Shown: positions 1-64,000 of the stretch, piece after piece | Position numbering within the stretch: the first letter of the stretch is position 1 | Layout: each line of letters begins with the position of its first letter | IMG/VR virus record: IMGVR_UViG_3300027754_000034 | Coordinates: 62,001 to 126,000 of that record | DNA length: 64,000 nt | Reading direction: 5' to 3' (one strand) | Notes under the pieces: model-generated | Databases searched by the model: none | What the model saw: only the letters and a program-made list of their open reading frames with translations | Told to the model about the DNA's origin: nothing | Translations under genes and position numbers: made by a program

Positions 1-1
1 T

Positions 2-3000
2 GTCGGTGAAACATCTACCATAGAAATAATCAGTACTAGTGATTTCGATGGGGAAAGAACCCTAGGACTTCCCATTGGTCTATATAAGGGCTGGGAACTG
101 TGTAGAGTCGTTGGTGCAGAAATACAAATAGACCCGCCATCACCATCCGTTATATATGAAATATCGGCTGGAGGTACGGCCATTCTTCCGTTAGGTCTTA
201 CTTCTTATCCAGTTAGTCCTATTAAGACTACTATTGTCAACAGATTCATAAAGTCAGAGTTTCCTTATTACGATTCGAAAGTACCTAGCACTAATGCTAT
301 TTCTATACTAATTCCGGAATTAATGGAAGCCGGAGATATTCCGGATAATATTTTTACTAAAGAACGTTTTGCTGATCTTGTATCACCTAATTCTTATAAA
401 TACCCCCTTGCTGTAGATAACACGAATGCTGCTAGATTCGGGCAACAAGCCCGTTATGGCCTAGACGGTTATATTCAACCTGAGACTCTTCCCTATGACC
501 TAGGAAGCGTAAAGGTAGGGAAGTTCATATTTAATATAAATAGCGCTTCTTTATTGATGTTCGAATATACAAAAAATGGTCAGGATCTATTCATAGAGGC
601 TTTTAATGCAGGAAATCCTTCAGTACGTCATTATGTAATTGACGATCAAGCTGAAAATCCTGGTTATTTAATAACTGTAAATGTAGAGAAAACCGCAGCG
701 AACACTTACACACCAGATGTAGACCCTGACCCTTCCACCATCCTAGAACTTTCGGATAGATTCTTGGGTTATAGCATCAGGAATATTAATTCTGGAGCTT
801 ATACACTAGGTGTCCATGACTTTACACTGTTAGGAGACATAACCTCTGACTCTAGAACTCTTCAATTCGGATTAGCGACTTTATTATACTGGAAAACAGG
901 TCCGGCAAATATTTTTGATGAAAACATATTTAATACCCCGGGCGCAGATATAGTTAAGTTTACTAGTCCCTTAGCAGATAATGAAGGTGACAGTGCGATC
1001 CGCCTCGCAGATAAGATTACCTCTAATAGTACGATATTTTCAATACTTAATGCTAGATTAGAAGTCACATGTGGTGATGGAATAAATTCATATGGAGATT
1101 TCAACGGTTCTGACGCCATTTTTAAAGCTTGGCAGTATTTACATAATGATCCCGCAGATGAAAGACCTGTCGTAATCAAGATTAAAGAAGGCACATATAC
1201 TAATGCTGTTACTCTGACATTCACACGCAGTGTGACTATTGAAGGAATAGCTAAGGATAAAGTATCCATAAATCGCACTACTCCAGGGGCTACTTTAAGA
1301 TTCTTTAATACTCCAACGAACGCAAAGACTGACGTTATCTTAAGAAACCTATCCATTCTTAGTAACGAAAATTTTTGCATTTATAGTCGCGCAAATTTAC
1401 TGGTAGAAAACTGCTATCTAAATAATATAGCTATATTCGGTAATCAAGAAAATGTAATGTCCTCCTACTTAGCTCGATTCAGTAATTGTGAAATAGGTGC
1501 TTCCTCCGGTCTAAATATTCATCACAATATACATTTAATTTACGAAAATGACCCTTTACTACCTGAAAAGATTCCGCTTCCTCCAGTAGTATTCGATAAC
1601 TGTCTGATAAATAATAGTGATACCATTGATATAGGACTACTTAGAATTGACGGATCGTTTGACTATTCTGAGTTTTCAGGTGTTTATTTTGATAAATGCG
1701 TAATACGACTTGGAACCTATAGTAATGTTATTGCGCCTGACGGCATAAATACGAAAGGATTTAGAACTGAATATAATACTGGCCTAGTCGAACTACATCC
1801 CAAAACAGACGTCAGGACTGGTCCAGGGTTAGTAATTCATGAACTCAGATATGATAAGTGCCGTATAGAAGCATTAGATCAAAAATCTTTGATAATACAA
1901 CTTACTGGGGATATAACCAGTAAAGAGCATGCAGATTATGCATCTCCTTCTGATTGGGGTAAAATTGAAAATTTGACATTTGATGGTACTGAAGTATATG
2001 CTCAACTTCAAGATGCACTTGAAAAAAGACTAGCCTATTTCTCTATTGGAGCAGGTGTAAAGAGTTTAAATATACTAAATACTAATTTTTATCCTTTGAC
2101 TGTGGGGGACTTGGGATCTGTAGCTTATGTTCCAGAATGGTGGGTTTTTACCAATCCTTCAGTCAATATCACAAATGTCGGTAATCAAGATGTCAAAGCA
2201 AATATTTTAATAGGACCAAAGTCATATGTGATAAAAAACACTAAAATCAACAGTTTCCCTTGCAACTTAGGAAGTGGAGGGACAGATATGACCGACTCCT
2301 ACTTCTTGATTACTGAAAATGGTTTAGTAGAAGATTTAACGTACGAAGGCACAACTCCCCAAAAATCTAAGGGTAACGGTACCCTTAATAGACCTATTCA
2401 GCACATAATACGTGGGGTAAAAGACCTACTTAGTCCATACGTTATGGATTATTCAAAAATATCATTCAATCGGGTACTTTTGCGAGGAGCAAACATTACA
2501 GGTTTAGTTACACAGTGGGTTTGCGTATCTCCAGTGAAGATTACTGGAGATAACATAAACGTGAATGAGATGCAAATAGAAGAATGGATATCCGATAATC
2601 AAAGTAAAAGTATAGCGGCGATCGTATCTCACGGGAATGACATTAAAATCACTAATAGTAGATTTGCCGACACACAATCTGGGATCCATTTTGCAGGGAA
2701 TGGATCGGAAAACGTTAATGACAGTCCAAAAGAATCAGACAATATTACGGTTACGGGAAATTATGTAACATGTGGTAGTTACATAGGTGTTGCAAATCCT
2801 TCTAGCGGAATATTGTTCAATAACACAGGTTTTGATGCGACACAGATAAATATATCAGATAACTATGTAGTGAACATATCGTCAAATACCTTATTTGCAG
2901 GCATAAATTTGACAATACAAGAAAGACCCATTTTTCCTGATGTCTTAGTATTAAGAGACAACAATACCCCGACTTTGTTCTGTACCAACAATAAAGTCGA

Positions 3001-3793
3001 TGTTGGTTTCTCAAATATTAAATATTCCTATCGCATAAGACCTGCACAACAAAATTCCGCTTTTTCTACTACTCTCACTCCTGGTGCTGTTATATATGGG
3101 AATATAGGCGTTGTAAATAGAGGCACCATCTTAGTTCCCGACAATGCAAAATTCAATATAGCGGCATGGCAGACCCAACCAGTGCCACAGTATACGGCAA
3201 TTACAAAGTATAACGATAAATTTGGTAAAATTATTGGAGCCGAAACCGATAATCAATCGGTGATTCATGAAGCTAGACAGACCGCCAATGCTATTTTGAC
3301 TCCGAACGTAGAGCACAGATTTGGAATTCCTATCTCGGTGTTTAATCTTCCAAATAGATGGACTGTGAATTTAGATACAAATATTCAGATCACAGCTATT
3401 CCAACCGACATTTCAGATGTGTCTCTGGACTGGCAGTTTGCGATTCGTTTATACTACTCCTTTGATAATGCAGCGTGGAACATACTTCCTGATACCTATA
3501 TATTTGTTGGACCTTATGAATCTCGGGAAAAAAATCCTCCTGTACCGGCACCATTAAATTGGGTGCCATTTAATATCAATGTAAATATTCCTGGGTTTTT
3601 AGAAAACTTAGCAGTGGATCATGACAGGATATATTTTGACGTGGCAGTGATGGCCATGCCCATAGAACTAGATACCATATATAATGATATTGACGTCACT
3701 GTCAGTTATTCTGGTAATATCAGAGCTCCTCTAAAAGATTATGTTAGTGGAGCTAGAATGCTGAATAACAACTGCATGTTGATTACTCCTTGA
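2..3793 (+). CDS. Large virion/tail protein with pectin-lyase-like right-handed beta-helix region (5' end lies before the window)
   Basis: The frame of ORF 323..3793 is open back to position 2. IKIKEGTY...LTFTRSVTIEG entry motif, followed by N/I/T-rich beta-helix repeats (ITVTGNYV, INISDNYV). Confidence 0.65.
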   Translation, partial: VGETSTIEIISTSDFDGERTLGLPIGLYKGWELCRVVGAEIQIDPPSPSVIYEISAGGTAILPLGLTSYPVSPIKTTIVNRFIKSEFPYYDSKVPSTNAISILIPELMEAGDIPDNIFTKERFADLVSPNSYKYPLAVDNTNAARFGQQARYGLDGYIQPETLPYDLGSVKVGKFIFNINSASLLMFEYTKNGQDLFIEAFNAGNPSVRHYVIDDQAENPGYLITVNVEKTAANTYTPDVDPDPSTILELSDRFLGYSIRNINSGAYTLGVHDFTLLGDITSDSRTLQFGLATLLYWKTGPANIFDENIFNTPGADIVKFTSPLADNEGDSAIRLADKITSNSTIFSILNARLEVTCGDGINSYGDFNGSDAIFKAWQYLHNDPADERPVVIKIKEGTYTNAVTLTFTRSVTIEGIAKDKVSINRTTPGATLRFFNTPTNAKTDVILRNLSILSNENFCIYSRANLLVENCYLNNIAIFGNQENVMSSYLARFSNCEIGASSGLNIHHNIHLIYENDPLLPEKIPLPPVVFDNCLINNSDTIDIGLLRIDGSFDYSEFSGVYFDKCVIRLGTYSNVIAPDGINTKGFRTEYNTGLVELHPKTDVRTGPGLVIHELRYDKCRIEALDQKSLIIQLTGDITSKEHADYASPSDWGKIENLTFDGTEVYAQLQDALEKRLAYFSIGAGVKSLNILNTNFYPLTVGDLGSVAYVPEWWVFTNPSVNITNVGNQDVKANILIGPKSYVIKNTKINSFPCNLGSGGTDMTDSYFLITENGLVEDLTYEGTTPQKSKGNGTLNRPIQHIIRGVKDLLSPYVMDYSKISFNRVLLRGANITGLVTQWVCVSPVKITGDNINVNEMQIEEWISDNQSKSIAAIVSHGNDIKITNSRFADTQSGIHFAGNGSENVNDSPKESDNITVTGNYVTCGSYIGVANPSSGILFNNTGFDATQINISDNYVVNISSNTLFAGINLTIQERPIFPDVLVLRDNNTPTLFCTNNKVDVGFSNIKYSYRIRPAQQNSAFSTTLTPGAVIYGNIGVVNRGTILVPDNAKFNIAAWQTQPVPQYTAITKYNDKFGKIIGAETDNQSVIHEARQTANAILTPNVEHRFGIPISVFNLPNRWTVNLDTNIQITAIPTDISDVSLDWQFAIRLYYSFDNAAWNILPDTYIFVGPYESREKNPPVPAPLNWVPFNINVNIPGFLENLAVDHDRIYFDVAVMAMPIELDTIYNDIDVTVSYSGNIRAPLKDYVSGARMLNNNCMLITP

Positions 3794-3811
3794 TTTAGTG
3801 TATTTTTGCGG

Positions 3812-5872
3812 ATGGACTCCGATAGTTTAAACCATCTTCGAGAAATACGCAAGTTAACGAATCCTAGTATAAAACATTCTAGTTATCTTAAGTCGTATTA
3901 CCAAGATAATGGCGGCATTTCTCATACAATAAAAATTCGTGATTATCAGGTGATTGGAGTAATGAATATGCTTCAATCACCTAAAATGATTTTGGCGGAT
4001 GATACTGGACTTGGAAAGACTCTCCAGGTACTAAACACTATCGGATATATTTGGTTAAAGGAACCAGAATATCTTCCCATTGTCGTTACTACAAAATCAG
4101 CGCTGTTTCAATGGGAGGCTGAATGTCGTAAATTCATGCAAAATATGGAACCACTAACTGTTAGTGGAGAGCCGCATGAAAGGAACAAAGGGTACCTGGA
4201 ATTCTTTTCTGAATCAGACGGAAAAAGGGTGCTTCTACTAACATATGACTCTCTTGTACGAGATATTGATTCTGCTATTGTTAAAGATAAAGGTGTAAAA
4301 GCGGACCCAAAAGATAGAAAATTATTAAAAGAAGCTAAGAAGAATGAAAAGATAATAAAGGAGGGTCATGATTCTTTGGAATCTGCTCTTAAGGACATAA
4401 CAGACTCTGGGACGTTCAATACGCTGGAGTATGTATTTGGTCGGACAAATGGTAAATCATTAAGTATTCCACCTGATTGGTCTAAGAAGCAAGAGGAACT
4501 ATTAAAGGAGTTTATCGAACAAAAGAAAGCATTGAAAGATATTCGGAATGAAATAAAGAAATTAAACGACAAAATCGCTCCTCCTATGAGAACGGAGGGT
4601 ATCCTGGATTTAATGACTGCACTTAAAGAAAGAAATCCTAATTTAAAATATATGATTGCATTGGACGAAGTCCATAAAATAAAAAATCATAAAAGTCAAG
4701 TACACGAGAAGATAAAAGAGATATCCGATATCTGCGATAGGGTCATAGGAATGACTGCTACTCCTGTTAAAAACAGGCTCATGGAATTTTATGGGATATT
4801 CCGTGTGATTAATCCTAGTTTATTTTCGAAGGTAGGAATATTTCAAAATGAATATTGTGTAGTGAAATTACAAAAAATTCCGGGAGGAAGACAGGTACCG
4901 ATAATAGTAGGTTATAAAAATTTAGATAAATTCGTGGAGAAGATTGAGCCATATTTTCTTTCTCGTAAAAAACAAGATGTGGCTAAAGAACTTCCTGAGT
5001 TAATATCGGTTGAAGTTCAGTGTGAACTTTCCGATATTCAAGATGATTTATATGATATGGCTGAAAATGGTGTGGGTAACATAAATGATGATGACGATTT
5101 TAGTGATATTTTATCCAGTTTGGTGATGTGTCAGCAAGCAGTAGATGCACCATCTCTCATTTTAGATGAAGAAGGAAAACCATTCGCAGGAACGAGTACG
5201 AAATTAGACATCCTGATAGATATGCTGGAGGGTGATATATCTGGCAGGAAAGTCATTATTTTTAGTAGATTTGAAAAAATGATAAGCGTAGTCGATACTG
5301 AATTAAAAAAGAGGAATATAAACTATGTAAGAATTACTGGCAAGGAAACTGATCCCAAATATAGACAGAGTGCCCGTGAAAAATTCCAGGACCCAGATTC
5401 AAGTATAAATGTGATTTTGATCACAATGGCAGGTTCTGAGTCTCTAAATCTCCAAGCAGCGGAACACTTTATCTTCTTGGATTTACCTTGGAGTTATGGA
5501 GACTACCTTCAATTAATTGGTCGAATGATACGAATTGGTTCTAACCATTACACGGTAGTGGCTCACCATTTCTTAGGTAAAAGGAAAAATGGTGAGAATA
5601 CTATAGACCACCATGTTCTAAAAGCTCTACAGTCTAAAAAGAAGTTGGCTGATAAAGTTTCGGGTGACTCTCTCAAGGATGGGTTAAAACTAGATAGTCA
5701 GGATGCAGTCCAAGACATATTGCAGTCTTTTAGAAGTCGTGGGGCTTCTAGTGCTCACAAACCCATTGTAAAACATATGCAGAAAAAAATTACTATTAAG
5801 CGGGTCATAAATTCGAAAACATTAGAAAAAGACGTTATAGAGTCTCTAGAGATAGACCTTTCTGATATTTAG
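3812..5872 (+). CDS. SNF2/SWI2-family helicase
   Basis: LADDTGLGKT (motif I), DEVH (II), MTATP (III), SESLNLQ, QLIGRMIRIG (VI). The ATG at 3812 is preferred over the TTG at 3806. Confidence 0.93.
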   Translation: MDSDSLNHLREIRKLTNPSIKHSSYLKSYYQDNGGISHTIKIRDYQVIGVMNMLQSPKMILADDTGLGKTLQVLNTIGYIWLKEPEYLPIVVTTKSALFQWEAECRKFMQNMEPLTVSGEPHERNKGYLEFFSESDGKRVLLLTYDSLVRDIDSAIVKDKGVKADPKDRKLLKEAKKNEKIIKEGHDSLESALKDITDSGTFNTLEYVFGRTNGKSLSIPPDWSKKQEELLKEFIEQKKALKDIRNEIKKLNDKIAPPMRTEGILDLMTALKERNPNLKYMIALDEVHKIKNHKSQVHEKIKEISDICDRVIGMTATPVKNRLMEFYGIFRVINPSLFSKVGIFQNEYCVVKLQKIPGGRQVPIIVGYKNLDKFVEKIEPYFLSRKKQDVAKELPELISVEVQCELSDIQDDLYDMAENGVGNINDDDDFSDILSSLVMCQQAVDAPSLILDEEGKPFAGTSTKLDILIDMLEGDISGRKVIIFSRFEKMISVVDTELKKRNINYVRITGKETDPKYRQSAREKFQDPDSSINVILITMAGSESLNLQAAEHFIFLDLPWSYGDYLQLIGRMIRIGSNHYTVVAHHFLGKRKNGENTIDHHVLKALQSKKKLADKVSGDSLKDGLKLDSQDAVQDILQSFRSRGASSAHKPIVKHMQKKITIKRVINSKTLEKDVIESLEIDLSDI

Positions 5873-5898
5873 TAGATGAAGGGTCGGTATTGTACATC

Positions 5899-6492
5899 AT
5901 GAGACCAAAACTTGCAGACTTGTTTAATAAATACGGTAGCGATAAGTCAATAAATGGATATGCTCCGTTATATCGCACTCTATTTGAGGACATGCGGTCA
6001 AAGCACATAGATTTTATGGAAATAGGGATCGGTACAATGATTCCCGGAGCGAGTTCGTCCATGGTTGGTTATGCCTTACCGGGTTATGCGCCTGGCGGTT
6101 CATTGAGAGCTTGGAGAGATTACTTCGATAATGGCCGGGTATATGGAGTGGACATAGCTCCTGACACGCAGTTTTCAGAGGAAAGAATCACTACTTATTT
6201 ATGCAATTCGACAGATATTGGAGAAGTTGACTCCTTGATCCAAAAGAATGACGTTCCGCAAATGGATGTTATTCTTGATGATGGATGTCATGCTTCTGAG
6301 AGCCAGATCGCCACTCTTAAGAATCTGTGGCCGTTGTTACGAGCTGGCGGCATATACGTGATTGAAGACATATTTCCCGGAAGTGCCACGTCTTCTAATC
6401 CAGACCTTATAAAATCTGTGGTAGGTGATGAGGACTTCTTTTATGTCGGATTCCTAAATAATCAGTGTGTGATACGAAAAACGATTCGCTAA
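5899..6492 (+). CDS. Class I SAM-dependent methyltransferase (sugar O-methyltransferase-like)
   Basis: KYGSDK N-terminus, EIGIG, GGSLRAWRDYF, YGVDI, DVILDDGCH, GGIYVIED. Confidence 0.85.
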   Translation: MRPKLADLFNKYGSDKSINGYAPLYRTLFEDMRSKHIDFMEIGIGTMIPGASSSMVGYALPGYAPGGSLRAWRDYFDNGRVYGVDIAPDTQFSEERITTYLCNSTDIGEVDSLIQKNDVPQMDVILDDGCHASESQIATLKNLWPLLRAGGIYVIEDIFPGSATSSNPDLIKSVVGDEDFFYVGFLNNQCVIRKTIR

Positions 6493-6526
6493 TCTAAATA
6501 TGTAGCTTGATGTAATATTTTTTCAT

Positions 6527-7408
6527 ATGCAAAAGTGCAGTTTTTGTTTTGGACTTGGGGTCATTGAAAAAGAAGGGAAATCTTTTGAATGTACATGTTC
6601 ATTTATTAAGCGAATATCAGCTTCGATGCCTTTATATATTCGCAAAGCCGAAATCAGGAAAGAACATCTAGAATTACCTATTCTAGAAATGATGCGCAAG
6701 CATATAATGGTAATAGCAAGTTGGGCTGACGGAAAGTCCATATTAAAAGGAATGATGATAGGTAATCCTTCGAAGTTAATAAAAGTGACTTCGGACAGAG
6801 AAATACGAGACGTATTCGTAGGGTCTAAATCCCGCGCAGCAAAGGGGGATGAAGATGGGAAAATATATAATAGTCTTGAAGACTTAATGGAACCTCCCGA
6901 CTTAATGGTTATAAGATTAAATGAATTATCCTATAAAAATAGAGCAGCATCAGGAGCACTTGAAGAGGCTATTAATTATAGAGTGGATAGGGATAAAGCT
7001 ACTTGGTTATTTTCAGACATGGACAAACCATTTACTATTGGCAGCTTTGCTTTCTCGGATTCTGTTTCGGATATGATTAAAACGTACTTTCTTACTTACA
7101 GAGTAAACAGGATTTTACCCACTAATTATAATAATGAAGATATTATTCCGATAGTCATAAACCAGGAAGTAACACCACTAATGTCAGTTTCAGTAACACC
7201 ACTAATGTCAGTTGCAATAACACAGGAAGGTACACCGAAGGTTTTTAACGAACCCGAAGAACCAGAAGCATCATCACCACATCTAGAACTAAAGGAAACC
7301 CAAAGGAAGCCTCGTATAAGGCCGTCCGAGGATGAAGATGCGGACGCGGGTCTTTCGATGTATGGGTCGGGAATATCTAGTGCGAAAAAGTTTAAGAGGA
7401 AGAACTGA
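6527..7408 (+). CDS. DnaC/IstB-like helicase loader-like protein (Zn-binding N-terminus, degenerate ATPase)
   Basis: CxxC-G-G...CxC N-terminus, PDLMVI and INYRVDRDKATW segments resemble the DnaC fold. Overlaps the DnaB start (TGATG). No canonical Walker A. Confidence 0.55.
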   Translation: MQKCSFCFGLGVIEKEGKSFECTCSFIKRISASMPLYIRKAEIRKEHLELPILEMMRKHIMVIASWADGKSILKGMMIGNPSKLIKVTSDREIRDVFVGSKSRAAKGDEDGKIYNSLEDLMEPPDLMVIRLNELSYKNRAASGALEEAINYRVDRDKATWLFSDMDKPFTIGSFAFSDSVSDMIKTYFLTYRVNRILPTNYNNEDIIPIVINQEVTPLMSVSVTPLMSVAITQEGTPKVFNEPEEPEASSPHLELKETQRKPRIRPSEDEDADAGLSMYGSGISSAKKFKRKN

Positions 7409-8916
7409 TGGAACGCATTATTAGATCAGTTTTTCAGGTAGGTAGTGCTCCTGATGCCGAAGAGGCACTCGCGAATTGGCATAAGTTAATTAGTCATAAA
7501 TTAGGGTTTTACGTAGAGGAAGATAAGAAAATATATGAGTATTTAGAAACATTCTATGAACAAATGTCTGCTCCTCCCGATTTCACTTTAATTCGGGAAT
7601 ACTTCGAGAAAAAGGATGATATTGAAGTCTGCAGCAGGCTAGACGAAATTAAATCTGTTCAGTTTTACATACGAACGAATTTTCTTTCGATAGTAAGATC
7701 TGAATTAGAACAACAGCAGGTCAAGTCGTTTATAATTGCATGTCGCGATGCATCAGTCATAGCCGAGCATGGACGAAATCTAGATAAACCAATAGAAGGT
7801 AAGAAGGTGCTTCGCGGAGTCCAAGACGCTACGGGCTTCATGTTTGATAAAATGTCAAATTTCTCCCACTTCGAATCTGGAGAAAAATTAGAAGGATTCA
7901 TAGAAGAAGACGCTGATGAGTTCTTAGATGAGTACAATATAACGACAAAGTCTGATTCATACAGCGGCAGGAATATCTTCGGAATGGAACCGGTCGATGC
8001 TGCAGGTGATGGCCATAAATCGGGAGAGTTATGGGTCCACTGCGCATACCCAGGAGAGTTAAAGACGACTCTCGCCTTAAACTATGCATATAATAATTCT
8101 TACCTTTTCGGAAAAAATATATTTTATGGTATTTTCGAAATGCCATATAAACAGTTAAGAAGGCAACTTTACGTACTACATAGTTCTCACGGTAAGTTCG
8201 TGACAGAATGGTACAGAGAGGACATAAAGGCTGGTAGACCCAATCCGTATGTTGGTCTGGATTACCGAAAAGTTAGAGACGGTAAATTAGATGAACTTGA
8301 TTTCGAAAGGCTAAAAGTCATAGCTCAAGATTTTCAAGCAAACAGCAAAGGGAAACTTTATGTATGGAGACCCCCAATGCAAGTCAGCGCAGAGGAGGTT
8401 AGGAAAAAGGCGGAAATGTTTCATAATAAATATGGATGTGACGGGATTATATTAGATAATATGGGTAATTTGAAACCAAAATACAGGACCAATGATTTCG
8501 TTACCATGATTAACTCGGTAGTAACCGAATGTCGATTTTTAGCACTGAATTTTGCCCGTGGAAATACGGTACCTGTATTAGGGTTATTCCACATGAATAG
8601 ACAAGGAAAACTCAGAGCCGATAAGGCTGATGGAAGATACGACAGTGCTGCTATCTCTTACGCTAACCAATTAGAAAAAGATGCTGACGTAATCACATAT
8701 ACTTATTTAAATGATCAATTAAGACAACAAGCGCAATTCTATATGGGATGTCTGAAGAATCGTGATAATCCAGTTTTCCCACAATTTGTAGGAAAAATTT
8801 TTTGGCTTAGTAAGAGAATGAGGCATCTGGAAACTGGGATGTTAAGCATGACTCAGGATAGAATCATGTCGGCTTCACAGCAGATTAGTTTCACGGCAGA
8901 AGATATGATTACTTAA
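7408..8916 (+). CDS. DnaB-like replicative helicase
   Basis: GELWVHCAYPGELKTT (Walker A), FEMP, IILDNM (Walker B), HMNRQG, LEKDADVI, LKNRD. Confidence 0.88.
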   Translation: MERIIRSVFQVGSAPDAEEALANWHKLISHKLGFYVEEDKKIYEYLETFYEQMSAPPDFTLIREYFEKKDDIEVCSRLDEIKSVQFYIRTNFLSIVRSELEQQQVKSFIIACRDASVIAEHGRNLDKPIEGKKVLRGVQDATGFMFDKMSNFSHFESGEKLEGFIEEDADEFLDEYNITTKSDSYSGRNIFGMEPVDAAGDGHKSGELWVHCAYPGELKTTLALNYAYNNSYLFGKNIFYGIFEMPYKQLRRQLYVLHSSHGKFVTEWYREDIKAGRPNPYVGLDYRKVRDGKLDELDFERLKVIAQDFQANSKGKLYVWRPPMQVSAEEVRKKAEMFHNKYGCDGIILDNMGNLKPKYRTNDFVTMINSVVTECRFLALNFARGNTVPVLGLFHMNRQGKLRADKADGRYDSAAISYANQLEKDADVITYTYLNDQLRQQAQFYMGCLKNRDNPVFPQFVGKIFWLSKRMRHLETGMLSMTQDRIMSASQQISFTAEDMIT

Positions 8917-8940
8917 GCTCTTGAATTTTTCGTAAAAAAT

Positions 8941-9594
8941 ATGGATGTGAACCTTCATAAAATAGCGTATAGATTAGCAAAAGTACGAGATATACATGGT
9001 AAGTTCAATATCAGTTATTTTAAATCCCTCAATGACCCTGGAAAGATAAATACATATCTTGAGGAATCTCTGGAAGAAATCGGCAGGTCTACTCGTGCGG
9101 TTTTTACCCTGACCAGTTCGAAAGTAGTCAAAGTAGCGACCAATGATAAAGATCTTCCTATAGGTATTTCGCAGAACGAATCAGAAGTAAATTTTTACAC
9201 TAATCCGCTAACTAAGCTCGTTAGTACGAAAATACTGGAGTACCACCCATCATTTTACTGGATCATATCCGAACTAGTAAAACCTATATCTGATAGTGAA
9301 TTTGAAAAATTTTCTGGTGGTACTCTATCAGATATTGATTATGTGGTTTTTAGAATGGAAGACGAGTCATTGTCGGCCCAGGATATTTTAAAATTAAAAA
9401 AAGAATCCTCCGAAGGATTTCCCCATGACGATTTTATCAAATTGTTAGGGGATCTTAAAGAATCAGGGATGAAACTTAATGACTTAGCTTTATCAAGCAG
9501 TTGGGGTAGGACTTCTTCTGGAAAAGTCGTACTACTTGACTACGGTCTCACCCCAGAATTAATGAAAAATATAGAAAAAAGACGCAAAGGTTAA
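8941..9594 (+). CDS. Protein-kinase-fold (APH/ePK-like) protein with N-terminal IA leader
   Basis: GRSTRAVF, KVVKVA, QNESE, NDL..SSWG, VVLLDYG (DFG-equivalent). Confidence 0.65.
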   Translation: MDVNLHKIAYRLAKVRDIHGKFNISYFKSLNDPGKINTYLEESLEEIGRSTRAVFTLTSSKVVKVATNDKDLPIGISQNESEVNFYTNPLTKLVSTKILEYHPSFYWIISELVKPISDSEFEKFSGGTLSDIDYVVFRMEDESLSAQDILKLKKESSEGFPHDDFIKLLGDLKESGMKLNDLALSSSWGRTSSGKVVLLDYGLTPELMKNIEKRRKG

Positions 9595-10097
9595 ACGTCT
9601 TTTTGGCCAAACACATAGCGTTTGGCCTTGGAAACCCTGTCTGCGGCTTCCGATAACGACTGATTAACCCACTGAGGTAATTCATCGTTCATATTAAGCA
9701 TTTCCATCAATTCTATTAAATCATGACACATATTCTTTACATTACTAAATGCCATATATGACACTGGACCACCATCTCTCGGATGTTCTCGCAAAATTAC
9801 ACTAGGATCCATCATGGCAGTGTTTTCTACAGTATCATAACTAGCCACATTAAGCTGATTCTGTATGGGATTTAGAAACTCACACCCACAATTTACGCAA
9901 CAATGAGGATTATGATTATGATGGTCACACTCTGCACATTCGTGGGTAGGATTCGGTAAATTTAAAAGATGTTTATCGAAATCTTCTCCTTCTATCACGA
10001 ACCGAAGACCACACTGAGTACAAGTAAGACAGTTATTATAGCAAGAATTATCACATTTTTTGCAGACTAAAAAACAGGATGGATCAAATATTATCAT
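9591..10097 (-). CDS. Hypothetical phage protein (Cys-rich N-terminus, LPQWV helical C-terminal domain)
   Basis: Several CxxC motifs. The C-terminal YMA...LPQWVNQSLSEAAD pattern recalls small domains seen in large phages. Confidence 0.6.
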   Translation of the reverse strand: MIIFDPSCFLVCKKCDNSCYNNCLTCTQCGLRFVIEGEDFDKHLLNLPNPTHECAECDHHNHNPHCCVNCGCEFLNPIQNQLNVASYDTVENTAMMDPSVILREHPRDGGPVSYMAFSNVKNMCHDLIELMEMLNMNDELPQWVNQSLSEAADRVSKAKRYVFGQKDV

Positions 10098-10148
10098 AGT
10101 CGCATTATCGATTAAAACGTTATAGATCCTTATTTCAGGATTTTTACT

Positions 10149-10550
10149 ATGGATAGTTACTTTATTGAGCGAATTGCTAGTGGTATATCTAGATCAGCCG
10201 GAATTCCTAAGAAGTATGATCATATAGATTTCAAGCCACCGAAATCTGTACAAAAAGCAGCCGAATCAGGTTTAAATATGAGAGGTGAATTCGGGAGAGG
10301 CGGTACTGAAGTTGGCGTTGCTAGAGCTAGAGATTTATCAAACGATACTCAGATAAGCCCTAAGACTGCTCGAAGAATGAAGGCGTATTTTGATCGCCAT
10401 GAAATTGATAAAAAAGGAAAAGGCTGGAGCCCCAGCGGGGAAGGATACCCAAGTGCAGGTCGAATAGCCTGGTTATTGTGGGGTGGTGATCCAGGAAGGT
10501 CTTGGGCAAATAAACTGGTAAAACAAATGAACGCAGCTGACGATAAATAG
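10149..10550 (+). CDS. Conserved phage head-associated protein (GGTxVG...AWxLWGG domain) with IA leader
   Basis: GGTEVGVARARDL, RMKAYFDRHE, GRIAWLLWGGDPGRSWA. Confidence 0.7.
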   Translation: MDSYFIERIASGISRSAGIPKKYDHIDFKPPKSVQKAAESGLNMRGEFGRGGTEVGVARARDLSNDTQISPKTARRMKAYFDRHEIDKKGKGWSPSGEGYPSAGRIAWLLWGGDPGRSWANKLVKQMNAADDK

Positions 10551-10585
10551 TAATAATAGGCCATTTATCTTAAGCTGTAAGTAGT

Positions 10586-11878
10586 ATGGACCCTGTTTTA
10601 TTAAGTAATGCTCTGAAAATTATTGCGAATAAAATAGACTATGATCAGTATCCTTCTAGATTCAAGATAGCGAATCAGCTAGAATTTTTAGTAGCAGGGT
10701 TGTTTCCCGAGTCATCCACTCCCAAATACAATGCGGAGGGCGACCTTATTAAGGTCATTCCGCCTAAATTACCTAATGCTCCGAAGGTCGAACATGGACT
10801 TAAGGAGATTACAGAAACTCGCGAAAAGAGAGAACGAGAGAGAGAGCGACAAAAATACGCTCCGGAAGTGACCGAAAAGAATCATCCTAAATCCTATGAC
10901 CAAAACACGGTTGATAAGCTAATTAAAGAAAACGTTTTATATTATGAAGTGAAGACTAAGTGTCCTTATTGTGGTTGGAGCACTGATGAAGAGACCATGG
11001 AATGTCCAATATGCGAAGAACAAGTGAAAAATGGTCGTGATCCGCATTTCAATGCTACATATAATCCGGCTCGACATGTCGTAAAAGTTTCAAAGATTTT
11101 AAAGATATATGATGTAGATTCCTTTGTAGATTACTTAAAATACAACGATAAGGATACATACTCTCAAAAAGAATTAGAAATCATCTCAGGAACCACTAAT
11201 ATCCCAGATAGTAAACTTAAAACTCAACTATTAGACTTAGGTTACAGTCTAAAGTCTCTATCTTCTAAAGATACTGACTTCGAATATTCTAGTCTAGAAA
11301 GGTTTATCACGCACATAAAGGATAATGATAAAGACTACTGTACTGAGCAGCAGTTAAATAAACTATTGAACTCCTTAAGCACAAATGGTTTACCAGGATT
11401 AAACAAGACCACCAAAGACATCGTAGCCGATCCCAATAAAGCTGAGCAAAAACTATTTTTAGAGACATATTTAGTAGAGAATGGAATTACCATCGGGGAA
11501 TTAAAGCCCACCTTTAAGCCCATGGATGATAAATCCGAAAAAATTTCTCCAAAACAAAAAGCTCTGGGAAAGAAATATTTAGAGTTATCAAAAATTTTAA
11601 AAGATAAGCATGGAGAAGATGTTCCGGCAGAAAAAGTGAAGTTATTTGTACAAGTTAATTTCTTAACGAACGTAGTGGGGGTCGGACCCGTTGTAGAAGC
11701 TTGGTTAAATGCGCAATATGAAGAAGTGGCTCGAGACTTCAGCATATCAAAGAGAGAAATATTGAAGATGATAGCTCAGGAAATGATTCCTGATGAGTAT
11801 GAGTATGGTGGTCTATATGAAGCCGTAGAAGAGGCTCTAACTAGACCCGAGTCATCAAGATTCATTAGACTATCTTAG
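10586..11878 (+). CDS. Hypothetical protein with extended N-terminal leader and Zn ribbon
   Basis: 430-aa ORF. CPYC...CPIC. The N-terminal 39 aa align with those of 53153..53710. Confidence 0.7.
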   Translation: MDPVLLSNALKIIANKIDYDQYPSRFKIANQLEFLVAGLFPESSTPKYNAEGDLIKVIPPKLPNAPKVEHGLKEITETREKRERERERQKYAPEVTEKNHPKSYDQNTVDKLIKENVLYYEVKTKCPYCGWSTDEETMECPICEEQVKNGRDPHFNATYNPARHVVKVSKILKIYDVDSFVDYLKYNDKDTYSQKELEIISGTTNIPDSKLKTQLLDLGYSLKSLSSKDTDFEYSSLERFITHIKDNDKDYCTEQQLNKLLNSLSTNGLPGLNKTTKDIVADPNKAEQKLFLETYLVENGITIGELKPTFKPMDDKSEKISPKQKALGKKYLELSKILKDKHGEDVPAEKVKLFVQVNFLTNVVGVGPVVEAWLNAQYEEVARDFSISKREILKMIAQEMIPDEYEYGGLYEAVEEALTRPESSRFIRLS

Positions 11879-11916
11879 AGTGAGGTATAATATACCTTTC
11901 TTCTATATAGAGCATC

Positions 11917-12612
11917 ATGATAGTGAAAGGAATACCGTTACTTTCTGCGGATTCGGCCAGAAAGAGTAGTCTGACTAGTGTAATATATCATATGGATCGA
12001 GAATTCCTGTCTAAAACGGAGCAACAGGAATGGACTAATCGTAGAATATCCGAAGTAAATAAATTTTACTCGGCTTACAACGCTTTAGTAGAAAAAGGCA
12101 TAGAATTACTGGACGAAAGTACCAGTCTACAAATACTATGTCCATTTCATGATGATAAGAATAAACCTTCAGCTAGATATTATGCAGCTTCCGGAAATAA
12201 AGCAAGTCATTTTTATTGCTTTAAATGCAAAGACCGGTTAGATGGAATAGCCTTACACTCAAGATTTAATTCTAATAAATATTATGAGTCTTTATCTGCA
12301 CTAGAAAAGCGATTCGGAATTAAGGTACCTAAGAAACCTGATAATGTTCACATTCCACTGGTTGAACGGACAGCTGGTTATAAGTCTAGTGCTTGGAATG
12401 ATGTTCCTAGATTCCTCGAAATACTTGAAAATAAACTAATTAGAAACCGTCACAAAGCTACACTTCCTGAGTATATTAAAGTTAATAGAATGATGGACGC
12501 CATTAGATGGGATCATAATGTGACAGGAAGTTCGACTCCTGAAATGATATCTTCTTTAGAAAAAGCCTCAAGATTCATTGATAGTTTTTTCGTTGTCGAA
12601 GAATTACTTTGA
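11917..12612 (+). CDS. CHC2 zinc-finger protein (primase Zn-binding domain, no TOPRIM)
   Basis: CPFHDDKNKPSA...FYCFKC. Confidence 0.8.
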   Translation: MIVKGIPLLSADSARKSSLTSVIYHMDREFLSKTEQQEWTNRRISEVNKFYSAYNALVEKGIELLDESTSLQILCPFHDDKNKPSARYYAASGNKASHFYCFKCKDRLDGIALHSRFNSNKYYESLSALEKRFGIKVPKKPDNVHIPLVERTAGYKSSAWNDVPRFLEILENKLIRNRHKATLPEYIKVNRMMDAIRWDHNVTGSSTPEMISSLEKASRFIDSFFVVEELL

Positions 12613-12891
12613 TTTTCTTTTCTTTGACTTCATCCTTTTGAACATTTCTACTTGTTGAAGCCTTTCTTCAGCTTGGGTCTTCGATGGATAACATCCTCCA
12701 GACCATTCCGGATTGTTTTCGCTATATACACACCACTGCTCTTTATTCTTGGTTTTTCTAACGTAACTCACTTTAGATTCACCACGAGGCAGTGAAGATT
12801 CTGAATGCCCATAATCTGATCTGTCGCTTAGTGGAGAGCTTATCATGGCAATACGACTGGCAATACGAACTAGCATATTTTTAACATTCAT
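12604..12891 (-). CDS. Small phage protein (WCVxS...GCY...AEERLQQVE domain) with IA leader
   Basis: ATG at 12891 gives MNVKNMLVRIASRIA. The C-terminal domain resembles small head-associated phage domains. Confidence 0.7.
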   Translation of the reverse strand: MNVKNMLVRIASRIAMISSPLSDRSDYGHSESSLPRGESKVSYVRKTKNKEQWCVYSENNPEWSGGCYPSKTQAEERLQQVEMFKRMKSKKRKSK

Positions 12892-12927
12892 CGAAAATTT
12901 CTTATCTGAAAACGTCAAATCTTCAAC

Positions 12928-13524
12928 ATGCTTTGGAAATTTCCGATGAAGCCCATGAAGGTAGACGAAGATATTTTTAAAAGGGTTAATTGTGATGATT
13001 ATATCATGGAGAAAAAATATGATGGATATCGTGTCATTATTCAGAAAGATATAACCATTAAGCTATTCAGTAGACATAAGAATCGATTTGATATACCTAC
13101 GAATTTAATCGATCAACTCAATAGCATGCAGATACCTAATGGCACAGTTTTTGATGGAGAAATATGGAATTTAAATAAACGAGGTTCTTGGAATTATTCT
13201 AAAGAAGACGAGTGCAAGATTACATTATGGGATACCATGATATGGAATCATAAAGATGTTACTCATGAAACTATCGAGAAGAGATATGGGTACCTGAGCG
13301 GGCTCACTAGCGATTGTGGTAGTATAAATGTGATATCTAGACACGAAGTAAATCCTACTGTGTTCAATCAAATCAAGAAGGACGCTTACGAACACAGGAA
13401 ATTGAATGATAATAGGTCAGGATTTATCCATGGAGTGGTTCTAAAGAAGAAAGAATCTATGAGAAGGGACGATCCTAAAAGAACGAAGGAACATCCGGAC
13501 TGGTTAAAGATCGTATTGTTTTAA
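12928..13524 (+). CDS. Minimal ATP-dependent DNA ligase (adenylation domain only)
   Basis: EKKYDGYR (motif I), FSRH, FDGEI (III), WDTM (IIIa), GVVLKK (IV), WLKI (V). Confidence 0.85.
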   Translation: MLWKFPMKPMKVDEDIFKRVNCDDYIMEKKYDGYRVIIQKDITIKLFSRHKNRFDIPTNLIDQLNSMQIPNGTVFDGEIWNLNKRGSWNYSKEDECKITLWDTMIWNHKDVTHETIEKRYGYLSGLTSDCGSINVISRHEVNPTVFNQIKKDAYEHRKLNDNRSGFIHGVVLKKKESMRRDDPKRTKEHPDWLKIVLF

Positions 13525-13970
13525 TGTATATCGAATTTGTAGATTATCATATAAAGTTATCCAACGGCGAAACAATCAACATTGCCGAGCTAGATCTAAA
13601 CAGGGTAGATGACTTATATATAAGAGAGTATTTTAGTGTAAAGCGAAAAATCGTTCAGTGGATACCTTTCATTCCCAGAAAAATAATAGAAGAAGCCAAA
13701 ACCGGTTACGATTCGAACTTCAAAAAATATTTAGGAAGTCCTCCCCAGGCCGTATTAAACCGAATAGATAATACCAAGTGTAATGAGAGATATTTTTGTG
13801 CTTCGTACAGACCAGATCTTTGTACTTTGAAACCATCAATACAAAAAAGGGAAGGTGATTATCCCAGGTGTTGGCTATATGAGTCAATCATGAAGTCTGA
13901 ACGACTTATTTTATCTAGCTTAATATTTAAAATGAAAGAAGGGTTCCATATTATTATTGTTTCGGATTAA
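13524..13970 (+). CDS. Hypothetical protein
   Basis: 148-aa ORF translationally coupled to the ligase (TAATG). Confidence 0.6.
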   Translation: MYIEFVDYHIKLSNGETINIAELDLNRVDDLYIREYFSVKRKIVQWIPFIPRKIIEEAKTGYDSNFKKYLGSPPQAVLNRIDNTKCNERYFCASYRPDLCTLKPSIQKREGDYPRCWLYESIMKSERLILSSLIFKMKEGFHIIIVSD

Positions 13971-14976
13971 TTTCGTCCATGAGTTCGTTAAATAACATCT
14001 TGGCCCGAGTTGTTAGCACTTTTGGAATGATCGGGTTTAATGTGATCAGAAGATTACCAACACCGTGGTGGCTTTTAAATCCAGCATTATCTACACAATA
14101 TATATCACCCGAATCTGTACAAGGATTAATGATTAAGATATGATTACTTCCCCACGGAGTACAAATTTCCATTTTACCGCCATGCACCATAATGTTCAGT
14201 GGAATTTTCATGGCAGTATGGATATCATTTTCGTGTCGAAGATAATTAGAAATCGACTGTACTAATATTATGATGTATAATTCTCCAGGTGGATTTCCCG
14301 GCTGTCCTTTTCCTGATACTCTTAGTGTATCCCCATTCTTCACTCCGGATGGTATCGATACTATTATTGGCTTTTCCTTAAGTAATTTACCAACTCCGGA
14401 ACAGGCTACACACGATAGGAGAGGCCTGCTACCTCTTCCTGAACATGAAGGGCACTTTCTTGTAGATACGTGAAATATCTCTTGTATACACCCTGACCCT
14501 CCACAACTACCACAATTGATGAACTTGGTGCCTGCCCTGGCTCCCATTCCGTTGCATTCAATACAGTCTTCTATAGACATGCTTGGGAATGATCTCTTTG
14601 TTCCCAAGTATGATTCTGTAAAACTAATCCTAGATTCTATATAGACATCTTCCCCAGGGGAATCGAAGTACGCATGTTTTCGTTTAAACGCATTACCATG
14701 CATATGGTTAAATGGCTTAAATATTTCATCAAAAATCGCTTTCTGGAAATCCCCAGGAGGAAATAACTTTCTATCATATTCTAATTTCTTTTGAGGATTT
14801 GATAGCGTAGCATATGCCTCATTTATTTTCTTGAAAAATGCCTCTGCATGGTCATTCCCCGGATTTTTGTCGGGATGATGTTCTGATACTAATTTTTTAT
14901 ATGCCTTCTTAACGTCCTCATCCTTCGATTCTTTTGGAATCCCCAATACTTCGTAGTATGATTGATTCATAACCAA
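13954..14976 (-). CDS. dnaJ: DnaJ (class A Hsp40)
   Basis: YYEVLGI...HHPDKNPG J domain, four CxxCxGxG repeats, C-terminal IPSGVKNGDTLRVSGKG. Confidence 0.95.
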   Translation of the reverse strand: MVMNQSYYEVLGIPKESKDEDVKKAYKKLVSEHHPDKNPGNDHAEAFFKKINEAYATLSNPQKKLEYDRKLFPPGDFQKAIFDEIFKPFNHMHGNAFKRKHAYFDSPGEDVYIESRISFTESYLGTKRSFPSMSIEDCIECNGMGARAGTKFINCGSCGGSGCIQEIFHVSTRKCPSCSGRGSRPLLSCVACSGVGKLLKEKPIIVSIPSGVKNGDTLRVSGKGQPGNPPGELYIIILVQSISNYLRHENDIHTAMKIPLNIMVHGGKMEICTPWGSNHILIINPCTDSGDIYCVDNAGFKSHHGVGNLLITLNPIIPKVLTTRAKMLFNELMDEINPKQ

Positions 14977-15040
14977 AAAAACAGATGAAATTGAGTGTAC
15001 ATTAGTAGGATTTTTAAACTATACTCCGCGTGAAAGATTT

Positions 15041-17836
15041 ATGATGTTCCTGCAACAAATCGACGATCGACCTGCATTTGACCGACCATGGATGCAAGAT
15101 TACAAATTTCATTTAGTAGACAGTATAGACAAATTAAAGAAATTAGTAGATATATGTGTTCAGAAAAGGGTATATAGTATAGACCTTGAGTCTACCGGGG
15201 TCGATACTAGAGTATATCCGGATGAATACTTTGGTGATGGGAAGAAAACACGTCATGGAATGAGGACTGTGGATAGAGTCGTAGGCGTCTGCATGTCTTT
15301 CGACGGTATTAATGGATATTACGTACCATTATCACACGAACCTGAAGGATCGGATAACCTTGATTGGGACTTAGCATGGGACGAACTAGAAAGATTAGCC
15401 CATAGCGGAGCTAAAGCCATACTTCACAACAGCAAGTTCGACTGTGAGTTGCTATATCCCCTGATTAATAAAGAGCAGTGGAAAGTAGATGAGTACGAAG
15501 ACACCTTCTTGATGGTCAAGGTGATCAACCCTCTTAAGGGAAACCCAAGTGGTCTCAAGCCACTCACCAAGCAGCTTTTTGGTGTGGACATGATTGAGTT
15601 ACATGATCTTTTCACTACTGAAATGGTGGCTCAGCTTAAGAGAGAAAAGAGGTCTACTCACAACTTTGCTGTTCTTCATCCAAAGGAAGGATTAGCATAT
15701 GGTTGCTCAGATGGAATTTTCACATATAAACTGTACTTTGCGCTACAAGAGAAATTAAGTGATAATGATAGAAAGATATATAGTCTCGAAAAGAGCTTTT
15801 GCAACGTTCTCAGAAAGATGGAAAGGAATAGGGTACATGTAGACATAGAAAGAGTAAAGGAACTATCTACAGAATGTGATAGAGAACTTGAGGAAGTGGG
15901 AGATATCATAAGGAATATCATAGAAAATAATACAGGGAGAACCAAGAAGTGGCTCACTCTGAATGTCGGGTCTCCTAAGCAATTATCGCACGCCATGATT
16001 ACTGATCCTGAGGGACTGAAATTAAAACCGACACAGTTTATGTTAGGAGAAAATCCGACTGAGTTAAATCAAGAATCTGATGAAGATAATGATTATGAAT
16101 CTGAAGCTAATTCTGGAGAAATTAAACAATATACTCTGAAAGATGAGGCTCTAAAATCTCTTCACGAGGCATACGGGAAAAAATTTGTAGTAACTAGAAG
16201 CGGACATAATGATAAGAATGGGAATCCTAAGTCAGAAAGTTTATTTGAATTAATCATAGAGTGGCGTCATTATCTTAAGATGAAAGGTAGCTATATAGAG
16301 CCACTTTCACTGGCAGTGGATAAGAATGGAGATGTTAGACCCGATTTTAGACAAATGGGAACAGATACTGCCAGATTAGCATCCCGAGCAGGTGAGATTG
16401 AAAATGGTTACTCTGGTATAAATTTCCAAGGGATTCCTAGAGATTCAGACGATGATAAACCTGACTTATTTAAGCAAATTAGAACATGTATAATACCAAG
16501 ACCGGGATGGGTTCTAGTAAAATTAGACTTCGCAGGTGAAGAATTACGGGTAGTCACAAATCTCTCGGGAGACCCAATATGGACTGACTCCTTCCTGAAT
16601 AAGGATGGTGATGTTCATAAAATCACTGCAAAAACCCTGTTTGGTAAAGAATCTGTTTCCAAGGATGAACGGAATCGTGGGAAAAGAAGCAACTTTGCCT
16701 TCATATATGGTGGCGGAGCAGGAGCAATTCAACGCAATGTTGGCTGCTCCATGGAAGATGCCCAGAGACACATGGAGAATCTAAGAAGAGACGTTCCGGT
16801 TCTCATGGGGTACGTAGAAAGTCAAAAGAACTTTGCTAAGCGCAACAAGTGCATATTTACTGCTTATGGCAGAAGAATACCCATCCCAACCATAGATTCT
16901 CCCATTCGAGCCATTCGCTCGAAAGCCGAAAGATGTGCTATCAATTACACTATTCAAGCTACCTCGGCTGATGTCCTAAAATTCGCGATGTGCTTCGTAG
17001 ATAAGAACATTAAGGCGAATGGGTGGGAAGACAAAATTAAATATGTTCTTACAGTTCATGACGAAGTAGTATATGAGATTAAACCAGAGCTATTGATGGA
17101 GGCAGTTCGTAAATTAGATGAGTGGATGACTCTCCCATGGAAGCTTCCTAAGGCACATGGAAGAGACTGGGTCGTCCCACTTCTTACGGAACCGGGCATT
17201 GATTTAAACTGGAAGGCACGATTTGACTATTTTAAAATGGTAGACGGCATTCCTGCAGAATCAAAATATGTTGATGGAGATATTTATACCGGAAAGTTGA
17301 AGAGCGATGAGTACTTCCGCGACAATAAAATATATCAGGTTATACCAGAATTTTTAATTCCATACATTCACAGATATGATGGTAGCGGCGTAAATAATAA
17401 AGAAAACTCCCCGCAAGGTCCTTATGACACCACAATAAATGTTAAGTCAACTACGCCTACGGAGGTTGGAATAAAAACTGATTTTGAGATACCCACCACT
17501 CAAGAACAGTCTATTGAATTAAAGAATACTATAGTAAATACTTCAATCATAAAGAATGAAAATAAATATATAGATATAGATACGAAAACCCAAGATACTC
17601 ATGACATTCTTCCATTAGCCAGTAGTCCCCCTAAAGAGGTGCATCGATTCGTTATCCGGTGTGTTTTAAACAAGTCGAACTTAAGGAAATTAGAAGCAGT
17701 ATGTATCCTGGCAGAGGGCGAAACTCCACTAAGAATTGTAAAACAAGATGGAAAGATATTGGTAAATGAATCAGAATCACCTCGAATAGATGTTGCAGCG
17801 TTCAATACTCTAGTAAGACTATTCGGAGTCGGTTAG
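15041..17836 (+). CDS. polA: Family A DNA polymerase with 3'-5' exonuclease
   Basis: DLEST (ExoI), HNSKFD (ExoII), YGCSD (ExoIII), DFAGEELRV (motif A), RGKRSNFAFIYG (motif B), TVHDEV (motif C). Confidence 0.96.
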   Translation: MMFLQQIDDRPAFDRPWMQDYKFHLVDSIDKLKKLVDICVQKRVYSIDLESTGVDTRVYPDEYFGDGKKTRHGMRTVDRVVGVCMSFDGINGYYVPLSHEPEGSDNLDWDLAWDELERLAHSGAKAILHNSKFDCELLYPLINKEQWKVDEYEDTFLMVKVINPLKGNPSGLKPLTKQLFGVDMIELHDLFTTEMVAQLKREKRSTHNFAVLHPKEGLAYGCSDGIFTYKLYFALQEKLSDNDRKIYSLEKSFCNVLRKMERNRVHVDIERVKELSTECDRELEEVGDIIRNIIENNTGRTKKWLTLNVGSPKQLSHAMITDPEGLKLKPTQFMLGENPTELNQESDEDNDYESEANSGEIKQYTLKDEALKSLHEAYGKKFVVTRSGHNDKNGNPKSESLFELIIEWRHYLKMKGSYIEPLSLAVDKNGDVRPDFRQMGTDTARLASRAGEIENGYSGINFQGIPRDSDDDKPDLFKQIRTCIIPRPGWVLVKLDFAGEELRVVTNLSGDPIWTDSFLNKDGDVHKITAKTLFGKESVSKDERNRGKRSNFAFIYGGGAGAIQRNVGCSMEDAQRHMENLRRDVPVLMGYVESQKNFAKRNKCIFTAYGRRIPIPTIDSPIRAIRSKAERCAINYTIQATSADVLKFAMCFVDKNIKANGWEDKIKYVLTVHDEVVYEIKPELLMEAVRKLDEWMTLPWKLPKAHGRDWVVPLLTEPGIDLNWKARFDYFKMVDGIPAESKYVDGDIYTGKLKSDEYFRDNKIYQVIPEFLIPYIHRYDGSGVNNKENSPQGPYDTTINVKSTTPTEVGIKTDFEIPTTQEQSIELKNTIVNTSIIKNENKYIDIDTKTQDTHDILPLASSPPKEVHRFVIRCVLNKSNLRKLEAVCILAEGETPLRIVKQDGKILVNESESPRIDVAAFNTLVRLFGVG

Positions 17837-18046
17837 ACTCTTTAATCTGGCTGCTGCGGCTGCTAGAATTGAAACGTTGTACACCAGAACAATACGGAGA
17901 TCTTCTTTGACTTCCCCATTCTTTATTAATTCAAGCTCGCGTCGAGCAAAATCATTAAGTTCCTCAATCAATAACTCAGTCTTAATATGTTCGACTATGT
18001 TAAGACTGTCTATCCATTCTTGATCTGTCAGGTAATCTTTAATCAT
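17819..18046 (-). CDS. Hypothetical protein
   Basis: 75-aa ORF filling the gap, helical composition. Confidence 0.45.
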   Translation of the reverse strand: MIKDYLTDQEWIDSLNIVEHIKTELLIEELNDFARRELELIKNGEVKEDLRIVLVYNVSILAAAAARLKSLTDSE

Positions 18047-18299
18047 GGAAAACTTTACCTTCGGTAGGATACCATCCCGGGATATAGTGATAAGTATACA
18101 GAAATGTAAAGGGATTGAAATAATGGCAGATTTATCTTTCCCGGGTTATAATGAGAAAATAGAATGTCCTGATGACCACATATCCTTCTATGCAGACTTG
18201 TTAGGGGACTATGGTCCTAGCTGTAGACTGGTTTTCTTTGTCAGAGAGGAACAAGATATCATGGGGAGAATTGCGATTGTGGAAGGAATGGCAGGATGA
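18045..18299 (+). CDS. Hypothetical protein
   Basis: ORF overlapping the dcd start (ATGA). The true start may be internal. Confidence 0.5.
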   Translation: MENFTFGRIPSRDIVISIQKCKGIEIMADLSFPGYNEKIECPDDHISFYADLLGDYGPSCRLVFFVREEQDIMGRIAIVEGMAG

Positions 18300-18874
18300 G
18301 TGTGATATCAGGTAAGAAAATTCTGGAAGAAATAGGTAATGGTTCAATCGTAATAAACCCCTTCGATATGAACCATTTAAATCCGATCTCTGTCGACTTG
18401 ACATTAGGATCTAAAGTAGCAGTCTACGAGTCAGTAACCGAGATTAGGCATGGCGAGATAGAAATTAAATCTGGCAGTTACATTGATTCGAAAAAAGAAG
18501 AACCTGTACATACATTTGACATACCAGACTCAGGGTTGGTTTTAAAACCGGGAATCGGTTATTTAATGCACACCCATGAAATGGTGGGGACTAAAAAGTA
18601 TGTTCCAATTATTGACGGTAAATCTAGCGTGGGACGATTGTTTATTCAAATCCATTCGACAGCAGGGTTGGGTGATCCAGGATTCTTTGGTCAGTTCACT
18701 TTAGAGGTCATGGTCTCACAGAAAGTAAAGGTATATAAAGGCATGCGTATAGGGCAAGTACGTTTCTATGAAATATCGGGAGAATATGACAGTTATGAAA
18801 CTACAGGGAACTATAATGGGATCAACGCCATAGGGCCGATCCCATCGAAGCTATGGAAGTCTTTTAATGGATAG
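18296..18874 (+). CDS. dcd: dCTP deaminase
   Basis: NPISVDLTLG, GKSSVGRL, AGLGDPGFFGQFTLE, GMRIGQV. Confidence 0.93.
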   Translation: MSVISGKKILEEIGNGSIVINPFDMNHLNPISVDLTLGSKVAVYESVTEIRHGEIEIKSGSYIDSKKEEPVHTFDIPDSGLVLKPGIGYLMHTHEMVGTKKYVPIIDGKSSVGRLFIQIHSTAGLGDPGFFGQFTLEVMVSQKVKVYKGMRIGQVRFYEISGEYDSYETTGNYNGINAIGPIPSKLWKSFNG

Positions 18875-19403
18875 ACAGGAATTTTTAGGAAATGGTTTTG
18901 TAGAATTATTGGAAACCAATCCTCACGATAGAAATGTCTCTATTAAATTATGTATGCCATGCAACTTATTTCAGACAGTCACACCACAATTATTATCTCA
19001 CGGATTAATAGATGAATTTGCGGTAAGAAATCCGATCATCACGTGGATGCCTCAACTCACCATTGAAAGATTCTGCGTTAATGGACTTGATAAGGAAACT
19101 ATAAATACTGTTAATATCTGCCTGAAGGATGAAATAATGAGAATATCAAATTTATTCATACATATGTCTAATTATTTACATGACCCTTCAGACTTGGTTC
19201 CGATGTTACCTATGGGCGTTTACATAGAGTGTACCTATAGATGTTCCGTGGATAAAATCATCAAAATATTAGAAGGCATAGATAGTATTAAAGTGATTGG
19301 CGTATCCGAGTTTCAATGGGCGATGGCGAGTGTATTGGGTTATGTTCTAGACATTTTTTCTAGAATAGACAAAGACAGAATTAGCCAGAAACTATTACGC
19401 TGA
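18867..19403 (+). CDS. Degenerate ThyX (flavin-dependent thymidylate synthase)-fold protein
   Basis: The LGNGFVELL start, QLLSHG..DEFAVRN (vs QxxRHR..NExSxRY) and LPMGVYIECTY..S segments align with ThyX. Coupled to dcd. Confidence 0.5.
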   Translation: MDRQEFLGNGFVELLETNPHDRNVSIKLCMPCNLFQTVTPQLLSHGLIDEFAVRNPIITWMPQLTIERFCVNGLDKETINTVNICLKDEIMRISNLFIHMSNYLHDPSDLVPMLPMGVYIECTYRCSVDKIIKILEGIDSIKVIGVSEFQWAMASVLGYVLDIFSRIDKDRISQKLLR

Positions 19404-20139
19404 CTTCATACCAAGAAAATCGTGAGTTATACTTCCGTTCACACTTGGTGAATCTGAATTTTTTAACTCCATCTTTGATCATTTTTAGTGCTAACGATCT
19501 CCCAAACAATTCGGACCGAATAAAAGATGGGTTAAATGATTGGAAAACTCCATTTATCGCTTCTCTTCCTACTTCTAAAATCTTCTCATCACCTTCTTCT
19601 TCACTTATTTCACATTCTTGGTTCAGTAAAAAGGAAATAGCAACGTCAAGTATACTTGACGGTTCCTTTATGTGCTTTAACGCTGGACTGTTGGGATATG
19701 ACTTCTCGATATTTGCTAACTTGGTCTTCTCATGTACAGCTAGCGTTATTCCGCTTGATATCTTAGGATGTATCTGTATCGGCCCAGGTCTTATTCTTCC
19801 ATCTTCAGTGGTCACTGGAGACGCATGGTAAAGCATGTCCGGCGTAATTCTTAGTATTGCTTTTCCGTCTTTGCCTATTAAATAATTTCCAGGGTTTTTC
19901 CGAAGTTCGATAATTTCTTGTGATATTTTTTCACATTCTTTTTCTTTATCGTTAAGATCGTATTCTTCAGATAAATGACACATCAGTGTTTCTTTTAATT
20001 CCAACACTGTGTTACATAATGATAAGGACTTCCAAAGTTTTTTGTTGTTATTTATTTCATATTTAATTCTAAAACTGAATGATACTTCTGTAGAAAGGTC
20101 GTTTTTTTGATAAAGATCGATATCCATTTCAGCTCCCAA
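19381..20139 (-). CDS. Hypothetical protein
   Basis: 252-aa ORF, coupled to the upstream gene. Confidence 0.65.
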   Translation of the reverse strand: MGAEMDIDLYQKNDLSTEVSFSFRIKYEINNNKKLWKSLSLCNTVLELKETLMCHLSEEYDLNDKEKECEKISQEIIELRKNPGNYLIGKDGKAILRITPDMLYHASPVTTEDGRIRPGPIQIHPKISSGITLAVHEKTKLANIEKSYPNSPALKHIKEPSSILDVAISFLLNQECEISEEEGDEKILEVGREAINGVFQSFNPSFIRSELFGRSLALKMIKDGVKKFRFTKCERKYNSRFSWYEVSVIVSG

Positions 20140-20845
20140 AAGTAAAAGAATCCCCAGAATTTAATACTATTTCCGATTGGCCTTCATCTTTGATGTAACC
20201 GGCATTTTGCCAATTAGTATTACCACCAGCATTTGAAGCATTTTTGGAAGCAACCTTCACACTATTGTGAAGGTTTTCTAATTTATCGGGTATTGATATG
20301 GGCTCACTCGGTTTCTTCTTGGTAGAAGACTTTTTCTTTGTCTTTTTCCCTGTTTGAACGCCTGAACTAGAATGGTCCTCAGAATCCTTCTGCTGTGTGA
20401 GGTCCACTATATCGAAAGACTTTGACCCCACTATTTGAGTCGAAACTGTTTCCATCACTTTATTGGGTGTTAACCCTTCTTTAAGTGTATCTTCGATATC
20501 CTTGCTGATTATTTTTGTCTCTACCTTCACGCCTTTACCTTTCTTTTTCCTTAAAAGGTCTTCTTTATTACCAGTTGATGGTATTAACACTTCTGGCTTA
20601 AACCATTTCAGTCTAATGTTATCATATGATGGGTCAGAATCATTAGCCCTTACTACATTTAGAAAATATTTTGATTCCCAATTCTGAACCCTTCGGTCAA
20701 ATGCCAAAGACGAAGACCCGGACCTCACGCATGTATTATTCAGACAGTAAACACAAAATTCCGCAGAAAATTGGTCGATAGGTATAGACCTTTTCACTTT
20801 AAAAGATAAATCTGATAGACATTCTTTTAGGTAGTCATTTTTCAT
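20129..20845 (-). CDS. Hypothetical protein (CxxCxxxxC N-terminus, low-complexity basic middle)
   Basis: 238-aa ORF. Confidence 0.65.
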   Translation of the reverse strand: MKNDYLKECLSDLSFKVKRSIPIDQFSAEFCVYCLNNTCVRSGSSSLAFDRRVQNWESKYFLNVVRANDSDPSYDNIRLKWFKPEVLIPSTGNKEDLLRKKKGKGVKVETKIISKDIEDTLKEGLTPNKVMETVSTQIVGSKSFDIVDLTQQKDSEDHSSSGVQTGKKTKKKSSTKKKPSEPISIPDKLENLHNSVKVASKNASNAGGNTNWQNAGYIKDEGQSEIVLNSGDSFTFGS

Positions 20846-20889
20846 CTCAAGAACCTTACTTAGTATAACCGAAAAATGTAAAGTCCCAG

Positions 20890-21465
20890 ATGGCGAAGTT
20901 GTACTTCCGTTATGGCACCATGAACAGTGCCAAAACCTTGAATCTTTTGGCAGTATCTCATAATTATAAATCTCAGGGAAAGAAAGTGATCATAATGAAA
21001 CCGCATGTTGATAATAGGTTCGGAGATACATGTGTAAAATCTAGAACTGGATTATCGGAAGAAACCAATCACATTGTAAGCGACAATGATAATATTTTAG
21101 AAATGTTAGCAATATATACAGATATTTCCTGCGTTTTAGTTGACGAGTGTCAGTTTCTATCTTTTAAAAATATTGAAGAATTGAGGTTATTGACGGACAT
21201 AAGAAATGTTCCTGTTATATGCTTTGGACTAAGAACGGACTTCCAAACCAAACTATTTCCAGGGTCTCATAGACTATTTGAATTGGCGGATAGTATAGAA
21301 GAAATCAAGACAGTTTGTCATAGATGCACTAAAAAGGCTCTTTTTAATATGAGGTTCGAGTCTGGAATCCCAACCAATGTAGGCCCGCAAGTACAATTAG
21401 GTCTTGAAGACAAATATGAACAAGTGTGTTCGAAGTGTTATCTAAATCTTATTGGTTCATTTTAG
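20890..21465 (+). CDS. tdk: Thymidine kinase
   Basis: YGTMNSAKT, VLVDECQF, GLRTDF, CxxC...CxxC. Confidence 0.96.
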   Translation: MAKLYFRYGTMNSAKTLNLLAVSHNYKSQGKKVIIMKPHVDNRFGDTCVKSRTGLSEETNHIVSDNDNILEMLAIYTDISCVLVDECQFLSFKNIEELRLLTDIRNVPVICFGLRTDFQTKLFPGSHRLFELADSIEEIKTVCHRCTKKALFNMRFESGIPTNVGPQVQLGLEDKYEQVCSKCYLNLIGSF

Positions 21466-21573
21466 TCTTTTTATGGAATCACAAAAAATTGAAATCATTG
21501 GTAGAGTAGATTTTATATATTAAAAGCGTAACTTAGCTTAAAAACCGGTTATTGTCGTAAAAGGGGTGAGTCT

Positions 21574-22206
21574 GTGGTATCTCTGGAAATTAATAAAGAA
21601 TCAACTCAAAAGAAACCAGATCGTCTTCCTTGGCCAAGGAATGCGTTTGATGATGAGAAGGTGGCACTTGGTATTGACATTAGAAAGAAGAAACTAGATA
21701 TAGAAAAAATAGTATACAAATTTTTTAAAGTGGATGGTTATTCAATGGAGGATTTACTTCAAGAAGTCTATACTGCGATCATACATAAAAACACCACAAG
21801 AAGTGTTCACGATCCGAGGAAGTCATCTTTTGGTCATTATGTGTACATGGTAGCCAATAATGTGTGCATTAATATAGTATCCAAGAAAAAACGATATGAT
21901 AAAGAAAAAGATAGTATTTTTGAACCTAATCAAGAAACCGGTAAAACCTTAGAAGAGTCATATGAAAGCATATCAGATGGGCATGTGGAGAGTGAAAGCA
22001 TTTTGGCTCTAGAACTACGTCTGAGAAGAATGAAAAGACATGACTTAGCGAGGTATGTTAGAGCATCTCGTGTTGGGTCTTCCCCCGATATCATAAGAGC
22101 AGCATTATCTTATGGAGATAAAAAGGTATCTCATAAGATAATGAGAGATATGAGACATCAAGTAGTAACTATTGCTACGAATTTGTCGAATTCTTGGTCT
22201 TTATAG
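21574..22206 (+). CDS. Phage sigma-70-family (ECF-like) sigma factor
   Basis: Region 2 pattern EDLLQEVY...HDPRKSSFGHYVYMVANN; HTH-like C-terminus. Confidence 0.7.
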   Translation: MVSLEINKESTQKKPDRLPWPRNAFDDEKVALGIDIRKKKLDIEKIVYKFFKVDGYSMEDLLQEVYTAIIHKNTTRSVHDPRKSSFGHYVYMVANNVCINIVSKKKRYDKEKDSIFEPNQETGKTLEESYESISDGHVESESILALELRLRRMKRHDLARYVRASRVGSSPDIIRAALSYGDKKVSHKIMRDMRHQVVTIATNLSNSWSL

Positions 22207-22432
22207 CATTAGCAAATCTTTCGAACTGTCTAAATTTTAGTTCCAGTATTTTAGCAGCTTCCTTTCCCCTTAAAGATTTCGCTATATTGGCCTTCATCAG
22301 ATTCATGGCGAGTTTTGGGTTCTTTAATATTTTCCAGTGTACTTCGCACACATATATTGTGTCCACACCCGGATATTCACCCTCTTCTACTCGCGCTTCA
22401 GCATTTTTTCCACAGTAAAGACAAGGCCCCAT
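22175..22432 (-). CDS. Hypothetical Zn-finger protein
   Basis: CLYC...CEVH; coupled to the upstream gene. Confidence 0.6.
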   Translation of the reverse strand: MGPCLYCGKNAEARVEEGEYPGVDTIYVCEVHWKILKNPKLAMNLMKANIAKSLRGKEAAKILELKFRQFERFANAIKTKNSTNS

Positions 22433-23046
22433 TAGTACCCCTTAGCAATCATACTAACTATCTCTTCAGACTGCAGCCCATCTCTGTTTTTAAAAACATC
22501 GACATTACTGATCACATAATGAAGTATTATTTTTGATTTCCAATAAGATTGACCAGATACTTTTATGATTTTCTCATCCCCCTCTTCCATATAATCTTCG
22601 AATTCTATCAACTTTAATTCCCCATCGACAAAGCTTTGTGGATTGCATAAATCTGGAACACTTTCGGAGAAATGTGTACTACACATCAGTGGTCTATTCT
22701 GATACGCTAAGCACTTGTTCGTCTCGGGATCAAGAACGGGGCACTTAAGTTGCAAATCATACCATGTGTTTAGTGGTATATCCCCGTATTCCATTAACTC
22801 TTCTGATCTTTTAATTACCTCTCCAAGCTTCCCTGATTTCTTTAAAGAATCCGAAATGTTAGCCACTTCCCCTATAGTCGCAAATACGGGCCTACTACAG
22901 CAATGACTACACCCTGGCTTGCATGTTATTTTATCTTTGTAAACTAGCAGTCTACGCTTTTCAGATTTATAAGATATATCTTTACTTATTGACTTTATTT
23001 TATCAAGAGTATTTTTGGATTTATACTCCACTATGTACAATACCAA
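22432..23046 (-). CDS. YkgJ-family CxxxCxxCC metal/Fe-S cluster protein
   Basis: CKPGCSHCC, CPVL, CLAYQNRPLMC. Confidence 0.85.
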   Translation of the reverse strand: MVLYIVEYKSKNTLDKIKSISKDISYKSEKRRLLVYKDKITCKPGCSHCCSRPVFATIGEVANISDSLKKSGKLGEVIKRSEELMEYGDIPLNTWYDLQLKCPVLDPETNKCLAYQNRPLMCSTHFSESVPDLCNPQSFVDGELKLIEFEDYMEEGDEKIIKVSGQSYWKSKIILHYVISNVDVFKNRDGLQSEEIVSMIAKGY

Positions 23047-23051
23047 TACAA

Positions 23052-23089
23052 ATGACCCCCTGCCAGTATGTGCGTTAGCTGGGGGTCAT
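23052..23089 (-). terminator. Intergenic hairpin / probable terminator
   Basis: ATGACCCCC...GGGGGTCAT stem directly after 23095..23766. Confidence 0.55.
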
Positions 23090-23094
23090 CTGCT

Positions 23095-23766
23095 TCAGAT
23101 TACGTTAGCGATAGCTAAATAATTTGATTCAGCCTTCTTAATGATGCTTTCTGTCTCTTCCTCAGAAATAGACACCGATCTAACAAGTTTATATGTGGTT
23201 TCTGCTCCGTCACCCGAACGTGCATATTTCGAGTTATCTTTTAATGCATTGTAGAAAGATTGTCGGCTCCATTTTTCTTTGCCGGAACATGCTTCAGCAT
23301 AAATGTCAGAAGACTTAACAGGACCACCCCCGTGATTTTCAAGTATCTTGTCGATCACTTGCTTCAGCGGTGGTCTTTCATTAGTAACGGGAGATATGCT
23401 AGTTACTTTATTCTCCTTACCTGATGATTTAGATGGTGCTTTTTTGTCCAATTGCTTAACAGCCTTTACTGAATTGCTCTTCTCAACAATTTTATCTGTT
23501 GCTTTAGCAACAGTGGATGTTGTATTCGTGATGGCGGCATTAGTCACTGTGCTAAATACCTTAGATAACTTGTCAAGACTATCAGCCATCTTTCCTATCC
23601 GCTCATTATTAGACTTCAGGAGCTTCATGACCGCTGTAGTTTCGTTATCAATCCCCTTCAGTAGTCGATTAGCCACCGAAGCGATGTTCTTAACATCTGC
23701 TTTATTTGTGATATCAAACTTTTGAGGTGCAATATTCTGAGAAGCATTCTTGTTCGTCGGTTTCAT
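23095..23766 (-). CDS. Hypothetical DNA-binding protein (coiled coil plus C-terminal winged-helix-like segment)
   Basis: LKQVIDKIL...VKSSDIY...SRQSFYNALKD...TYKL pattern. Confidence 0.55.
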   Translation of the reverse strand: MKPTNKNASQNIAPQKFDITNKADVKNIASVANRLLKGIDNETTAVMKLLKSNNERIGKMADSLDKLSKVFSTVTNAAITNTTSTVAKATDKIVEKSNSVKAVKQLDKKAPSKSSGKENKVTSISPVTNERPPLKQVIDKILENHGGGPVKSSDIYAEACSGKEKWSRQSFYNALKDNSKYARSGDGAETTYKLVRSVSISEEETESIIKKAESNYLAIANVI

Positions 23767-24200
23767 TTTGTCCTTTGGGTATAAGATCCCATAACAAAAA
23801 TTTACAATTAAAATTATGCCTTCTTTACGCTGCTACTGAATCGGTTTATGTCCTCTATTGAGATAATGTTGAATCTTCTACAGATTTCTTCTTTTTTGTG
23901 TTCATGATTTAAAAATATGGATTTATGCCGGGATAAGTTTAGTTTATCCATTTCTTTTACGCAAAGCCTCCACAAATGCATAAAATCTGGTTGCTTTTTC
24001 ATATTATATACTACCAATTAGTATGGTTCATTATGGATTTAGGGGATTTCCTAAAAAGATTATCATCACTCAAGACGGAATACGCCATATCACATAAAAA
24101 AGAATTAAAGGATATTTCAGATTTAGAGCAATTTGTAAAAAGTAAGATGGGGATTCCCCAAAATCGGGCTCTTAAGAGTTTAAAGGGGCTTAATTTTTAA

Positions 24201-24512
24201 ATGAATTTATCGAATGCTTTAAAGATACTAGGAATAGATCATAATGCCTATTTTAAAAAATTATCAGAATCCAGTAGAAAAGATAAAATCGTTTTAGTGC
24301 AGGAAACATTGGAAACCTGCAAGAAAAATGGAAAAACATTGATGGCTATGCACCACCCGGATAAAGGAGGGGATGTTAAAAATTTTAAACTAATAAATGA
24401 ATCTCTTAGTGTGATCAGTATGGAATCCGAAGCTTTCACGCTAAAAATGGAGCAGTTAATAATCCAACAAGAAGAAAAATCATCAGGTCGAGTTTTGATA
24501 ACTCATAAGTGA
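24201..24512 (+). CDS. Small J-domain protein
   Basis: ALKILGI...HHPDKGGDVKNFKLINE. Confidence 0.8.
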   Translation: MNLSNALKILGIDHNAYFKKLSESSRKDKIVLVQETLETCKKNGKTLMAMHHPDKGGDVKNFKLINESLSVISMESEAFTLKMEQLIIQQEEKSSGRVLITHK

Positions 24513-24513
24513 T

Positions 24514-25284
24514 ATGGTAATCATATCTTCTATACAATTCAAGCCTACTCTTGCAAGGAATAATGCGGATATCAGGGCTAACTTTAAAAAATGTGAAGAT
24601 TTAGTAAATGAAGCTTGGAAATTTGGTTCTGAACTAGTAGTATTCCCAGAGTTATGCCTTACCGGATATACTTTCTTGACATCGGAAGAGGCTTGGAAGG
24701 CTGCCGAGAGGTTTGATGGCCCCACTTTCAGAGAAATGAGAGGAGTGGCCACGGAACTATCTTCGTATGTGGTTTATGGGTTTTTGGAGGCCGATGGTGA
24801 TAAACTCCACAACAGTTCACTTATAATATCTCCTGATGGAGATATCGTTAGTCGATATAGAAAAGTAAACTTGTGGGGCAATGACTTCCTTTGGGCGACC
24901 CCGGGAACTGAAACCCCAACCGTCGTAAATACTGATTTTGGGACATTATCTCATATAATTTGCCGAGACATTAGGGCAAGAATACCATCTAACATCCCCA
25001 GACAGGCGTCCACGCCATTTTTTAAGGACATAAAACCAAAATATGTAGCTACATGTGCTAACTGGGGTAAGGGTGGATTCCCATCAACCACATGGATGGA
25101 TTTCGCAGCTAACCATAAATGCAATTTAATAATATCTAATAGGTACGGGCAGGAGACTAACAATAATTTTACCAATGACTTTGGTAATGGAGGTTCCCTC
25201 ATCATACAAAAGGATTGGAAAACTCATACCAATGGGTTAAAATTTAACTCAGATTGTGTAGTATCAGCTAGAATCGAGGATTAA
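24514..25284 (+). CDS. Carbon-nitrogen hydrolase (nitrilase superfamily)
   Basis: Glu-Lys-Cys triad: VFPELCLTGY, YRKVNL, ICRDI. Confidence 0.92.
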   Translation: MVIISSIQFKPTLARNNADIRANFKKCEDLVNEAWKFGSELVVFPELCLTGYTFLTSEEAWKAAERFDGPTFREMRGVATELSSYVVYGFLEADGDKLHNSSLIISPDGDIVSRYRKVNLWGNDFLWATPGTETPTVVNTDFGTLSHIICRDIRARIPSNIPRQASTPFFKDIKPKYVATCANWGKGGFPSTTWMDFAANHKCNLIISNRYGQETNNNFTNDFGNGGSLIIQKDWKTHTNGLKFNSDCVVSARIED

Positions 25285-25629
25285 ATGGCACAATTTAATA
25301 TGTGTGATAATTGTAACACTGACCGTAAAACAACATTATGTACTGGAGACTGTTCAAAAAACATATGGTTCGTAAATGGTAAATGCAAATTGGATGAAAT
25401 CACGTACGATACGGTTTATTACGTGCTACAAAAGAACAGATCTGCCAAGAAGGACCTATTAAGGATAACTGCCGACCCTAGTTTAGTCAGACTTGCTGAG
25501 TATACCAATCTAGTAAGTGATGAAATCAAAGATAATATGACCCCCTATAAAGTGATTAACAATCCCGCTCGCACTCTCCCTTTCTATAACTTATATGGTG
25601 GAAATTTAAATCGAAATTTTAAACCGTGA
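25285..25629 (+). CDS. Hypothetical protein
   Basis: 114-aa ORF abutting the nitrilase gene, Cys-rich N-terminus. Confidence 0.55.
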   Translation: MAQFNMCDNCNTDRKTTLCTGDCSKNIWFVNGKCKLDEITYDTVYYVLQKNRSAKKDLLRITADPSLVRLAEYTNLVSDEIKDNMTPYKVINNPARTLPFYNLYGGNLNRNFKP

Positions 25630-25643
25630 ATTCTTATTTCTGT

Positions 25644-25653
25644 CTGAGTGTAA
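25644..25653 (+). promoter_or_regulatory. Putative phage promoter motif CTGAGTGTAA
   Basis: The identical 10-mer lies upstream of mazG (here), recA (33770-33779, minus) and 40792..41073 (41082-41091, minus). TTGAGTGTAC lies upstream of polA. Confidence 0.6.
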
Positions 25654-25667
25654 CTTTCTGAATCATC

Positions 25668-26129
25668 ATGATGGCTCTAAGCAAAGCTGAATTTTTATCT
25701 TGCATATTAAAAGACATTCCGGAGGAACATAAATCGAAAATACTAGAGATTGCCAATCAATTAGAACTGAGAGATTCTATACAGGACTCTGTCATGGAAT
25801 CACATTCCATACTTTGCGATATCAAAGGTATGGGTGTTAATGACGCCTTCGGCAATGACCCCGCCATATTTTATGGACTTGCATTGGCCGGTGAATGTGG
25901 TGAATTGGCCAATAATCTGATTAAGGCTATGCGGGCTGGTGGGAGCCGAGAGGATAAGCACAGAGCTATATGCTCTGAGATTGCAGACGTCTATATTTAC
26001 ACAATATTATTAGCTCAAACGAACGATATCGACCTGGAGTCTATGGTTAGAGAAAAAGTACGAATTATCATTGATAGAGCTAGATCAGGGTATTATGGTG
26101 GAAAAATCCCAGGTCGCGTTAATAGCTAA
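25668..26129 (+). CDS. MazG-like nucleotide pyrophosphohydrolase
   Basis: LAGECGELAN...SEIADVYIY (ExxE...ExxD). Confidence 0.85.
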   Translation: MMALSKAEFLSCILKDIPEEHKSKILEIANQLELRDSIQDSVMESHSILCDIKGMGVNDAFGNDPAIFYGLALAGECGELANNLIKAMRAGGSREDKHRAICSEIADVYIYTILLAQTNDIDLESMVREKVRIIIDRARSGYYGGKIPGRVNS

Positions 26130-26758
26130 ACTTCTCTAACTTCTTCCTTATGCGTAGCAAGTTCGCACATGTTCAAATATAACTCTGATATCTTTTTCTG
26201 ATACCATTCATTCTCTTTTGCAGATTTTTCGTGCATAGCCATGAAATCTTGACGCATTTTATTAAGAAATGGGGCGATTTCTTGATTTCCCCTATTAAAT
26301 TCTCTTCTCATATAGTTAAATAAACTGATAAAATCACCAGCTTTTACTATAGTATCCACATACTTCGCATCCTCCCCATTTTTAGGGACAGAATCACTGA
26401 TTAATTCCTTAATGATTGATGGTAGATATTTTTCTACCATCATGTCTTCAGTGTCATCGACTGCTTTTTTAAGATCAGGATTCGCATACTTAAATGTCCT
26501 AACTACATCACCAGTTACACATTCTCCTATATCATGAATTAAAGCCTTTCTGAGAATGAATGTTTCTATACTATCATCCTGTTTATTCGTATTCTTACTT
26601 ATTGTTCTATGTAAGAGCACACTATGTAAAACAACCCAAAATGTATGCTGCGATACTGATTCTTGATATAATGAAGGAATGCTATTATATCTTATTACAT
26701 AGTCCAGACGCTTAACGTCCGCATGATCATCTACCAAAAATTTTTTCCAGTTAGTCAT
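26126..26758 (-). CDS. HD-domain 5'-deoxynucleotidase / dNTP phosphohydrolase (YfbR-like)
   Basis: RY...ESVSQH, ALIHDIGECVTGD, VKAGD. Confidence 0.88.
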   Translation of the reverse strand: MTNWKKFLVDDHADVKRLDYVIRYNSIPSLYQESVSQHTFWVVLHSVLLHRTISKNTNKQDDSIETFILRKALIHDIGECVTGDVVRTFKYANPDLKKAVDDTEDMMVEKYLPSIIKELISDSVPKNGEDAKYVDTIVKAGDFISLFNYMRREFNRGNQEIAPFLNKMRQDFMAMHEKSAKENEWYQKKISELYLNMCELATHKEEVREV

Positions 26759-26778
26759 TTGTCCTGAACTTGCTACTT

Positions 26779-26997
26779 TTATTTTCTGCTAGTATCTAAA
26801 ATAGCATTACATTTTACATTTGATTCGATTTGTGGAGTCAAATTATATGCAGTAGGTTTAAACCCTAGCACCATCAATGATCTTAACTCTTCAAACAATT
26901 GCGGGTCTGAACCATCAAAATGATAAAGGACCATGTCTCCTTCTTCATCAATATATTCTATTGACCACCTTTTTAAGTATGTTTCTGGTCTTTCCAT
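26779..26997 (-). CDS. Hypothetical protein
   Basis: 72-aa ORF in the minus-strand operon. Confidence 0.5.
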   Translation of the reverse strand: MERPETYLKRWSIEYIDEEGDMVLYHFDGSDPQLFEELRSLMVLGFKPTAYNLTPQIESNVKCNAILDTSRK

Positions 26998-27608
26998 GTT
27001 TTTAAAGCACTGATAGTTAAAACGGATGCTTTGAACAGTTCAGGGAATACCATAGTGTTCCATGTCCCATCTTCAAATACACCATATTCATTAGGAAATG
27101 TCATGTGTATGAAACCGGCTCTCGTAGGAAGACTTTTTAAGTCTATGTGCCTTCTAACACCGTAAAATACTGAATTGCAAACATGTGTGCCTGCAAATTG
27201 AGATATCTTGGCGGAAACACCACCTTCATTTACCATATCTTTTAAATAGTCTATTGGAAGAGTACTCTCATAAGCAGTAGGACCATTTAGATCTATTGGT
27301 CTTTCCTGGACAGGTATCTTGGAATTGTCACCCATGGAAGATAGTTCCACGTTGATTGCAAATCTTTCGAATCGGATAGGACCATTCTTTTTGGTGGCAC
27401 CATACATCAGTACAAAATCGGGTTTAAAATTAGATATTTCTGAACAAGCAATTTCTGTGCATTTTCTAAATAATTGTGGAAGTACTAATCCCCTGACTTC
27501 AATTCCAGGAATGCTAAATTCCTGTTTTTCCCATAAATTTGCTAAATCCCCACTTGGAGTGCGCTTAATACCCCATAGAGGTTCAAACCCAGTTATCAAT
27601 ACCTTCAT
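26973..27608 (-). CDS. pcp: Pyroglutamyl-peptidase I (peptidase C15)
   Basis: KVLITGFEP, RFERFAIN (Glu), AGTHVCN (Cys), GFIHM (His). Confidence 0.92.
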   Translation of the reverse strand: MKVLITGFEPLWGIKRTPSGDLANLWEKQEFSIPGIEVRGLVLPQLFRKCTEIACSEISNFKPDFVLMYGATKKNGPIRFERFAINVELSSMGDNSKIPVQERPIDLNGPTAYESTLPIDYLKDMVNEGGVSAKISQFAGTHVCNSVFYGVRRHIDLKSLPTRAGFIHMTFPNEYGVFEDGTWNTMVFPELFKASVLTISALKTWKDQKHT

Positions 27609-27671
27609 TATATTTAGGCACCAATAATAGATGCAAAATGAAAATTACACACTAGAAAGCGTTCCAAATAC

Positions 27672-28322
27672 ATGGAAATGAGTCATATACCGGTTCTTTG
27701 GCAACAGACATCTTCTGCAGGATTCATATTTAAAGTAACCAGTACTGGAGAGACCGTTTACGTTTACGCCAGAAATAGATACGCAGTTTGTTGTCTGGAG
27801 AAGTTCTCTATGCCTAGGCAGAATAACTCCCATATCTGCACTTTAGAATCTGTTCTTGTAGACTGTAAATCAGTACCTATAGTTTATCCAAAAGCTCGGG
27901 AAATTCCATATACTGAATTCGTTCTGAACTTCATTGATAGAAGAATTCTCATGTCTGATGTCGTCGTGTTCAACTGTTTTGGAAGCAGTCTCGATGCTGA
28001 TGGTTGGGTTCAAGTAAAGAAAATCATTAGCAAAGAAAAGGCTGATAAAGAAAAGGCTGATAAAGAAAAGGCCGTTGTAAGTAATCGTGATATCTTCCGT
28101 ATTACAACGGATTCTCCTATTTTCGCTAAATCATATGAAGCTGAAATTAAACACACTAGTCATCGTTCTAAGCCCAATGAAACAGTTCTGAAAGCTTTGC
28201 AAGGACTGGGGTACTCTAAACAGTCAGTAAATTCTTGGGCATCTGAGTACGACTCATCCGGTAAATCGAATGGGGATATGGTTAAAGCTGGCTGCAAGAT
28301 GATTGCACAAAAGGCATCATAA
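27672..28322 (+). CDS. Unknown N-terminal domain fused to a RuvA C-terminal (domain III)-like module
   Basis: C-terminal TVLKALQGLGYSKQSV...SNGDMVKAGCK matches RuvA-CTD; (KEKAD)3 linker. Confidence 0.6.
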   Translation: MEMSHIPVLWQQTSSAGFIFKVTSTGETVYVYARNRYAVCCLEKFSMPRQNNSHICTLESVLVDCKSVPIVYPKAREIPYTEFVLNFIDRRILMSDVVVFNCFGSSLDADGWVQVKKIISKEKADKEKADKEKAVVSNRDIFRITTDSPIFAKSYEAEIKHTSHRSKPNETVLKALQGLGYSKQSVNSWASEYDSSGKSNGDMVKAGCKMIAQKAS

Positions 28323-28327
28323 ATCAC

Positions 28328-28630
28328 ATGAGTATGAACCTAAAAAATAAATATAATTCAGAAAATTACAATGTTAGACATTCTCCCTTGGATATAGAGA
28401 GCGAACTTACTCAAAGTAATAATTACTATATAGCTATCTCCGATAGTTTCAATTCATCTACCAGAGAATATGTAATCGATAGGGCTAGCTCTGCGAACCA
28501 ACACATAAACTCATCTGAGTCCTTAATATCTAAATTCCTTAAATTTTCAATTTCATTATTTTTAATATTCTCTTCTACCCTAATATTAATGTTTATCATC
28601 GCATTTATTATTACAATCAAGAAATTGTAA
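28328..28630 (+). CDS. Membrane protein (C-terminal TM helix)
   Basis: Hydrophobic C-terminus. Confidence 0.5.
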   Translation: MSMNLKNKYNSENYNVRHSPLDIESELTQSNNYYIAISDSFNSSTREYVIDRASSANQHINSSESLISKFLKFSISLFLIFSSTLILMFIIAFIITIKKL

Positions 28631-28638
28631 AATTTTAT

Positions 28639-29106
28639 ATGTTAGTAACCAAATTTGAAGGATCGAAACTACTTAAATTATATGTCCCGAATTATTATTA
28701 TAGTGAAGAAGTAAGAATAGATAAACAAGACCCGGTGCCTTTTAATGATAGCACACTGATTTGCCCGAAAGTCCACTTTGAATTACCAGACGGGAAATGG
28801 TTTGGCATGGACAATGGAATAATAGAGAAATTCGATATAGATAGAGAATGGGATTGGCGAATACTCAAGGCCAGAAAGAAAATAGACTCCATGATGGAGG
28901 ATCCTGAAATTATATCTGACGGGTTTAAACAACTACAAATATTGGAGTCCTCTTCTACATTATGTGGTATAGACCTCCCCGAATTCGTCCAAATGTTGCA
29001 ACAATCAGCAACGGATGGGGAAGATTTAGAAACCACGTTTAATAGAATAAAAGATGAACACGATAAAATATATAATGACGCTAGTAAACGTAATGAATCT
29101 AAGTAA
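28639..29106 (+). CDS. Hypothetical protein
   Basis: 155-aa ORF with a TGTAA motif upstream. Confidence 0.6.
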   Translation: MLVTKFEGSKLLKLYVPNYYYSEEVRIDKQDPVPFNDSTLICPKVHFELPDGKWFGMDNGIIEKFDIDREWDWRILKARKKIDSMMEDPEIISDGFKQLQILESSSTLCGIDLPEFVQMLQQSATDGEDLETTFNRIKDEHDKIYNDASKRNESK

Positions 29107-29275
29107 CCTAATCTTGGGTTGATATATCTTCGATTCCACTTCAGCTACTTCTAATGATATTAGAATGAAACAGGATATCTGTAAGAATATAAATATGTAA
29201 AAATATACTGGGCTATTTCTTTCATATAATATGGCAGCTAGGATAGATATCCATGCTGCCATATTTATTCCCGAA

Positions 29276-29509
29276 CTAACACTGTTCACTGAACATATTC
29301 CCGAATAACTCTTTGAATTTAATTACGCCGCTTTCCGTCTTGATTTTACTGAACACTAGTTTAGCAAAATGCTTATCAGTCCTTACGCGTCTTGCCGTTA
29401 ATGCCCATTTTTCTCCTCTGGATGGGTGGACACGACACACCCCACAAATATCATCTGTAAGTTTAGACATGATATTGCACCCGATACATTTCCCAATACA
29501 AATAATCAT
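29276..29509 (-). CDS. Hypothetical Zn-finger protein
   Basis: CxxC...CxxC. Confidence 0.5.
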   Translation of the reverse strand: MIICIGKCIGCNIMSKLTDDICGVCRVHPSRGEKWALTARRVRTDKHFAKLVFSKIKTESGVIKFKELFGNMFSEQC

Positions 29510-29777
29510 TTAAGAAAAAACCCTTCCTAATGAGTAATTTTCATTCCGCTTTAGTTATTTATTAATATGGGACAGAATTAATTGCTCGTTAACGAGCAGC
29601 CTCTAGCGAAAAATAACACCGACACAAGCATTAAATATGAACATAATAAAGCGGTTTGGGTTTTTGATAATATACTATTTCTAAATAAATTATCCGGTAT
29701 AATTCATTATTCCACTGATTTTAACTATGTGATAGATGAATCAGAAAAGCATTACCTGAAATAAAGAATAAAACATC

Positions 29778-30434
29778 ATGAGAGACAAGAAATGGAAAAG
29801 CTTGGTGTTTAGACTTCAACATTTGCAGGCAGAATTAGACGACAGACAAGAATTACTTGATGATCATAAACATGCCTTTGATGCAGCTATACAAAAAATT
29901 ATTAAAGAATATTTACACAGTAAAACTAAGAGTACAGAAGAAATAAATCCAGTTGATGAAGAGACATCCACAGCTTTAGTAAAGAAGGCAGACGATCCGA
30001 GTACAGATTCGGATGACACTAATGAGCCCGAAGGTATAAGTAATTTAGAAGACCAAGAAATTCACAATGAAGTAGATAGTATTCCTGAGGTTTTTAAAAA
30101 ATTGTGGAAATCCATAGCTTCTCTCACCCATCCAGATAAAACTAATAATGACGAAAGATATACCAAGGTATACAAAGAGTCTCTTGTTCATTACAAGGAA
30201 AAAAATTTCGGTAATTTGATAATAACCGCCTTAGAATTAGGGATTTTAAATAACCATATAGATAATGGCCTTATTCCGCACATCAATGATTCCATAAGCG
30301 TAGCAGAAAATAGGATAAAGCATATAGATGGACTAGCACTATGGCAATGGTTAAATACTGAGGACGAAGATCAAAAGAAAAATATTACTAATTTAACAGC
30401 TGCAATCATGAAAAGTAGACTAGGTATCAACTAA
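29778..30434 (+). CDS. Coiled-coil protein with internal J-domain
   Basis: FKKLWKSIASLTHPDK. Confidence 0.75.
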   Translation: MRDKKWKSLVFRLQHLQAELDDRQELLDDHKHAFDAAIQKIIKEYLHSKTKSTEEINPVDEETSTALVKKADDPSTDSDDTNEPEGISNLEDQEIHNEVDSIPEVFKKLWKSIASLTHPDKTNNDERYTKVYKESLVHYKEKNFGNLIITALELGILNNHIDNGLIPHINDSISVAENRIKHIDGLALWQWLNTEDEDQKKNITNLTAAIMKSRLGIN

Positions 30435-30720
30435 TGATTTGAAGCACTAAGTTCATGGCTGGTTCTTCGGAATGCCTCATAATCAATTCTGGATCTTCTT
30501 CTATTAACCAAAGACCATCTACCATTCTACACTCGGATTTTCCAATGAGTAGAAATCCGTCTCTGTTATAACCCACGAATCTTTTAGCTTTAGGCAAGTA
30601 TAAAGCATGGGTGTCTCTAAAATCAGCCCACATAATATAAGATTGAAGATTAACGCCTTCAGAGGTGCACAGGGCCATCCAAGGTCTTTTAGGAACTAAA
30701 TTACCTGCAAAGGGTCTCAA
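30427..30720 (-). CDS. Hypothetical protein
   Basis: 97-aa ORF. Confidence 0.45.
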   Translation of the reverse strand: MRPFAGNLVPKRPWMALCTSEGVNLQSYIMWADFRDTHALYLPKAKRFVGYNRDGFLLIGKSECRMVDGLWLIEEDPELIMRHSEEPAMNLVLQIIS

Positions 30721-30764
30721 CTTTTTACTTTACCGATTTAAATTCTTTATATTTCTCTGAAATT

Positions 30765-31274
30765 GTGGAATACATATCATATAGCGACATAGCCCTAAAA
30801 ATTTCTTCGACAAAGATAGCCCTTGTTCCAGAAAAAGAGGGTGCTTATGGAGCACCTGATGGTCAGATCATTTCTCTACTCAAGGACTTATTATGCTGCA
30901 AATACTCTATAGACGCTGCCTATCGTAGCTTTGCGGACAGAGTAAGGGGTCCTTGGAGAGATGCCCTTGTAGAACACTGGAAGGACCATGCTAAAGAAGA
31001 ACGCTCCGCAGCTTACGATATAGCCATGAAAATTGTAGGGATGGGTGGAGATCCATTTCTACACATGTTATCGATCCCCGAATGTCCCGCCAATGTTGAA
31101 GCACTATGTGCTTGCTTGGCTCAAATGGAATTAAATTTGATTGAAACTAGCCGAGCACTAATAGGATGTTCCGGGGACAATACGGCCATAAGAGTCATGG
31201 CTGAGAATATTATTCTAATAGATACTCAACACTTAGATGACCTAAAAAGAATGTGCGTTCAATTAGCTGTGTGA
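30765..31274 (+). CDS. Ferritin-like (bacterioferritin/Dps-fold) protein with IA leader
   Basis: Four-helix pattern Y..F...VRG...EHWKDHAKEER...KIVGMGGDP...E...QHLDDL. Confidence 0.75.
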   Translation: MEYISYSDIALKISSTKIALVPEKEGAYGAPDGQIISLLKDLLCCKYSIDAAYRSFADRVRGPWRDALVEHWKDHAKEERSAAYDIAMKIVGMGGDPFLHMLSIPECPANVEALCACLAQMELNLIETSRALIGCSGDNTAIRVMAENIILIDTQHLDDLKRMCVQLAV

Positions 31275-32428
31275 TTGTCTGCCAGGTGTGGTTTATCGCA
31301 AGTGGGACAACGCGGGATCTTTTCTATCTCTTGGTTAACGATTAAGAGATCTGCGTCTATCTCTTTCAGTATCTTTTTAGATTTTACACATTCGTTGGCT
31401 TGATTCGTTAATCTAACGTTCAATGCCATTAATTCGATATATTGTGAGTATGACTTCACAGGTTCTGGAATATCTTTTATCGGACCATAAGCGTCACCTT
31501 TAAGTCTATCTATTTTTTTCGAAATATTTTTTAACTCTATATAATTACTCACCTCATTGATTTCATCAGGTATTTTTGTCTTCTTAATACTGTTAAGTGG
31601 AATAATACCACTAGCATGTTTGCTTATGTTTTCCTCAATCCTGCTCAAGGATTTCCACACGTCTACCTCCTGAAAATCGACCTTATCGATCAGTATCACC
31701 TTCTCGATTTCTTTAACGTGGTCTATCGACGTTTCAAGACTTTTTACTTTTTTGGAGAATTTATCTAGTAATTCAATGCTGTTCGAATAATCTAATATTG
31801 ACTTAAATTGATCTTCCAGGTCCTGCTTGATATTGTTAAGTTCCTCCAGAGCTGTTAATTTTTCCAGTACCCCCTTAAGATTTTTAGACTCTTCGGATCG
31901 TGCATTTGATTCATCATTATGTTTTCTTTTGCCCTTAGCACATAATGTAATGGCGTCTTGTAGTACATTTAGCCTTGATACTTCTGATATGAAGTCTGTT
32001 ACTTGGGAACCAGGCTTATCTAACAAGAATATGGGAGAAAATTGTGAAGCCAACCATGGATGGATATTATCACTACCTACATTTACCGGCTTAAACCCAA
32101 ACGAAGCTATTTCATCTAACTGTTTTGCTCCTACTTTATCTAAGGTTTTCCCGCCGATAATGTATCGATTTATACCCTTCTCACCCTTTTCCCATGTGTA
32201 AGCCCAGTCCTCACACTCCATAGAAACTGTGCTATGACTTGCTCCTTTCCTAACCATCCCTATTACTGAATTATTTAGTATAGAAGAGGAAATCGCTCTA
32301 ACAATAGCACTTTTCCCGATGTTAGTCACACCAACTAGACATGTAAATCCTTTTATTTCAAATTCAATGTCTTTAATGCTCTGAAAATTCTTGATCCGTA
32401 CTTTTATTGGCTTTAAATTTTCCGACAT
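31259..32428 (-). CDS. SbcC/Rad50-like ATPase, N-terminal half ending in Zn hook
   Basis: IKNFQSI, GVTNIGKSAIVRAI, Q-loop region (SQF), coiled coil, terminal CPTC. Confidence 0.82.
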   Translation of the reverse strand: MSENLKPIKVRIKNFQSIKDIEFEIKGFTCLVGVTNIGKSAIVRAISSSILNNSVIGMVRKGASHSTVSMECEDWAYTWEKGEKGINRYIIGGKTLDKVGAKQLDEIASFGFKPVNVGSDNIHPWLASQFSPIFLLDKPGSQVTDFISEVSRLNVLQDAITLCAKGKRKHNDESNARSEESKNLKGVLEKLTALEELNNIKQDLEDQFKSILDYSNSIELLDKFSKKVKSLETSIDHVKEIEKVILIDKVDFQEVDVWKSLSRIEENISKHASGIIPLNSIKKTKIPDEINEVSNYIELKNISKKIDRLKGDAYGPIKDIPEPVKSYSQYIELMALNVRLTNQANECVKSKKILKEIDADLLIVNQEIEKIPRCPTCDKPHLADNHTAN

Positions 32429-32438
32429 TATTCTACTA

Positions 32439-33755
32439 TCAAATATCTGAGGTATCGATTTCCGAGGTTTCTACGCCATCATCATCATCAACACCCATAT
32501 CAGCGGGTGTTACGTAATTTGTGGTGGAATCGTCCAGATAGTCGTCATCTTCATCCATCCTTTTCGTAATTGCGTCTTCTGCTAGTGAGGCCAACTGTTC
32601 ATCATCAATAGCTCTAAATCCTTGAATAATTTTATCTCTACACATACTCATCATTTCTTCAAACATCACACTATCTTTCTGAATGGCTACTCTAAATTTT
32701 TCTATTCCTATTGCTTCTACTTCCTTGCCTGTAGCTGGTGATTTGTAAGTATATATATCTTGCTTTCTAGCGTTTTTACTGTGTTTTACTATTCCATATG
32801 CCTCGGCGACATTCATCATGGTTCTTAGTTCATCAATTCCAACACCGTAACGAATAGTTATGAGACCCGTGTGTCCCTGGCGTGCATCGATCTTGTTTTT
32901 AATATTCTTTACTTCAATATCTGTCGATACAGGAACTTCCTCGTATTCTTTAATAATCGGATTCCAAATTTTCGCCTTAGCAGATTGCTTAGGCTTTAAC
33001 ATGAGCCGAATGGAAGACCAAAACTTAAGAGCATTGCCTCCCGTAGTGCTCTTTAAAGCTTCTTCAGTATATCCCATAGCTCCTATCTTATCACGAGTCT
33101 GATTTGTGAAAATTAAGCAGGTACCCGTTTTAGCAATGATGGCTTGAATCTTTGGCATCCAAGTACTCATAAGTCTTGGGATTTCCGCCATGCCCTGCTT
33201 CTCTTTTTCGTTAGCTACATTTCTTTGGATCTCACGCCGAGACACTAGACCTGCTACTGAGTCTACTACGATTAGATCTATACCATGAAGCGCAGCCCCA
33301 TTAACTAGACTCTCCGTTTCCTCGAAGGTATGGGGCTGTACACGAATCGCGTTGCCTGACCCTCCTAATTCTACGGGTCTAAAATCGACTCCTAATTTCA
33401 GAGCATATGCATCAATAACTGCATGCTCCAGATCTACATAAAGAACGCTCCCAGTGCCGCCTTTAGATGCAATTGCTTGCCCTGCAGCCATTAAGGCAAT
33501 CGTGGACTTACCTGATGATTCACGACCATATACCTCAACTATCTTGCCTCGTGGCCATCCAGGGCAAAGAAATGATCCATCAGGAAGTCTAGAACCACCT
33601 ATAAGGAGATTTAATACTGTGGACCCAGTATTAATGTGCTCCATCTTCAATGATGGAGTCACTAACATATCTTTCATGTTCAACCCGGTTCGTTTCTCCA
33701 TGGTTGATAAGAATTTCGCAATGTTTGGATGAATTTTTGCTGTTTGCTTGGCCAT
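32439..33755 (-). CDS. recA: RecA/UvsX recombinase
   Basis: GKIVEVYGRESSGKST, VVDSVAGL, IFTNQTR, TTGGNALKFWSS, KNKI. Confidence 0.96.
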   Translation of the reverse strand: MAKQTAKIHPNIAKFLSTMEKRTGLNMKDMLVTPSLKMEHINTGSTVLNLLIGGSRLPDGSFLCPGWPRGKIVEVYGRESSGKSTIALMAAGQAIASKGGTGSVLYVDLEHAVIDAYALKLGVDFRPVELGGSGNAIRVQPHTFEETESLVNGAALHGIDLIVVDSVAGLVSRREIQRNVANEKEKQGMAEIPRLMSTWMPKIQAIIAKTGTCLIFTNQTRDKIGAMGYTEEALKSTTGGNALKFWSSIRLMLKPKQSAKAKIWNPIIKEYEEVPVSTDIEVKNIKNKIDARQGHTGLITIRYGVGIDELRTMMNVAEAYGIVKHSKNARKQDIYTYKSPATGKEVEAIGIEKFRVAIQKDSVMFEEMMSMCRDKIIQGFRAIDDEQLASLAEDAITKRMDEDDDYLDDSTTNYVTPADMGVDDDDGVETSEIDTSDI

Positions 33756-33819
33756 AATAACTTTCTACATTACACTCAGTGTCTGTTACTCTTTGCTTCT
33801 TTATCTTCTGTTTAATTGA

Positions 33820-34032
33820 ATGGGTAAACGGAATTCACGAAATCGTAAAACACCGCAAGTTAAGTCAATGCAAGAATTTTGCAACGATTTAAAAATTGCT
33901 AAAATAGATGAAGTTCATGAATTGAAGCAGTCAGAATTGGAAAAAAAGTATAAGGAGCAAGAAGATAAAATGATCATATTGATGTACGGTAACTATTCGA
34001 CGGAAGAAGGACCTTCACAAGATTCTAAATAG
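33820..34032 (+). CDS. Hypothetical protein
   Basis: 70-aa ORF with a TTTATCTT motif upstream. Confidence 0.45.
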   Translation: MGKRNSRNRKTPQVKSMQEFCNDLKIAKIDEVHELKQSELEKKYKEQEDKMIILMYGNYSTEEGPSQDSK

Positions 34033-34724
34033 CTTAATAAATTAGTGTTAATGTCCGTTTTTTTCGGAAGATCTATTCTTCCTTCTGGTATTTTTGAAAA
34101 TTCGAAAAATCTGCTATTTTCTCTAAATATATGGGCTATTTTTATGTTTGCAGTTCCCTTTAGCGTTTTCACCTTCTTCGTTTTTTCTAAAAATACTCTG
34201 AGTTCATTATCACTTAGCATATCAGGTGATAAGAGACCATTTTTTAATGACATAAACCTTGTGCTGAAATATGAAATGCAATAAGCGTCGGCTTCGTTAT
34301 TATCTATAAGTTCAGAATCATTCGTATCGAATTGCACGAATTTCTGCATATCCAATTTGGTTACTAGTCCTCTGACACTCTTTCGCCCCCTGACCAATGA
34401 CTTTAAAGTAGCGGGATCGAAAAGCACCACATCCTTCCTTGATTCAAATATTGCTTCTAAGCAAAACATCATTAAGCTATGATGTACAGTTTGGTATGGA
34501 CCTGCCCCATATGCTGGGCTTTCAATACCTACGACATCTGGTTCGAAGGTATTCAGGAGCCTCTTTACCAGAGACCTATAATGAACATACCTAGCAACAG
34601 GAACTGTTGAAGGAAATGTCTCTTCATGCCCGGAAGAGATTCTTCTTTCCGTTCCAGTCGCCTGGTTATCAAAGACGGCCCATCCGAAGCCTCGGAGGGA
34701 TGGGTCTAATCCTAAGGATCTCAA
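33993..34724 (-). CDS. ruvC: RuvC-like Holliday junction resolvase
   Basis: LGLDPSLRGFGWAV, VGIES, TLK...K, NEADA. Confidence 0.85.
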   Translation of the reverse strand: MRSLGLDPSLRGFGWAVFDNQATGTERRISSGHEETFPSTVPVARYVHYRSLVKRLLNTFEPDVVGIESPAYGAGPYQTVHHSLMMFCLEAIFESRKDVVLFDPATLKSLVRGRKSVRGLVTKLDMQKFVQFDTNDSELIDNNEADAYCISYFSTRFMSLKNGLLSPDMLSDNELRVFLEKTKKVKTLKGTANIKIAHIFRENSRFFEFSKIPEGRIDLPKKTDINTNLLSYLESCEGPSSVE

Positions 34725-35059
34725 TGATTTGATTTAGCGTCTAAAATAGCCCTTGCAAATGGGATTAAGTTCCAAGCCCATGGCAAGTATCCACCAGTTG
34801 GATTCTGGATTGAAGTAACCAAATGTTTCCAGTGAGACTCAGGAATTTCCCAAGTATCGGAATGTTTCTCTATGCTTCGAGCTATTTCATATGCTCTTTG
34901 TAATCCATCATAATCTTTTATAACTTCTAAATCGAAAGCTCTCTCTTTCACATAAGTATCAAAACTTATGTGATCTACTGGTTTGCCATCGCTAATAAAG
35001 GACCGTCCATGAAAGTCTACTGGTTTAATAGCTTCTGGCACGTTTATGACTCTACTCAT
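34721..35059 (-). CDS. Hypothetical protein (possible fibre-associated)
   Basis: 112-aa ORF downstream of the fibre gene. Confidence 0.55.
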   Translation of the reverse strand: MSRVINVPEAIKPVDFHGRSFISDGKPVDHISFDTYVKERAFDLEVIKDYDGLQRAYEIARSIEKHSDTWEIPESHWKHLVTSIQNPTGGYLPWAWNLIPFARAILDAKSNH

Positions 35060-35079
35060 GTTCTATTTTACAGTTATCA

Positions 35080-35319
35080 TCATAAAGTGGGATTCAATAC
35101 TGCGTATAGGAAACTCTTTACAGAGGTATAGATATCATCAGGAAATGTCACATTCTTAAACGATTTTGAACACTGTTCGACTGAAATCCAAGTCCCATCG
35201 TTATCATATCCTCTATCGTAGTATATACTTACACTATTATCCTCTACATTTACCTCGAATCTAGTAATTTTAGCTTGATTTATGATGACAGACTGAGGGG
35301 TTGGCAAGGAAATAGGCAT
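35080..35319 (-). CDS. Small tail-fibre-associated protein
   Basis: 79-aa ORF 2 nt after the G/S/T-rich fibre gene. Confidence 0.55.
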   Translation of the reverse strand: MPISLPTPQSVIINQAKITRFEVNVEDNSVSIYYDRGYDNDGTWISVEQCSKSFKNVTFPDDIYTSVKSFLYAVLNPTL

Positions 35320-35321
35320 TC

Positions 35322-36767
35322 TCAGGCTCCTGTTCCAGTTAGTAGTCCAAAGCGTTGCAATGTTTTGTAAGCATCATCCAACATCGACTGAGCAGTAGAT
35401 GTGTAAGTAGCTGGAGCACTCACGTTTCCACCAGTATTAGCTCTCGGTCCAGTTGCTGTCGCTTTATTAAAAAATCCTAATTTCGAATTTGCATTTGAAC
35501 ATATGTTTACATTGTCTCCGTTCATATTAACATTCTTGAATCCACCAGTCCCATAATGCCCTATATTTATAGTCTGTGTGCCGGTATTGTTGCCCTGAAA
35601 CCCGATATTTATCGAATATGTATTAACGGATGTACCAATTGAAATACTGCCAGTACTAGCACTGCTCCCAACCGTTATATTTCCATTACCAGTAGTCAAA
35701 GAAAACGCACCGTTAGCAGCAGAGGTATCTAGCGTCATGCCGCCCGAACCTGCACGAACAGTCGTAACCGATCCGGATCCAGCAGAGTCTGCTCCCGTAG
35801 AACCAACAGTTATCGCTGTTCTCCCAGATCCAGCACCTATAGATATGGAGGTTAAACCTGCCCCTGATGAGCCACCGCTTCCTATGTTAATTGACTGTGT
35901 AGCACTTGTGACTGTGGTACCATTGCCAAAGAAAATGGTATTTGATGCGGTAGAACCGCCAATAGTCATGGTTCCTGTGCCACAAGTTAGTTGAAAATCA
36001 CCGTTGTTTGTACCTATAGCCATACCCCCCGAACCTGCTGAGAGTGTTAAAGACGAAGTACTAGTACCGTCACCTACCGAGTTAGAAGCTGTGGTACTTC
36101 CGGTAAGTGTTAAAACACCGCCTGACTGATTTAAAGGTCCTTCTAGTTTTGTCGTACCAGCTTGTACCCAAACAGCGTAAGCATTAGTTAATGTAGCAGA
36201 AGCGCCCTGGGTAGGTGCACCAGTTATCGCTAGTGTAGCAGCTGTTCCTATTATTCTAGTAGCACCACTACCAGCATATGTTGGAGCCTGTAAAACAAAG
36301 GCCCTTTGGGTAGGAACGTTGCCTGTAAATGTAACGGTGCGCGCTAAATTAATATTTACATCATTAGATTCACTCGTTTGCGATGTATGTGCGCCGCCAT
36401 TGATGACTATAAGATAGGCCCCCGTAGTAGAAGAAGCGGCCTGAGTTAACGTCCATGATTTTCCGACAGCACCAGACCAGGATAAGGAACCTGTTGGTAA
36501 TGCTGTGTCTCCTGTCATGGAGCCCAAACTTAAGGCTCCGCTGCCCGCTGAAGCACTTATCGCCTTGCCTGCAGCCAGGCTAATTCCATTTCCATCTATA
36601 CTAGCAGTAGTGGTACCATTATTTTGAAAGTTAATGCCGCTTGCTCCACTGAGAGTTAGAGCGCCTGTTGAAGTACCCCACGTAGAAGCTGCGGCGGCTG
36701 TTAACGTTAAGGCTCCCGAAGTGGTACTCCATGTAGAAGCTGCGGACCTAAATTCTTGTGTTATCAT
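35322..36767 (-). CDS. Gly/Ser/Thr-rich fibre/adhesin-like virion protein
   Basis: Repeats AASTWxTxxGALTL and xINIGxG beta-solenoid units; AGGAGG RBS upstream. Confidence 0.7.
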   Translation of the reverse strand: MITQEFRSAASTWSTTSGALTLTAAAASTWGTSTGALTLSGASGINFQNNGTTTASIDGNGISLAAGKAISASAGSGALSLGSMTGDTALPTGSLSWSGAVGKSWTLTQAASSTTGAYLIVINGGAHTSQTSESNDVNINLARTVTFTGNVPTQRAFVLQAPTYAGSGATRIIGTAATLAITGAPTQGASATLTNAYAVWVQAGTTKLEGPLNQSGGVLTLTGSTTASNSVGDGTSTSSLTLSAGSGGMAIGTNNGDFQLTCGTGTMTIGGSTASNTIFFGNGTTVTSATQSINIGSGGSSGAGLTSISIGAGSGRTAITVGSTGADSAGSGSVTTVRAGSGGMTLDTSAANGAFSLTTGNGNITVGSSASTGSISIGTSVNTYSINIGFQGNNTGTQTINIGHYGTGGFKNVNMNGDNVNICSNANSKLGFFNKATATGPRANTGGNVSAPATYTSTAQSMLDDAYKTLQRFGLLTGTGA

Positions 36768-36840
36768 TGTGAAGATCCTCCTGATATTAAAGTAAGCATG
36801 TCTCTCTCTACCTTTATATTAAAAATTATAAACTTAAATT

Positions 36841-36871
36841 AAAAAGGGGCAGGAACTTTTCCTCCTTGCCC
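36841..36871 (-). terminator. Intrinsic terminator (minus strand)
   Basis: GGGCAAGGA...TCCTGCCC stem followed by a T run on the minus strand. Confidence 0.6.
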
Positions 36872-37144
36872 TACCATGAATGTAAAGCTATGAAGAACCC
36901 GATACATCTTCTGCCCGATTCTCTGTGAAAATGATAATAAATTGTAAATACGGATGAGGCCCCCATCTTACCGGGAGCCTCATTATGGTCAATACAAAAG
37001 TTATCGGGACTCACCATATCAGGAGCACATTGATGAGGCTAATTAGGATCCAGAATCTAAATATATATTCCCATATGTAATGCCTACCGCCTCTAGCAAA
37101 AGATCTTAGAATAGATGGTCAAGTAGTACATGTTAATTTAAACA

Positions 37145-38194
37145 TTACGCGGCCATTGCTTTACGTGCTCGTCTCTTTGTTTGAGCCTCCATCCTGCAAA
37201 TTCCGCATTTATACCTAATTCCACCAGTTTTATTAGGGATTTTTTCACATTTTTCGAAGGGCACTAACCCATGATGTTTACATATTTTATGAGTCTTTGT
37301 GGTAGTCTTGGAAGAAATAGACTCAGATATCTTTAATCTGGATTCATATGACCATTTACGATCTCCCCGTTTAGCGAGTACCTCAGGTCGTGAATGAATC
37401 TCCTTGGATATCCTACTAGCTTTAATTTTTGATTCCGGCATAGACCAATATTCCGATATAGACTCGGCCAGTCTCTTTTTAACTTCATCTTTATTCACGG
37501 CTAATTTAATCTTTTCTCGCACCTCAGGAGTCGCAGAGCGAGACGACCTTGATATTTTATCTTTATGTTCCTGGCTTAATACTTTTCCTTTTTGAGCTTG
37601 GGAACACTTCGCTCGTGCCTCTGGCCTGCTGGCTCCATCACGAATTTTTTCTATGAACTTGGACCTGTATTCAGGGTCTGAATTTAATCTCTCGGCAAAT
37701 AATCTATACTTTGCTAATGCTTCGGGAGAAACGGTTCTTTCACGATTCCGAATTGAAATGGGAATCATTTTCTCCCGATAATCGGGACGATCCCAAGGAT
37801 TCTTTATAGGATGATGGGTATGAGACCCGCCTCGTTTCATGTTAAAACCCCTTATGGGGTTAGTCGTATCGTATAATTCGATCCAGTATTCTTCAGCTAT
37901 ATTGGCAGATTCCAGGTCATGGCAAACCTGAAGTATTTCATGATCGAATGCTTCGGGTCCGTAAAGCCTAATAGTATTATACCAATGATTATCTAGAATT
38001 TTCTTTCTAGCGTTATTTTTTGCTTTAGAAAGGTGTTCAGACCACCTTCTCTCCCATCTTTTGCTGGTTAATCCGATATATCTCCTACCGGATTCTCTAT
38101 GAAAATGACAGTATATGGTGTATATAGATGAGGCCTCCGTTTTACGGGAGGCCTCATCTAGTTTGTGGTTTTGTTCCATAAGGGACTTTACCAC
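37145..38194 (-). CDS. Free-standing GIY-YIG homing endonuclease with NUMOD3-like repeats
   Basis: YTIYCH...RYIGLT, RW..H, E.YWI, GFNMKRGG; repeats such as LSQEHKDKIS and SYESRLKIS. Confidence 0.88.
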   Translation of the reverse strand: MVKSLMEQNHKLDEASRKTEASSIYTIYCHFHRESGRRYIGLTSKRWERRWSEHLSKAKNNARKKILDNHWYNTIRLYGPEAFDHEILQVCHDLESANIAEEYWIELYDTTNPIRGFNMKRGGSHTHHPIKNPWDRPDYREKMIPISIRNRERTVSPEALAKYRLFAERLNSDPEYRSKFIEKIRDGASRPEARAKCSQAQKGKVLSQEHKDKISRSSRSATPEVREKIKLAVNKDEVKKRLAESISEYWSMPESKIKASRISKEIHSRPEVLAKRGDRKWSYESRLKISESISSKTTTKTHKICKHHGLVPFEKCEKIPNKTGGIRYKCGICRMEAQTKRRARKAMAA

Positions 38195-38210
38195 ACATGT
38201 TGCTAATACA

Positions 38211-39086
38211 TCATTGGAGAAAATCGTCGTAGCTTGATACTAGTTTTGGAGACTCTGCTTCACCTGAACCGACCTGAGAATTACCTCCACCGAGGAGCTT
38301 CTCACGAAGCTTATCGATTTTCATATCGAACCCGAGATTATTGGATACATGCTTCCAATTGCGGAGACCCTGATCTAAAACCCAACTACGGATTTCAGAG
38401 TCCATTTTGCCCTTAGCCCAAACAGCAGAGCTACCAGCAGTGATTACCTGCTTTTGATACTTAGGATCTCCATCGAGAGCCACAATAAGATCGATTGTAG
38501 ATTTTTCTTCTGCACGTGCTTCCTTATAGACATCCTCGATCTGCCTAAACTTCTTCGCTGTCATCCGCCAGACAGCGAAATTTACATATTTCTTTGCGTT
38601 AAGGAGTTCCTCATCTACCTGAACCCCATCCTTAACAGGATAAGTCATGACGATCATCCCTACGGTCTGATCAGCATCACCCATTTTGTTGCAGCAAAGC
38701 TCGGGCTTGACTACAGTCTTACCTTCATATTGGCTCAGGCAGCGAATTGATCCGAGACCATCACGATAGTGGGTCCATGCAAATGCGAACTTAGGAGATT
38801 TGATATCTAACCGATCAACCTCAGTAAGTTGTTCTACTGGCTTACTAAGCTGATCAGCAATCTTTTTATCGATCTTTGCGATAAGATCTGCCTTCTCTGC
38901 GTCGGTAAGAGGAGCACCTTTCTCTCTTGCCTTCGCCACGAGAACCCCGTCATGAACTCTTTTAAAGGAAACTATGGAGAGCCTGTCTTTTTGGCCGCTT
39001 CTTGTTTGCTTAAAGCGGTCAATGCCTTGACTCTTGATTACTGTTCCCTCTTCAAACCCGAATTCGATTACTGAATTATCTGACAT
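38211..39086 (-). CDS. Probable single-stranded DNA-binding protein (gp32-like)
   Basis: Lies in the recombination cluster, H..C...CC metal site, acidic tail SYDDFLQ, codon bias suggesting high expression. Confidence 0.55.
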   Translation of the reverse strand: MSDNSVIEFGFEEGTVIKSQGIDRFKQTRSGQKDRLSIVSFKRVHDGVLVAKAREKGAPLTDAEKADLIAKIDKKIADQLSKPVEQLTEVDRLDIKSPKFAFAWTHYRDGLGSIRCLSQYEGKTVVKPELCCNKMGDADQTVGMIVMTYPVKDGVQVDEELLNAKKYVNFAVWRMTAKKFRQIEDVYKEARAEEKSTIDLIVALDGDPKYQKQVITAGSSAVWAKGKMDSEIRSWVLDQGLRNWKHVSNNLGFDMKIDKLREKLLGGGNSQVGSGEAESPKLVSSYDDFLQ

Positions 39087-39172
39087 GTTATTCTCGCTTT
39101 GACTTTGAACCGTTGTACGCTTAAAGTTAACAATTAACTTAAACGTTTTTTTACATTACATTCCGAATCGGC

Positions 39173-39799
39173 CTACTTCAGCCACACCTGTTGCGGATCG
39201 CCGTCGTCCGTGCACCAATTTTGCCATTTATGGGTTCCCTGAAGCGATTCGATAAGGTTATGGGACACAACGGAGAGATCCTTAAGGGTAAAGAATTCCT
39301 CTCGGAAGCTGCTATCCGGCATCGCCTTGCAGGCTTCATGTACAGCCATGCTATATACGAAGCCGGTCATTGGCGGGATCATGACACCAATCATAGAAAG
39401 GACGCCTTGGAGCCTTGAAAGGATTCCTTTACCTCCCATCGAGTGCTCGGTGACGAGCACGGCGGCTGGTTTTCCTGCCATACAGTAATGGTCGTTCACG
39501 AGAGTCATCCGTTCCAGCATCTGTTGGAGCTTACTGGACCACGAATCCCAGTAGGTGCCGGTCGTGAAAACGTACCCGATGGCACCGTGCATCGTATCTC
39601 GTAGATCTCCCCATGGAGCTTGCGGGTCTACTAGCACGATCTCATATCCAGCTTCTACCAAGGCGTCGATTACTGTCTTGACCAGGATTTTCGTGTTCCC
39701 ACCAAGCCCGCCCTCAATAACAGCCACATACCGTGTATTGCATATGGGTATATCGAGGTTACTTCGAAGCGACCCCAAGTCTAGGTCAGACACGTTCAT
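39173..39799 (-). CDS. Flavodoxin-like / NADPH-dependent FMN reductase
   Basis: GLGGNT, YVFTTGTYWDSWSS, GKPAAVLVT, GGKG; noticeably higher GC than its neighbours. Confidence 0.78.
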   Translation of the reverse strand: MNVSDLDLGSLRSNLDIPICNTRYVAVIEGGLGGNTKILVKTVIDALVEAGYEIVLVDPQAPWGDLRDTMHGAIGYVFTTGTYWDSWSSKLQQMLERMTLVNDHYCMAGKPAAVLVTEHSMGGKGILSRLQGVLSMIGVMIPPMTGFVYSMAVHEACKAMPDSSFREEFFTLKDLSVVSHNLIESLQGTHKWQNWCTDDGDPQQVWLK

Positions 39800-40042
39800 G
39801 ACTTTTCCTCCATCAAAGCTTCCATCTCGTCCACCTCTTTATTACACCGTGGACAGAAAACGCACGCGGGAAACCAGTCATATACTCGCACTTTCTTCTT
39901 ACATATAAAGCATAGGTGGGTGCAAATGAAGATGCGCTTTACCTTCATGAGAGGGCATGGGCGTTCACTTCGAGCCAATCAAACGTCTCGTGTTGTGGAG
40001 AAGTCTAATATTCTATGTAGTCTAATATTTTTCATAGTGTTC

Positions 40043-40795
40043 TCAGCTTATTAAATCATCATAATTAATCGATTTAATGATTTCTTCCTCTGAAGATGAA
40101 GATCCTAACATACTAGTCACACTAGGAGAAGAGAAAAAATCGGATATCATCTGTGCATGAACTGTATCCTTTGGTTCAGGAAGGTCATCTGGTCTTCGAT
40201 TAGGATCCATTATATCGATCGGATTTAAATCATCAGTCAGTACAGGAGCTCTCATCCCGTTAGGAACACTTCTATCCTGGTTAATCTGAGGCCGAGAATA
40301 TCCTTCTCCTCCTCCCATTCTGATGAGAGCGTCATCTTTCACAAGGCTTCTCTGCATTTTTACATCTTGTGATGTGCCCCTGAGATGATCATACTTAACT
40401 TTCAATAACTTGGATGTTTCCTCAATATCAAGCAGATCAGATTTTAATAATGCCATATATTGATATTCTTCGGAAAGCATGGTCATTGCCAGTGCTTTCC
40501 GATCCTCAATAGATGGTTGCTTTCTTACTAAAACATCATCAGCCAATTTTTCAGAAACTTTCCGATCTATATCTAGCTCTGCCGCTTTTAATTTAATCTT
40601 CGTGTTTTTTTCTTGTATTTTAATGATTTGCATGTAATACATAACCCTATTCATATAATTACGACATTCTGATACTACTTTTTGTAAGTATTGAGTACCT
40701 AAGTGTGGTAATGTTGGATCGGTTTCTAGTTCCACAGAATAACTAGATACCTCGTCTAATACTTGCTGCAACTTCTCTCGACTATATTCGGTCAC
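40043..40795 (-). CDS. Coiled-coil protein (possible UvsY-like recombination mediator)
   Basis: Long helical region, acidic INYDDLIS tail, located near the SSB and RuvB genes. Confidence 0.45.
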   Translation of the reverse strand: MTEYSREKLQQVLDEVSSYSVELETDPTLPHLGTQYLQKVVSECRNYMNRVMYYMQIIKIQEKNTKIKLKAAELDIDRKVSEKLADDVLVRKQPSIEDRKALAMTMLSEEYQYMALLKSDLLDIEETSKLLKVKYDHLRGTSQDVKMQRSLVKDDALIRMGGGEGYSRPQINQDRSVPNGMRAPVLTDDLNPIDIMDPNRRPDDLPEPKDTVHAQMISDFFSSPSVTSMLGSSSSEEEIIKSINYDDLIS

Positions 40796-41073
40796 TTTTG
40801 ATTCCTCTTATCTAGAGCTGATTTCATTCCATCAAAATTCTGCCTTAAAACTTCGAATCTTTCTTTTGCATCTTCTTGTGAAATTTCTCCACGCAATAAA
40901 GCATCCTGTATAGCCCAAATGGTTACCTTTTTGCTGGCTTCTAACCTCATCCCCTCTACTTCCTCCATACTTACCGGGTTCGGGCATTTAAAATTCACGG
41001 ACACGAAGTTACTTGACCTTTTGCCCATTCCTGAATCGAATGAATATGATATAGTAAACCCGTCGATTAACAT
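40792..41073 (-). CDS. Hypothetical protein
   Basis: 93-aa ORF with CTGAGTGTAA upstream, coupled to the next gene. Confidence 0.65.
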   Translation of the reverse strand: MLIDGFTISYSFDSGMGKRSSNFVSVNFKCPNPVSMEEVEGMRLEASKKVTIWAIQDALLRGEISQEDAKERFEVLRQNFDGMKSALDKRNQK

Positions 41074-41263
41074 GAACTAATTTACACTCAGTCCATTCTT
41101 ACCTATCATCATATGAGTTATTCTATATATGACCGATTCGATAACTGAATCTTCTATGATATCTTCTGAAGGCTCTTCAGTATGCTTGTGAACAAAGCAT
41201 GTGCCCCGCTTGTAACTTTCCTCTATGGCTTTATAAATATTTTACATGTTTTGGCTTCATGTA

Positions 41264-41518
41264 CTACTCATCATATCTTTCTATTGAACAGCTATCAGTA
41301 ATTATCACGTAAGCTCGTGGGGCGTCTTTCTCTTGAATTACTCCCGCAACTTCGTTACCGCAAGAACATTTAACCACCACTCTGCGACATAGGGGGTCGT
41401 GTCTTTGGGACCCAGCAGGCCTTACAATTATGGCAGATTTTCTGACCCTAAGCATATTGGGATCCAAATTTATTCTTATATATTTAATTGAGTCTCTCGG
41501 GTCAAGATCCACTATCAT
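41264..41518 (-). CDS. Hypothetical protein
   Basis: 84-aa ORF directly after ruvB. Confidence 0.5.
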   Translation of the reverse strand: MIVDLDPRDSIKYIRINLDPNMLRVRKSAIIVRPAGSQRHDPLCRRVVVKCSCGNEVAGVIQEKDAPRAYVIITDSCSIERYDE

Positions 41519-41520
41519 GA

Positions 41521-42468
41521 TCAGTTATATTTTTCGACATGATTAATGCCTGATTTAGTAATTACTCTTCCCGAACTTATTTTGTTTACGAACCCTGAAT
41601 GAATTAGGAAAGGTTCAATCACAGACTCAATAGTGTCTGAATCGATATTAATGGAAGCGGAAATTGTATTCAATCCGACAGGTTTATTCATATTACGAAG
41701 TAAACGCAGATAGTGGCGTGAATTCTTATCTAGTCCTAACTCATCAATCCCTAGGTGTTCACACACTCTTCCGACAATTTCTTGATCGATATTTGTAAAT
41801 GAATAAGCCAGCGCAAAGTCTTGAATTCTACGAATTAATCTGTTAGCGATCCGAGGAGTACCCTTGCATCGTTTGGCAAGTTCTAAAGAAGCATCCTGAC
41901 TAATGGTTAATTCTAGCTTTTCCATATTATGAGAAATGATGGTAGCCATATCATGGTCTGAATAAGGTTCCATCTGAAGAATCTCACCAAATCTGTCTAG
42001 AAGAGGTTTTGATATCTTCCCTGGAACGGTAGTAGCGCCCACCAAAGTAAAGGGTTCTAATTCAATACAGATAGTTTCTCCGTTTGCGATAATGTCTAAC
42101 TTAAAATCCTCCATAGCTGTATAAAGTATTTCTTCAATTTTCGGGTTCAATGCATGAATTTCGTCAATAAATAAGATATCTTTATTTCCAAGACTAGCAA
42201 TCGCTGATATTAAGTCACCTTTATTCTGGATAGTAGCGGCATTAATGGTATGTAAAGTAGCACCGATTTCACAAGACAATGCATTAGCCAACGAGGTTTT
42301 ACCTAAACCTGATGGTCCTGAAATCAAGATATGATCAACCGGAGCATTCCGCTTCTTTGCAGAAGCTACAAAAACGCGCAAGTTGTCAATAATGTGCGCC
42401 TGACCAATGTAATTGGAAAAATCAGTGGGTCTAAGGGCTCGGTCGTGCTTCATGAAGGAATGACTCAT
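41521..42468 (-). CDS. ruvB: Holliday junction branch-migration ATPase RuvB
   Basis: ALRPTDF...YIGQ, GPSGLGKT, LFIDEIH, LYTAMEDF, FTLVGATT, DRFG, GTPRIANRL. Confidence 0.97.
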   Translation of the reverse strand: MSHSFMKHDRALRPTDFSNYIGQAHIIDNLRVFVASAKKRNAPVDHILISGPSGLGKTSLANALSCEIGATLHTINAATIQNKGDLISAIASLGNKDILFIDEIHALNPKIEEILYTAMEDFKLDIIANGETICIELEPFTLVGATTVPGKISKPLLDRFGEILQMEPYSDHDMATIISHNMEKLELTISQDASLELAKRCKGTPRIANRLIRRIQDFALAYSFTNIDQEIVGRVCEHLGIDELGLDKNSRHYLRLLRNMNKPVGLNTISASINIDSDTIESVIEPFLIHSGFVNKISSGRVITKSGINHVEKYN

Positions 42469-42483
42469 CTAATGGATGAATTT

Positions 42484-42678
42484 TCACATGGCATGAACAG
42501 CGTTTAAAATACCTAATTTACAATTATTCCTATAAGGGGATTGTATATTTGGTATGATGTTTGACGTTTTGGTTTTGTCTTCAGGATGACCCAGTACTCC
42601 GCATTTTTGACATTTATACGTCAAATTACTGCCTCTTAGTAATTCCCACTCATGTTCAGTTTCCATCAGTATCCCCAA
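42484..42678 (-). CDS. Hypothetical protein
   Basis: 64-aa ORF, HxW...CxxCG. Confidence 0.5.
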   Translation of the reverse strand: MGILMETEHEWELLRGSNLTYKCQKCGVLGHPEDKTKTSNIIPNIQSPYRNNCKLGILNAVHAM

Positions 42679-43642
42679 AATATTCTTTGACCATGAGGTT
42701 ACCGTAGTGTCTAGCTCTGGACTTTATTTTCCTAAAACAGTCTGTTTCTATCTGCCGAATTCGTTCTCGGCTTAAATCTAATATCCCTCCTATTTCCTCA
42801 AGAGTACATGGCTCTTTACCATTAAGTCCATAACGATGGGTAAGAACTAGTTGCTCCTTCTGACTAAGAAATTTAAGTATCTCACTTATTACAGCAGATT
42901 TTTCTGTGGATTCATAAGAGTTATCAGGTTCCGAATCATGACTGACCAGTAAATCTCCTACAGTGATTTCTGAGTTAAAACTAATTTTATCATCAAATGA
43001 TTTTATTCTGATTCTTGACGCTTCTAAAATTCTGTTATTTAGATTTTTAGATTTTATGATTTCTTCGATATTCTCACCTCCATTTTCGGAAAAGGATTTA
43101 TGACTTTCTTTCTTGATCTGACTTAATTTATCACATATGTTCGTTGGTATTCGAATAGTGCTTATGTTATTTTCTTGATATCTACCAATTGCTTGTCTTA
43201 TCCACCATGAAGCATAAGTACTAAACTTATATCCCAATTCTTGGTTAAATCTCAGTACCGCTTGAATCAGTCCGATAGACCCCTCTTGGTAGTATTCTTC
43301 ATAATCTATGCTAGTGGTACCCCTTTTACACCATTTTCTTGTCCAATAAGCTACCAGTGGGAGATTTTGTCTCACGCATTCTCGTAAAACGTTGTCCTTA
43401 TCTATTTTTAGACTGCGGTACTTTTCAGTCCATGAATCATTAGATTTACTAGCTACGGAGTCTGCTTCCTTTACAAGAGAGTCTATCCATTCTCTTGCGT
43501 GGGCGGAATACCTTTTTTCCTTAATATCAGACAGACTTGGCAATTCTTGGCGATATGTCTTAAAGCAGTCTAAATCTAAGATATGGTGAATGAATTGCGA
43601 CTCTAAGTCTGCGAATATTGAGAAATTATTTAAAATCATCAT
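42656..43642 (-). CDS. RpoD/RpoS-like group 1-2 sigma-70 factor
   Basis: NLPLV, QEGSIGLIQAVLRF, GYKFSTYASWWIRQAI, TLEEIG...SRERIRQIE. Confidence 0.93.
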   Translation of the reverse strand: MMILNNFSIFADLESQFIHHILDLDCFKTYRQELPSLSDIKEKRYSAHAREWIDSLVKEADSVASKSNDSWTEKYRSLKIDKDNVLRECVRQNLPLVAYWTRKWCKRGTTSIDYEEYYQEGSIGLIQAVLRFNQELGYKFSTYASWWIRQAIGRYQENNISTIRIPTNICDKLSQIKKESHKSFSENGGENIEEIIKSKNLNNRILEASRIRIKSFDDKISFNSEITVGDLLVSHDSEPDNSYESTEKSAVISEILKFLSQKEQLVLTHRYGLNGKEPCTLEEIGGILDLSRERIRQIETDCFRKIKSRARHYGNLMVKEYFGDTDGN

Positions 43643-43947
43643 ATTGTAGACATATTATGGAGAAGGAAGAACCTGTCCCTCATCTTCTTTGAGCCGTTAT
43701 TTAAAACGAACTTCTCATCTTCTCTAAATTCTGACGTTTCTTGTATAGAAATTTCCATTCGAGACGGGATGTGGCCCTTCACAGATATAGCTACGTAGGT
43801 GTACTCTCCCGTTTGTATTATATCATCGATTCCCAAATACTCTAATCTAAGATCATCAGATTCAATCTCTGAAGCACTTTTTATATTATAAACCCCTAGT
43901 CCATATGAAAGAATCAATAACTCTCCCGGTTCAAGCCAACCCTTCAT
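43639..43947 (-). CDS. Hypothetical protein
   Basis: 102-aa ORF coupled to the sigma gene. Confidence 0.55.
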   Translation of the reverse strand: MKGWLEPGELLILSYGLGVYNIKSASEIESDDLRLEYLGIDDIIQTGEYTYVAISVKGHIPSRMEISIQETSEFREDEKFVLNNGSKKMRDRFFLLHNMSTI

Positions 43948-43962
43948 ATTATATAATACAGT

Positions 43963-44379
43963 TCAAACCCGTGGCAAATGCCTTAGACCAAATGCATCTT
44001 TTAGTAAATTAAGTATTATAACCAAAGAACTAACCGTTTCAGAATCACTTATTTCATTTAAGTATGATAAAGCTTCAAGCTCATATGAAATAGATTTGAG
44101 TACTAATGATCGAGCTTTATCGTCGTTACCCTTTGCGGATTCGATCTTAGCGTCTCTCAATAAAACATTCGATTCCTTCCTTATTACATCTACTAAGTCA
44201 CTCGTCGTAACTTTATGGTCATCATATCTCAGAGATTCTTCATGAGAAGATTCTAAACAAGCATTAAGGTAGTCCGAAAGTTTTATCTTATTATCTTTTT
44301 CGTTAAGCTCTCTCTCGACTCCTTCTAAAATAGTCAACAGTGGCTCTACAATAGTAAGCACTATCTTGCGCTGTCTCAT
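43963..44379 (-). CDS. Hypothetical protein
   Basis: 138-aa helical ORF. Confidence 0.55.
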   Translation of the reverse strand: MRQRKIVLTIVEPLLTILEGVERELNEKDNKIKLSDYLNACLESSHEESLRYDDHKVTTSDLVDVIRKESNVLLRDAKIESAKGNDDKARSLVLKSISYELEALSYLNEISDSETVSSLVIILNLLKDAFGLRHLPRV

Positions 44380-44403
44380 CCAGATATAATAATTAAATAA
44401 AGT

Positions 44404-45015
44404 TTATTTATATATTTTATTATCCGAACAACATCTCCCGGTAGTCGCATAATCATGCCAATTGGGGCTGTGCGTAGTGTTTATACTATTACAAACACCT
44501 TCTCTTGACCAAAATCCACGGGTCAAAGCGTATTTACCCCTTCCTATTGAAACCCATTCTTGGGCCGAGTTTATCATCATTCTTGCTCCAGTCTTTCCTA
44601 CACACTTTGGATACTGACTCGGTATCGAATACTGATTAAGTCTACTCAATTCTTTTCCATTTCTACTTGCCACTAAATTCCATTTTGGAGCGATATAATT
44701 TCTTATAGAAGGGCAACTCTCCGGTACAGTTCCTTCACAAGCAGAAACCCATTCTTGGTGACTACATATACGTTTACCTTTGGATTCACAAATGGATTTT
44801 AGGTCCCAAGTCATTCCCCCTAGATCTATGTAGTCTTCATATAACGCTGAAATACCCAGCGTAGGTTTTCTTTCTTCAGACGCATTTATAGGATAAATAT
44901 CTATACATGTTCCTAGAACAGTGGGCACCATGTCTGTGGGACATGACATCAGATTTAGACTAGTCCATACTATCCGAATATAATGGATAGCTTCATTTAT
45001 TTCGAAAATTCCCAT
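44404..45015 (-). CDS. FGE/sulfatase-modifying factor (C-type lectin-fold) domain protein
   Basis: CIDIY, CESKGKRICSHQEWVSACEG, EWV, RGFW, C...H...TGRCC. Confidence 0.75.
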   Translation of the reverse strand: MGIFEINEAIHYIRIVWTSLNLMSCPTDMVPTVLGTCIDIYPINASEERKPTLGISALYEDYIDLGGMTWDLKSICESKGKRICSHQEWVSACEGTVPESCPSIRNYIAPKWNLVASRNGKELSRLNQYSIPSQYPKCVGKTGARMMINSAQEWVSIGRGKYALTRGFWSREGVCNSINTTHSPNWHDYATTGRCCSDNKIYK

Positions 45016-45030
45016 AATAACTCACTTTTG

Positions 45031-45117
45031 CGGAGACTGAGAGATTCGAACTCTCGGTACCATTAATGGTACACATGATTTCCAATCATGCACCTTCGGC
45101 CACTCGGTCAAGTCTCC
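45031..45117 (-). tRNA. tRNA-Ser(GGA)
   Basis: GGAGACT/AGTCTCC acceptor stem, CATGA-TTGGAAA-TCATG anticodon arm, long variable arm, GAGAG-TTCGAAT-CTCTC T arm, G discriminator, no encoded CCA. Confidence 0.95.
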
Positions 45118-45143
45118 AGTTAAAGTATCAGAAATTACAGTCA

Positions 45144-45971
45144 CTACCCAGTTACTAGTATCTCTTTCATGGATTTCCTTGAATCTGGGGAACCACCTAT
45201 ACTACGGTTCCCCATTAACATTGTAACTTTACAATCCGAGTATAATGAAATACTTTCCTCGGAAGCGGAGTTGGATAACAAACACTTTATCCCCCTAGAA
45301 TTTAAATCCGTAAATAAATCCTTTAATTCAGCGTGATCTTTTTGATGAAACCCTCCACTAGTATAATTTGTGAACTTTGCGCTTTTGCTAATAGGAAGAT
45401 ATGGAGGATCAAAATAAATCACGTCTCCCATCCTTGAGGATACGACCGCTTGTTTAAAATCAGTGGTGGTAAGCTTAGCCTTTTCCAGAGATTTTGATAC
45501 TTTTTTTAGGTTATCGCTAGATACTATCAGAGGGTCTACATACTTTCCATAAGGGACATTAAACTTTCCCGATTTGTTTACTCTATACAAGCCATTAAAA
45601 CATGTTTTATTCAGGAATATAAACCTTGCTGCTACCTCAATATCATTTAGGGAATCCCTAGATAAAGATCTTATATCATAAAAAGATCTTTCTTCATTTT
45701 TATATAGAGGCTTTAAGATTTCTTGCAGCAACAAATCTAGATTATACTTTATTACTTCATATGTCACGATCAATTCTTCATTACTGTCGTTTAGGTATGC
45801 TTCTTTTATTAAATTGCGACTACTTAGATAAAAGAATACTGCTCCGCCACCCAAAAAAGGCTCGTAATAATTAAATGGGGTTATCGGAAAGAGGTCAGTC
45901 AGATGGGGAATCATCCTAGATTTACCGCCTGCCCATTTTAGAAATGGTTTTACAGTCTCACTTTTTGACAT
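45144..45971 (-). CDS. dam: DNA adenine methyltransferase (Dam/D12 class)
   Basis: KWAGGK, EPFLGGGAV, NKTCFNGLYRVN, DPPY. Confidence 0.95.
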   Translation of the reverse strand: MSKSETVKPFLKWAGGKSRMIPHLTDLFPITPFNYYEPFLGGGAVFFYLSSRNLIKEAYLNDSNEELIVTYEVIKYNLDLLLQEILKPLYKNEERSFYDIRSLSRDSLNDIEVAARFIFLNKTCFNGLYRVNKSGKFNVPYGKYVDPLIVSSDNLKKVSKSLEKAKLTTTDFKQAVVSSRMGDVIYFDPPYLPISKSAKFTNYTSGGFHQKDHAELKDLFTDLNSRGIKCLLSNSASEESISLYSDCKVTMLMGNRSIGGSPDSRKSMKEILVTG

Positions 45972-46485
45972 TTTTCCTTTGTTCTTTTGTAACAGTTTTG
46001 TGGCATTTTATACATAGAGTTCGCAAATTGTCCAGGCCAGATTGCCCACCACCATCAAATACAGGAATTCTATGATCTGCGTGCCATAGAGATTTTTTAG
46101 ATTCCTTCATTGTAATCCTAAGTAACTGTAAAATATTTACAAAAAAGACGTTGGTCAGATATTGATCACCATCTTCTTTTTTTGCTTTTCTAGAAATATT
46201 TTCTAGTTCTATTTTCTGATATCTTGTATCAGTGAGGCACAACTCACATATTCCTAAATCCCTTTCATATAACGTCTCTCTCATATATTTATTATTCGAT
46301 CTTATTCTCCATTCGTGAACACATGGGTCTGAACAAAAGGTCCTCTTGGGTGGATAAACCTCTTTTTTACAGTATCGACAAAATCTATTTCCCGACGAGC
46401 TGCGTAACCCCTTTGATTCTTTTTCATTTTCTTTTATTTCTAGACGTCTTTTTTTCATATGTTTGCATTTACGTAAGGCTTCCAA
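45958..46485 (-). CDS. HNH endonuclease with N-terminal Zn finger
   Basis: CRYC..FCS..C, ERD.GIC..C, ADHRIP...GG...NLRTLC..CH. Confidence 0.88.
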   Translation of the reverse strand: MEALRKCKHMKKRRLEIKENEKESKGLRSSSGNRFCRYCKKEVYPPKRTFCSDPCVHEWRIRSNNKYMRETLYERDLGICELCLTDTRYQKIELENISRKAKKEDGDQYLTNVFFVNILQLLRITMKESKKSLWHADHRIPVFDGGGQSGLDNLRTLCIKCHKTVTKEQRKNVKK

Positions 46486-47048
46486 GATTCATATATCATT
46501 TCGCATAAAATATCATGGTTCACAATATCGTTCCATGAAGGCCTGACGGGTCTCTTTCTTAGAATCATGCCAGCCTGTTCAGGGGTTCTATTTCCCTTTT
46601 TTGCGTTACATGAATAACAGCAAGTTACTATATTGTCCCATGTAGTTTTACCACCACGACTGCGTGGAATGACATGGTCATAATTTAGTTCGTTCTCAGA
46701 TTTCTTTTTTTCGCAATATTGACATACATATAGATCTCTTTTATATACGTGAGGCCTAGTGAATGAAACATCGGCTTTTCTGAAAATGTCCTTACGACTC
46801 ATACAAACAACTGCAGGATTATATATTTTCAGATCACCTTTACCGTCATTCACATTTCGACCGAAAGCCCTAACCACATGAATGAATTCTTTAAACCTAT
46901 CACACTTAATTATACCCCATAAATCTTCATTATATTCTAAGACATTGGATATTTTATTACTAAATATCATACATATCGCTTTTTGGGAATCTACTATACT
47001 CTGCGGTAGATATGATCTAGTGAGTACAAGGGTGTTGGTTGCCGACAT
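46455..47048 (-). CDS. HNH endonuclease (McrA-like)
   Basis: RDLYVCQYC, DHVIPRSRGG..TWDNIVTCC..CN..KGNRTPEQAGM. Confidence 0.92.
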   Translation of the reverse strand: MSATNTLVLTRSYLPQSIVDSQKAICMIFSNKISNVLEYNEDLWGIIKCDRFKEFIHVVRAFGRNVNDGKGDLKIYNPAVVCMSRKDIFRKADVSFTRPHVYKRDLYVCQYCEKKKSENELNYDHVIPRSRGGKTTWDNIVTCCYSCNAKKGNRTPEQAGMILRKRPVRPSWNDIVNHDILCEMIYESWKPYVNANI

Positions 47049-47160
47049 GAGATAACAACTATACAGTGATCGGGCTTAGAATCCATAAATCTTTTTGTTC
47101 CTTCTGAGCCCAGAATTTTTATTGCTTGTCTATTATAGAAAAATCAGAAGATAAAATCAA

Positions 47161-47451
47161 ATGACATCATCACAAAATCTCTCTAAGGAAGTCATAACCA
47201 TAAATGAAAAAGTAGTAAATATTTTAAATTTCACAAATAAAGAAATTAAAGAATTTCATGAAGAAGTAGCAAACATGAATTCTGATTCCACAAATGAAAT
47301 AAGAAAATGTTGGTCAAACAACTTTTATTCCTGCGAAGACTACTTGAAAGACTTTAGTTACATATCAAATAACAAATATAAAATAGATAAAATGACGCTG
47401 GCTTCAAGTCTTTATACTTTGAGCATAATACTTTTAGTTATCTGGTTTTAA
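47161..47451 (+). CDS. Hypothetical membrane protein
   Basis: C-terminal hydrophobic helix. Confidence 0.45.
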   Translation: MTSSQNLSKEVITINEKVVNILNFTNKEIKEFHEEVANMNSDSTNEIRKCWSNNFYSCEDYLKDFSYISNNKYKIDKMTLASSLYTLSIILLVIWF

Positions 47452-47495
47452 TATATCAGCAGTTTTAATTTTTAGTAAGCTCTCTGCATGAGAGT

Positions 47496-48515
47496 ATGGA
47501 ATCCACTACAAAAAAATATCTAGTATTTATTAGTGTTATTTTACTACTCATTGGAGTCATAGTATTCCTACAGAATAAAATAAATAAATTAAAATATACC
47601 ATAGTAGATCAAAAGTCTCAAAAGACTCTGGATGATGGTGTAGTCAAGAGTGGAAACACCAAGGTAGAGCCAGGGGCTATTGTTGATGCCGGTAAGAATG
47701 CAGGAATCCCTATAGATGGAATTAAAACAGATGCTGATGCAAATGGTGAAAAAGTAACAGGAATAAACACCACGAATTCAAATAGTAGTGGAGACAAAAA
47801 AGTAAATTTATCATCATCTAGGACGGAACCTAGAAAAGACATTCATCCCACCATTATCGAAGAACCGCCACACTCCGCGCCTATCGACTGCAGTAAGCTT
47901 GTGAAGTGTCCAGATAATCCTGACAAATACGGATACTTTATTAATAAACAAATACTTAACATTCATGAACCATTTAATAATTTAAATTTACCTTTTGGTG
48001 ATATGGGATTTAGTGCGTGGCAAGAAAAACCGTGGTCCTATACTATTTTTCCTCGAAATTATGAATCTACTATAGTGATAACTGAGAATGAATATGGTAA
48101 AAAATCAGCTTATGCTAGGTTCAGCGTCAAAGTAAATGAAAAATCATACGATATTCCAATTAGCAAGTCACAGCTAATATACTCTGATTTACCATCTACT
48201 TGGAATTTGAATCCTAGAATAATGGCTGGCATGTCTGTTGGAGTTGGGATTCCTCTATCATTTGTGTGGGGTCCTTCTCTTGGAGTCACAATAGGCAGCT
48301 ATGGAAGATATATAAGTTCACCCGATTGGTTTTTTGGAATTATATCCGTAGGATATGAAATTAATCAAAGGAACATATTCTTATCTGTAGATCCTGTTTT
48401 ATATAAAATAAGCAATCACATTCCTTTTACAAATAACCTTTATATCGGCCCCACTTTGGGAATCGATATGAGCGGGAATTTTATCGGATCAGCATCTCTA
48501 AAACTTGCCTTTTGA
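47496..48515 (+). CDS. Membrane-anchored/exported protein with beta-rich C-terminus
   Basis: N-terminal TM segment; the C-terminus has alternating hydrophobic strands ending in F. Confidence 0.6.
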   Translation: MESTTKKYLVFISVILLLIGVIVFLQNKINKLKYTIVDQKSQKTLDDGVVKSGNTKVEPGAIVDAGKNAGIPIDGIKTDADANGEKVTGINTTNSNSSGDKKVNLSSSRTEPRKDIHPTIIEEPPHSAPIDCSKLVKCPDNPDKYGYFINKQILNIHEPFNNLNLPFGDMGFSAWQEKPWSYTIFPRNYESTIVITENEYGKKSAYARFSVKVNEKSYDIPISKSQLIYSDLPSTWNLNPRIMAGMSVGVGIPLSFVWGPSLGVTIGSYGRYISSPDWFFGIISVGYEINQRNIFLSVDPVLYKISNHIPFTNNLYIGPTLGIDMSGNFIGSASLKLAF

Positions 48516-48731
48516 GTGACCCCTAAACACAATCAATCCATGAGATAAGTCGTATGGAGATAAAGCCACTCTTACCGGGTCTCCCACAATTACCCGTATA
48601 CGATTTTGCCTCATTTTACCATTTAATCGGCCTACAACAGGAGGCCCTCCATTTTTTAAATCAATTCTAAATATTCCGCCATTAGAATCCAATACTACAC
48701 CATCAAACTCAATGTGATCTTCTCTAGGCAT
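48498..48731 (-). CDS. infA: Translation initiation factor IF-1
   Basis: EDHIEFDGVV, GKMRQNRIRVIVGDPV.V.LSPYDLSHGLIVFR. Confidence 0.95.
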   Translation of the reverse strand: MPREDHIEFDGVVLDSNGGIFRIDLKNGGPPVVGRLNGKMRQNRIRVIVGDPVRVALSPYDLSHGLIVFRGHSKGKF

Positions 48732-48798
48732 ACTCTGTAGGGTACATTACCAAATTGTTTGGCTGTTAGATAGGTGTTTAATCAGGATTGAAACTAAA

Positions 48799-49590
48799 AT
48801 GACAACTACTGTAGGAGTAGAAAAATTAATTTCTGGATCCCCAGAAATTATTCTGGCATCTGTTATAATCAGTTCAGATGCTGTATTAGTGGACCCCCTC
48901 GGCGTTTTTAATTCTAATCAGACGCAAACCCAGATAGAATCTACACTTGGTATCTCTCTTAGAGACTATAATCTTATCCAGCTCTCTTTGTATCCCATAA
49001 TATCCCCAAATGGAATATATACCTATAACTATTCCACCAGGTACACCCAAATTGGGGTACTGAATCAAAATCTCTTACAATTTCAGGGTATACCTGGAAT
49101 ACCGGGCCAGATAGGTCCTCATGGTCCTTTTGGACCCGTGGGGCCAACTGGTCCTCTAGGAATAGGAGAGGGTGGGCCAACTGGTTCTACTGGCCCAGCA
49201 GGTTCTGGAATAATTCAAGAAATATCTTTTACTTTGAGCGGAGAGTACTCTACTATTGTTACTCCCGGAACCTTTGATCCCCCATACTTGGTAGTAAACC
49301 CGTTTACAATATCCTCTGTGGATGCAATAAGAAGAACCAGCGGTAGTGCTGGTGTTACTTCCATAGATGTGGTCAAGAAGATGAATGCTGGTGATCCAGG
49401 AGTCAGCATTTTACCATCTCCTTTGACTATTTCTAGCGGGATGGATTATGATGTTTCTTCTACTTCAGTCTTTTTAGATTCTAACTTCACGGTTGGCAAT
49501 ATAATAGAAGTAAAAATATTGTCCGTTGAATCTTATTTAGCAGGTCCCCCTGAGGGTCCTGAAGGAATAAGAATTGTCATTCGCACTTGA
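48799..49590 (+). CDS. Collagen-repeat virion protein
   Basis: About 13 G-X-Y triplets (GIPGIPGQIGPHGPFGPVGPTGPLG...GPTGSTGPAG). Confidence 0.75.
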   Translation: MTTTVGVEKLISGSPEIILASVIISSDAVLVDPLGVFNSNQTQTQIESTLGISLRDYNLIQLSLYPIISPNGIYTYNYSTRYTQIGVLNQNLLQFQGIPGIPGQIGPHGPFGPVGPTGPLGIGEGGPTGSTGPAGSGIIQEISFTLSGEYSTIVTPGTFDPPYLVVNPFTISSVDAIRRTSGSAGVTSIDVVKKMNAGDPGVSILPSPLTISSGMDYDVSSTSVFLDSNFTVGNIIEVKILSVESYLAGPPEGPEGIRIVIRT

Positions 49591-49598
49591 GGTAAAAA

Positions 49599-51596
49599 AT
49601 GGCCACTGTTCTAACTCCCCCAATTCGCACGATTCTTCCCAAAACGACTCTGACATTCAATCGTGCAAATAAAAATGTCTGGATGGGTCGTTGTTATCAT
49701 ACCTCAAGTTTAATTTCGGGAAACCGAATTCTTGTAACAGGGGGAGTTGACTGCGAATTATCTAAATCTTGTGAAATATATGATATAAATACTAATACAT
49801 GGACAAAAAGCTTTAATTTAATAAGGAATCGGGAAGCTCATTGCGCAGTAGTACTAAATAGCGGAAAGGTTTTAGTAGCTGGTGGCGGATTTAGAATGCA
49901 GGACACCCTTGATTGGTATTCATATACTAACACGGGGGAATACTTCAATGGTCTGGGGTGGTATTCAGCTGCAAATTTCATTTCCGTTACAAAGTCCGGT
50001 CTTTCTGGCGTTTTATTAAATGACGGGCGAGCGTTCTTATCTGGCGGCATATTTGGAACTATTGCTGAGACCAGTTGCGATACTTACGATGAATCTACGA
50101 ATTCATTCTCACCGGCTGCATCATTAAACGTAGCCAGAGCTTTTCATACCTCCCATACACTGAGCAATGGGTTGGTGATTGCTATAGCGGGTTCGGGAGA
50201 CGTAGGAAATTATGTTGATAGTATTGAAATATATGACCCAAATTTGGATACTTGGTCCGTTTTTGGTACTACCCTAACTAATGGTGTAATCTTCCATGCC
50301 AGCGTTTTAATTGACGATGGCATTATCTTGATTTCTGGAGGTTCAAACGGAGCCCCCTTAAATGACTGTTACATATATGATTATTTCTTAGCTACTTTAA
50401 CCCCTGTCTCTTCTATGAATCAACCAAGAGCTGGACACACTTCAACTCTCATTACTAATGGGATTAATGCAGGAAAAGTATTAGTTACAGGCGGGTTTGA
50501 TTCAACTGATATTTTAAAAAGCGCGGAATTATACGATCCTCTTACAAATACATGGACACTAGTTGGAACCATGTATGAAGAAGCATGGGGTCACAGTTCT
50601 TTCGATTTAGGTAATGGAGATATTTTAAACTTCGCAGGACAAGTATCCTGGAATAATTACCTACCTCAGTTAACCACAAATAGCACCCAGAAATGTGACA
50701 CTGACGTAACCATTCCGAACATTTATCCTAGCTTCTCCTTAATCACTAGAATGACATCCAGGGATTATGCGTGTGCTTATAATAACGCAGCGGCAGAAGT
50801 CTCTGCCGTAATGGGCGGTGAAACCATTTATTTAACGGTCGGAAATACGCCCCTTACTATCACTTTGGGTGCCATGGATACTTCAGTAGCAGCCATATGT
50901 AGCACTATAAATAGCGCATCTCTTACAGCGGGAATTGATAATTTATATGCAATTCCCGTATTTAATACTACTCCAAATGTCTTTAAACTAATATCTGTAG
51001 ATAAAATATTTACTGGTAGTGGCATAATGTCGTATGCTGACTGGCAAAAGATCGGATTACCTCAGGGTTACTTAAGCGACCCTGCAGTTTCTTCAGTAGA
51101 AGAAATATCAGTTCCTTATATTAGTAATTATGTAGATAACTCTGACTCTGTAAGCAACATACAACCAATTTCCGATCATGCTAATAGAGTCACTCTCTAC
51201 ATTAAATTCAGGACAGAAGACAATTCATCTTCACACCCTAATCATGGATGGGTGGTTATAGCAGTGTTGTGGGATAATGGTGGTTCTGAAGAATATTTAT
51301 TCCTAAATGGACTAATCGAACCATTTACTGTTAACAATTTCAACGCTGGAAATCCCTTGGTCGGTATAGACTCTCAAACAGTTGGTCTTACTTCCATCCC
51401 GCCAAACATAAGCGGCTCAGCATATAATGGCGTTACTCAATCTATGATAAACCTTGAACCTCCTCCTGGAAGCACAGGTATTAGAATAGCTGTATTTACT
51501 GGTGACCCATCTATGATATTGAATAGTACCGGAGATTTTCAGTATCCCTACATAGCGCCAAAGTTGTCTTTGATGATATCTGATGGTACAAGATAA
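49599..51596 (+). CDS. Kelch-repeat beta-propeller virion protein
   Basis: About seven R..H....L..G.VLV.GG...E.YD....W repeats; GAGG RBS. Confidence 0.88.
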   Translation: MATVLTPPIRTILPKTTLTFNRANKNVWMGRCYHTSSLISGNRILVTGGVDCELSKSCEIYDINTNTWTKSFNLIRNREAHCAVVLNSGKVLVAGGGFRMQDTLDWYSYTNTGEYFNGLGWYSAANFISVTKSGLSGVLLNDGRAFLSGGIFGTIAETSCDTYDESTNSFSPAASLNVARAFHTSHTLSNGLVIAIAGSGDVGNYVDSIEIYDPNLDTWSVFGTTLTNGVIFHASVLIDDGIILISGGSNGAPLNDCYIYDYFLATLTPVSSMNQPRAGHTSTLITNGINAGKVLVTGGFDSTDILKSAELYDPLTNTWTLVGTMYEEAWGHSSFDLGNGDILNFAGQVSWNNYLPQLTTNSTQKCDTDVTIPNIYPSFSLITRMTSRDYACAYNNAAAEVSAVMGGETIYLTVGNTPLTITLGAMDTSVAAICSTINSASLTAGIDNLYAIPVFNTTPNVFKLISVDKIFTGSGIMSYADWQKIGLPQGYLSDPAVSSVEEISVPYISNYVDNSDSVSNIQPISDHANRVTLYIKFRTEDNSSSHPNHGWVVIAVLWDNGGSEEYLFLNGLIEPFTVNNFNAGNPLVGIDSQTVGLTSIPPNISGSAYNGVTQSMINLEPPPGSTGIRIAVFTGDPSMILNSTGDFQYPYIAPKLSLMISDGTR

Positions 51597-51718
51597 GGTC
51601 GTAGACGGGACTTGAACCCTTAATCCTATAGAATGTTTCATTGAACATTTATGTCACAGACGAAAGGAGAACCCAAGGGAATCTAATTCAGCTCTCTTTA
51701 TCCTTAAAGCGATATTAG

Positions 51719-51802
51719 CATTTTTGGCATAAAACTATCATTACTTGGGGCCAATTTCAACATTTTTGGTATAAAACTATCATTACTTGGGGCAAATTTC
51801 AA
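51719..51802. repeat. 42-bp tandem direct repeat x2
   Basis: CATTTTTGG(C/T)ATAAAACTATCATTACTTGGGGC(C/A)AATTTCAA twice, 2 mismatches. Confidence 0.9.
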
Positions 51803-51820
51803 CACGGGTTTTTATCTTTT

Positions 51821-53114
51821 ATGAAAAATATTTCGAAAAGAGCTGATGAATTGAAACATGAAAATCATATGATGGACGTGGAAAGAATATCAATGCGGAT
51901 TGCTTTTGGGAATTCGAACTTGATCGATTCTCGATTGCTTCGTATTGCGTTTCGCGTCATAGAAGCATCTAAGGTTGATGATTTAATACTCGCTAATCCA
52001 GGTTTAGAAGAGAGTATTAAAAAACTCTCCGATAATGATCCTTCTAAAAGTAATAAATATATCGAATGGAGCGTTAAACAACTCAAACAACTGAAACAAC
52101 TGAAACTAGAAGCCACAATGGGGGATTTAATTTCCACCATACAGGCGTTTCATAAAGTTCAAAATAGACTTGAGAAGAAAGACATTAACCAATACAAGAC
52201 CTTGAAAGAACTGGAAGATGCTATAAAGGATCTTCCAGAATCCAAAACCAAAGAAAAGATCCAGGTGAAATCGGGGGCCAAAAAACTTTGGGAGAATGAC
52301 ACGCACGTACTCTTCAGGATGCATACTCAAAATGCTTGCATCGCATATGGAAAAGGCACTAAATGGTGCATAACCATGAAGGATGACAATCCTTGGGATG
52401 AATATACTAATAATAATTCTATTTTTTATTTTTTGATCGACAAAAGACCATCCGAGTCTGAATATTCAAAGATCGCTTGGAACGTCCGAAGGAATATGGA
52501 TGATAATAGCGTTGAAGAAGTCGAGATCCATGACGCTCTTGATGATTTGATAACAAATTCTACGATTCAAGGAATACCGGAGTTCAGTAATATTAATCGC
52601 ATGATCATAGAGGACGCTCCAAAGGCTCCGGATGGGCCCAATGTCTCTAAGCGAAAGGAACTTTTAAAAAAAAATTCTCGCGGATCACGACGCAGGGGAG
52701 AAAGCCGCCCTGCACGGGGCGGACCTGCGCGGGGCGAACCTAACCAAGGCGGACCTGCGCGGGGCGGACATGGCCGGGGCAAACCTGAAAGGGGGAAACC
52801 TGAGCGGGGCGTACCTGACCAATGCGGATTTGAACGAGGCGGACCTGGGCGGGGCGAACATGACCATCGCGAAACTTAACGGGGCGAATTTGACCAGGGC
52901 GTACCTGTACAATGCGAACCTTAGCGGGGCGGACCTGACCGAGGCGGACCTGACCGAGGCGGACCTGACCGAGGCGGACCTGACCGAGGCGGACCTGACC
53001 GGGGCGGACCTGACCGGGGCGAATTTGACCAATGCGAGATTGATCGGAGCGATACTGGACGGGGCAAAAACTCAGGGAGCCAATTTCACCGGAGCCGATA
53101 TGGAACCTGAATGA
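51821..53114 (+). CDS. IA-leader + WCIT (PcfJ-like) domain + pentapeptide-repeat protein, split by a +1 frameshift at an A9 run (52666-52674)
   Basis: Deleting one A gives ...ELLKKILADHDAGEKAALHGADLRGANL..., in frame with ORF 52770..53114. YGKGTKWCIT motif. A(D/N)Lxx repeats. Confidence 0.8.
52929..53018 (+). repeat. 15-bp tandem repeat x6 (ADLTE/ADLTG)
   Basis: GCGGACCTGACCGAG x4 plus GCGGACCTGACCGGG x2. Confidence 0.92.
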
Positions 53115-53152
53115 CCCGTATATATTTTATCTTTTAATGTACCATTCATAAT

Positions 53153-53710
53153 ATGAACCCTGTAAACGCATCCCGTATGATGAAGAGAATGGCTGCCGCG
53201 TTAGCGGCATCCAAGTCCCCTAACAAATCCGCCGTAGCAAAAGATCTTATGGCATTATCTGATGCCATAAACGGTAATAAGAAAGCTGAAGTTTATTTGT
53301 TAAATAAATTGGCTTTCGATCAGGATCAGGATGAGCGCACGGAGCTGTCTGACGACGTTTTTATTGAATTCCAAAAGCATTATCTTGACTGGGCAGGACA
53401 ATTCGTATACTCACAGACTTTGAAAATGGACGGTGATCATGATCACTTCATTCCTAACTACATCACCAATGGCGGTGGCAATGAATCAATGCCTCCATTC
53501 AAAGGCATAATGGTACCGTTCAATATATCAATTGATAAAGACGGAAAAGTCGTAATTTCTTACGAGGACAAATATGTTCCACAAGGGATTAGTTATTCAT
53601 TCTTTCCTGCGAAAGCTAGAGGCAATTGGTCAAAACCAATTGGAGACTCATTTGAATATTTCACTGATAATTGCCCAGAAATGGCGAACTTCATACAAGA
53701 TAACATGTGA
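53153..53710 (+). CDS. Hypothetical protein with extended N-terminal leader
   Basis: 185-aa ORF; the N-terminus aligns with 10586..11878. Confidence 0.7.
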   Translation: MNPVNASRMMKRMAAALAASKSPNKSAVAKDLMALSDAINGNKKAEVYLLNKLAFDQDQDERTELSDDVFIEFQKHYLDWAGQFVYSQTLKMDGDHDHFIPNYITNGGGNESMPPFKGIMVPFNISIDKDGKVVISYEDKYVPQGISYSFFPAKARGNWSKPIGDSFEYFTDNCPEMANFIQDNM

Positions 53711-54080
53711 GTTATCCTCGTAGGAGATGAGATGGCGAGAGGTTGACCAATTGATGAAACCCGATTGGTCAACAAATCCGCTATGGAAGCGTCACTTCTC
53801 CTAGTTCCTATTGTTTAATACGCTGTGCATAATCATAATTAAGATATTATGATTATGAGTATCAGTATATGGATTATTAACAATCATTCATAATCAAAAA
53901 CTTTATATATCTAGGAATCACGTCACAAGTAGTAAATCTTTTAGATTTTGATCATTAGCAGTAATCTTAGTGGTCTTAATCAAATCTGCTCTATTCTGCT
54001 CATTGATATTAATATAATTTATACAGATTCTTCAGGAAAATATTTTCTTAGGCCTTTTCAAGTAGTATTATGTTGGTAAC

Positions 54081-54263
54081 ATGTCAAAACACGCTAAGAT
54101 AACTTCCCACGAAATCAATGGATCGCAATGTCTTATATTCGAGCCTGAAAGTGACTGTTTTGTTATTGAGATAAAAACCGAATCCGGAGTTCTGGTATCA
54201 GAAAAAATTAGAAGAACACTATTTAATGAGTTGTTTTTAAGGTCTTATACATTAGAAGAATGA
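54081..54263 (+). CDS. Hypothetical protein
   Basis: 60-aa ORF at the head of a plus-strand cluster. Confidence 0.45.
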   Translation: MSKHAKITSHEINGSQCLIFEPESDCFVIEIKTESGVLVSEKIRRTLFNELFLRSYTLEE

Positions 54264-54275
54264 TAATGCCTCATA

Positions 54276-54692
54276 ATGCCGAAATTTCCGAAGCATATTG
54301 TAATATCAGCTAAGCAAATTTCCACAATCTTGATATCTTATTGGTATCAAGAGTCAAAAATATTGGAAAATATACCTAGTATAGCGTCAAAAATAAATAA
54401 GACATTATTATCATCTAATTATTCAAATAGTGTAATTGGTGAGTTAATATGTGAAGAGGGTAAATTAATTGATATTTACATGGTATTTTTAGAGTCTCTA
54501 GACATATATTCTTTATTACAACAGATAGAATATTCTAAACTTCTCTGGGATATTAAAAGAAGGTCTGGACTTAAAATTAGAAACGATGTAGCCAAATACC
54601 TGAAATCTACTAAGTGGTGGAAAAACCGAAAAGCCGGGTTTGATTTAGAAAGAAAACGAATAAATACCATAAAGAAGGTCATGAAAGACTAA
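54276..54692 (+). CDS. Hypothetical protein
   Basis: 138-aa ORF. Confidence 0.5.
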   Translation: MPKFPKHIVISAKQISTILISYWYQESKILENIPSIASKINKTLLSSNYSNSVIGELICEEGKLIDIYMVFLESLDIYSLLQQIEYSKLLWDIKRRSGLKIRNDVAKYLKSTKWWKNRKAGFDLERKRINTIKKVMKD

Positions 54693-54708
54693 ATGTATAT
54701 TTTGACTT

Positions 54709-54930
54709 ATGACATTATATAAAATATATAGCATTATATCTCTATTTGTGTTAGTCCTTACTTTCTTTTGGGCGAGGCGCAGTGATGATGCCCAAAAATG
54801 GAGTATCCTGATGAGAGGAATGGTAATTCTTACAATATCTATTATCTGGCCTACTTTCATTTTTGTGTCAGTGGGTGGTATTTTGGGAGTATTGTCGATA
54901 GCATCGAACCGATGGACATCGCCAAAATAA
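54709..54930 (+). CDS. Small two-TM membrane protein
   Basis: Two hydrophobic helices, IIWP motif. Confidence 0.5.
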   Translation: MTLYKIYSIISLFVLVLTFFWARRSDDAQKWSILMRGMVILTISIIWPTFIFVSVGGILGVLSIASNRWTSPK

Positions 54931-55043
54931 TCCTTTTTAGTGATATCGATTTGTGATTCTTCTTTACATTTACATATATCCTTCATGAAAATTTACGGCA
55001 AAGGAAATGAGCAATATAAGATGTTATTATCCTGAACTTTTAT

Positions 55044-55592
55044 ATGGATAGTTATAGTCAATTAATTTTAAATATTTCGATAAAATACCCTCAATTTAGA
55101 ATCCTTAAGAAGTCGAATTCTCGGATGATGAAAGCGATCGATCTACTGATACGTATTTTAACTTTTGGTAAAAATAAGTCATTCTTGACTGATTATGTAA
55201 CCACCATAAAATATAAAGTATATGTACCGAGTGACTGGAGTACTTTCAAAGAAAGAGATAAAATAATAGTCATTAATCATGAACTGGTTCATATGAATCA
55301 GTATTATCGATATAAAACATTATTTTTCTTGGCATATTTATTATTTCCTGTGCCTCTCTTCTTCGCGTGGGCCAGGACTAAATTTGAAATGGAAGCCTAT
55401 GAGGTGACTCTGCGATTGACAGCTAAACGGTATGGCATACCTCACATAGAAGATGTGTTATATCGGAACAGCATTATCACGATCTTTACAGGACCTGGAT
55501 ATGGTTGGATGATGTATTATAGAAAATATGTAGAAAACTGGTACGATGAAGTATTACGCAAAATCAGACAGGAGTCTGAAGTAAAATCTTGA
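55044..55592 (+). CDS. HExxH zinc-metallopeptidase-like protein
   Basis: INHELVHMNQY...FEMEAY. Confidence 0.7.
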   Translation: MDSYSQLILNISIKYPQFRILKKSNSRMMKAIDLLIRILTFGKNKSFLTDYVTTIKYKVYVPSDWSTFKERDKIIVINHELVHMNQYYRYKTLFFLAYLLFPVPLFFAWARTKFEMEAYEVTLRLTAKRYGIPHIEDVLYRNSIITIFTGPGYGWMMYYRKYVENWYDEVLRKIRQESEVKS

Positions 55593-55986
55593 CGGTTGGG
55601 AACCGAGGTTCCTGATGTAAAGGAGATGTGCCTTCCTGATTGATGGCTTGTGATAAAATTTCTTTTGTATCGAGACTTTGAATACTTGATAGCTTGTGAA
55701 TTCTAACGGTAAAGTTTGTTTACAATGAGCCTGCAGTCTGATCTACCTATCGTGAAGTTCAACCTGCACGTATAAGCTTCAAGAATTCTACTTACCAGAA
55801 CGATGAAATCGGAAATGACTGCTGTAAAAATAAGAGTTAGAGACGCCCAATCAATTCGTGAGGAAATACATGAACTGAAGGGAACCACGGCTTGTGATTG
55901 GATGAGAGCCGCCAAAAACCTTATCGATGAAAGAAACGAGGGAGTTGATGGGGAGGACCGAGAAGTCCTCCTATCTATAAAACCCC

Positions 55987-56784
55987 TCAAGAATTCTTGA
56001 TCGGTCCTATTACCTTGCGTATCTCTGCTGGATCTCCCTGGAATTTATAGAATCCAGTGTGGTCCAGCTTAATGGTCGGATTGGCAAAGACTCGACCGCC
56101 CATTCGTTTCCAGCGCAAACAGAAGGCCCAATCTTCGGAAAGATAGGTCCCATCTTCTGTGATTTCCGTATCATAAAGAGCATACATGAAGTGCTCACAT
56201 TCTGGGGCATATGCCAAACTATCCCGATATTTTAATTCAGGAAAAGCGTTAAACATTCGCTCGAATACGTGGCGCTTAACCAACATGAAACCGGTGCCAA
56301 GAGTATCGACTTCCACCAAGTCCTCTTTGTTTACAACCGGATCGGCGGTTAAATTCACCACATAACTAATGGGAATGCTCTTTTTAGGATAAAGACCGCC
56401 AACGACATCCTGATTATTACATAGCAACTTCAGGATGGCCTCAGGATCGAAGGCCAGGTCTACATCGATGAACATTAAATGGGTGGCTTCTGGGCATCCC
56501 ATGAACTTTGCGACCAAATTATTGCGAGCGCGCGGAATTAGCGACTCGTTATAAATGATATCCATCGTGAAATTAATTTTTAACTTAGTGGCTATAATGG
56601 CGAACTTAACGAGTCCTGCAAACGTCGATTCGCTGCACATGCCTCCGTACATCGGAAGAGCGAAATAAATGTGTTGTTCCTGTAAAAATTTTAAAGTTAT
56701 TGGGTCTAAAGTGGAAGCTCCTCCATCATTTTTATTGGGAGTGGGAGTGACTTCAAGATTTTCGTTTGATTCTTTAGATTCCAT
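55987..56784 (-). CDS. GT-A fold glycosyltransferase (phage type)
   Basis: ESLIPRARN, HLMFIDVD, GGLYPKK, GTGFMLVKR, YLSEDWAFC. Confidence 0.85.
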   Translation of the reverse strand: MESKESNENLEVTPTPNKNDGGASTLDPITLKFLQEQHIYFALPMYGGMCSESTFAGLVKFAIIATKLKINFTMDIIYNESLIPRARNNLVAKFMGCPEATHLMFIDVDLAFDPEAILKLLCNNQDVVGGLYPKKSIPISYVVNLTADPVVNKEDLVEVDTLGTGFMLVKRHVFERMFNAFPELKYRDSLAYAPECEHFMYALYDTEITEDGTYLSEDWAFCLRWKRMGGRVFANPTIKLDHTGFYKFQGDPAEIRKVIGPIKNS

Positions 56785-57101
56785 GTTTCCTAACCGATCA
56801 ATAAAACCGTACCGACTGCGCTAATTTTTCATTCAAGAATCGCCGTTTAGGTGCAGTGGACGGTTGATATGGCGATTTGTGATGTGCTGATCTCTAGAGG
56901 ACTCAAATTCGCGGGTCCACGATAAATTAGATTGACTGCTTGAATGGGAGCCGAGTCCGGTCGAATGTCCGGACCGGAGAAATCCGGAATGAGGTTGGAA
57001 TGTGTAAAGCGTATCGTGGGCGTACTCGTTCAAAGTCGGAGGGGTCTGAGGACGTGGGTTGACGGGTGGGAAAGTGAATGGATGGGTGAGAGAGGCGAAG
57101 A

Positions 57102-57135
57102 AAAGGCCCCGGGAAGCGTCTCCCTGGGGTCCTTT
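57102..57135. terminator. GC-rich hairpin / possible terminator
   Basis: AAAGGCCCCGGGA...TCCCTGGGGTCCTTT. Confidence 0.45.
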
Positions 57136-57842
57136 GTCCTTACCCCGGGTTCGCTATAATGTGGTTTAACGGAAGTACCTTTCCGGAGTCAGGAGCGTTA
57201 TCCTGGTAATTGACGTTTGCTGACGCGTATCCTGAATATAAAGGGGTGTACGGGGAATTGGAAGAATCCATAATGCGTGGGATGTCCAAGAACAATTACG
57301 GGTATACGGGAAAATAGAGAGAGATGCAATTCAGGATATACAGATTCCGGATAATTTTTATATCGATAATTTACAGATATGGGGTCTACCGATAGGATCG
57401 ATTGTCCTGGTAATATTCGGGATAATCGGTACCATACATTACCATATAGTAAATTTACAATATGACGAATTGGCATGATTGTTCGACCAATCCATGGAAT
57501 AAAGAATACGGAAATCGGTAGAAACCGATTATTGATAAACTCAGCTTCCATCCGTTAAAGAATGCTTGGAAGTAATGTAAACGAGAGTGGAAGATTTCTG
57601 ATAAAATGTAGAACGGCGGAATTACCAATAAATTTTAGTGGGGCTAAATATTCTGAATGGATACTAAACGCCCGGTAAATCGCGGAGTAATCCTTTCCGT
57701 AAATGGGTGGAATTACAGAATACCTCAATCAATTCATCAAGCACAAATAGAGAACATTAAGCAAAATATAAAATAAAGTATCCAAAATGCGTAGAAAACA
57801 CTTGGCAAAATGTTGAGTAAAGTATTCTGGATGGTGCTCCAT

Positions 57843-57955
57843 TGAATACTCGATATAAAACTCCTGTGAATACTCGATATTTTAATTGACATGCTCGATA
57901 TTTTACTTGACATGTTACTTGACATGCTCGATATATTACTTGACATGCTCGATAT
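57843..57955. repeat. Iteron-like array (TTGACATG)CTCGATAT
   Basis: TGAATACTCGATAT x2, TTGACATGCTCGATAT x3 plus a partial copy. Confidence 0.85.
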
Positions 57956-58119
57956 ATTTGGAAAACGAATTTTCATAAAAGTAGCCCTTCCTTATTCTTA
58001 TGGTCCTTGTTTGGTATCCTGATATTTTATCCGTAATTTAGTAAATTTTATTGGGTACTTCTGTAAATTTTTTGAAATTATCTGTAAATTTTACTGGGTA
58101 TTTCAGTAAACGGGAGACT

Positions 58120-58497
58120 TTAGGAAAGGTCTCCCGAAATTTTACGATCACCGGTATGCAATTTTGCTTTGACTCCAAATTCATCAATTTTATCCATGGC
58201 CATTTCCTCGGTAAGTCCACTTTGTATTAAAATGCCCGAAATGAAAGTGCCGTCTTCTGGAATTATTCCCCCTATACTGTCTTGGCAAGCTACAACTGCA
58301 AAATGAGTGGTGGTGGACATCATCCAAATACTCCAATTGCTCTCTTGGAGTTCGGCATTTTCCTTCTGCATCGAAATTAAACTATTTTGCACAAGTTTCT
58401 CAGGATTGTCTGAAATATTCAATTGTAATTCTATTAATTTGTCAATTGTTTGATCGAGGATTTCTTCCAACGCCTCTTTTATCTTCTTCATAAACAT
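58120..58497 (-). CDS. Hypothetical protein
   Basis: 125-aa ORF with natural-looking composition. Confidence 0.5.
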   Translation of the reverse strand: MFMKKIKEALEEILDQTIDKLIELQLNISDNPEKLVQNSLISMQKENAELQESNWSIWMMSTTTHFAVVACQDSIGGIIPEDGTFISGILIQSGLTEEMAMDKIDEFGVKAKLHTGDRKISGDLS

Positions 58498-58512
58498 ATG
58501 TGTAATAAATAG

Positions 58513-58581
58513 TTGCGCGATATATGGCAGATATTGCCACGATATATGGCAGATATTGCAACGATATATGGCAGGTACTGC
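58513..58581. repeat. 22-bp tandem repeat x3
   Basis: CGATATATGGCAG at 58518, 58540 and 58562. Confidence 0.9.
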
Positions 58582-58710
58582 TATGCTTGATCCTATATAT
58601 CGAGTGATTCTTCTTTTAAATTATACCAAAAACGGTGAAGACCCGGAAATTTACACGGAAACAAGTGTAAATCACGATTTATCTTCAACCAATTACAGGG
58701 TCTTCTTTGG

Positions 58711-58926
58711 TTATAAATCTTTTCTCTTGGATATTAAAAATAACGACCTCTTCATTAAATTCCGCATCTCTACTTGTAATTCGGATATTCTTTCCATGAT
58801 ACTGCACAATTCACATTCTTCGAATTTCACCCTATAAACCCCCTTTACAAGGTGACTGATAGCCCGCAGTTCCGTTCTACAATTTAGGCATTCTTTCGTC
58901 CTAGGTTTAAAAGGTATGACTTTCAT
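58711..58926 (-). CDS. Hypothetical Zn-ribbon protein
   Basis: CLNC...CELC. Confidence 0.45.
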   Translation of the reverse strand: MKVIPFKPRTKECLNCRTELRAISHLVKGVYRVKFEECELCSIMERISELQVEMRNLMKRSLFLISKRKDL

Positions 58927-58976
58927 TCTTAGGTTCTTTTTCCGAAATTGTCGAATTTATCCGAAGCCGGGAATCC

Positions 58977-59033
58977 ATTCAATTGTTCACTTCTAAAATG
59001 TTTCGGTAAAATTTTAGAAGTGAACAATTGAAT
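58977..59033. repeat. 23-bp perfect inverted repeat with 11-nt spacer
   Basis: ATTCAATTGTTCACTTCTAAAAT / ATTTTAGAAGTGAACAATTGAAT. Confidence 0.92.
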
Positions 59034-59299
59034 TGTACCATGAACGAAATACGGTAATCATAAATTTCACTTATAGAATTTTCACTTCTACAATGCGAAA
59101 AACAGATTCAGTAAATACCCAATACTTTATTGAGACATTCTGTATCTGTCCTCGACACTCCGTACAATTTTACTAAACACTTTTTACCATGTAAAGCCGA
59201 CTTGGTAGCGCCTTGCCCCTAGTCCTTGATAGAATCATAAATCGATACTTTACAGACTCTTCCCATTATGTAATTTTCTTTGAAGAATACCCAGGGAAT

Positions 59300-59968
59300 T
59301 TATATTAACTCCGAATTATTGACTATTTTAAAGGTTCCTAAGGATTTGGCTTCAGATACGGATTTTTGAAGATCATTCTTGTCCATATCTTTTGAATCTA
59401 AGTAGAACACTTCGACTTCATCATCCATTAAATGGATTTCTTCCCTTTGAGCAGAGAAATATAAATATTTAAATATTACCCTTAAAGGTGTTTCCTTTGG
59501 AAGTGGATATCCCGTCCTCAACTGATAAGAAATTTTGAAGCGTTCAACCGTCTTATCTACTTCAGGTACTAATGCAATGAAATACTTCAATCCTTCTCTT
59601 CGAAAATGGATTTTAAACCATTGCTCCGGTTTATCCTCAGACCAGAATTTCAAATGCTCCACCATCTCCCGGGATTTCTCCAAAACGAATACCGGGCTTA
59701 ATTTTCCATTCCGTACAATCCAAGCGCATCCCGCGATTTCGCCGTTCGGACATGAATCGATAGATTTTTCGATGGCTTTTTCGATGGATTCTGTCTGCGT
59801 ATTCAAATCCTGGGGCCACAGGAGCGGTACGTAGGATACAATTACAAAGGATTTCAGACTGTCGGTATCTTGCCTTGCGATGATTTCCATACTCTTTCCT
59901 GAATGAAAGACTCCGAGTTTACCGAAATTTTCTTTTAAAAACATATAAATTACATCCCCAAAACGCAC
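59300..59968 (-). CDS. Hypothetical protein
   Basis: 222-aa ORF (the start may be the internal ATG). Confidence 0.6.
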   Translation of the reverse strand: MRFGDVIYMFLKENFGKLGVFHSGKSMEIIARQDTDSLKSFVIVSYVPLLWPQDLNTQTESIEKAIEKSIDSCPNGEIAGCAWIVRNGKLSPVFVLEKSREMVEHLKFWSEDKPEQWFKIHFRREGLKYFIALVPEVDKTVERFKISYQLRTGYPLPKETPLRVIFKYLYFSAQREEIHLMDDEVEVFYLDSKDMDKNDLQKSVSEAKSLGTFKIVNNSELI

Positions 59969-60047
59969 GCGGTTTTGCGCTTTACGATAGAAAATTACTT
60001 ATTTCGCAGATTCTATTTAAAAACCACCCACCATTGGTAATTATAAA

Positions 60048-61673
60048 ATGAGCATAACAGAATCAATCGAAAAAATTTTCCACAGTTCTAGAATTGAAGA
60101 CCTTCCTGAGGATTTTTCAGAAATTCCGGCGGTTCTTTTTTTTAAGGAATATATTAAGAAGGCTAGGTCAAAAAGAAAGAAGGCGAGGAGTAATCCAAAA
60201 ATTACCATCCACGGAGTCTCAGACGTGGAATCGTCACAAGCCTTCATAGATAAACTTGATGAGGCGTACCCGGATCTCACCGGAAAACAATTTAATGAAA
60301 TTTGGGAGACTCTCCGCTTCTCTCTTGACTACGGCGTCATGGGCGGGGATCCGTGGCAACCAAAAATTCTCCCTAACGGGGGAGTTCTCATTCGAAATCA
60401 TCACCGGGTAGTTTCTATTTCTGAAAGACCTATTTTTAGTACCCGGATAGAAATAGATAAATTTCACCGAGAGCTCACCGAATTACAAGAATTGATGAGT
60501 TCTAAATTCGACGTAGAACAAAAACAAGAATATTTTTTATTCAGTGTCCTTCACCGCACTGAAAACGGGATTACGTGGACAAAAAGCATCCCAGAATCGC
60601 TTTCCCCCATCGGCAACACTTTAGTTTTCATTCCAGCTTCTTGGATTAATACCGTCCGGAACGAGGGATTGGAATCTAAATTTCCTACTATTGCCCAACA
60701 CGGATTTAAGAAAACTGTTGACCAGTCCAGTTCCGGCCTTTGTGTAATTCGCACTTTTTCCCAACAAATTTTTGGGTATTGGACATTCCGAGCCAGCGAC
60801 GAATTCGACGTTATTCTGGAAGAATTTTCCACAACTGTTGATTGGGGAGTTACAGATCCAGATTTAATTACGAACCCGGACATTAACCAACAAGACAATT
60901 CCTCCGAAGTCAGGTGCCGGGTTCGGGATATGTCTCAACAAATAAATACTAAGGGTTTATCAACACTCTTATCTCTACTAGTCAACAATGCCTTCGCCGA
61001 CGATTACGTAAAAGAAAAATGTCATGAGATTCAAAATTTTCCCCCAATATTTGGCGAAAAATATGACGTACCTCCTTATTATTGGGTGAATAATAAGGAG
61101 TACTTATACAATTATTCGAAATCTAAAGACGGAAAAATTTTCGTCTTCAAGGTGCATAATTTTCCCGTAAAGAGTTTTAAACAGTTCGAAAAGAAAATGA
61201 TCGAACAAATTAAGTTAATTATCCCGTCCGGTCAAGAGGGCTCCTTTGCGGTTTATTTTCCCTCAGTAGATGAAGAACCATTTGACGGCGAAAATTTCGG
61301 CATCAAACTTCACTCCGATGAGTTAAAGTTAACTCTTCGAAATATTTGCAAAAGAGAAAAGAAGATATTCAAGAGTAATTGGGCGAATCCGGCTTCAACA
61401 CCGGAAGAACTCGCTCAAAGAGAAGAAGATCACATGGATGATGTTTCTCCTTGGTATATCATATTTGAAACCGATTCTATTCCGGATCCCACTCAGGTGC
61501 ATAAGCAAGCTCTTCTTGCTTCTTCGATTCTTGATGATAGTTTGACTGCCATCATCCCGGCGTTAGGGTTTCATCAGGGGTATTGCTGCGGACTTGAAGA
61601 CTCGGGCAACGGTGGCATCTTCATTCCAGAAAACTTTTCAGATGAAGACGAAGAAGAATCGGACGATGAATGA
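60048..61673 (+). CDS. Hypothetical protein with acidic C-terminus
   Basis: 541-aa ORF followed by a terminator. Confidence 0.7.
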   Translation: MSITESIEKIFHSSRIEDLPEDFSEIPAVLFFKEYIKKARSKRKKARSNPKITIHGVSDVESSQAFIDKLDEAYPDLTGKQFNEIWETLRFSLDYGVMGGDPWQPKILPNGGVLIRNHHRVVSISERPIFSTRIEIDKFHRELTELQELMSSKFDVEQKQEYFLFSVLHRTENGITWTKSIPESLSPIGNTLVFIPASWINTVRNEGLESKFPTIAQHGFKKTVDQSSSGLCVIRTFSQQIFGYWTFRASDEFDVILEEFSTTVDWGVTDPDLITNPDINQQDNSSEVRCRVRDMSQQINTKGLSTLLSLLVNNAFADDYVKEKCHEIQNFPPIFGEKYDVPPYYWVNNKEYLYNYSKSKDGKIFVFKVHNFPVKSFKQFEKKMIEQIKLIIPSGQEGSFAVYFPSVDEEPFDGENFGIKLHSDELKLTLRNICKREKKIFKSNWANPASTPEELAQREEDHMDDVSPWYIIFETDSIPDPTQVHKQALLASSILDDSLTAIIPALGFHQGYCCGLEDSGNGGIFIPENFSDEDEEESDDE

Positions 61674-61690
61674 CTGAAATGTAAACATAA

Positions 61691-61737
61691 ATACAAATGA
61701 GCCCGAGGCCAGTTTTGGCTCTCGGGCTCATTTGTAT
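61691..61737. terminator. Bidirectional terminator hairpin between convergent genes
   Basis: ATACAAATGAGCCCGAG...CTCGGGCTCATTTGTAT, 17-bp stem. Confidence 0.8.
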
Positions 61738-61747
61738 GCTAGTTATT

Positions 61748-62377
61748 TTACTTTTTAGAAATCCATTTCAACAGTCCGTTTGTTCTCTTGTCAAAATTTG
61801 TGGCTGGACATTTAATGGTGTCTTGGTGACCCATCGCTATATCGAGTGTTTTCGCGATCATACAACGCTTCTTGCCAGGGGAAATACTGTCTTTCAAGCA
61901 TTTTCCCGACATATAACTTCCCATGAAATTCGCCGTGTCGGAACTGCATGAAGTCTTCCAATAATGAAGGACATCATATGCCGCTTGCACATTTTGCCCC
62001 GGATCTCTTAATGATTCTAAGGTGACGCCTTCCCAAAAATCTTCATTGATTCGGTTCAGTACCCACGGGATTCCTTTATTAAGTTGCATGGGGCCAAAAG
62101 CATTGCACTTTTTTTCCTTGCTCATCCCGTTAAAAAAACAATCTCCGTCAGGAGAATCTGGTCGATGTCTGGATTCTTCATATCCGATGGTAGCCAGTAA
62201 AATGGGGTCGATATCTGGAGAGACTATCTTGCCCTCTCGTCCGACTTCCAAGTAATGTTCTGCCATCTCCCGAGCACCATTCAAATACTTGGCGTTTCGA
62301 GCAGACCCGTCTTCAATGTTAGGATACTCATATGCCACCATCTTCAAAATGACAGCAAGAAATACTTTGAAATCCAT
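61748..62377 (-). CDS. Lytic transglycosylase/lysozyme-like protein with N-terminal signal/anchor
   Basis: DPILLATIGYEES (catalytic Glu), AFGPMQL, DP.QNV.AA. Confidence 0.72.
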   Translation of the reverse strand: MDFKVFLAVILKMVAYEYPNIEDGSARNAKYLNGAREMAEHYLEVGREGKIVSPDIDPILLATIGYEESRHRPDSPDGDCFFNGMSKEKKCNAFGPMQLNKGIPWVLNRINEDFWEGVTLESLRDPGQNVQAAYDVLHYWKTSCSSDTANFMGSYMSGKCLKDSISPGKKRCMIAKTLDIAMGHQDTIKCPATNFDKRTNGLLKWISKK

Positions 62378-62406
62378 AGTTCCTCTTAGTAGTTAGGTTG
62401 TTTTAT

Positions 62407-62889
62407 TTATTGTTTATGTAAACGAGCCATTACATTAATGAATGGTTCATAATCTAAGTATAGACTGTGTTGTATCTGTCTAGTTATTTTGTTGCAATCC
62501 TGGGTTCCCACGTAGTGAAATCTTTCGTCATTTTCGTTTCCCTTAAACAGAGTCCATACTCCTATTATATTTGAAATTGGATCTATATACTCGAGTTTCA
62601 TCCGGAAAATTCCAGGGAACTTGCTACGAATAGCCTGCACAATCTTCAGACTCGGTCGTGAAGATTCATAATTTCCTATTACCCTTTGATACATCTTATT
62701 ATTTATTTTTACATTTTCTCTGTCGATGTCGATTGGACCTGGGTCCTTCTCCACATCCCAATTCATGTATGTATCATGTCCAATAGTTTCCGGGAATAAA
62801 TGGGGTAACATAAACTGCGACCTATCAATCGCATCAATATCAGGTTCAGACCCGATAAAGATAAACCTATTGTAGCACCATCCAGACAT
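62407..62889 (-). CDS. DUF1281/YubB-like ferredoxin-fold protein
   Basis: MSGWCYNRFIFIG start, NW...K, ES..P. Confidence 0.5.
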   Translation of the reverse strand: MSGWCYNRFIFIGSEPDIDAIDRSQFMLPHLFPETIGHDTYMNWDVEKDPGPIDIDRENVKINNKMYQRVIGNYESSRPSLKIVQAIRSKFPGIFRMKLEYIDPISNIIGVWTLFKGNENDERFHYVGTQDCNKITRQIQHSLYLDYEPFINVMARLHKQ

Positions 62890-63041
62890 TTCTATATTGC
62901 ACCGGTTAATTTTTTAATTTTCCTAAACCTCGATTTTTGCTGACTTGAATCGGATCAAATCAGCAGAAAATATTTGTACCTCCGTAGTGCGCTCTGTGTG
63001 GACCGTCACGGAGCTTGTGCCCTGGCATTACCTTGGGTCGG

Positions 63042-63347
63042 TCAGCTAATTCCCAAGCGGTCGGCTTCGGCTTGGGTCAAGCCCATCGAGACCATAACGA
63101 GCGACGCTTCCAACTCCCCCCGGACTGACCCGAATGCATTGAGAATGATCCGCGAACGGACGGACTGATGAAGGTCGTCGAACTTGGACCAAATGACGAA
63201 CAAGTGCGTACAACGCGGCCTCACTCGCCTAATCAATATAATGGGCTCTGGGTTGTCGGTGGGTTCTCGAAGCTCGGCTTCGAGAACCATTTGGAGTTCT
63301 GGCTCCTCGGGTAGGGGGGTATATATCAGGTGGTCTCGGACTGGCAT
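63042..63347 (-). CDS. Small GC-rich hypothetical protein of bacterial type
   Basis: VIWSKF..L....RSRIILNAF...GLT.AEA..LG; higher GC than the flanks. Confidence 0.6.
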   Translation of the reverse strand: MPVRDHLIYTPLPEEPELQMVLEAELREPTDNPEPIILIRRVRPRCTHLFVIWSKFDDLHQSVRSRIILNAFGSVRGELEASLVMVSMGLTQAEADRLGIS

Positions 63348-63446
63348 TTTTATGTCTCCGGTTGTGGTGGCATCATCAAAAGCGGTATGCCATTGAAGTT
63401 TTCTACTTACATGTCTGCATGGACATGATTTTAAAAAAATACATTC

Positions 63447-63872
63447 CTAATGCAATTTGACTACTTCTACTGGTGTTCCCCATATATCTCTTCCTGTGTC
63501 TCCGCTTATAACAAGGCAGTCAAACCCTAACTTTTTAAGCTCAGGCAGAGACTCTTCTATTACTAAAGCTATATCACCCATCACTTCTAGCGGTTTACTC
63601 AGCGATTCTATGAATTCCAGATGATTTGGATTATCTAAATCCAGGAACGCAATTTTCGAACAATTGGGGAGTTTATGTTCCTCAGGAACTCCATAAAATT
63701 CTGCGCCTTCAAAATCTGTGTGATAGTAAGTCCCACTTAAAAGAGACGACGAGCTACCGCTCCTCCATAGCTTCCCGTCCCACTCCTGGTCATAAGCTTT
63801 ATAAGCTTTTTCTATTAATTGTCTTAAATTAGAAAAAGAAAAATTTGTTGGAATACTTAATTTATTTAGCAC
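63447..63872 (-). CDS. Hypothetical protein
   Basis: 141-aa ORF. Confidence 0.55.
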   Translation of the reverse strand: MLNKLSIPTNFSFSNLRQLIEKAYKAYDQEWDGKLWRSGSSSSLLSGTYYHTDFEGAEFYGVPEEHKLPNCSKIAFLDLDNPNHLEFIESLSKPLEVMGDIALVIEESLPELKKLGFDCLVISGDTGRDIWGTPVEVVKLH

Positions 63873-63932
63873 AATTTAACTCAAAATTACATGTAATTGT
63901 ACCATTCATAGTATGAACCCCGAGGCTTCGCT

Positions 63933-63998
63933 TCATGGCGCCTCGAGCGCGCGATCGATCACGGCGTCGCTCCACCTGAGCACGTGCTCGGGGTCGAA
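63933..63998 (-). CDS. 3' end of a high-GC gene continuing beyond the window
   Basis: FDPEHVLRWSDAVIDRALEAP*, with almost all codons ending in G or C. Confidence 0.5.
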   Translation of the reverse strand, partial: FDPEHVLRWSDAVIDRALEAP

Positions 63999-64000
63999 AC

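What the first reader, a model, noticed from the sequence alone, without database searches (positions are those of the whole stretch)
8941..53270. Shared N-terminal IA leader on at least seven unrelated proteins: candidate capsid-cargo targeting system
Seen: unrelated ORFs scattered across the window start with the same amphipathic basic motif. They are the kinase-like 8941 (MDVNLHKIAYRLAK), 10149 (MDSYFIERIASGISRSA), 10586 (LKIIANKID...KIANQL), 12891 (MLVRIASRIAM), ferritin-like 30765 (YSDIALKISS), 51821 (MDVERISMRIAF...LLRIAFRVIEA, two copies) and 53153 (MKRMAAALAA). The core replication enzymes lack it. Known: T4 internal proteins use a short N-terminal capsid-targeting sequence that the prohead protease removes, and phiKZ head proteins carry cleaved propeptides. 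Inference: this is an equivalent but different tag that loads a set of effectors (kinase, ferritin, pentapeptide DNA mimic) into the head for ejection at infection.
Basis: partly seen in the sequence, partly recalled or inferred. Interest (0 to 1): 0.8.

Follow-up and report, generated by a model that had tools for sequence, protein, structure and literature searches.

The report
Shared N-terminal tag on phage proteins
Seven unrelated proteins of an uncultured 257-kb phage start with the same small helical tag, and this tag heads hundreds of unrelated proteins in one clade of giant phages; it most likely works as an address label that loads them into the virus head, but packaging itself has not been shown.

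Summary
All seven N-termini belong to one tag system with two forms. The short form is a single amphipathic helix with core I-A-x-R-I-A (8941, 10149, 12876 on the minus strand, ferritin 30765, 51869). The long form is a helix-turn-helix of about 40 residues (10586, 53153).

Profiles built only from foreign sequences recover these N-termini as the best hits in an unbiased six-frame translation of the window. A profile of the long form finds 805 protein clusters among 1.84 billion proteins. In 122 of the best 149 it starts at residue 1, ahead of at least 92 unrelated cargo families. Pfam, PHROGs, NCBIfam and the PDB have no match.

Conservation is at the protein level. The tag was found only on viral contigs that carry one highly conserved major capsid protein.

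Head targeting is the best-supported reading, but only by circumstantial evidence. In other phages, cargo domains are fused to prohead protease or capsid protein, or were detected in virions. Tagged genes also sit in arrays just after the capsid gene. Packaging, cleavage and ejection remain untested, and the "pentapeptide DNA mimic" is not supported.

The parts
8941..8982 (+). Short tag (residues 1-14, core IAYRLA) of the kinase-like protein, gene 8941-9594
   Evidence: rank 3 of 18,656; short HMM E 0.93, rank 6; kinase-like fold starts at residue 19
10149..10199 (+). Short tag (residues 1-17) of a 133-aa protein, gene 10149-10550. In other phages its domain is fused to head-assembly proteins
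   Evidence: the ortholog in L005 keeps the tag; about 28 of the top 120 homologs are tagged, the rest start directly at the domain
10586..10705 (+). Divergent long-form module (helix-turn-helix, residues 1-40) of a 430-aa protein of unknown function, gene 10586-11878
   Evidence: long HMM rank 3, aligned from Met1, E 0.59; aligns over its whole length in A2, with the conserved Pro3, Ala14 and Pro23
12844..12876 (-). Short tag (residues 1-11, MLVRIASRIAM) of a 90-aa protein, gene 12604-12876 on the minus strand
   Evidence: the gene caller's start; best short-HMM hit, E 0.006; its homolog in L020 is also tagged; its domain is fused to the 10149 domain elsewhere
30765..30836 (+). Degenerate short tag plus linker (residues 1-24) of the ferritin/Dps-like protein, gene 30765-31274
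   Evidence: the Pfam Ferritin match starts at residue 37; the L010 ortholog has a strong tag; nearly all 146 homologs are tagged, with the short or the long form
51869..51967 (+). Two-helix tag (residues 1-33, two I-[AS]-x-R-[IV] cores) of a 336-aa protein, gene 51869-52879. The longest ORF starts at 51821, but the true start is 51869
   Evidence: rank 1; stop upstream in the ortholog; homologs in L019 and L020 are tagged; the PA5oct homolog is a virion protein
53153..53272 (+). Long-form module (residues 1-40) of a 185-aa protein of unknown function, gene 53153-53710
   Evidence: (long HMM rank 1, E 6.7e-4, profile positions 1-31 from Met1)

Best explanation
The tag is a transferable docking element that recruits otherwise unrelated proteins into the assembling head. 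It comes as a single amphipathic helix, or as a basic helix-turn-helix of about 40 residues whose first helix is that same helix. It is used by one clade of uncultured jumbo phages related to Bacillus phage G.

Proposed course: late in infection the tag binds a common receptor inside the procapsid, either the unusually conserved major capsid protein or a core/scaffold protein. The cargo (ferritin/Dps-like, kinase-like, small head-accessory domains and many unknowns) is enclosed before the DNA enters, and may later leave with the DNA.

Shown: the tag exists, sits at residue 1, is modular, is conserved as protein, folds as a confident helical hairpin, heads hundreds of cargo families, and travels with one capsid-protein subclade.

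Inferred: the receptor, encapsidation, any cleavage and any ejection.
For: (1) Modularity.
- Homologs of 10149 split into forms that start directly at the domain and forms with a 12-25-residue tag.
- Ferritin orthologs carry either the short or the long form on the same core, so the two forms are interchangeable.

(2) Scale.
- 805 clusters at E<=1e-3 in 1.84e9 proteins.
- 122 of 149 start at residue 1, and 135 cargo sequences fall into 92 families.

(3) Fusion logic.
- The 10149 domain is fused to a Peptidase_S78 prohead protease.
- It stands at the N-terminus of a fused capsid-protein gene in Roseobacter phage CRP-821, and in a 'capsid maturation protease' of phage DSL-LC01.
- The 12876 domain is fused to the 10149 domain.
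- The 8941 fold resembles the kinase of polyvalent proteins, which are predicted to be packaged and injected (PMC5512222).

(4) Virion evidence. The PA5oct homolog of 51869 was detected in virions by ESI-MS/MS. The family often sits next to the large terminase gene or the capsid gene.

(5) Gene context.
- L166 has six consecutive tagged genes right after the capsid gene.
- In L105 a tagged gene follows the capsid gene by about 110 bases.
- The window phage's own head operon (L189) has a canonical module protein 1.75 kb after the capsid gene (E 9e-18).

(6) Co-occurrence with the capsid protein.
- Module hits lie near the capsid gene in 15 of 25 long loci of the subclade with >=86% capsid-protein identity, against 0 of 7 at 77-80%.
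- None were confirmed in 185,579 species genomes.

(7) Structure. AlphaFold gives a helical hairpin at pLDDT 94. The conserved residues are mostly charged and the net charge is about +6. By my recollection this is like the coat-binding helix-loop-helix of the P22 scaffolding protein.

(8) Precedent. The T4 capsid-targeting sequence sits on highly diverse internal proteins (PMC3012670).
Against: - There is no virion proteome for any phage that has the tag, and no cultured member was found.
- Four tagged window genes lie among DnaB, primase and ligase genes, not among head genes.
- The density of modules near capsid genes (about 1 per 31 kb) is not clearly higher than elsewhere in these genomes.
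- No conserved cleavage motif follows the tag. Only 37% have D or E at the first position after helix 2.
- The module also occurs in tandem, internally and at C-termini.
- No receptor was identified. The conserved 163-aa head protein is not related to the module (hhalign probability 1.3%).
Confidence: 0.5

Rival explanations
1. A general docking or oligomerisation module for a hub other than the capsid. The helix-turn-helix would pair into four-helix bundles, or bind a phage or host scaffold, and so gather diverse proteins at a replication factory, a membrane site or a host target. This would resemble RIIa docking domains with AKAP helices, or dockerin with cohesin.
For: - Proteins exist that consist of two or three modules only, and a two-module protein is predicted as a four-helix arrangement (pLDDT 80, pTM 0.60).
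- The module is also found internally and at C-termini.
- Four tagged window genes lie among replication genes.
- Cargo such as a ferritin or a kinase could act in the cytoplasm.
Against: - It does not explain why three cargo domains are fused to protease, capsid or polyvalent proteins elsewhere.
- It does not explain the arrays directly after the capsid gene, or the tie to one capsid-protein subclade.
Confidence: 0.25
2. A small basic DNA-binding helix-turn-helix that tethers cargo to phage DNA. The purpose would be co-packaging with the genome, or action on DNA inside the cell.
For: - The canonical module has a net charge of about +6 with conserved Arg and Lys.
- The ferritin-like cargo has a weak Dps match.
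- T4 internal proteins lie embedded in the packaged DNA (PMC3012670).
Against: - The short form is a single helix of about 12 residues and is interchangeable with the long form on the same cargo.
- No match to any DNA-binding family was found in Pfam, NCBIfam or the PDB.
- The turn is long and holds a proline, unlike classical DNA-binding helix-turn-helix motifs.
Confidence: 0.1
3. A stability or chaperone tag. The N-terminal helix would be recognised by the phage-encoded DnaJ or by a host protease, to time folding or degradation of accessory proteins.
For: - The phage encodes a full-length DnaJ (13954-14976).
- N-terminal hydrophobic-basic peptides are typical recognition signals for chaperones and ClpX (my own knowledge).
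Against: - A 40-residue hairpin folded at pLDDT 94 with conserved charged surface residues is not a typical degron.
- Tandem-module proteins and C-terminal copies do not fit.
- This reading has no link to the capsid-protein subclade or to the head-fusion evidence.
Confidence: 0.07
4. A chance likeness of amphipathic helices, or a conserved nucleotide element (a recombination or translation signal) whose translation is incidental.
For: Individual window hits have weak E-values (0.2-6 for 8941, 10149, 10586 and 51869). A simple regular expression shows only 2-3-fold N-terminal enrichment.
Against: - Independent profiles recover the same N-termini.
- 805 clusters are significant against 1.84e9 proteins.
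- Third codon positions are near random (31% identity) while positions 1 and 2 are conserved (59%).
- Codons differ between the window copies.
Confidence: 0.02

Closest known systems
T4 capsid-targeting sequence (CTS) of internal proteins IPI-III and Alt
   Same: A short N-terminal element shared by highly diverse, fast-evolving small proteins that are often encoded in arrays. In T4 it is sufficient to load foreign proteins into the prohead core (PMC3012670).
   Different: - There is no sequence likeness. The T4 CTS is about 10 residues (MKTYQEFIAE, from memory) and is removed by gp21.
- Here the element is a 12-residue I-A-x-R-I-A helix or a 40-residue hairpin.
- No cleavage motif is conserved, and the host phage is related to phage G, not to T4.
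- Packaging is not shown.
Coat-binding helix-loop-helix of the P22 scaffolding protein
   Same: A basic helix-turn-helix of about 40 residues that docks on the inner face of an HK97-fold capsid protein and can carry foreign cargo (my own knowledge). The predicted shape and charge of the module are alike.
   Different: The P22 element is C-terminal and belongs to one scaffold protein, not to hundreds of cargo families. No sequence or Foldseek match was found.
Encapsulin cargo-loading peptides and microcompartment encapsulation peptides
   Same: Short transferable peptides that address enzymes, including ferritin-like proteins, into a protein shell. The encapsulin shell has the HK97 fold. Microcompartment peptides are N-terminal amphipathic helices with the same i, i+1, i+4, i+5 hydrophobic pattern (my own knowledge).
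   Different: Encapsulin peptides are mostly C-terminal, extended and Gly/Ser/Leu-rich. No encapsulin or microcompartment shell gene was seen. The context here is a tailed phage with portal, protease and tail genes.
MuF-anchored and polyvalent effector proteins of phages (Iyer et al. 2017, PMC5512222)
   Same: Diverse effector domains are delivered through the phage head. The kinase-like cargo of 8941 resembles Kinase-PolyVal, and the 10149 domain is found fused to head proteins.
   Different: In those proteins the domains are joined covalently to MuF, portal or protease in giant polypeptides. Here each domain is a separate small protein with a common tag.

Membership tests
T4-type capsid-targeting sequence | N-terminal consensus of about 10 residues resembling MKTYQEFIAE | tested here: not met
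   The tag consensus is I-A-x-R-I-A or the 40-residue module. The T4 consensus is recalled from memory. The phage is related to phage G (capsid protein 37% identical to gp27).
T4-type capsid-targeting sequence | Removed by the prohead protease at a conserved site after the tag | tested here: inconclusive
   A prohead protease gene exists (phrog_18299). No conserved motif follows the tag: D or E at the first position after helix 2 in 37%. Cleavage itself cannot be tested here.
T4-type capsid-targeting sequence | The tag alone is sufficient to load a foreign protein into the head | not testable with these tools
   This needs expression of tag-reporter fusions together with the head genes.
Encapsulin cargo-loading peptide | C-terminal (or internal) Gly/Ser/Leu-rich peptide next to an encapsulin shell gene | tested here: not met
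   The tag is N-terminal and helical. The neighbouring genes are portal, protease, capsid and tail genes of a tailed phage.
Any curated protein family (Pfam-A, PHROGs v4, NCBIfam 20) | Significant HMM match over the tag | tested here: not met
   No family covers the module in 10 canonical proteins per library. The only trace is DUF7433 at E 0.0035, below its cut-off. The window proteins have none.
P22-type scaffold coat-binding domain or other solved helix-loop-helix domains | Sequence or fold match to a solved structure | tested here: not met
   Profile against PDB sequences: best E 0.33, unrelated proteins. Foldseek with the module and with the two-module model: no hit at E<=0.001, only generic hairpins and bundles.
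Kinase-PolyVal (cargo of 8941) | Truncated Ser/Thr-kinase-like fold of polyvalent proteins | tested here: inconclusive
   Atlas feature score 0.94 with 174 shared features. Structural neighbours are kinase-like at TM about 0.5. The Pfam scan found no kinase family. phrog_4301 has unknown function.
Ferritin-like superfamily (cargo of 30765) | Pfam Ferritin domain above the gathering score | tested here: met
   PF00210, 33.8 bits against a cut-off of 24.5, residues 37-164. A homolog has a weak DpsA match.

The most novel reading that the evidence does not exclude
A clade of uncultured giant phages runs a general cargo-loading system for the capsid. One small helical tag, unrelated to the T4 sequence and absent from domain databases, addresses hundreds of interchangeable effector families into the head. 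These include a Dps/ferritin-like protein and a kinase. The major capsid protein is frozen at about 90-95% identity, while every other head protein drifts to 37-63%, because it is the shared receptor of all these tags.
Probability: 0.35. Interest if true: 0.9.

Novelty: new variant of a known kind. Interest (0 to 1): 0.8.

Why it matters
If the tag is a head-loading signal, three things follow.

- It marks, by sequence alone, the injected-protein arsenal of a large and globally distributed group of giant phages that nobody has cultured. That is at least 805 protein clusters, most of unknown function, and a ready list of candidate anti-defence and host-takeover effectors.
- It would be a second, independent invention of the T4 strategy, and would link phage heads to encapsulin-like cargo loading, down to a ferritin-like cargo.
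- It would offer a compact, portable tag for packing foreign proteins into large capsids.

Even if the receptor is not the capsid, an undescribed 40-residue domain that heads hundreds of unrelated viral proteins deserves a family entry and an experiment.

Tried and rejected
- **Shared promoter-like word upstream of tagged genes (TTAYCTTAAGCT).** 18 matches were found against 18 expected, so the idea was dropped.
- **Nucleotide-level repeat.** Rejected, because codons differ.
- **Near-identical cultured relatives.** None by megablast. DNA polymerase is at most 32% identical to any deposited phage.
- **Walking the contig upstream of the window (7-62 kb).** It gave only tape-measure-like, baseplate and fibre giants, with no head genes and no tags. 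The head module was finally found at 216-237 kb through a protease alignment.
- **Context of P0026 and P0265.** Uninformative: one is a different, GC-rich phage and the other has no DNA on file.
- **Search for the module or the tagged ferritin in cultured phages.** No true hits. There is no module near the capsid gene of LR745208.1 or Tunturi_5.
- **Scan of species genomes.** 0 confirmed of 44 pattern matches.
- **tblastn of the 12876 protein against phages.** No match.
- **PDB profile, Foldseek and Atlas searches for the module and for 53153.** Nothing specific.
- **The conserved 163-aa head protein as a relative of the module.** Rejected by hhalign (probability 1.3%).
- **Broad alignment A3.** Too diverse for locus searches. 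A narrower one (A4) worked.
- **Cleavage motif after the tag.** None is conserved.
Full report
**What the window is.** It is bases 62,001-126,000 of a 257,205-bp viral contig from a JGI metagenome (Ga0209596_1000003 = IMGVR_UViG_3300027754_000034).
- No deposited phage is close: megablast finds none, and DNA polymerase is at most 32% identical to any deposited phage.
- The window holds about 90 genes for replication, nucleotide metabolism, transcription and many unknowns.

**Checking the observation.** All seven N-termini are present, with three corrections.
- The '12891' gene is on the minus strand and starts at 12876.
- The '51821' protein starts at 51869, because its ortholog in L016 has a stop two codons before that Met.
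- Codons differ between copies, so this is not a DNA repeat.

A post-hoc regular expression gave only 2-3-fold N-terminal enrichment, so I used independent profiles.
- A matrix built only from relatives' tags placed three window tags at ranks 1-3 of 18,656 positions.
- A matrix built only from window tags found 3 N-terminal hits against 1 internal hit in relatives that had been chosen by DnaB or RecA likeness alone.

**The decisive enlargement.**
- Homologs of the ferritin-like protein (146 proteins) nearly all begin with the tag. It is either a short form (consensus about LLRIASRVA, followed by a Pro-containing linker) or a long form of about 40 residues.
- HMMs built from these foreign ferritins alone were searched against all 548 six-frame stop-to-stop segments of the window. 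With the long form the order was 53153 (E 6.7e-4), 12876, 10586. With the short form it was 12876 (E 0.006), ferritin, 51869, then 8941 and 10149.
- The N-termini of 53153 and 10586 align over the whole long form, with its conserved Pro3, Ala14 and Pro23.
- Since orthologous ferritin cores carry either form, the two forms are functionally interchangeable. The short form corresponds to helix 1 of the long one.

**Scale.** A profile of the long form was searched against 1.84 billion representative proteins.
- It found 805 clusters at E<=1e-3 and 27 at E<=1e-10.
- In 122 of the best 149 the module starts at residue 1, and in 137 within the first six residues.
- The 135 downstream sequences fall into 92 unrelated families, 47-1,303 residues long.
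- A minority have two or three tandem modules, or an internal or C-terminal copy.
- Pfam, PHROGs and NCBIfam have no model for it. PDB sequence and fold searches give nothing specific.
- AlphaFold predicts a helical hairpin (helices 3-19 and 25-41) at mean pLDDT 94. A protein made of two modules is predicted as four helices.
- Across 15 module-coding sequences, codon positions 1 and 2 are 59% identical and position 3 is 31% identical. Selection therefore acts on the peptide.

**Modularity.** The 1,401 homologs of 10149 split into two kinds: proteins that start directly at the domain, and proteins with a 12-25-residue tag in front. About 28 of the best 120 are tagged, including the ortholog in L005. 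The stand-alone homolog in Pseudomonas phage PaBG has no tag.

**Evidence that bears on function.**
- *Cargo domains elsewhere.* The domain of 10149 is fused to an HK97-type prohead protease (P0032). It stands at the N-terminus of a 974-residue fused capsid-protein gene in Roseobacter phage CRP-821. It lies in a 'capsid maturation protease' of phage DSL-LC01 and in 'minor head protein' genes of Nodularia phages.
- The small Cys-containing domain of 12876 occurs fused in front of the 10149 domain in other proteins, and its homolog in L020 is tagged too.
- The 51869 family has a member in phage PA5oct that was detected in virions by mass spectrometry and lies next to a gene that resembles large terminases. 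Other members lie beside large terminase genes, or just after the capsid gene (L017 and L018).
- The fold of 8941 begins after the tag. It resembles the kinase of phage polyvalent proteins, which are predicted to be packaged and injected (PMC5512222).

*Head operon context.*
- The tag-bearing phages share a head operon with portal, a 163-aa protein, protease (phrog_18299), a scaffold-like protein, a 216-228-aa protein and a 295-aa major head protein (phrog_2522).
- In L105 a module gene follows the capsid gene directly.
- In L166 six consecutive small genes after the capsid gene all begin with the short tag.
- The window phage's own head operon lies at contig 216-237 kb. It has a canonical module protein 1.75 kb after the capsid gene (E 9e-18).

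*Tie to the capsid protein.*
- Module hits occur near the capsid gene in 15 of 25 long loci whose capsid protein is >=86% identical to the reference, and in 0 of 7 at 77-80% (hypergeometric p about 0.006).
- No module was found in the 41-kb and 25-kb stretches around the capsid genes of LR745208.1 and Tunturi_5, in cultured phages or in species genomes.
- The capsid protein is 94% identical between the window phage and the L105 phage, while the other head proteins are 37-63% identical and DnaB is 78%.

**Interpretation.** The best reading is a head-targeting tag, analogous to the T4 capsid-targeting sequence (PMC3012670) but unrelated to it. In shape and charge it is closer to a scaffold-type coat-binding hairpin. 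I put this at about 0.5, for these reasons.
- There is no virion proteome.
- No receptor was found; the 163-aa head protein is not related to the module.
- No conserved cleavage site follows the tag.
- Four window genes with the tag sit among replication genes.
- Module density near capsid genes is not clearly above that elsewhere.

The main rival is a docking or oligomerisation module for some other hub (0.25). DNA tethering (0.1) and a chaperone or degradation tag (0.07) come next. Chance and a nucleotide-level element are excluded.

'Kinase-like' and 'ferritin-like' hold. The 'pentapeptide DNA mimic' does not: the tail of 51869 is an Arg/Gly/Pro/Glu-rich low-complexity stretch with no Pfam hit. 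The replication enzymes indeed lack the tag.

**Novelty.** The principle (one short tag on many diverse phage proteins) is known from T4. This tag, its two forms, its hairpin fold, its scale and its clade are, as far as the libraries and literature searches show, undescribed.

Noticed in passing
L189:13673-14560 (window phage, contig about 229 kb), compared with L105:9000-9884 and the loci: The 295-aa major capsid protein is 94% identical between phages whose protease, scaffold-like and other head proteins are only 37-63% identical and whose DnaB is 78% identical. 485 IMG/VR loci carry it at >=77% identity, on contigs up to 619 kb. Its cultured relatives are Tunturiibacter phage Tunturi_5 (45%) and Bacillus phage G (37%).
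   Followed up: partly
L016:8545-8754 and L016:~10004 onward: A truncated duplicate of the tag-coding start of the 51869 ortholog (a 69-codon ORF) lies 1.2 kb before the full gene, with two reverse-strand genes in between. This looks like cassette duplication or insertion at the tag.
   Followed up: partly
L100:10872-13619, and several loci that match only protease residues 1-184: The prohead protease gene of some relatives carries an intein with a LAGLIDADG endonuclease (Pfam Intein_splicing, LAGLIDADG_3). The protein is 916 aa instead of 503-517 aa.
   Followed up: partly
window 57871-58581: A cluster of short tandem repeats (21-33-bp units, and 22 bp x 2.9 at 58518-58581) lies in a gene-poor stretch with low-complexity ORFs. 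It may be a regulatory or origin-like region.
   Followed up: no
window 45030-45117 (-): tRNA-Ser (anticodon GGA), the only tRNA in the window.
   Followed up: no
window 13954-14976 (-), 48498-48731 (-), 42656-43642 (-), 21574-22206 (+), 49599-51596 (+): The phage encodes a full-length DnaJ (J domain, zinc finger and C-terminal domain), a translation factor IF-1 homolog, a sigma-70-like factor (42656-43642) plus a weaker sigma-like candidate (21574-22206, faint Pfam hit only), and a Kelch-repeat protein.
   Followed up: no
window 36000-40000, gene 37145-38194 (-): A GIY-YIG homing-endonuclease gene lies in a stretch with higher G+C (0.44 against about 0.37), which suggests a mobile insertion.
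   Followed up: no
Contig 7-62 kb upstream of the window (L083-L089); window 323-3793 is the end of one of them: A run of very large structural proteins: 1,150, 1,274, 1,766 and 2,222 aa, plus three 1,543-1,661-aa fibre-like proteins (at least two share a C-terminal motif). None carries the tag.
   Followed up: partly
window 52600-52879 (C-terminus of the 51869 protein): Degenerate Arg/Gly/Pro/Glu-rich repeats (units such as GGPARGE and GKPERG). They are longer in the L016 ortholog and match no Pfam repeat family.
   Followed up: no

Follow-up and report, generated by a model that had tools for sequence, protein, structure and literature searches.

The window, meaning the whole 64,000-nucleotide stretch of DNA that was analysed, encodes two otherwise unrelated proteins that begin with the same kind of unit of about 40 residues, here called the module. 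The features at these two loci are as follows.

10586-11878, plus strand: gene for a 430-aa protein in which the module is followed by a low-complexity linker, then by a zinc ribbon at about residues 123-150, and finally by a C-terminal part without annotation.
10586-10705, plus strand: module copy A, a divergent family member formed by residues 1-40 of the 430-aa protein.
53153-53710, plus strand: gene for a 185-aa protein, made of the module and an unannotated cargo of about 140 aa.
53153-53272, plus strand: module copy B, residues 1-40 of the 185-aa protein, modelled by AlphaFold2 as a hairpin.

Both open reading frames are present as the initial annotation had described them (10586-11878, 430 aa; 53153-53710, 185 aa). 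The gene at 10586 sits in a replication cluster, with a DnaB-like helicase on one side and a CHC2 primase on the other. Its product gave weak zinc-ribbon matches in PHROG and NCBIfam and has one known homologue and sole orthologue, P0002, to which it is 57% identical over the whole protein and 67.5% identical in module A. The 185-aa protein had no match in the family libraries, and its homologues are limited to module-bearing paralogues. Public gene calls for proteins of this type (P0003-P0005) begin at Met9. Judged by codon and residue conservation, the start codon at 53153 is the right one, because Met-Asn-Pro is kept in all three of three paralogues, the differences in codons 3, 5 and 7 are synonymous only, and Pro3 is 99% conserved.

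The initial annotation had proposed that the first 39 residues of the two proteins are homologous. Their gap-free alignment has 10 identical residues and scores 35 under BLOSUM62, a value reached in none of 100,000 shuffles (mean -22, SD 12). The pair ranks fourth among 7,381 pairs of N-termini from the 127-kb record, the next lower score being 21. By itself, this direct comparison is only suggestive. BLASTP of one protein against the other reported no N-terminal alignment, and two-sequence HMMs of each module reached E = 2-7 against the other, non-significant results that would fit chance resemblance, or full-length paralogy, of the two proteins. However, such thin HMMs are too weak to decide and are superseded by a larger profile and a bridging protein. 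The profile was built from 147 other family members, each at most 44% identical to either module, with 10586 and 53153 left out. Among 1,252 six-frame ORFs it found 53153 at E = 2.5e-10 and 10586 at E = 6e-5, the next match having E = 1, and both copies align to profile positions 1-44/46, beginning at Met1. The bridge is a 401-aa protein (L056) that matches both by BLASTP, over residues 1-39 and 1-33 only, at E = 1e-4 each. Because both the independent profile and this bridge find both proteins, the homology is settled, and the N-termini of 10586 and 53153 are confirmed, by sequence comparison, as one domain family. Further bridging copies are present elsewhere in the same virus, and the full family profile scores module A at 47.5 bits (E = 4e-13, in G001). 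A compositional artefact is very unlikely, since P3, A14, P23 and V28 are conserved at 98-100%. The downstream parts are unrelated, as first claimed (best BLASTP E = 0.9), so the two are not simple full-length paralogues. With a profile and bridges that join the two proteins and no similarity outside the module, chance and paralogy are refuted, and we give them almost no weight. Conservation across the family collapses past residue 39-40, and the length of 39 residues and the boundaries originally drawn were correct.

The virus has a genome of about 427 kb (CheckV), and the record analysed covers 257 kb. This record has at least six intact module copies, which sit on cargoes of five unrelated kinds, and one copy that is truncated, which bears out the proposal of a portable module on differing cargoes within a single virus. 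Six other large contigs of related huge phages (111-308 kb) carry 4-11 copies each. A profile search of 1.84 billion proteins gave 951 clusters (counted at 50% identity) at E <= 1e-3 and 258 at E <= 1e-10, so that the HMM search suggested in the initial annotation finds further N-terminal copies by the hundred. Whether the module is always N-terminal was also asked there. Mostly it is: in 137 of the 148 top-ranking matches it starts within residues 1-6. Of the 11 exceptions, several have a Met exactly at the module start. Among these 148 top matches, the module occurs twice in one protein in 19 cases and is internal in about five, and there are cargo-less proteins in which two modules are joined by a Pro/Ala linker. 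The two sequencing runs that contain the region are both DNA (freshwater and lake water); none is RNA, and their contigs gave no further information on function. The carriers of the module are a clade of uncultured freshwater huge phages of about 427 kb, and the DNA polymerase of this lineage is less than 30% identical to that of any cultured phage. No match to the module was found by tblastn in 50,697 GenBank phage records, nor by a scan of 185,579 bacterial and archaeal species with one genome each and a single narrow peptide pattern.

The family consensus is M-K-P-S-x-h-x-x-x-L-R-R-I-A-x-x-I-D/E-N-S-K-N-P-x-R-x-L-V-A-x-D-L-K. AlphaFold2 models module B as a helical hairpin, with helices at residues 3-19 and 25-40 and a pLDDT of 92-97 over residues 1-40. 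The initial annotation had described the module as being of helix-turn-helix size. The portable unit of about 40 residues stands, but a helix-turn-helix DNA-binding domain was rejected: the model has only two long antiparallel helices, no such family matches at E <= 10, and there is no sequence match in the PDB. No significant match to the module was obtained in Pfam-A, PHROGs v4 or NCBIfam 20. The best sub-threshold Pfam matches were to helix 1, by Amphi-Trp (PF20068, E 0.015-0.08) and DUF7433 (PF24212, best E 0.0035, 17.4 bits vs a cut-off of 24.2). The PDB sequence search returned nothing beyond designed helical repeats and coiled coils, all at E >= 0.05. Structure searches (Foldseek against the PDB, VIA-align wide, ESM Atlas) returned generic hairpin matches only, and of the 5,469 chains that VIA-align placed at Z >= 2 none exceeded 5.5. 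Full-text literature searches yielded no account of the module. We conclude that the module is a real protein domain, portable and not described before.

The module is strongly basic (pI 10.9), with conserved Arg or Lys at positions 11, 12, 21, 25, 33 and 34; conserved residues that are exposed include R11, R12, K21, R25, D31 and K33. Its hydrophobic stripes are broader than a lone hairpin requires (positions 13/14, 27/28 and 35/36). The wide stripes together with the conserved exposed residues suggest that the hairpin packs against a partner. One such partner could be another copy of itself. Hairpins would then pair into a four-helix bundle, and the cargoes would dimerise or form mixed oligomers without a separate receptor. 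As a rule, a two-helix hairpin that stands alone and has such wide hydrophobic stripes requires another hairpin to pair with. Cargo-less two-module proteins exist for which AlphaFold2 gives four helices (pTM 0.60), and the generic structural neighbours include hairpin homodimerisation domains such as Qua1 of GLD-1/Quaking, at a Z of 4.7 that is not above background. However, the two-module model matches no four-helix bundle (Foldseek TM about 0.3, rmsd 12-15 A), and charges that are conserved and exposed across 951 clusters are needless for a pure dimeriser. The predicted complex of two module copies had a score of 0.02, which weighs neither for nor against dimerisation. We regard self-association as the whole explanation as unlikely.

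A second partner could be nucleic acid. The basic hairpin would bind DNA or RNA non-specifically and tether acidic, partly DNA-mimicking effectors to the phage genome or the host nucleoid. The pI of the module, its conserved Arg and Lys residues, the significantly acidic cargo and the position of module A in a replication cluster are all consistent with this, and pentapeptide-repeat proteins, which are found among the cargoes, are known DNA mimics. In contrast, no DNA-binding family (helix-turn-helix, HhH or SAP) matches in Pfam, NCBIfam or the PDB, two long antiparallel helices are no known DNA-binding motif, and the charge pattern suits a protein interface equally well. We consider this anchor more unlikely still than self-association.

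The DNA around module B bears on how the family diversifies and on whether the peptide or the nucleotide sequence is kept. Two further features lie upstream of the gene.

53125-53152, plus strand: T-rich upstream stretch of about 28 nt, duplicated with module B on the two paralogous genes L002 and L003 (DNA alignment).
53030-53124, plus strand: 3' end of a pentapeptide-repeat ORF and a spacer, duplicated upstream of the L002 copy and not upstream of the L003 copy.

Three genes share the 53153-type module (93-100% identity) and the 28 or so nucleotides before it, and have three different C-terminal parts, one of which is found also without the module. The three copies have mosaic DNA identity with differing end-points; because the segment at 53030-53124 is duplicated at L002 only, the end-points of recombination differ. 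These alignments show that new module-cargo combinations arise through recombination within or beside the module-coding DNA. The stretch at 53125-53152 may serve as a promoter or as a box for translation initiation. In three viruses, most module genes have a comparable T-rich box 10-25 nt before them, whereas overall such a box precedes only 21 of 122 genes. Such boxes, and the duplication of the upstream DNA with module B, might indicate an expression cassette, that is, a 5' segment conserved for what it does as DNA or RNA (promoter, leader or translation start) and not for the peptide. Against this, module B differs from each of two paralogous copies by eight synonymous changes and one non-synonymous change over codons 1-40, a pattern that indicates purifying selection on the peptide and essentially refutes the cassette. 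Furthermore, family members keep the amino-acid pattern despite quite different codons and G+C content, the peptide is confidently predicted to fold, and it also occurs internally and in tandem. An expression cassette is thus highly improbable.

The cargoes are diverse, small and acidic. Clustered by BLAST, those of 114 proteins form 91 groups. Their median length is 100 aa, and 80% have a pI below 5.5, vs 41% of the small ORFs of this genome (Fisher P = 3e-8). Almost none matched a family in Pfam or PHROGs, NCBIfam yielded nothing of use either, and no toxin or immunity domains were recognised among them. One family member matched a 'Mu-like_Pro / head maturation protease' at E ~1e-4, a match that is unverified and absent among the 20 longest members. 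Repeat-type cargoes include pentapeptide repeats and LRV/HEAT, and we infer that these are typical binding or DNA-mimic effectors.

Short N-terminal leaders of the form MD..IAxRIA (12-22 aa) also occur in the window and are themselves a real portable add-on.

8941-8985, plus strand: leader of a 217-aa protein, homology to the module not established.
10149-10208, plus strand: leader of a 133-aa protein, an N-terminal extension absent from typical homologues of its domain.
12835-12891, minus strand: leader of a 95-aa protein, the best sub-threshold match of the first module profile.
51869-51916, plus strand: leader beginning at the internal Met17 of the 51821 ORF.

In the 133-aa protein, only residues 21-127 match phrog_2859, and no orthologues were found in G003 or G004. 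Met17 of the 51821 ORF may be the true start. The initial annotation took the module to be the long form of this leader, a relationship that is not established. The module profile misses the short leader (E = 4-10), the best of the leaders matched the first profile at E = 1.2 over positions 5-21, and a profile-profile comparison aligned 9 columns (11.6% probability, P = 0.0026). A clear truncated module does occur elsewhere (L035), in which the first 15 residues are followed by unrelated sequence.

The explanation that we favour, and that we consider on balance probable, is that the genuine, portable hairpin domain acts as a shared docking or targeting tag for diverse acidic cargoes. The hairpin stands at the very start of many phage proteins that are small and acidic and diversify rapidly, and recombination within or beside the module-coding DNA generates fresh pairings of module and cargo. 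Its conserved surface may dock on a single common partner, which would give differing cargoes one destination. We tentatively rank the assembling virion first among the destinations, with effectors co-packaged and then ejected as with the CTS of T4 internal proteins; this is a plurality guess, and the tag may instead dock on nucleic acid or on a different hub encoded by the phage. We count in favour of the docking explanation a trio of larger module proteins encoded in G008 and G009 some 1.5 kb downstream of a tail-sheath gene, the precedent of the T4 capsid-targeting CTS tag, and that of the long propeptides of giant-phage ejection proteins. Several observations count against this explanation. 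The module genes of this virus are found outside its block of structural genes, and the T-rich box found on most module genes is mostly absent from structural genes. Family members have no conserved cleavage motif behind the module: [SAG]-x-E ends at positions 42-43 in just 22 of 131 of them (about 17%). The prohead proteases PF03420 and PF04586 had no match in four large contigs, but these are partial genomes and the PF03420 control was silent, which makes this result uninformative. T4 internal proteins are basic, unlike the acidic cargo here. The tandem, internal and cargo-less modules are more in keeping with a general domain for docking or self-association than with a leader that is cleaved off.

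In its fullest form, which we offer as speculation and regard as doubtful, the hairpin would be the address tag in a hitherto undescribed system by which these ~427-kb freshwater phages deliver cargo. By docking on one phage-encoded receptor, most plausibly inside the prohead, about a dozen or more hypervariable acidic effectors per genome (DNA mimics and repeat proteins) would be loaded and delivered into the host together, and recombination at the tag-coding DNA would renew the cargo. The MD..IAxRIA leader would be a minimal version of the tag or a parallel signal.

Unannotated genes number in the hundreds in huge phages, and a sizeable set of them (951 clusters) now comes under a single rule, by which a basic hairpin that is conserved precedes an acidic cargo that varies. 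The tag thereby flags a group of effectors that evolve fast and are probably directed at the host. Identifying its partner would show where these effectors act. If the tag is a loading signal, it could be used to route foreign proteins to the same place, as has been done with the T4 CTS. The analysis also corrects the public gene starts of the 53153-type proteins and supplies a seed alignment for a new domain family, one that no family library searched describes.

Several known systems resemble the module in part. The nearest structures in the ESM Atlas are the first two helices of the N domain of SRP54/FtsY (TM 0.67-0.77 over 41 residues), which are also N-terminal, but a hairpin match of 41 residues carries little weight, and SRP54_N has no sequence match. 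The eukaryotic RIIa and DPY-30 domains are N-terminal helix-turn-helix units of about 40 residues with a Pro-containing turn that dock many cargoes on one scaffold helix. As two-helix N-terminal units of that size on diverse proteins they are a lead. However, neither RIIa (PF02197) nor Dpy-30 (PF05186) matches the module at E <= 10. Those domains form homodimers with an X-type four-helix bundle. A dimer of the module is conjectural: the predicted two-copy complex gave no verdict, and the two-module model is not bundle-like by Foldseek. In the giant phages SPN3US and phiKZ, head and ejection proteins occur as many paralogues whose number varies by phage, and their N-terminal segments are thought to be head-targeting (PMC5694885). 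The likeness lies in the giant phages and in the many paralogous proteins that vary in number between them. Those paralogues are homologous over their full length and have propeptides of 20-130 aa with A/S-x-E sites, whereas only a 40-residue tag is common here, and the present lineage is unrelated to either phage. Polymorphic toxins or effectors (MuF, LXG and Rhs/PAAR-type) have a conserved N-terminal trafficking domain that determines the route, with hypervariable C-terminal domains (PMC12226406). Exchangeable, unrelated C-terminal parts that are swapped at a conserved N-terminal part are likewise found here, but the trafficking domains are 100-500 aa long and in Pfam, whereas the module is about 40 aa long and matches nothing in Pfam, PHROG or NCBIfam. 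Lastly, the CTS of phage T4 is an N-terminal tag common to unrelated proteins and sufficient for entry into the prohead, and its cargoes are injected effectors (PMC5694885). It has 10-20 residues, is unstructured or amphipathic, and is cut at L/I-x-E by the prohead protease. The module has no sequence similarity to it, is predicted to be a folded hairpin of 39-40 residues, and has no conserved cleavage motif or column past position 40; it is known here from DNA only, and its virion location is putative. What the two have in common is an N-terminal tag on otherwise unrelated proteins of one large phage, placed at the extreme N-terminus (residues 1-6 in 137 of 148, and Met1 in both window copies).

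The N-terminal segment common to proteins A and B is a portable domain that has been moved onto new cargoes by recombination. It represents a large, so far unannotated domain family in huge phages with a polymorphic-cargo architecture; the initial annotation was correct in its core, and understated. Both open reading frames are present as first read:

10586-11878, protein A, 430 aa
53153-53710, protein B, 185 aa

Residues 1-39 of A and B align without gaps (10 identities, BLOSUM62 score 35), a score reached in 0 of 100,000 shuffles. When all N-termini in the record were compared (7,381 pairs), A/B came fourth: two evident paralogue pairs and another pair with a score of 45 lie above it, and the next lower score is 21. 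BLASTP of A against B did not report the N-terminal alignment and found nothing in common outside the module, so the downstream parts are unrelated, as had been proposed. Two-sequence HMMs missed the other module (E = 2-7). At this pairwise stage the resemblance was real, with homology still unproven.

The test that we regard as decisive was a search of 1,252 six-frame ORFs with an independent profile of 147 module sequences, from which A, its orthologue P0002 and the window copy of B were left out and in which all rows were ≤44% identical to A or B. The three B-type proteins matched at E = 2.5e-10 to 5e-10 and A at E = 6e-5; the next ORF had E = 1. These matches cover profile positions 1 to 44-46, from the first Met. 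A 401-aa protein (locus L056) matches A residues 1-39 and B residues 1-33 by BLASTP (E = 1e-4 each), with no BLASTP match to either protein beyond those segments. A is a divergent, less basic member near the larger-cargo subfamily.

The two other B-type proteins came from a database search with B. P0004 (204 aa) and P0005 (289 aa, with pentapeptide repeats) are both encoded on the 257-kb contig of this virus; over the first 54 residues they share 93% identity with B, after which the sequences are unrelated. The P0004 cargo also occurs without a module (G000, the shorter record, 46427-46897; 56% identity, E = 2e-38). Near-identical N-termini on unrelated remainders, and a cargo found with and without the module, bear out the proposal of a portable module. 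All three B-type genes have ~28 nt of 5' DNA in common, window B and the paralogue gene L002 share a further ~95 nt upstream (the end of a pentapeptide-repeat gene), and the identity of L002 to the other paralogue gene, L003, continues 17 codons past residue 45. The copies form a mosaic with different recombination end-points.

Met-Asn-Pro-Val-Asn-Ala-Ser is preserved 5' of Met9 in all three genes. Between window B and each paralogue, codons 1-40 show 8 synonymous changes against 1 non-synonymous; the changes at codons 3, 5 and 7 are all synonymous. The peptide is therefore under purifying selection, and these changes together with conservation across the family show that B-type proteins start at 53153 and not at Met9. 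Public calls for P0003-P0005 begin at Met9 (window 53177) and lose eight conserved module residues. Because selection acts on the peptide, and because distant members keep residues but not codons, we reject the possibility that the segment is an expression element.

Searching the 257-kb contig (G001) with module B gave weaker matches (E ~1e-3) that are three more copies:

L009, module copy on a 166-aa protein
L010, module copy on a 193-aa pentapeptide-repeat protein, GTG start
L011, truncated module copy, 31 codons

Their sequence (..S-N-A-L-R-R-I-A-A-A-I-E-x-S-K-N-P-S-R-K-L-V-x-x-D-L..) is intermediate between A and B, and no gaps are needed to align the core of any of them. Of the cargoes in this virus, one is a 390-aa zinc-ribbon protein (A), two are pentapeptide-repeat domains and three are small, unrelated domains.

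Scanning IMG/VR with degenerate patterns, and searching whole records with profiles, turned up the module in many large viral contigs.

Module copies in large viral contigs
G001 (this virus), 257 kb: 7, one truncated
G003, 242 kb: 7
G004, 111 kb: 7
G006, 193 kb: 6
G007, 202 kb: 11
G008, 184 kb: 4
G009, 308 kb: 10

Some copies are arranged in tandem; in G007, four successive genes form such an array with near-identical modules and differing acidic cargoes. This array (L057, 146000-151000) also contains two non-module genes; a 169-aa gene within it is a probable dual-specificity phosphatase (HCxxGxxRS motif), and a Lys-rich, histone-H1-like 198-aa ORF lies on the opposite strand.

The initial annotation had suggested an HMM search for further N-terminal copies. 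Searched with the profile, 1.84 billion representative proteins gave 951 clusters at E ≤ 1e-3, of which 258 reached E ≤ 1e-10, and the module starts at residues 1-6 in 137 of the 148 best matches. In six of the 11 exceptions a Met stands precisely where the module begins, pointing to over-extended gene calls. Two copies are present in 19 of the 148, and seven small complete proteins (88-103 aa; P0006, P0017, P0022, P0024, P0010, P0046 and P0058) consist of two modules and a Pro/Ala-rich linker, without cargo; these could be bivalent connectors. One member comes from an NCBI assembly, on a 296-kb contig with phage-type genes. The module was not found in 50,697 GenBank phage records, nor by a narrow single-pattern scan of one genome each of 185,579 prokaryotic species.

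Cargoes are short (median 100 aa) and diverse, forming 91 BLAST clusters among 114. They are also acidic: 80% fall below pI 5.5, compared with 41% of small ORFs of this genome (P = 3e-8). Pfam recognized LRV/HEAT repeats in 2 of 148 and otherwise isolated weak matches, and PHROGs recognized practically nothing.

Conservation across 150 copies (P3 99%, L10 95%, R11 85%, I13 94%, A14 99%, I17 93%, S20 95%, P23 100%, V28 98%, D31 86%) stops at position 39-40, the same end that was first assigned. AlphaFold2 with the family alignment predicts helices at 3-19 and 25-40 joined by an S-K-N-P turn (pLDDT 92-97 over residues 1-40), in which the two prolines and the Ser/Asp residues look like helix caps. 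Pairs of neighbouring hydrophobic positions (13/14, 27/28, 35/36) form stripes too wide for burial by two helices, and we infer that the hairpin packs against another surface. That surface could be a second module, the pair forming a four-helix bundle; we consider such self-association unlikely. An AlphaFold2 model of a two-module protein has four helices (pTM 0.60) but resembled no four-helix bundle (TM ~0.3, rmsd 12-15 Å), and a predicted complex of two module copies scored 0.02, a value that weighs in neither direction. The module is strongly basic (median pI 10.9), and a role as an anchor that tethers cargo to nucleic acid seems slightly less probable still.

The module has no family match in Pfam, PHROGs or NCBIfam. 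A PDB sequence search gave nothing better than designed helical repeats, and structure searches gave generic helical-hairpin background only (Foldseek E ≥ 3; in VIA-align, 5,469 chains reach Z ≥ 2 and none exceeds 5.5). The nearest ESM Atlas structures, the opening two helices of SRP54/FtsY N domains, carry little weight at 41 residues. The helix-turn-helix-sized module first suggested is a predicted two-helix hairpin and not a DNA-binding domain of the helix-turn-helix class.

The module had also been taken as the long form of a short leader, the 'IA leader' (M-D-x-x-h-x-x-I-A-x-R-I-A). Among the nearest relatives of the 133-aa protein at 10149, about 20 carry this leader as a 12-25-residue N-terminal extension; typical homologues start directly at a conserved K-Y-D-H-I-D-F. 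Unrelated proteins carry it at 8941, 12891 (-), Met17 of the 51821 ORF (51869) and L057:3539-3970. The pattern, defined post hoc, has 4 occurrences in the record where 0.3 would be expected, always within the first 45 residues, and the leader is a real second portable N-terminal element. Its relationship to the module was not established: module profiles gave E = 1-10 against leader proteins, and hhalign could pair only nine columns, placing the I-A-x-R-I-A of the leader on the R-R-I-A-x-x-I of the module with a probability of 11.6%. Locus L035 of G003 has the module's first 15 residues followed by unrelated sequence.

The domain of the 133-aa protein (10149-10550) belongs to a very large family (1,401 matches). 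In one small phage contig (L059:314-988) it is fused to an HK97-type prohead protease (Peptidase_S78), directly 5' of the major capsid gene, and in the bacterium Aestuariibius it is a lone chromosomal gene. A 95-aa protein at 12604-12891 (-) weakly matches a neighbouring part of the same PHROG, phrog_2859.

The window corresponds to bases 61,844-125,843 of the 126,943-bp IMG/VR record, 30% complete by CheckV; the longer version of the virus is the 257,205-bp contig IMGVR_UViG_3300027754_000034. Size and completeness values of all related contigs point to a reference genome of ~427 kb. The window encodes a family-A DNA polymerase, DnaB-like helicase, CHC2 primase, RecA and SNF2 helicase, as well as Kelch and pentapeptide repeat proteins. 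There is no close cultured relative (the polymerase is <30% identical to that of every GenBank phage), and sequencing runs containing the region are freshwater and lake metagenomes only. Kelch repeats, here in a 665-aa protein (49599-51596), are unusual in phage. A short ORF at 12928-13524 resembles ATP-dependent DNA ligases (K-Y-D-G motif, by eye). Two adjacent ORFs of ~1,660 aa (window 1-3793 and G000 55646-60631), whose N-termini are nearly identical (39-residue score 165), presumably encode paralogous fibre-like structural proteins; G000 also has a pair of Pro/Val-rich collagen-like ORFs (623 and 1196). The 352-aa ORF 51821-52879 overlaps, frame shifted, the pentapeptide-repeat ORF 52770-53114 (PF00805, E = 8e-37), and its Arg/Gly/Pro-rich tail is an out-of-frame reading of the repeat; 51821-53114 looks like a single gene broken by a frameshift. 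A contig from run X1, possibly the source sample itself, has 52644-52957 without differences.

Shine-Dalgarno-like sequences are rare (10 of 122 ORFs in the whole record). A T-rich box precedes most module genes by 10-25 nt, but only 21 of all 122 genes and few of the structural ones; these features may reflect a temporal gene class or a Shine-Dalgarno-independent host. Mom-domain genes (PF25680) number six in G001 (45975, 179961, 196469, 231333, 243320, 252615) and five in G003. They lie directly 5' of module genes in loci L009, L011 and L037, and also 5' of the gene at G000 46427 for the P0004-like cargo without a module. The association is only partial, because G009, with its 10 modules, lacks Mom genes altogether.

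A constant, small folded tag on freely varying cargo most likely has a common docking or targeting function. We tentatively rank first the proposal that tagged cargoes would be loaded into the virion, since huge phages carry numerous packaged effectors, the cargoes resemble rapidly evolving proteins directed at the host, and members of one subfamily are beside tail genes: in G008 and G009, three larger module proteins (331-401 aa) are encoded ~1.5 kb downstream of a tail-sheath gene. Several observations count against virion loading. We found no conserved cleavage site after the module and no prohead protease in the partial genomes (four large contigs), although there the PF03420 control was silent as well. 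In this virus the module genes are not part of the structural block and have a different upstream box; cargoes are acidic, and some proteins carry the tag in tandem or have no cargo.

Precedents for such a docking or targeting role exist in the T4 capsid targeting sequence and the propeptides of giant-phage ejection proteins (PMC5694885), and in the trafficking domains of polymorphic toxins (PMC12226406). This type of architecture is already familiar; what is new is the domain itself, together with its size class (a folded 40-residue tag) and its host lineage.

What the first reader, a model, noticed from the sequence alone, without database searches (positions are those of the whole stretch)
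27672..28322. Novel protein ending in a RuvA domain III module: non-canonical adaptor for the phage RuvB?
Seen: the C-terminal TVLKALQGLGYSKQSVNSWASEYDSSGKSNGDMVKAGCKMIA aligns without gaps to the RuvA C-terminal domain pattern (A-L-x-x-L-G-Y...S-x-x-x-[LM]-[IV]-[RK]). It is joined to an unrelated N-terminal domain through a linker containing (KEKAD)3. The window has ruvB and ruvC but no full ruvA. Known: RuvA domain III is the module that binds and activates RuvB. Inference: the phage redirects a RuvB motor (its own or the host's) to a new substrate, or inhibits host RuvAB.
Basis: partly seen in the sequence, partly recalled or inferred. Interest (0 to 1): 0.62.

Follow-up and report, generated by a model that had tools for sequence, protein, structure and literature searches.

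The report
Phage RuvB adaptor with RuvA tail
A huge freshwater phage encodes a small protein whose tail is a true copy of the RuvA module that grips the RuvB DNA motor, joined to a head domain of unknown fold, so it probably stands in for RuvA in the phage's own DNA-recombination machinery.

Summary
The ORF (27672..28322, +, 216 aa) is real. It belongs to a previously undescribed family found only in phages: 42 representatives at 50% identity, all about 160-240 aa. The C-terminal 45-50 residues are a genuine RuvA domain III. The family profile's 11 best PDB hits are all RuvA domain III, 32 of 43 members hit Pfam RuvA_C, and the three best structural matches among 48,161 chains are RuvA domain III. 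The equivalents of E. coli RuvA L167 and L170, which are needed for RuvB function, are conserved. The N-terminal roughly 108 residues fold with high confidence but match no known fold, and they are not RuvA domains I/II. No canonical ruvA was found in 257 kb of this phage or in a complete 436 kb relative. The gene sits in a conserved block with phage RecA and a RuvC-like resolvase. This phage and two other lineages also carry a RuvB with a clade-specific 4-residue deletion in the hairpin that RuvA contacts. A complex model docks the tail on that hairpin (0.62 against a best control of 0.14). One complete relative keeps the family but has no RuvB. Best reading: a RuvB-binding adaptor that replaces RuvA. 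Binding and function are inferred, not shown.

The parts
27672..28322 (+). Whole ORF, 216 aa (P0001), a member of a new phage-only family of about 200-aa proteins
   Evidence: There are 42 family representatives and both halves are conserved. The start Met-Glu is shared by most members.
27672..27995 (+). N-terminal alpha/beta domain (residues 1-108), strand-strand-helix-strand-strand followed by three short helices. Acidic across the family, with no known fold.
   Evidence: AF2 pLDDT 90.9, pTM 0.82. Best PDB match Z 4.2, no RuvA domain I/II among the rows shown. Foldseek PDB and BFVD give nothing at E<=0.001. No Pfam or PHROG family. Median pI 5.0.
27996..28088 (+). Predicted long charged helix (residues 109-139). 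It contains the 15-bp tandem repeat at 28032-28072 that encodes KEKAD x2.7.
   Evidence: helix; repeat, 100% match. The repeat is absent from the 50%-identical ortholog.
28089..28175 (+). Low-confidence, probably disordered linker (residues 140-168). In the family, the whole stretch between the N-domain and domain III varies from 14 to 70 residues and is mostly acidic.
   Evidence: pLDDT 47-53 over residues 141-160. Family statistics.
28176..28319 (+). RuvA domain III homolog (residues 169-216), a three-helix bundle. L176, L179, G180 and Y181 correspond to E. coli RuvA L167, L170, G171 and Y172.
   Evidence: sequence; structure; conservation: L176 and G180 in 43/43; docking. PMC2628435 for L167/L170.
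28328..29106 (+). Two co-directional downstream ORFs: 100 aa with a hydrophobic C-terminal stretch, and 155 aa. They travel with the gene in relatives. Function unknown.
   Evidence: tblastn: the 155-aa ORF is 54% identical in L003 and 31% in L009 and L023. No Pfam or PHROG family.
41521..42468 (-). Phage RuvB (315 aa), the probable partner
   Evidence: Its closest relatives form a phage-clade group.
42058..42099 (-). RuvB beta-hairpin equivalent to E. coli L135-L152, the RuvA contact. It is 4 residues shorter than in bacterial RuvBs and is the modelled docking site.
   Evidence: Alignments. Interface. PMC2628435 for the hairpin's role.
33993..34724 (-). RuvC-like Holliday junction resolvase, in the same syntenic block
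   Evidence: phrog_159, E 6.8e-17. Conserved next to RecA in all long family loci.
32439..33755 (-). Phage RecA, in the same syntenic block
   Evidence: Pfam RecA, E 1.7e-43. 59-78% identical in relatives.

Best explanation
The gene encodes a RuvB-binding adaptor that takes RuvA's place in the recombination system of a clade of huge (about 430 kb) freshwater and environmental phages. Its C-terminal three-helix bundle is a true RuvA domain III. It docks on the beta-hairpin that protrudes from RuvB's ATPase domain, using the same leucines that RuvA uses. A variable acidic linker tethers it to a novel N-terminal domain, which replaces RuvA's DNA-binding domains I/II and presumably supplies target recognition, either of a branched DNA or of a phage recombination protein. 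In this phage the partner is the phage's own RuvB, whose RuvA-contact hairpin carries a clade-specific 4-residue deletion. In relatives without a ruvB the host's RuvB would have to serve. Shown here: the domain identity, the family, the absence of canonical RuvA, the synteny with RecA and the RuvC-like gene, and the modified hairpin. Inferred: physical binding (model only), the positive adaptor role, and anything about what the N-domain recognises.
For: The tail is RuvA domain III. The family profile's 11 best PDB hits are all RuvA domain III at the chain's C-terminus (best E 2.5e-4). 32 of 43 members hit Pfam RuvA_C (best E 1.7e-8). Relatives score 48 and 26.4 bits, over the 24-bit cut-off. 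The three best of 48,161 chains are RuvA domain III: Z 5.3/5.2/4.9, rmsd 2.0-2.7 A over 47-49 residues. Contact residues are conserved: L176 43/43, L179 as L/M/I, G180 43/43, Y181 as F/Y. These match E. coli L167 and L170, whose mutation abolishes RuvB activity in vivo (PMC2628435). Docking: ipSAE 0.62 in three runs against a best control of 0.14. That mark was reached by 51 of 78 solved complexes and 2 of 108 mismatched pairs. The runs agree in at least 98% of contacts and the partner pLDDT is 84. The interface is RuvB 125-135 (the hairpin) and partner 170-181 plus 200-213. No RuvA_N in G000, G001 (257 kb) or the complete G002. No HHH_5 in G001. The only RuvA_C match in each genome is this gene. 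The block RuvC-like, RecA, ATPase, ferritin, family gene is conserved. The family occurs with a short-hairpin RuvB in three lineages. The hairpin deletion is confined to the phage-clade RuvBs: 14 short against 107 canonical.
Against: There is no experimental evidence of binding. The complex model could score well from memory of solved RuvA-RuvB complexes (the caveat). A complete 436 kb relative has the family but no RuvB, and another relative lacks RuvB at the syntenic site, so the family does not depend on a phage RuvB. The N-domain is acidic and has no recognisable DNA-binding motif. Generic UBA domains score nearly as well structurally (Z 4.3-4.6). About 40% of this phage's genome is unseen.
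Confidence: 0.55

Rival explanations
1. It is a decoy or inhibitor of host RuvAB. The domain III tail occupies the RuvA-binding hairpin of the host's RuvB, blocks loading by host RuvA and shuts down host branch migration or fork reversal. The N-domain only adds bulk or oligomerisation.
For: The family is retained in a complete phage genome with no RuvB of its own. The N-domain is acidic, with no HhH or other DNA-binding signature. The RuvB-less lineages carry the more RuvA-like tail subtype.
Against: In three lineages it coexists with a phage RuvB, and it is modelled onto that RuvB. An inhibitor that also blocks the phage's own motor would be self-defeating unless the shortened hairpin excludes it, and the model argues against that. 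It lies in a conserved recombination block with RecA and a RuvC-like resolvase. A bare decoy would not need a roughly 108-residue N-domain conserved over the whole family.
Confidence: 0.2
2. The tail is a UBA-like protein-interaction module that has drifted away from RuvB and now binds another partner. The protein's function would then have nothing to do with RuvB.
For: RuvA domain III belongs to the UBA-like folds, and UBA domains score Z 4.3-4.6, close to RuvA's 4.6-5.3. This protein's own RuvA_C score is below threshold. RuvB is absent from one complete relative.
Against: The sequence evidence points specifically to RuvA: 11 of 11 top PDB hits, and 32 members hitting RuvA_C against 1-2 for each UBA family. 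The residues equivalent to RuvA's RuvB-contact leucines are the most conserved in the whole protein. The docking model passes its controls.
Confidence: 0.12
3. It is simply a very divergent canonical RuvA whose domains I and II have decayed beyond sequence recognition.
For: The total length (about 200 aa) and layout (core, then flexible linker, then C-terminal domain III) mirror RuvA. Profile positions 150-205 of 210 align with E. coli RuvA residues 150-201 of 203.
Against: A confident model (pLDDT 90.9) shows four strands with an intervening helix, then helices without Gly-rich hairpins. That is neither an OB barrel nor two HhH motifs. RuvA chains are among the representatives searched (they match the tail), yet none appears in the rows shown for the N-domain, where the lowest Z is 2.3. 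No member hits RuvA_N or HHH_5. The N-domain profile finds no RuvA in the PDB.
Confidence: 0.05

Closest known systems
Bacterial RuvA (Holliday junction recognition subunit of RuvAB; Pfam RuvA_N + HHH_5 + RuvA_C)
   Same: About 200 aa. A homologous C-terminal domain III follows a flexible linker. The equivalents of L167, L170, G171 and Y172 are conserved. Modelled contact with the RuvB beta-hairpin. Encoded alongside RuvB, a RuvC-like resolvase and RecA.
   Different: No OB-fold domain I and no helix-hairpin-helix domain II. These are replaced by an acidic alpha/beta domain of unassigned fold plus a long charged helix. Found only on phage contigs. Not adjacent to ruvB (13 kb away here), and present in some genomes that lack ruvB.
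Isolated RuvA domain III as used in solved RuvB complexes (1IXS, 7PBL-7PBT, 7X7P)
   Same: The tail superposes on these chains (7pbp_G: Z 5.2, rmsd 2.0 A over 47 residues; 7pbm_H: rmsd 1.3 A over 40 columns). The family profile aligns to them at E 2.5e-4 to 1.5e-3.
   Different: Sequence identity is only about 19%. One subtype of the family, including this protein, has a loop 2-3 residues shorter between helices 2 and 3, and a conserved Trp and Cys not seen in RuvA.
UBA-like three-helix domains (UBA, SOUBA)
   Same: The same small three-helix bundle. Structural Z is 4.3-4.6.
   Different: Sequence profiles favour RuvA_C overwhelmingly (32 members, against 1-2 for each UBA family). The context is DNA recombination, not ubiquitin.
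Jumbo-phage RuvC-like resolvases without RuvB (Iyer et al. 2021, PMC7824862)
   Same: This clade also carries a RuvC-like resolvase next to recombination genes.
   Different: [quoted passage not shown] This clade has a RuvB in several lineages, plus a RuvB-binding module.

Membership tests
Canonical RuvA | N-terminal OB-fold domain I (Pfam RuvA_N) | tested here: not met
   No RuvA_N hit in the protein, in any of the 43 family members, or in genomes G000-G003. The model topology is not an OB barrel, and no RuvA chain appears among the N-domain fold matches shown.
Canonical RuvA | Domain II with two helix-hairpin-helix motifs (Pfam HHH_5) | tested here: not met
   No HHH_5 hit in any member or in G001. 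The N-domain profile finds no RuvA in the PDB.
Canonical RuvA | C-terminal domain III after a flexible linker | tested here: met
   The profile aligns to RuvA residues 150-201 of 203. The model has a low-confidence linker followed by a three-helix bundle. RuvA domain III gives the three best structural matches.
Canonical RuvA | Tetramer that binds Holliday junctions | not testable with these tools
No oligomer or DNA modelling was available.
RuvA domain III (Pfam RuvA_C, PF07499) | Sequence match at or above the curated cut-off (24 bits) | tested here: inconclusive
   This protein scores 12.8-15.6 bits, below the cut-off, and its ortholog 20.7 bits. Relatives in G003 and G002 score 48 and 26.4 bits, above it. 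32 of 43 members match at E<=0.1, the best at 1.7e-8. Membership holds at the family level, not for this sequence alone.
RuvA domain III (Pfam RuvA_C, PF07499) | Three-helix bundle that superposes on solved domain III | tested here: met
   2ztc_A Z 5.3, 7pbp_G Z 5.2 (rmsd 2.0 A over 47 residues), 1ixs_A Z 4.9. 7pbm_H TM 0.70. Atlas RuvA_C cluster TM 0.84.
RuvA domain III (Pfam RuvA_C, PF07499) | Conserved hydrophobic residues that contact RuvB (E. coli L167, L170) | tested here: met
   L176 is Leu in 43/43. Position 179 is L (35), M (7) or I (1). G180 is Gly in 43/43. The mapping comes from the alignment, and the role of L167/L170 from PMC2628435.
RuvA domain III (Pfam RuvA_C, PF07499) | Binds the RuvB beta-hairpin | tested here: inconclusive
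   Complex model: score 0.62 against a best control of 0.14, with the interface on the hairpin. This supports binding but does not show it, and it may reflect memory of solved complexes.
GIY-YIG nuclease (considered for the N-domain) | GIY-YIG fold with catalytic Tyr/Arg/Glu, detectable by profile | tested here: not met
   Only faint structural echoes: UvrC and I-TevI at Z 2.6, Atlas TM <=0.48, BFVD E >=0.069. hhalign against the window's own GIY-YIG protein gives probability 0.13%. No member hits Pfam GIY-YIG.
UBA domain | Sequence match to the UBA families | tested here: not met
   UBA 1, UBA_7 2 and UBA_6 1 of 43 members, all E >= 0.0067, against 32 for RuvA_C.

The most novel reading that the evidence does not exclude
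The phage clade runs an orthogonal branch-migration system. Its RuvB hairpin has been shortened by four residues so that it no longer answers to host RuvA, and it is paired with a private adaptor whose new N-terminal domain directs the motor to a substrate or partner other than the classical RuvA-bound Holliday junction. That partner could be the phage RuvC-like resolvase, RecA filaments or replication intermediates. This would be the first non-RuvA loader of a RuvB motor.
Probability: 0.25. Interest if true: 0.8.

Novelty: new variant of a known kind. Interest (0 to 1): 0.62.

Why it matters
RuvB is the textbook example of a motor that depends on one dedicated partner, RuvA. Here a natural protein family keeps only RuvA's RuvB-binding module and swaps the DNA-recognition core for a different domain. 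If it works as proposed, the motor can be re-targeted. It would offer a compact handle for recruiting RuvB, and a test case for how domain III alone regulates the motor. It would also revise the view that phage RuvC-like resolvases work without a RuvB-type motor (PMC7824862). The paired change in the RuvB hairpin is a candidate example of co-evolution that insulates a phage machine from its host counterpart. The N-terminal domain, confidently modelled but matching nothing known, is a good target for structure determination.

Tried and rejected
Searches that found nothing:
- PHROGs and PADLOC have no family for the protein.
- tblastn of the protein and megablast of 24 kb against 50,697 GenBank phages found nothing.
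- The ESM Atlas feature search gave no usable hit.
- Literature searches for RuvA_C in phages, phage RuvB or RuvA-like proteins found nothing relevant.
- The species-genome scan with the family motif found no relative.
- The only sequencing run holding this DNA is a freshwater DNA metagenome that may be its source, and no RNA run holds it. Read laying was therefore not used, and there is no expression evidence.

Weak hits judged to be chance:
- PTS_2-RNA, E 0.037.
- Ulp1 protease, E 0.32.
- Sorcin, E 1.2.
- S1/CSD-like domain in the ortholog, E 0.14.
- ATfaRel2 antitoxin for the N-domain: Z 4.2, Foldseek E 0.025-0.06. This is too weak to assign a fold.

Leads rejected:
- GIY-YIG for the N-domain, rejected by profile comparison.
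- A difference in tail type between RuvB-bearing and RuvB-less lineages. None was found.

Technical dead ends:
- The search for related loci failed with the full family alignment because no stretch was conserved enough. It found nothing with P0007 alone.
- Metagenome records behind L019, L021 and L023 could not be searched or extended.
- One look-up was lost to a minus-strand coordinate slip and then corrected.
- My minus-strand references that end 3 bases short drop the start codon, not the stop. RuvB residue numbers are therefore the ORF residue minus 1.

Full report
**1. The observation**

The ORF 27672..28322 (+) is present and encodes the 216-aa protein with the quoted tail. The KEKAD repeat is a perfect 15-bp tandem repeat of 2.7 copies at 28032-28072.

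The window is part of a 126,943-bp IMG/VR viral contig that CheckV rates 30% complete. A near-identical 257,205-bp contig (G001, 60% complete) carries the same gene. A complete relative with terminal repeats is 436,316 bp (G002). So this is a clade of huge phages. The only sequencing run that holds the DNA is a freshwater metagenome.

RuvB at 41521..42468 (-) is unambiguous. The 'ruvC' is ORF 33993..34724 (-), a phage-type RuvC-like resolvase (phrog_159, E 6.8e-17). RecA is at 32439..33755 (-).

**2. Is the tail RuvA domain III?**

On its own the protein gives only a sub-threshold Pfam RuvA_C match: E 0.18 for the whole protein, and E 0.023 for residues 160-216. RuvA_C is nevertheless the only family that matches the tail, and a 50%-identical ortholog scores better (E 6e-4, profile positions 6-42 of 47).

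An exhaustive profile search found 42 representatives at 50% identity. All are 159-240 aa, and both halves are conserved. At the family level the assignment is firm:
- 32 of 43 members hit RuvA_C individually, the best at E 1.7e-8. UBA-type families account for 4 hits in total.
- The family profile's 11 best PDB hits are all RuvA. Each matches domain III at the C-terminal end of the chain. Examples are 1ixs_A at E 2.5e-4 and E. coli RuvA residues 150-201 of 203.
- Members in two other phage genomes exceed the Pfam cut-off, at 48 and 26.4 bits.

The structure agrees. An AF2 model built on the family alignment has mean pLDDT 86. Among 48,161 PDB representatives, its three best matches are RuvA domain III: 2ztc_A Z 5.3, 7pbp_G Z 5.2 (rmsd 2.0 A over 47 residues) and 1ixs_A Z 4.9. 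Generic UBA domains follow closely at Z 4.3-4.6. Structure alone would therefore not decide the question. Sequence does.

**3. RuvB-contact residues**

In E. coli RuvA, domain III spans residues 155-203. L167A and L170A abolish RuvB activity in vivo without affecting junction binding. The RuvB beta-hairpin L135-L152 is the RuvA contact (PMC2628435).

Through the alignment, L167, L170, G171 and Y172 correspond to L176, L179, G180 and Y181 of this protein. Across 43 members:
- L176 is Leu in all 43.
- G180 is Gly in all 43.
- Position 179 is L, M or I.
- Position 181 is F or Y in 42.

Of the three invariant columns in the whole-protein alignment, two are L176 and G180.

**4. Modelled complex**

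The tail (residues 160-216) was folded with the phage RuvB.
- Score: 0.62 in three runs, against a best control of 0.14.
- Calibration: that mark was reached by 51 of 78 solved complexes and 2 of 108 mismatched pairs.
- Consistency: the runs agree in at least 98% of contacts, and the partner pLDDT is 84.
- Interface on the partner: residues 170-181 and 200-213.
- Interface on RuvB: residues 81-91 and 125-135. These use the numbering of the query, which lacked Met1, so ORF numbering is +1.

By the alignment, RuvB 123-136 is the equivalent of E. coli L135-L152. The model therefore places the tail on the known RuvA-contact hairpin.

This supports binding but does not show it. Because RuvA-RuvB complexes have been solved, the pass may partly reflect memory of them.

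**5. The N-terminal domain**

Folded alone, residues 1-140 give a very confident model (pLDDT 90.9, pTM 0.82). The layout is strand, strand, helix, strand, strand, three short helices, then a long helix spanning 109-137.

It has no convincing structural relative:
- The best of 48,161 chains is Z 4.2, to a 74-residue antitoxin.
- Foldseek against the PDB and against BFVD finds nothing at E<=0.001.
- The Atlas gives TM <=0.48.

No RuvA chain appears among the rows shown, although RuvA representatives are in the library. No member hits RuvA_N or HHH_5. The N-domain profile finds no RuvA in the PDB. So this is not a decayed RuvA core.

GIY-YIG nuclease domains recur faintly in three searches (Z 2.6, TM <=0.48, E >=0.069). 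A profile comparison with the window's own GIY-YIG protein is negative, at probability 0.13%.

The domain is acidic across the family (median pI 5.0). The stretch between the N-domain and the tail varies from 14 to 70 residues and is mostly acidic. The tail is basic, with a median pI of 9.4. What the N-domain recognises is unknown.

**6. Genomic context and co-occurrence**

No RuvA_N match exists in G000, G001, G003 or the complete G002. No HHH_5 match exists in G001. In each genome the only RuvA_C match is this gene, and each genome has one copy.

In every long family locus, including G002, the gene lies in the same block: RuvC-like, RecA, a 389-aa ATPase/exonuclease-like ORF, ferritin, the family gene, peptidase C15, then the HD phosphohydrolase.

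RuvB is rare in GenBank phages. It occurs in 34 of 50,697 records, all 44% identical or less, and mostly in fragments or prophage edges. [quoted passage not shown]

In this clade RuvB is facultative:
- Present with the family in G000/G001, in G003 (45% identical, 9 kb from the family gene) and on a 52 kb Logan contig (L028/L031).
- Absent from the complete G002, where the weak RuvB_N hits are a clamp loader and a generic AAA protein.
- Absent next to the sigma factor in an L023-type relative, where ours has it.

No RuvB-bearing contig that reaches the family's position lacks the family. Two others, L029 and L030, end before that position.

**7. A modified RuvB hairpin**

I aligned the 120 best relatives of the phage RuvB plus the G003 copy. 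The segment between the MED-F/Y motif and the PFTL motif is 16 residues in the phage RuvB, its 12 closest relatives and G003. It is 20 residues in all 107 others. The deletion removes the tip of the hairpin that RuvA contacts.

The three short-hairpin contigs I examined all belong to this phage clade. This fits co-adaptation of motor and adaptor, but that is an inference.

The tails of family members from RuvB-bearing and RuvB-less phages show no systematic difference.

**8. Interpretation**

*Shown:*
- A new phage-only family with a fixed two-domain architecture.
- A genuine RuvA domain III tail with its RuvB-contact residues conserved.
- A non-RuvA N-domain.
- No canonical RuvA in the sequence available.
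- Conserved synteny with RecA and a RuvC-like resolvase.
- A clade-specific change in RuvB's RuvA-contact hairpin.

*Inferred:*
- The tail binds RuvB (about 0.75).
- The protein acts positively, as a substitute for RuvA that recruits RuvB to a target chosen by the N-domain (about 0.55 overall).

The main rival is a decoy that blocks host RuvAB (about 0.2). It is favoured by the RuvB-less complete genome and the acidic N-domain. It is disfavoured by coexistence with, and modelled binding to, the phage's own RuvB. The other rivals are a drifted UBA-like module with another partner (about 0.12) and a decayed canonical RuvA (about 0.05).

**9. Novelty**

No Pfam, PHROG or PADLOC family covers the protein or its N-domain. 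No GenBank phage has a relative. None of 185,579 species genomes matched the family motif. No paper found describes it.

The RuvB-binding module is known, but the architecture and the partner change are new. I rate it a new variant of a known kind.

**10. Limits**

Nothing here is experimental. The genome is incomplete. Co-occurrence rests on a handful of contigs. No expression data exist.

Noticed in passing
window 42058-42099 (-), and P0045-P0058, L014, L028-L030: The phage-clade RuvBs share a 4-residue deletion at the tip of the beta-hairpin that RuvA contacts: 14 sequences short, 107 bacterial-type relatives canonical. These RuvBs are also shorter overall (304-324 aa against 327-340).
   Followed up: yes
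window 28328-28630 and 28639-29106 (+): Two small ORFs immediately downstream of the family gene and co-directional with it. The first has a hydrophobic C-terminal stretch. The 155-aa one is conserved in relatives (54% in L003, 31% in L009 and L023). Relatives show the same arrangement of three genes, sometimes with 4-bp overlaps. Function unknown; they may be partners.
   Followed up: partly
window 36000-40000; ORFs 37145-38194 (-) and 39173-39799 (-): A GC-rich island (0.444, against about 0.37 elsewhere) holds a GIY-YIG endonuclease (E 6e-9) and an FMN-reductase-like gene between the RuvC-like gene and RuvB. It may be a mobile insertion, which would explain the larger distance between the recombination block and RuvB in this phage.
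   Followed up: no
window 31259-32428 (-): A 389-aa ORF next to RecA, conserved in all relatives (33-57% identical). It has faint AAA_15/AAA_23 (SbcC/RecF-like) hits and a weak PHROG 'exonuclease' match. It is probably another recombination or repair component of the block.
   Followed up: partly
window 42656-43642 (-) and 21574-22206 (+); L029, L030: A full sigma-70-type factor lies directly beside RuvB, and a second faint sigma-like ORF lies elsewhere in the window. Relatives carry two to three sigma factors within 20 kb, which suggests phage-controlled transcription programmes.
   Followed up: no
window 24514-27608 and 30765-31274: A cluster of metabolic and housekeeping genes that is unusual for phages but conserved in the clade: CN hydrolase, a MazG-like pyrophosphatase, a YfbR-like HD 5'-deoxynucleotidase, pyroglutamyl peptidase (Peptidase_C15, E 7.5e-36) and a ferritin-like protein.
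   Followed up: no
window 45030-45117 (-) and 45144-45971 (-): A tRNA-Ser (GGA) gene next to a DNA methyltransferase (phrog_56, E 9e-66).
   Followed up: no
L014 1051-2208 (-), in G003: The open frame of the G003 RuvB is about 70 residues longer at the N-terminus than other clade RuvBs. This could be a real extension or just an upstream open frame. The contig's proteins also look richer in Arg, Ala and Gly, so G003 is probably a GC-rich member of the clade.
   Followed up: no
window 28032-28072 (+): The KEKAD-encoding 15-bp repeat is 100% identical between copies and absent from the 50%-identical ortholog. It is therefore a very recent in-frame expansion within a length-variable segment, not a functional signature of the family.
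   Followed up: yes

What the first reader, a model, noticed from the sequence alone, without database searches (positions are those of the whole stretch)
52655..53114. A9 homopolymer frameshift switches a GC-rich pentapeptide-repeat domain on or off
Seen: CTT TTA AAA AAA AAT TCT at 52661-52678 contains nine A. With eight A the ORF from 51821 reads LLKKILADHDAGEKAALHGADLRGANL... and continues to 53114 (430 aa). With nine A it ends in an R/G-rich out-of-frame tail. GC content jumps from AT-rich to very GC-rich exactly here, which suggests the repeat domain was recently acquired. Known: pentapeptide-repeat proteins such as Qnr and MfpA are DNA mimics that bind gyrase. Inference: either an assembly homopolymer error, or phase variation/transcriptional slippage on TTTTAAAAAAAAA that yields two isoforms of a leader-bearing protein.
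Basis: partly seen in the sequence, partly recalled or inferred. Interest (0 to 1): 0.6.

Follow-up and report, generated by a model that had tools for sequence, protein, structure and literature searches.

The report
One extra A splits phage gene
In an uncultured freshwater huge phage, a run of nine A's (eight in the intact sister copy) cuts a two-domain gene off from its pentapeptide-repeat half; this is most likely an ordinary, recent slip mutation, not a proven on/off switch.

Summary
An A9 run (window 52666-52674) ends the frame of a 284-aa N-terminal domain, and a 148-codon pentapeptide-repeat (PRP) frame opens in +1. With A8 the gene would encode 430 aa.

An 86%-identical sister copy in the same metagenome has the same junction with A8 and reads straight through. 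The PRP cap helix (ELLKK|ILADH) is split exactly at the run. So the ancestral gene was a continuous fusion.

A9 appears in two JGI assemblies (5 mismatches and 0 indels over 127 kb) and in a Logan contig, so assembly error is unlikely. Only contigs were available, not reads or RNA. An A8/A9 mixture and RNA-level slippage therefore stay untested.

Across about 64 related loci the C-terminal domain is always in frame, so nothing indicates a conserved programmed frameshift.

The GC jump is real, but it is shared by all seven or more PRP modules of this phage (GC3 0.75-0.83 against a genome value of 0.34), including the intact copy.

Best reading: a recent slipped-strand +1A mutation in a fast-turnover, modular gene family, leaving an N-domain-only product and at most a low-level rescued fusion. 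Interest is modest.

The parts
51725..51808 (+). Tandem duplication of a ~42-nt upstream element (21-mer cores at 51731-51751 and 51773-51793). A single copy is conserved upstream of the sister gene. Probably the gene's own promoter or 5' leader region.
51821..52879 (+). ORF as encoded with A9: 352 aa, made of the N-domain plus a 68-residue out-of-frame Arg/Gly/Pro-rich tail. This exact protein (P0003) is on record on 3 contigs.
51821..52665 (+). N-terminal domain: a phage-specific alpha/beta domain with invariant F110, D121, G177, T180, W182, C183 (GKGTKWC motif). It is weakly PcfJ-like. In other viruses it is fused to LRV/HEAT, ankyrin, DUF6745-type or pentapeptide repeats, or stands alone.
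52666..52674 (+). A9 homopolymer at the frame junction. It is A8 in the intact sister copy. It is the only run of 9 or more inside coding sequence in 284 kb of this phage.
52668..53114 (+). Pentapeptide-repeat domain in the +1 frame (148 codons, 27 uninterrupted repeats, GC3 0.78), stranded by the extra A.
52928..52987 (+). Exact 15-nt tandem repeat GGCGGACCTGACCGA x4 (TEADL units) inside the repeat domain, a sign of recent repeat expansion.
53153..53710 (+). Downstream gene that begins with the MNPVNAS...KSPNKSAVAKDL N-terminal module shared by paralogues. The unit 'PRP 3' end + spacer + this module' recurs at two other places in the phage.

Best explanation
The A9 is the true genomic sequence of this uncultured freshwater huge phage. 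It arose from an A8 tract by slipped-strand gain of one A. The tract encodes Lys-Lys inside the helix that caps the pentapeptide-repeat domain of a two-domain protein (weakly PcfJ-like N-domain plus PRP beta-helix).

The extra A shifts the reading frame. The main product is now the N-domain with a 68-residue nonsense tail, and the still-intact repeat domain is left untranslated. It would be read only in the minority of transcripts or ribosomes that slip on the run: one A fewer, or two more, restores the frame.

The gene belongs to a fast-turnover, modular family. Repeat modules are swapped, duplicated, truncated and lost, so this is a recent, sporadic inactivation or truncation and not a conserved programmed device.

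Shown: the run, the frames, the A8 in-frame sister copy, agreement between assemblies, and the family census. Inferred: the direction A8 to A9, recency, and any leaky rescue.
For: - Sister copy: same junction with A8, in frame, differing by exactly one A.
- Cap-helix motif ELLKK|ILADH...GEKAALHGADL is split at the run. The same motif is continuous in this phage's other PRP genes and in other viral PRPs. AF2 of the intact copy places a confident helix (259-276) across the KK.
- A9 is present in two JGI assemblies that differ by 5 mismatches and 0 indels over 126,943 bp. It is also in a Logan contig (depth ~15, 0 differences) that starts at the first 31-mer unique to A9, and no A8+TTCTC contig exists.
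- The repeat domain has 27 uninterrupted repeats and no stops, so the break is young.
- Census of ~64 related loci: the C-terminal domain is always in frame. In-frame A7/A8 runs are common, and no other junction frameshift exists.
- The family is full of debris: a truncated N-domain, orphan PRP ends, and another 1-nt A-run indel at the 5' end of the sister copy.
- Stand-alone N-domain proteins (224-252 aa) exist in other viruses, so a truncated product can be viable.
Against: - No raw reads were available, so a minor A8 subpopulation cannot be excluded.
- The two JGI assemblies and the Logan run may derive from the same or related libraries, so they are not proven independent.
- The complete integrity of the repeat domain also fits continued expression through slippage or phase switching.
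- The A8 copy is a paralogue (or lies in a sister genome), not a demonstrated allele. The direction of change is therefore inferred from the family-wide in-frame architecture, not from an outgroup orthologue.
Confidence: 0.6

Rival explanations
1. Utilised transcriptional slippage (or ribosomal +1 shifting/sliding) on the A9 run. The phage makes two isoforms from one gene, an N-domain-only protein and an N-domain+PRP fusion, as in Thermus dnaX or Citrobacter tssM1.
For: - Runs of 9 A or T are reported to give efficient RNA polymerase slippage in bacteria, and A/T runs are used productively in dnaX and tssM1 (PMC5009743; PMC4256274).
- Phage T7-type RNAP slips far more than host RNAP (PMC6260861).
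- The repeat domain is fully intact.
- Long runs are otherwise avoided in this genome.
Against: - The arrangement is not conserved. The only relative with a PRP fusion is in frame with A8, and ~64 family members all have in-frame C-domains.
- The zero frame runs on for 68 nonsense codons instead of stopping near the site.
- E. coli-type RNAP rescued coding-strand poly(A) frameshifts poorly, and gave no deletion rescue on the poly(A) runs tested (PMC6260861).
- The downstream RNA fold is not significant, z -1.6.
- A -1 shift leads into a frame that closes at 52743, not into the PRP frame.
- No RNA data were available.
Confidence: 0.12
2. Heritable phase variation. The A-tract is a contingency locus, and the phage population holds A8 (ON) and A9 (OFF) genomes that interconvert, toggling attachment of the repeat domain.
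For: - It is the longest coding homopolymer in the genome and sits exactly at a domain junction.
- A8 and A9 versions of the junction coexist in one sample at similar depth.
- 1-nt indels in A-runs recur in this family.
Against: - The A8 version has different flanks and only 86% identity, so it is a paralogue or a sister genome, not an allele.
- No contig carries A8 with this copy's own flank.
- Scans of viral and metagenome collections found no other sample with this junction.
- Contigs cannot show minor variants, so this remains untested rather than refuted.
Confidence: 0.12
3. Sequencing or assembly artefact. The real genome has A8 and an ordinary 430-aa fusion gene.
For: - Homopolymers are a classic source of indel errors.
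- The predicted fusion is perfect, with the cap helix and repeats intact.
- All records may trace back to related libraries from one site.
Against: - Three assemblers give A9.
- The two JGI assemblies show 0 indels over 127 kb, which includes dozens of A7/T7 runs.
- The same data resolve the neighbouring paralogue as A8.
- Depth is about 15x.
Confidence: 0.1

Closest known systems
Transcriptional-slippage genes with A/T runs (Thermus thermophilus dnaX T9/A9; Citrobacter rodentium tssM1 A11)
   Same: A homopolymer of 9 or more at the point where a C-terminal domain lies in another frame. A short and a long isoform are possible in principle (PMC5009743, PMC4256274).
   Different: The out-of-frame layout is not conserved in relatives here. 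There is no nearby zero-frame stop and no RNA or protein evidence. The needed change is -1 or +2 nt on a coding-strand poly(A), which host-type RNAP does poorly (PMC6260861).
Slipped-strand frameshift pseudogenes and 'rescued' indels in AT-rich genomes
   Same: A single-base gain in a poly(A) tract of an AT-rich genome splits an otherwise intact gene. Low-level rescue by slippage is plausible.
   Different: The host here is a huge phage, and the split falls exactly between two modules, so the upstream product may remain functional on its own.
Pentapeptide-repeat proteins (PF00805; Qnr, MfpA, AlbG as DNA mimics)
   Same: 27 tandem A(D/N)LXX repeats with an N-terminal cap helix, and a strong Pfam match.
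   Different: No evidence of gyrase protection. The domain is fused to a phage-specific N-domain, it is one of seven or more PRP modules in the phage, and its codon composition is foreign to the genome.
PA5oct virion protein EST35_0205 and the PcfJ-like family (PF14284)
   Same: The N-domain shares 27.7% identity over residues 63-205 with a Pseudomonas jumbo-phage protein annotated 'structural protein, ESI-MS/MS'. The GTxWC motif region gives weak PcfJ hits.
   Different: The Pfam hits are below the gathering score, no function is known for either, and no solved structure matches.

Membership tests
Pentapeptide-repeat family (PF00805) | Tandem five-residue repeats A(D/N)LXX detected by the family profile above its cut-off | tested here: met
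   163.5 bits against a cut-off of 20.2, E 6e-49. 27 contiguous repeats with no register break.
Pentapeptide-repeat family (PF00805) | Right-handed quadrilateral beta-helix fold | tested here: inconclusive
   AF2 of the intact sister protein gave pLDDT below 50 for the repeat part, which had no alignment depth there.
Qnr/MfpA-type topoisomerase-protecting DNA mimics | Binding to or protection of DNA gyrase or topoisomerase IV | not testable with these tools
   No assay is possible. The best bacterial PRP matches are only 55-65% identical and taxonomically scattered.
Programmed transcriptional slippage / recoding site | Homopolymer of about 9 or more A/T at the frame junction | tested here: met
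   A9 at 52666-52674.
Programmed transcriptional slippage / recoding site | Out-of-frame arrangement conserved among relatives | tested here: not met
   The sister copy is A8 and in frame. All other ~64 family loci have in-frame C-domains.
Programmed transcriptional slippage / recoding site | Heterogeneous mRNA and two protein products | not testable with these tools
   No RNA run holds the sequence.
Programmed -1 ribosomal frameshift | Slippery heptamer leading into the extended frame, plus a downstream stimulatory structure | tested here: not met
   A AAA AAA is slippery, but the -1 frame closes at 52743 and the PRP frame is +1. The downstream fold has z -1.6.
Phase-variable contingency locus (simple-sequence repeat) | Repeat-length polymorphism at the same locus within or between populations | tested here: inconclusive
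   Only contigs were available. A9 is the only form with this copy's flanks, and no other samples hold the junction.
PcfJ-like (PF14284) | Profile match above the gathering score | tested here: not met
   Best hit is 22.4 bits against a cut-off of 25. 5 of 32 family members hit at E <= 0.1, and the window protein itself does not.

The most novel reading that the evidence does not exclude
The A-tract is a functional switch in a huge phage. By heritable A8/A9 phase variation, or by polymerase slippage, the phage tunes how much of a possibly virion-associated N-domain protein carries a DNA-mimic-like pentapeptide domain. That would be bet-hedging, or a fixed isoform ratio, against host targets. 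It would belong to a wider system in which GC-rich repeat cassettes are shuffled among phage genes.
Probability: 0.15. Interest if true: 0.6.

Novelty: new member of a known kind. Interest (0 to 1): 0.3.

Why it matters
By itself this is an ordinary event: a one-base slip in a poly(A) tract splitting a gene. Annotators should treat the 352-aa ORF and the downstream 84-114-aa 'ORFs' as one disrupted two-domain gene.

The context is of more interest. An uncultured huge phage (~0.4 Mb, extrapolated from CheckV's 60% for the 257 kb record) carries a modular family in which one conserved N-domain is joined to interchangeable repeat domains: PRP, HEAT/LRV, ankyrin, DUF6745-type. A homologue of that N-domain is a virion protein in PA5oct. 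All of this phage's PRP modules also keep a strikingly foreign codon composition.

If the tract did act as a switch, it would be a rare documented case of homopolymer-based isoform control in a phage accessory gene.

Tried and rejected
- **Read-level test.** Only Logan contigs were served, with no raw reads and no RNA runs. They confirm A9 but cannot show minor variants.
- **Junction pattern scans.** Scans of viral contigs and metagenome contigs with a variable run length found only the known contigs.
- **dN/dS between the window gene and the A8 copy.** The N-domain gives omega 0.58. For the repeat domain, omega is ~0.83 in both the true frame and a shifted frame, because repeats cannot be aligned in an orthologous register. 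The result is uninformative.
- **Downstream RNA structure as a frameshift stimulator.** z -1.6, not significant.
- **-1 PRF.** Rejected, because the -1 frame closes at 52743.
- **Independent expression of the repeat domain.** The first start codon in its frame is the ATG at 52770 (114 aa), and the JGI gene caller proposed 84 aa from 52860. Both lack the cap helix and the first repeats, and neither has a visible ribosome-binding site (sequence). Not favoured.
- **Bacterial donor for the GC-rich module.** None closer than 55-65% identity, and the matches are scattered over phyla.
- **N-domain fold searches** (Foldseek PDB, VIA-align wide, ESM Atlas). No convincing match: best Z 5.7, GNAT-like similarity within noise, and Atlas hits are viral hypothetical proteins.
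- **Fold of the intact sister protein.** The repeat part failed, with pLDDT below 50. A first alignment that mixed in PRP modules was discarded as misaligned.
- **Promoter/terminator scan.** At the chance level.

Full report
**1. What is in the sequence**

The window is part of an IMG/VR viral record of 126,943 bp (G000). CheckV rates it about 30% complete. It encodes phage-type DNA polymerase, helicases and a UvsX-like recombinase. It has no close cultured relative: the DNA polymerase is at most 32% identical to anything in the phage collection, and the best match is an uncultured 485 kb phage.

At 52661-52678 the sequence reads CTT TTA AAA AAA AAT TCT, in the frame of the ATG at 51821. The A-run is 52666-52674, nine A.
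- With A9, the ORF 51821..52879 encodes 352 aa, and the last 68 are an Arg/Gly/Pro-rich out-of-frame tail.
- The +1 frame opens at 52668 and runs to 53114 (148 codons). It is an unmistakable pentapeptide-repeat (PRP) domain: PF00805 E 6e-49, with 27 consecutive A(D/N)LXX units and no register break.
- GC jumps from about 0.35-0.43 to 0.60-0.66 at the run.

**2. The two frames were once one gene**

A search of viral contigs with the N-terminal 284 aa (P0001) found 66 loci.

L003 lies in a 257 kb record (G001, sample 3300027754) that is identical to the window over 15 kb and carries A9.

L004 (record G002, same metagenome) is 86% identical in protein. Its junction reads CTTTT-A8-TTTTCGCGG, against CTTTT-A9-TTCTCGCGG in the window. 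The two differ in length by exactly one A, and L004 reads straight through...KRKELLKKIFAGQAKGEDMTGADLRGADL....

The residues around the run belong to a recognisable cap helix that precedes PRP modules. The phage's other PRP genes carry it, for example VDLVKILADHAMWVKGDRAGRKANLEGADL. Unrelated viral PRPs carry it too, for example LQTILEKHKLWLQCEVGGERADLS. In the window this helix, ELLKK|ILADHDAGEKAALHGADL, is split by the run: the first half is in frame 0 and the second half in frame +1. An AlphaFold model of the intact sister protein places a confident continuous helix (residues 259-276) across the Lys-Lys encoded by the tract.

**3. Is A9 real?**

G000 (JGI sample 3300010885) and G001 (3300027754) differ by 5 mismatches and no gaps over 126,943 bp. 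All homopolymers, the A9 included, agree between the two assemblies.

Logan's independent contigs of a 2017 freshwater run contain a 314-nt contig (depth ~15) covering 52644-52957 with no difference. It begins at the first 31-mer that is unique to the A9 version, which is what is expected where the graph branches from the A8 paralogue. No contig combines A8 with this copy's own downstream flank.

The exact 352-aa product is on record on three contigs.

I therefore regard an assembly artefact as unlikely, at about 0.1. These data sets may come from the same site or even the same libraries, and contigs cannot reveal minor variants. No RNA run holds the sequence. Scans of the viral and metagenome collections for the junction, with a variable run length, found no further samples.

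**4. Is the run unusual?**

Yes. In 257 kb there are 28 A7 runs, one A8 and two A9, with about 11 A 9-mers expected from order-3 composition. The other A9 sits in a divergent intergenic region. The finding's run is thus the only homopolymer of 9 or more within coding sequence in 284 kb.

**5. Paralogue or allele?**

G002 shares no synteny with G001 apart from pieces of this gene family and exact overlaps of 82-125 nt with the end of G001. The A8 copy is therefore a paralogue in another part of the same genome, or a copy in a sister genome. It is not a demonstrated allele.

It has its own 1-nt difference in a short A-run near the 5' end, which moves its start to the downstream ATG.

The family is also littered with debris:
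- a truncated ~70-aa N-domain gene (L091:4430-4612);
- an orphan PRP C-terminal end (L089:14347-14448, minus strand) directly upstream of a paralogue of the window's next gene;
- a similar junction at the end of G001.

**6. Family-level test for a programmed device**

I checked about 64 loci that encode the N-domain. In essentially all of them the ORF continues in frame for 150-800 residues into a C-terminal domain. In-frame A7/A8 runs are common, and one in-frame A9 occurs. Only the window's gene (and L003, the same sequence in G001) shows a homopolymer coinciding with a switch into a long alternative frame. This argues for a sporadic slip mutation and against a conserved recoding site.

A -1 shift does not reach the PRP frame, because the -1 frame closes at 52743. 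The downstream RNA fold is not significant.

From the literature:
- Runs of 9 A or T slip efficiently in bacteria and are used in dnaX (PMC5009743).
- An A11 run gives two TssM isoforms in Citrobacter (PMC4256274).
- E. coli RNAP rescued coding-strand poly(A) frameshifts poorly, whereas T7 RNAP slipped readily (PMC6260861).

Any rescue here needs one A fewer or two more. It is plausible at a low level but is unmeasured.

**7. What the protein is**

The N-domain is confidently modelled (AF2 mean pLDDT 88.8). Its invariant residues are F110, D121, G177, T180, W182 and C183. Other viruses join it to LRV/HEAT, ankyrin or DUF6745-type repeats, or encode it alone as proteins of 224-252 aa.

Family members give sub-threshold hits to PcfJ-like PF14284 (5 of 32, best E 1.2e-4). 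There is no convincing solved-structure match. A homologue in Pseudomonas jumbo phage PA5oct is annotated as a virion protein found by ESI-MS/MS.

My working model, which is inference only, is a conserved and possibly virion-associated module that carries an exchangeable repeat domain for target binding. The PRP version may act as a DNA mimic, as known PRPs do.

**8. The GC jump**

All seven or more PRP modules of this phage have GC3 of 0.75-0.83. The genome's long ORFs have GC3 0.34, and about 0.33 is expected from the modules' amino-acid composition. The flanking domains of the same genes are ordinary, at 0.27-0.45.

PRP modules in other AT-rich viral contigs are AT-rich at third positions: 0.01-0.33. 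The composition is therefore not dictated by the fold. No close bacterial donor exists. The window's module contains an exact 15-nt tandem repeat in four copies.

It is not specific to this gene, and it is unrelated to the A9. Why modules that are only 47-60% identical to each other all keep this composition is unexplained.

**9. Verdict**

The best explanation is a real, recent +1A slipped-strand mutation in an ancestral A8 tract, which splits a modular phage gene (confidence 0.6). Utilised slippage (0.12), heritable phase variation (0.12) and artefact (0.10) remain as rivals, and a read pile-up plus RNA data could decide between them.

Novelty: a new member of a known kind. Interest is modest at 0.3. 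The modular family and the compositional anomaly of its repeat cassettes are the more intriguing by-products.

Noticed in passing
window 52668-53114; L084:1184-1624(-), L084:9101-9451, L084:17030-17272(-), L085:17530-17931, L091:2903-3505, L091:6699-7316: Every pentapeptide module of this phage has GC3 0.75-0.83 in a genome with GC3 0.34, while flanking domains of the same genes are normal. PRP modules of other AT-rich viral contigs are AT-rich at third positions. No bacterial donor was found. Unexplained (multiple acquisitions, repeat-unit reshuffling, or biased gene conversion).
   Followed up: partly
window 53153-53290; L085:17281-17410; L089:14180-14305(-); related: L084:8897-9030, L091:2735-2870: A ~45-residue N-terminal module (MNPVNAS.MMKRMAAALAASKSPNKSAVAKDLMALSDAINGN) heads three otherwise different proteins. 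A related one (PRELSNALRRIAAAIEGSKNPSRKLV.ADLK) heads two PRP proteins. It may be a shared targeting or packaging leader.
   Followed up: no
G001 whole record (e.g. window 51885-51960; L084:7903-7950; L085:18780-18824(-)): The motif [ILVMA][ASG]xR[IVL][AS] (e.g. IAIRIAG, ISMRIAF, VAYRVAA) occurs in the first 45 residues of 13 of 331 ORFs, against about 4 expected. A possible N-terminal signal in this phage.
   Followed up: partly
window 51725-51808: A ~42-nt element is tandemly duplicated just upstream of the gene. One copy is conserved (30/30 nt) upstream of the sister gene in G002, and it occurs nowhere else in 284 kb. Probably a gene-specific promoter or leader.
   Followed up: partly
L004:3040-3050 (equivalent to window 51859-51862): The intact A8 sister copy carries its own 1-nt deletion in an A4 run near the 5' end. 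The first 16 codons become a short upstream ORF whose TGA stop overlaps the ATG-ATG start (MMDVER...).
   Followed up: partly
L091:4430-4612; L089:14347-14448(-); L089:17033-17205(-): Gene debris of the same family: a truncated ~70-aa N-domain gene, an orphan PRP C-terminal end in front of an MNPVNAS gene, and a PRP end abutting an N-domain start at the contig end. The assemblies break at these repeats.
   Followed up: partly
L085:18889-18897 (G001 178889-178897): The only other A9 in the phage lies in the same 16-nt context (TTTTAAAAAAAAATTC), but between two divergently transcribed ORFs. It would serve as a stutter control for read pile-ups.
   Followed up: partly
window 49599-51596: The upstream neighbour is a 665-aa protein with a multi-blade Kelch beta-propeller (PF01344 E 6e-31) followed by an unassigned C-terminal half. 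An unusual domain for a phage.
   Followed up: no
L097:2384-3832 (Pseudomonas phage PA5oct EST35_0205): The distant homologue of the N-domain in jumbo phage PA5oct, and two neighbouring genes, are annotated as structural proteins detected by ESI-MS/MS. This hints that the family is packaged in virions.
   Followed up: partly
L011:14-2715: One distant family member (31% identity) ends 21 residues after the N-domain and is overlapped by 15 nt by a 637-codon open frame, with no homopolymer at the junction. It could be an adjacent gene or another split fusion.
   Followed up: no
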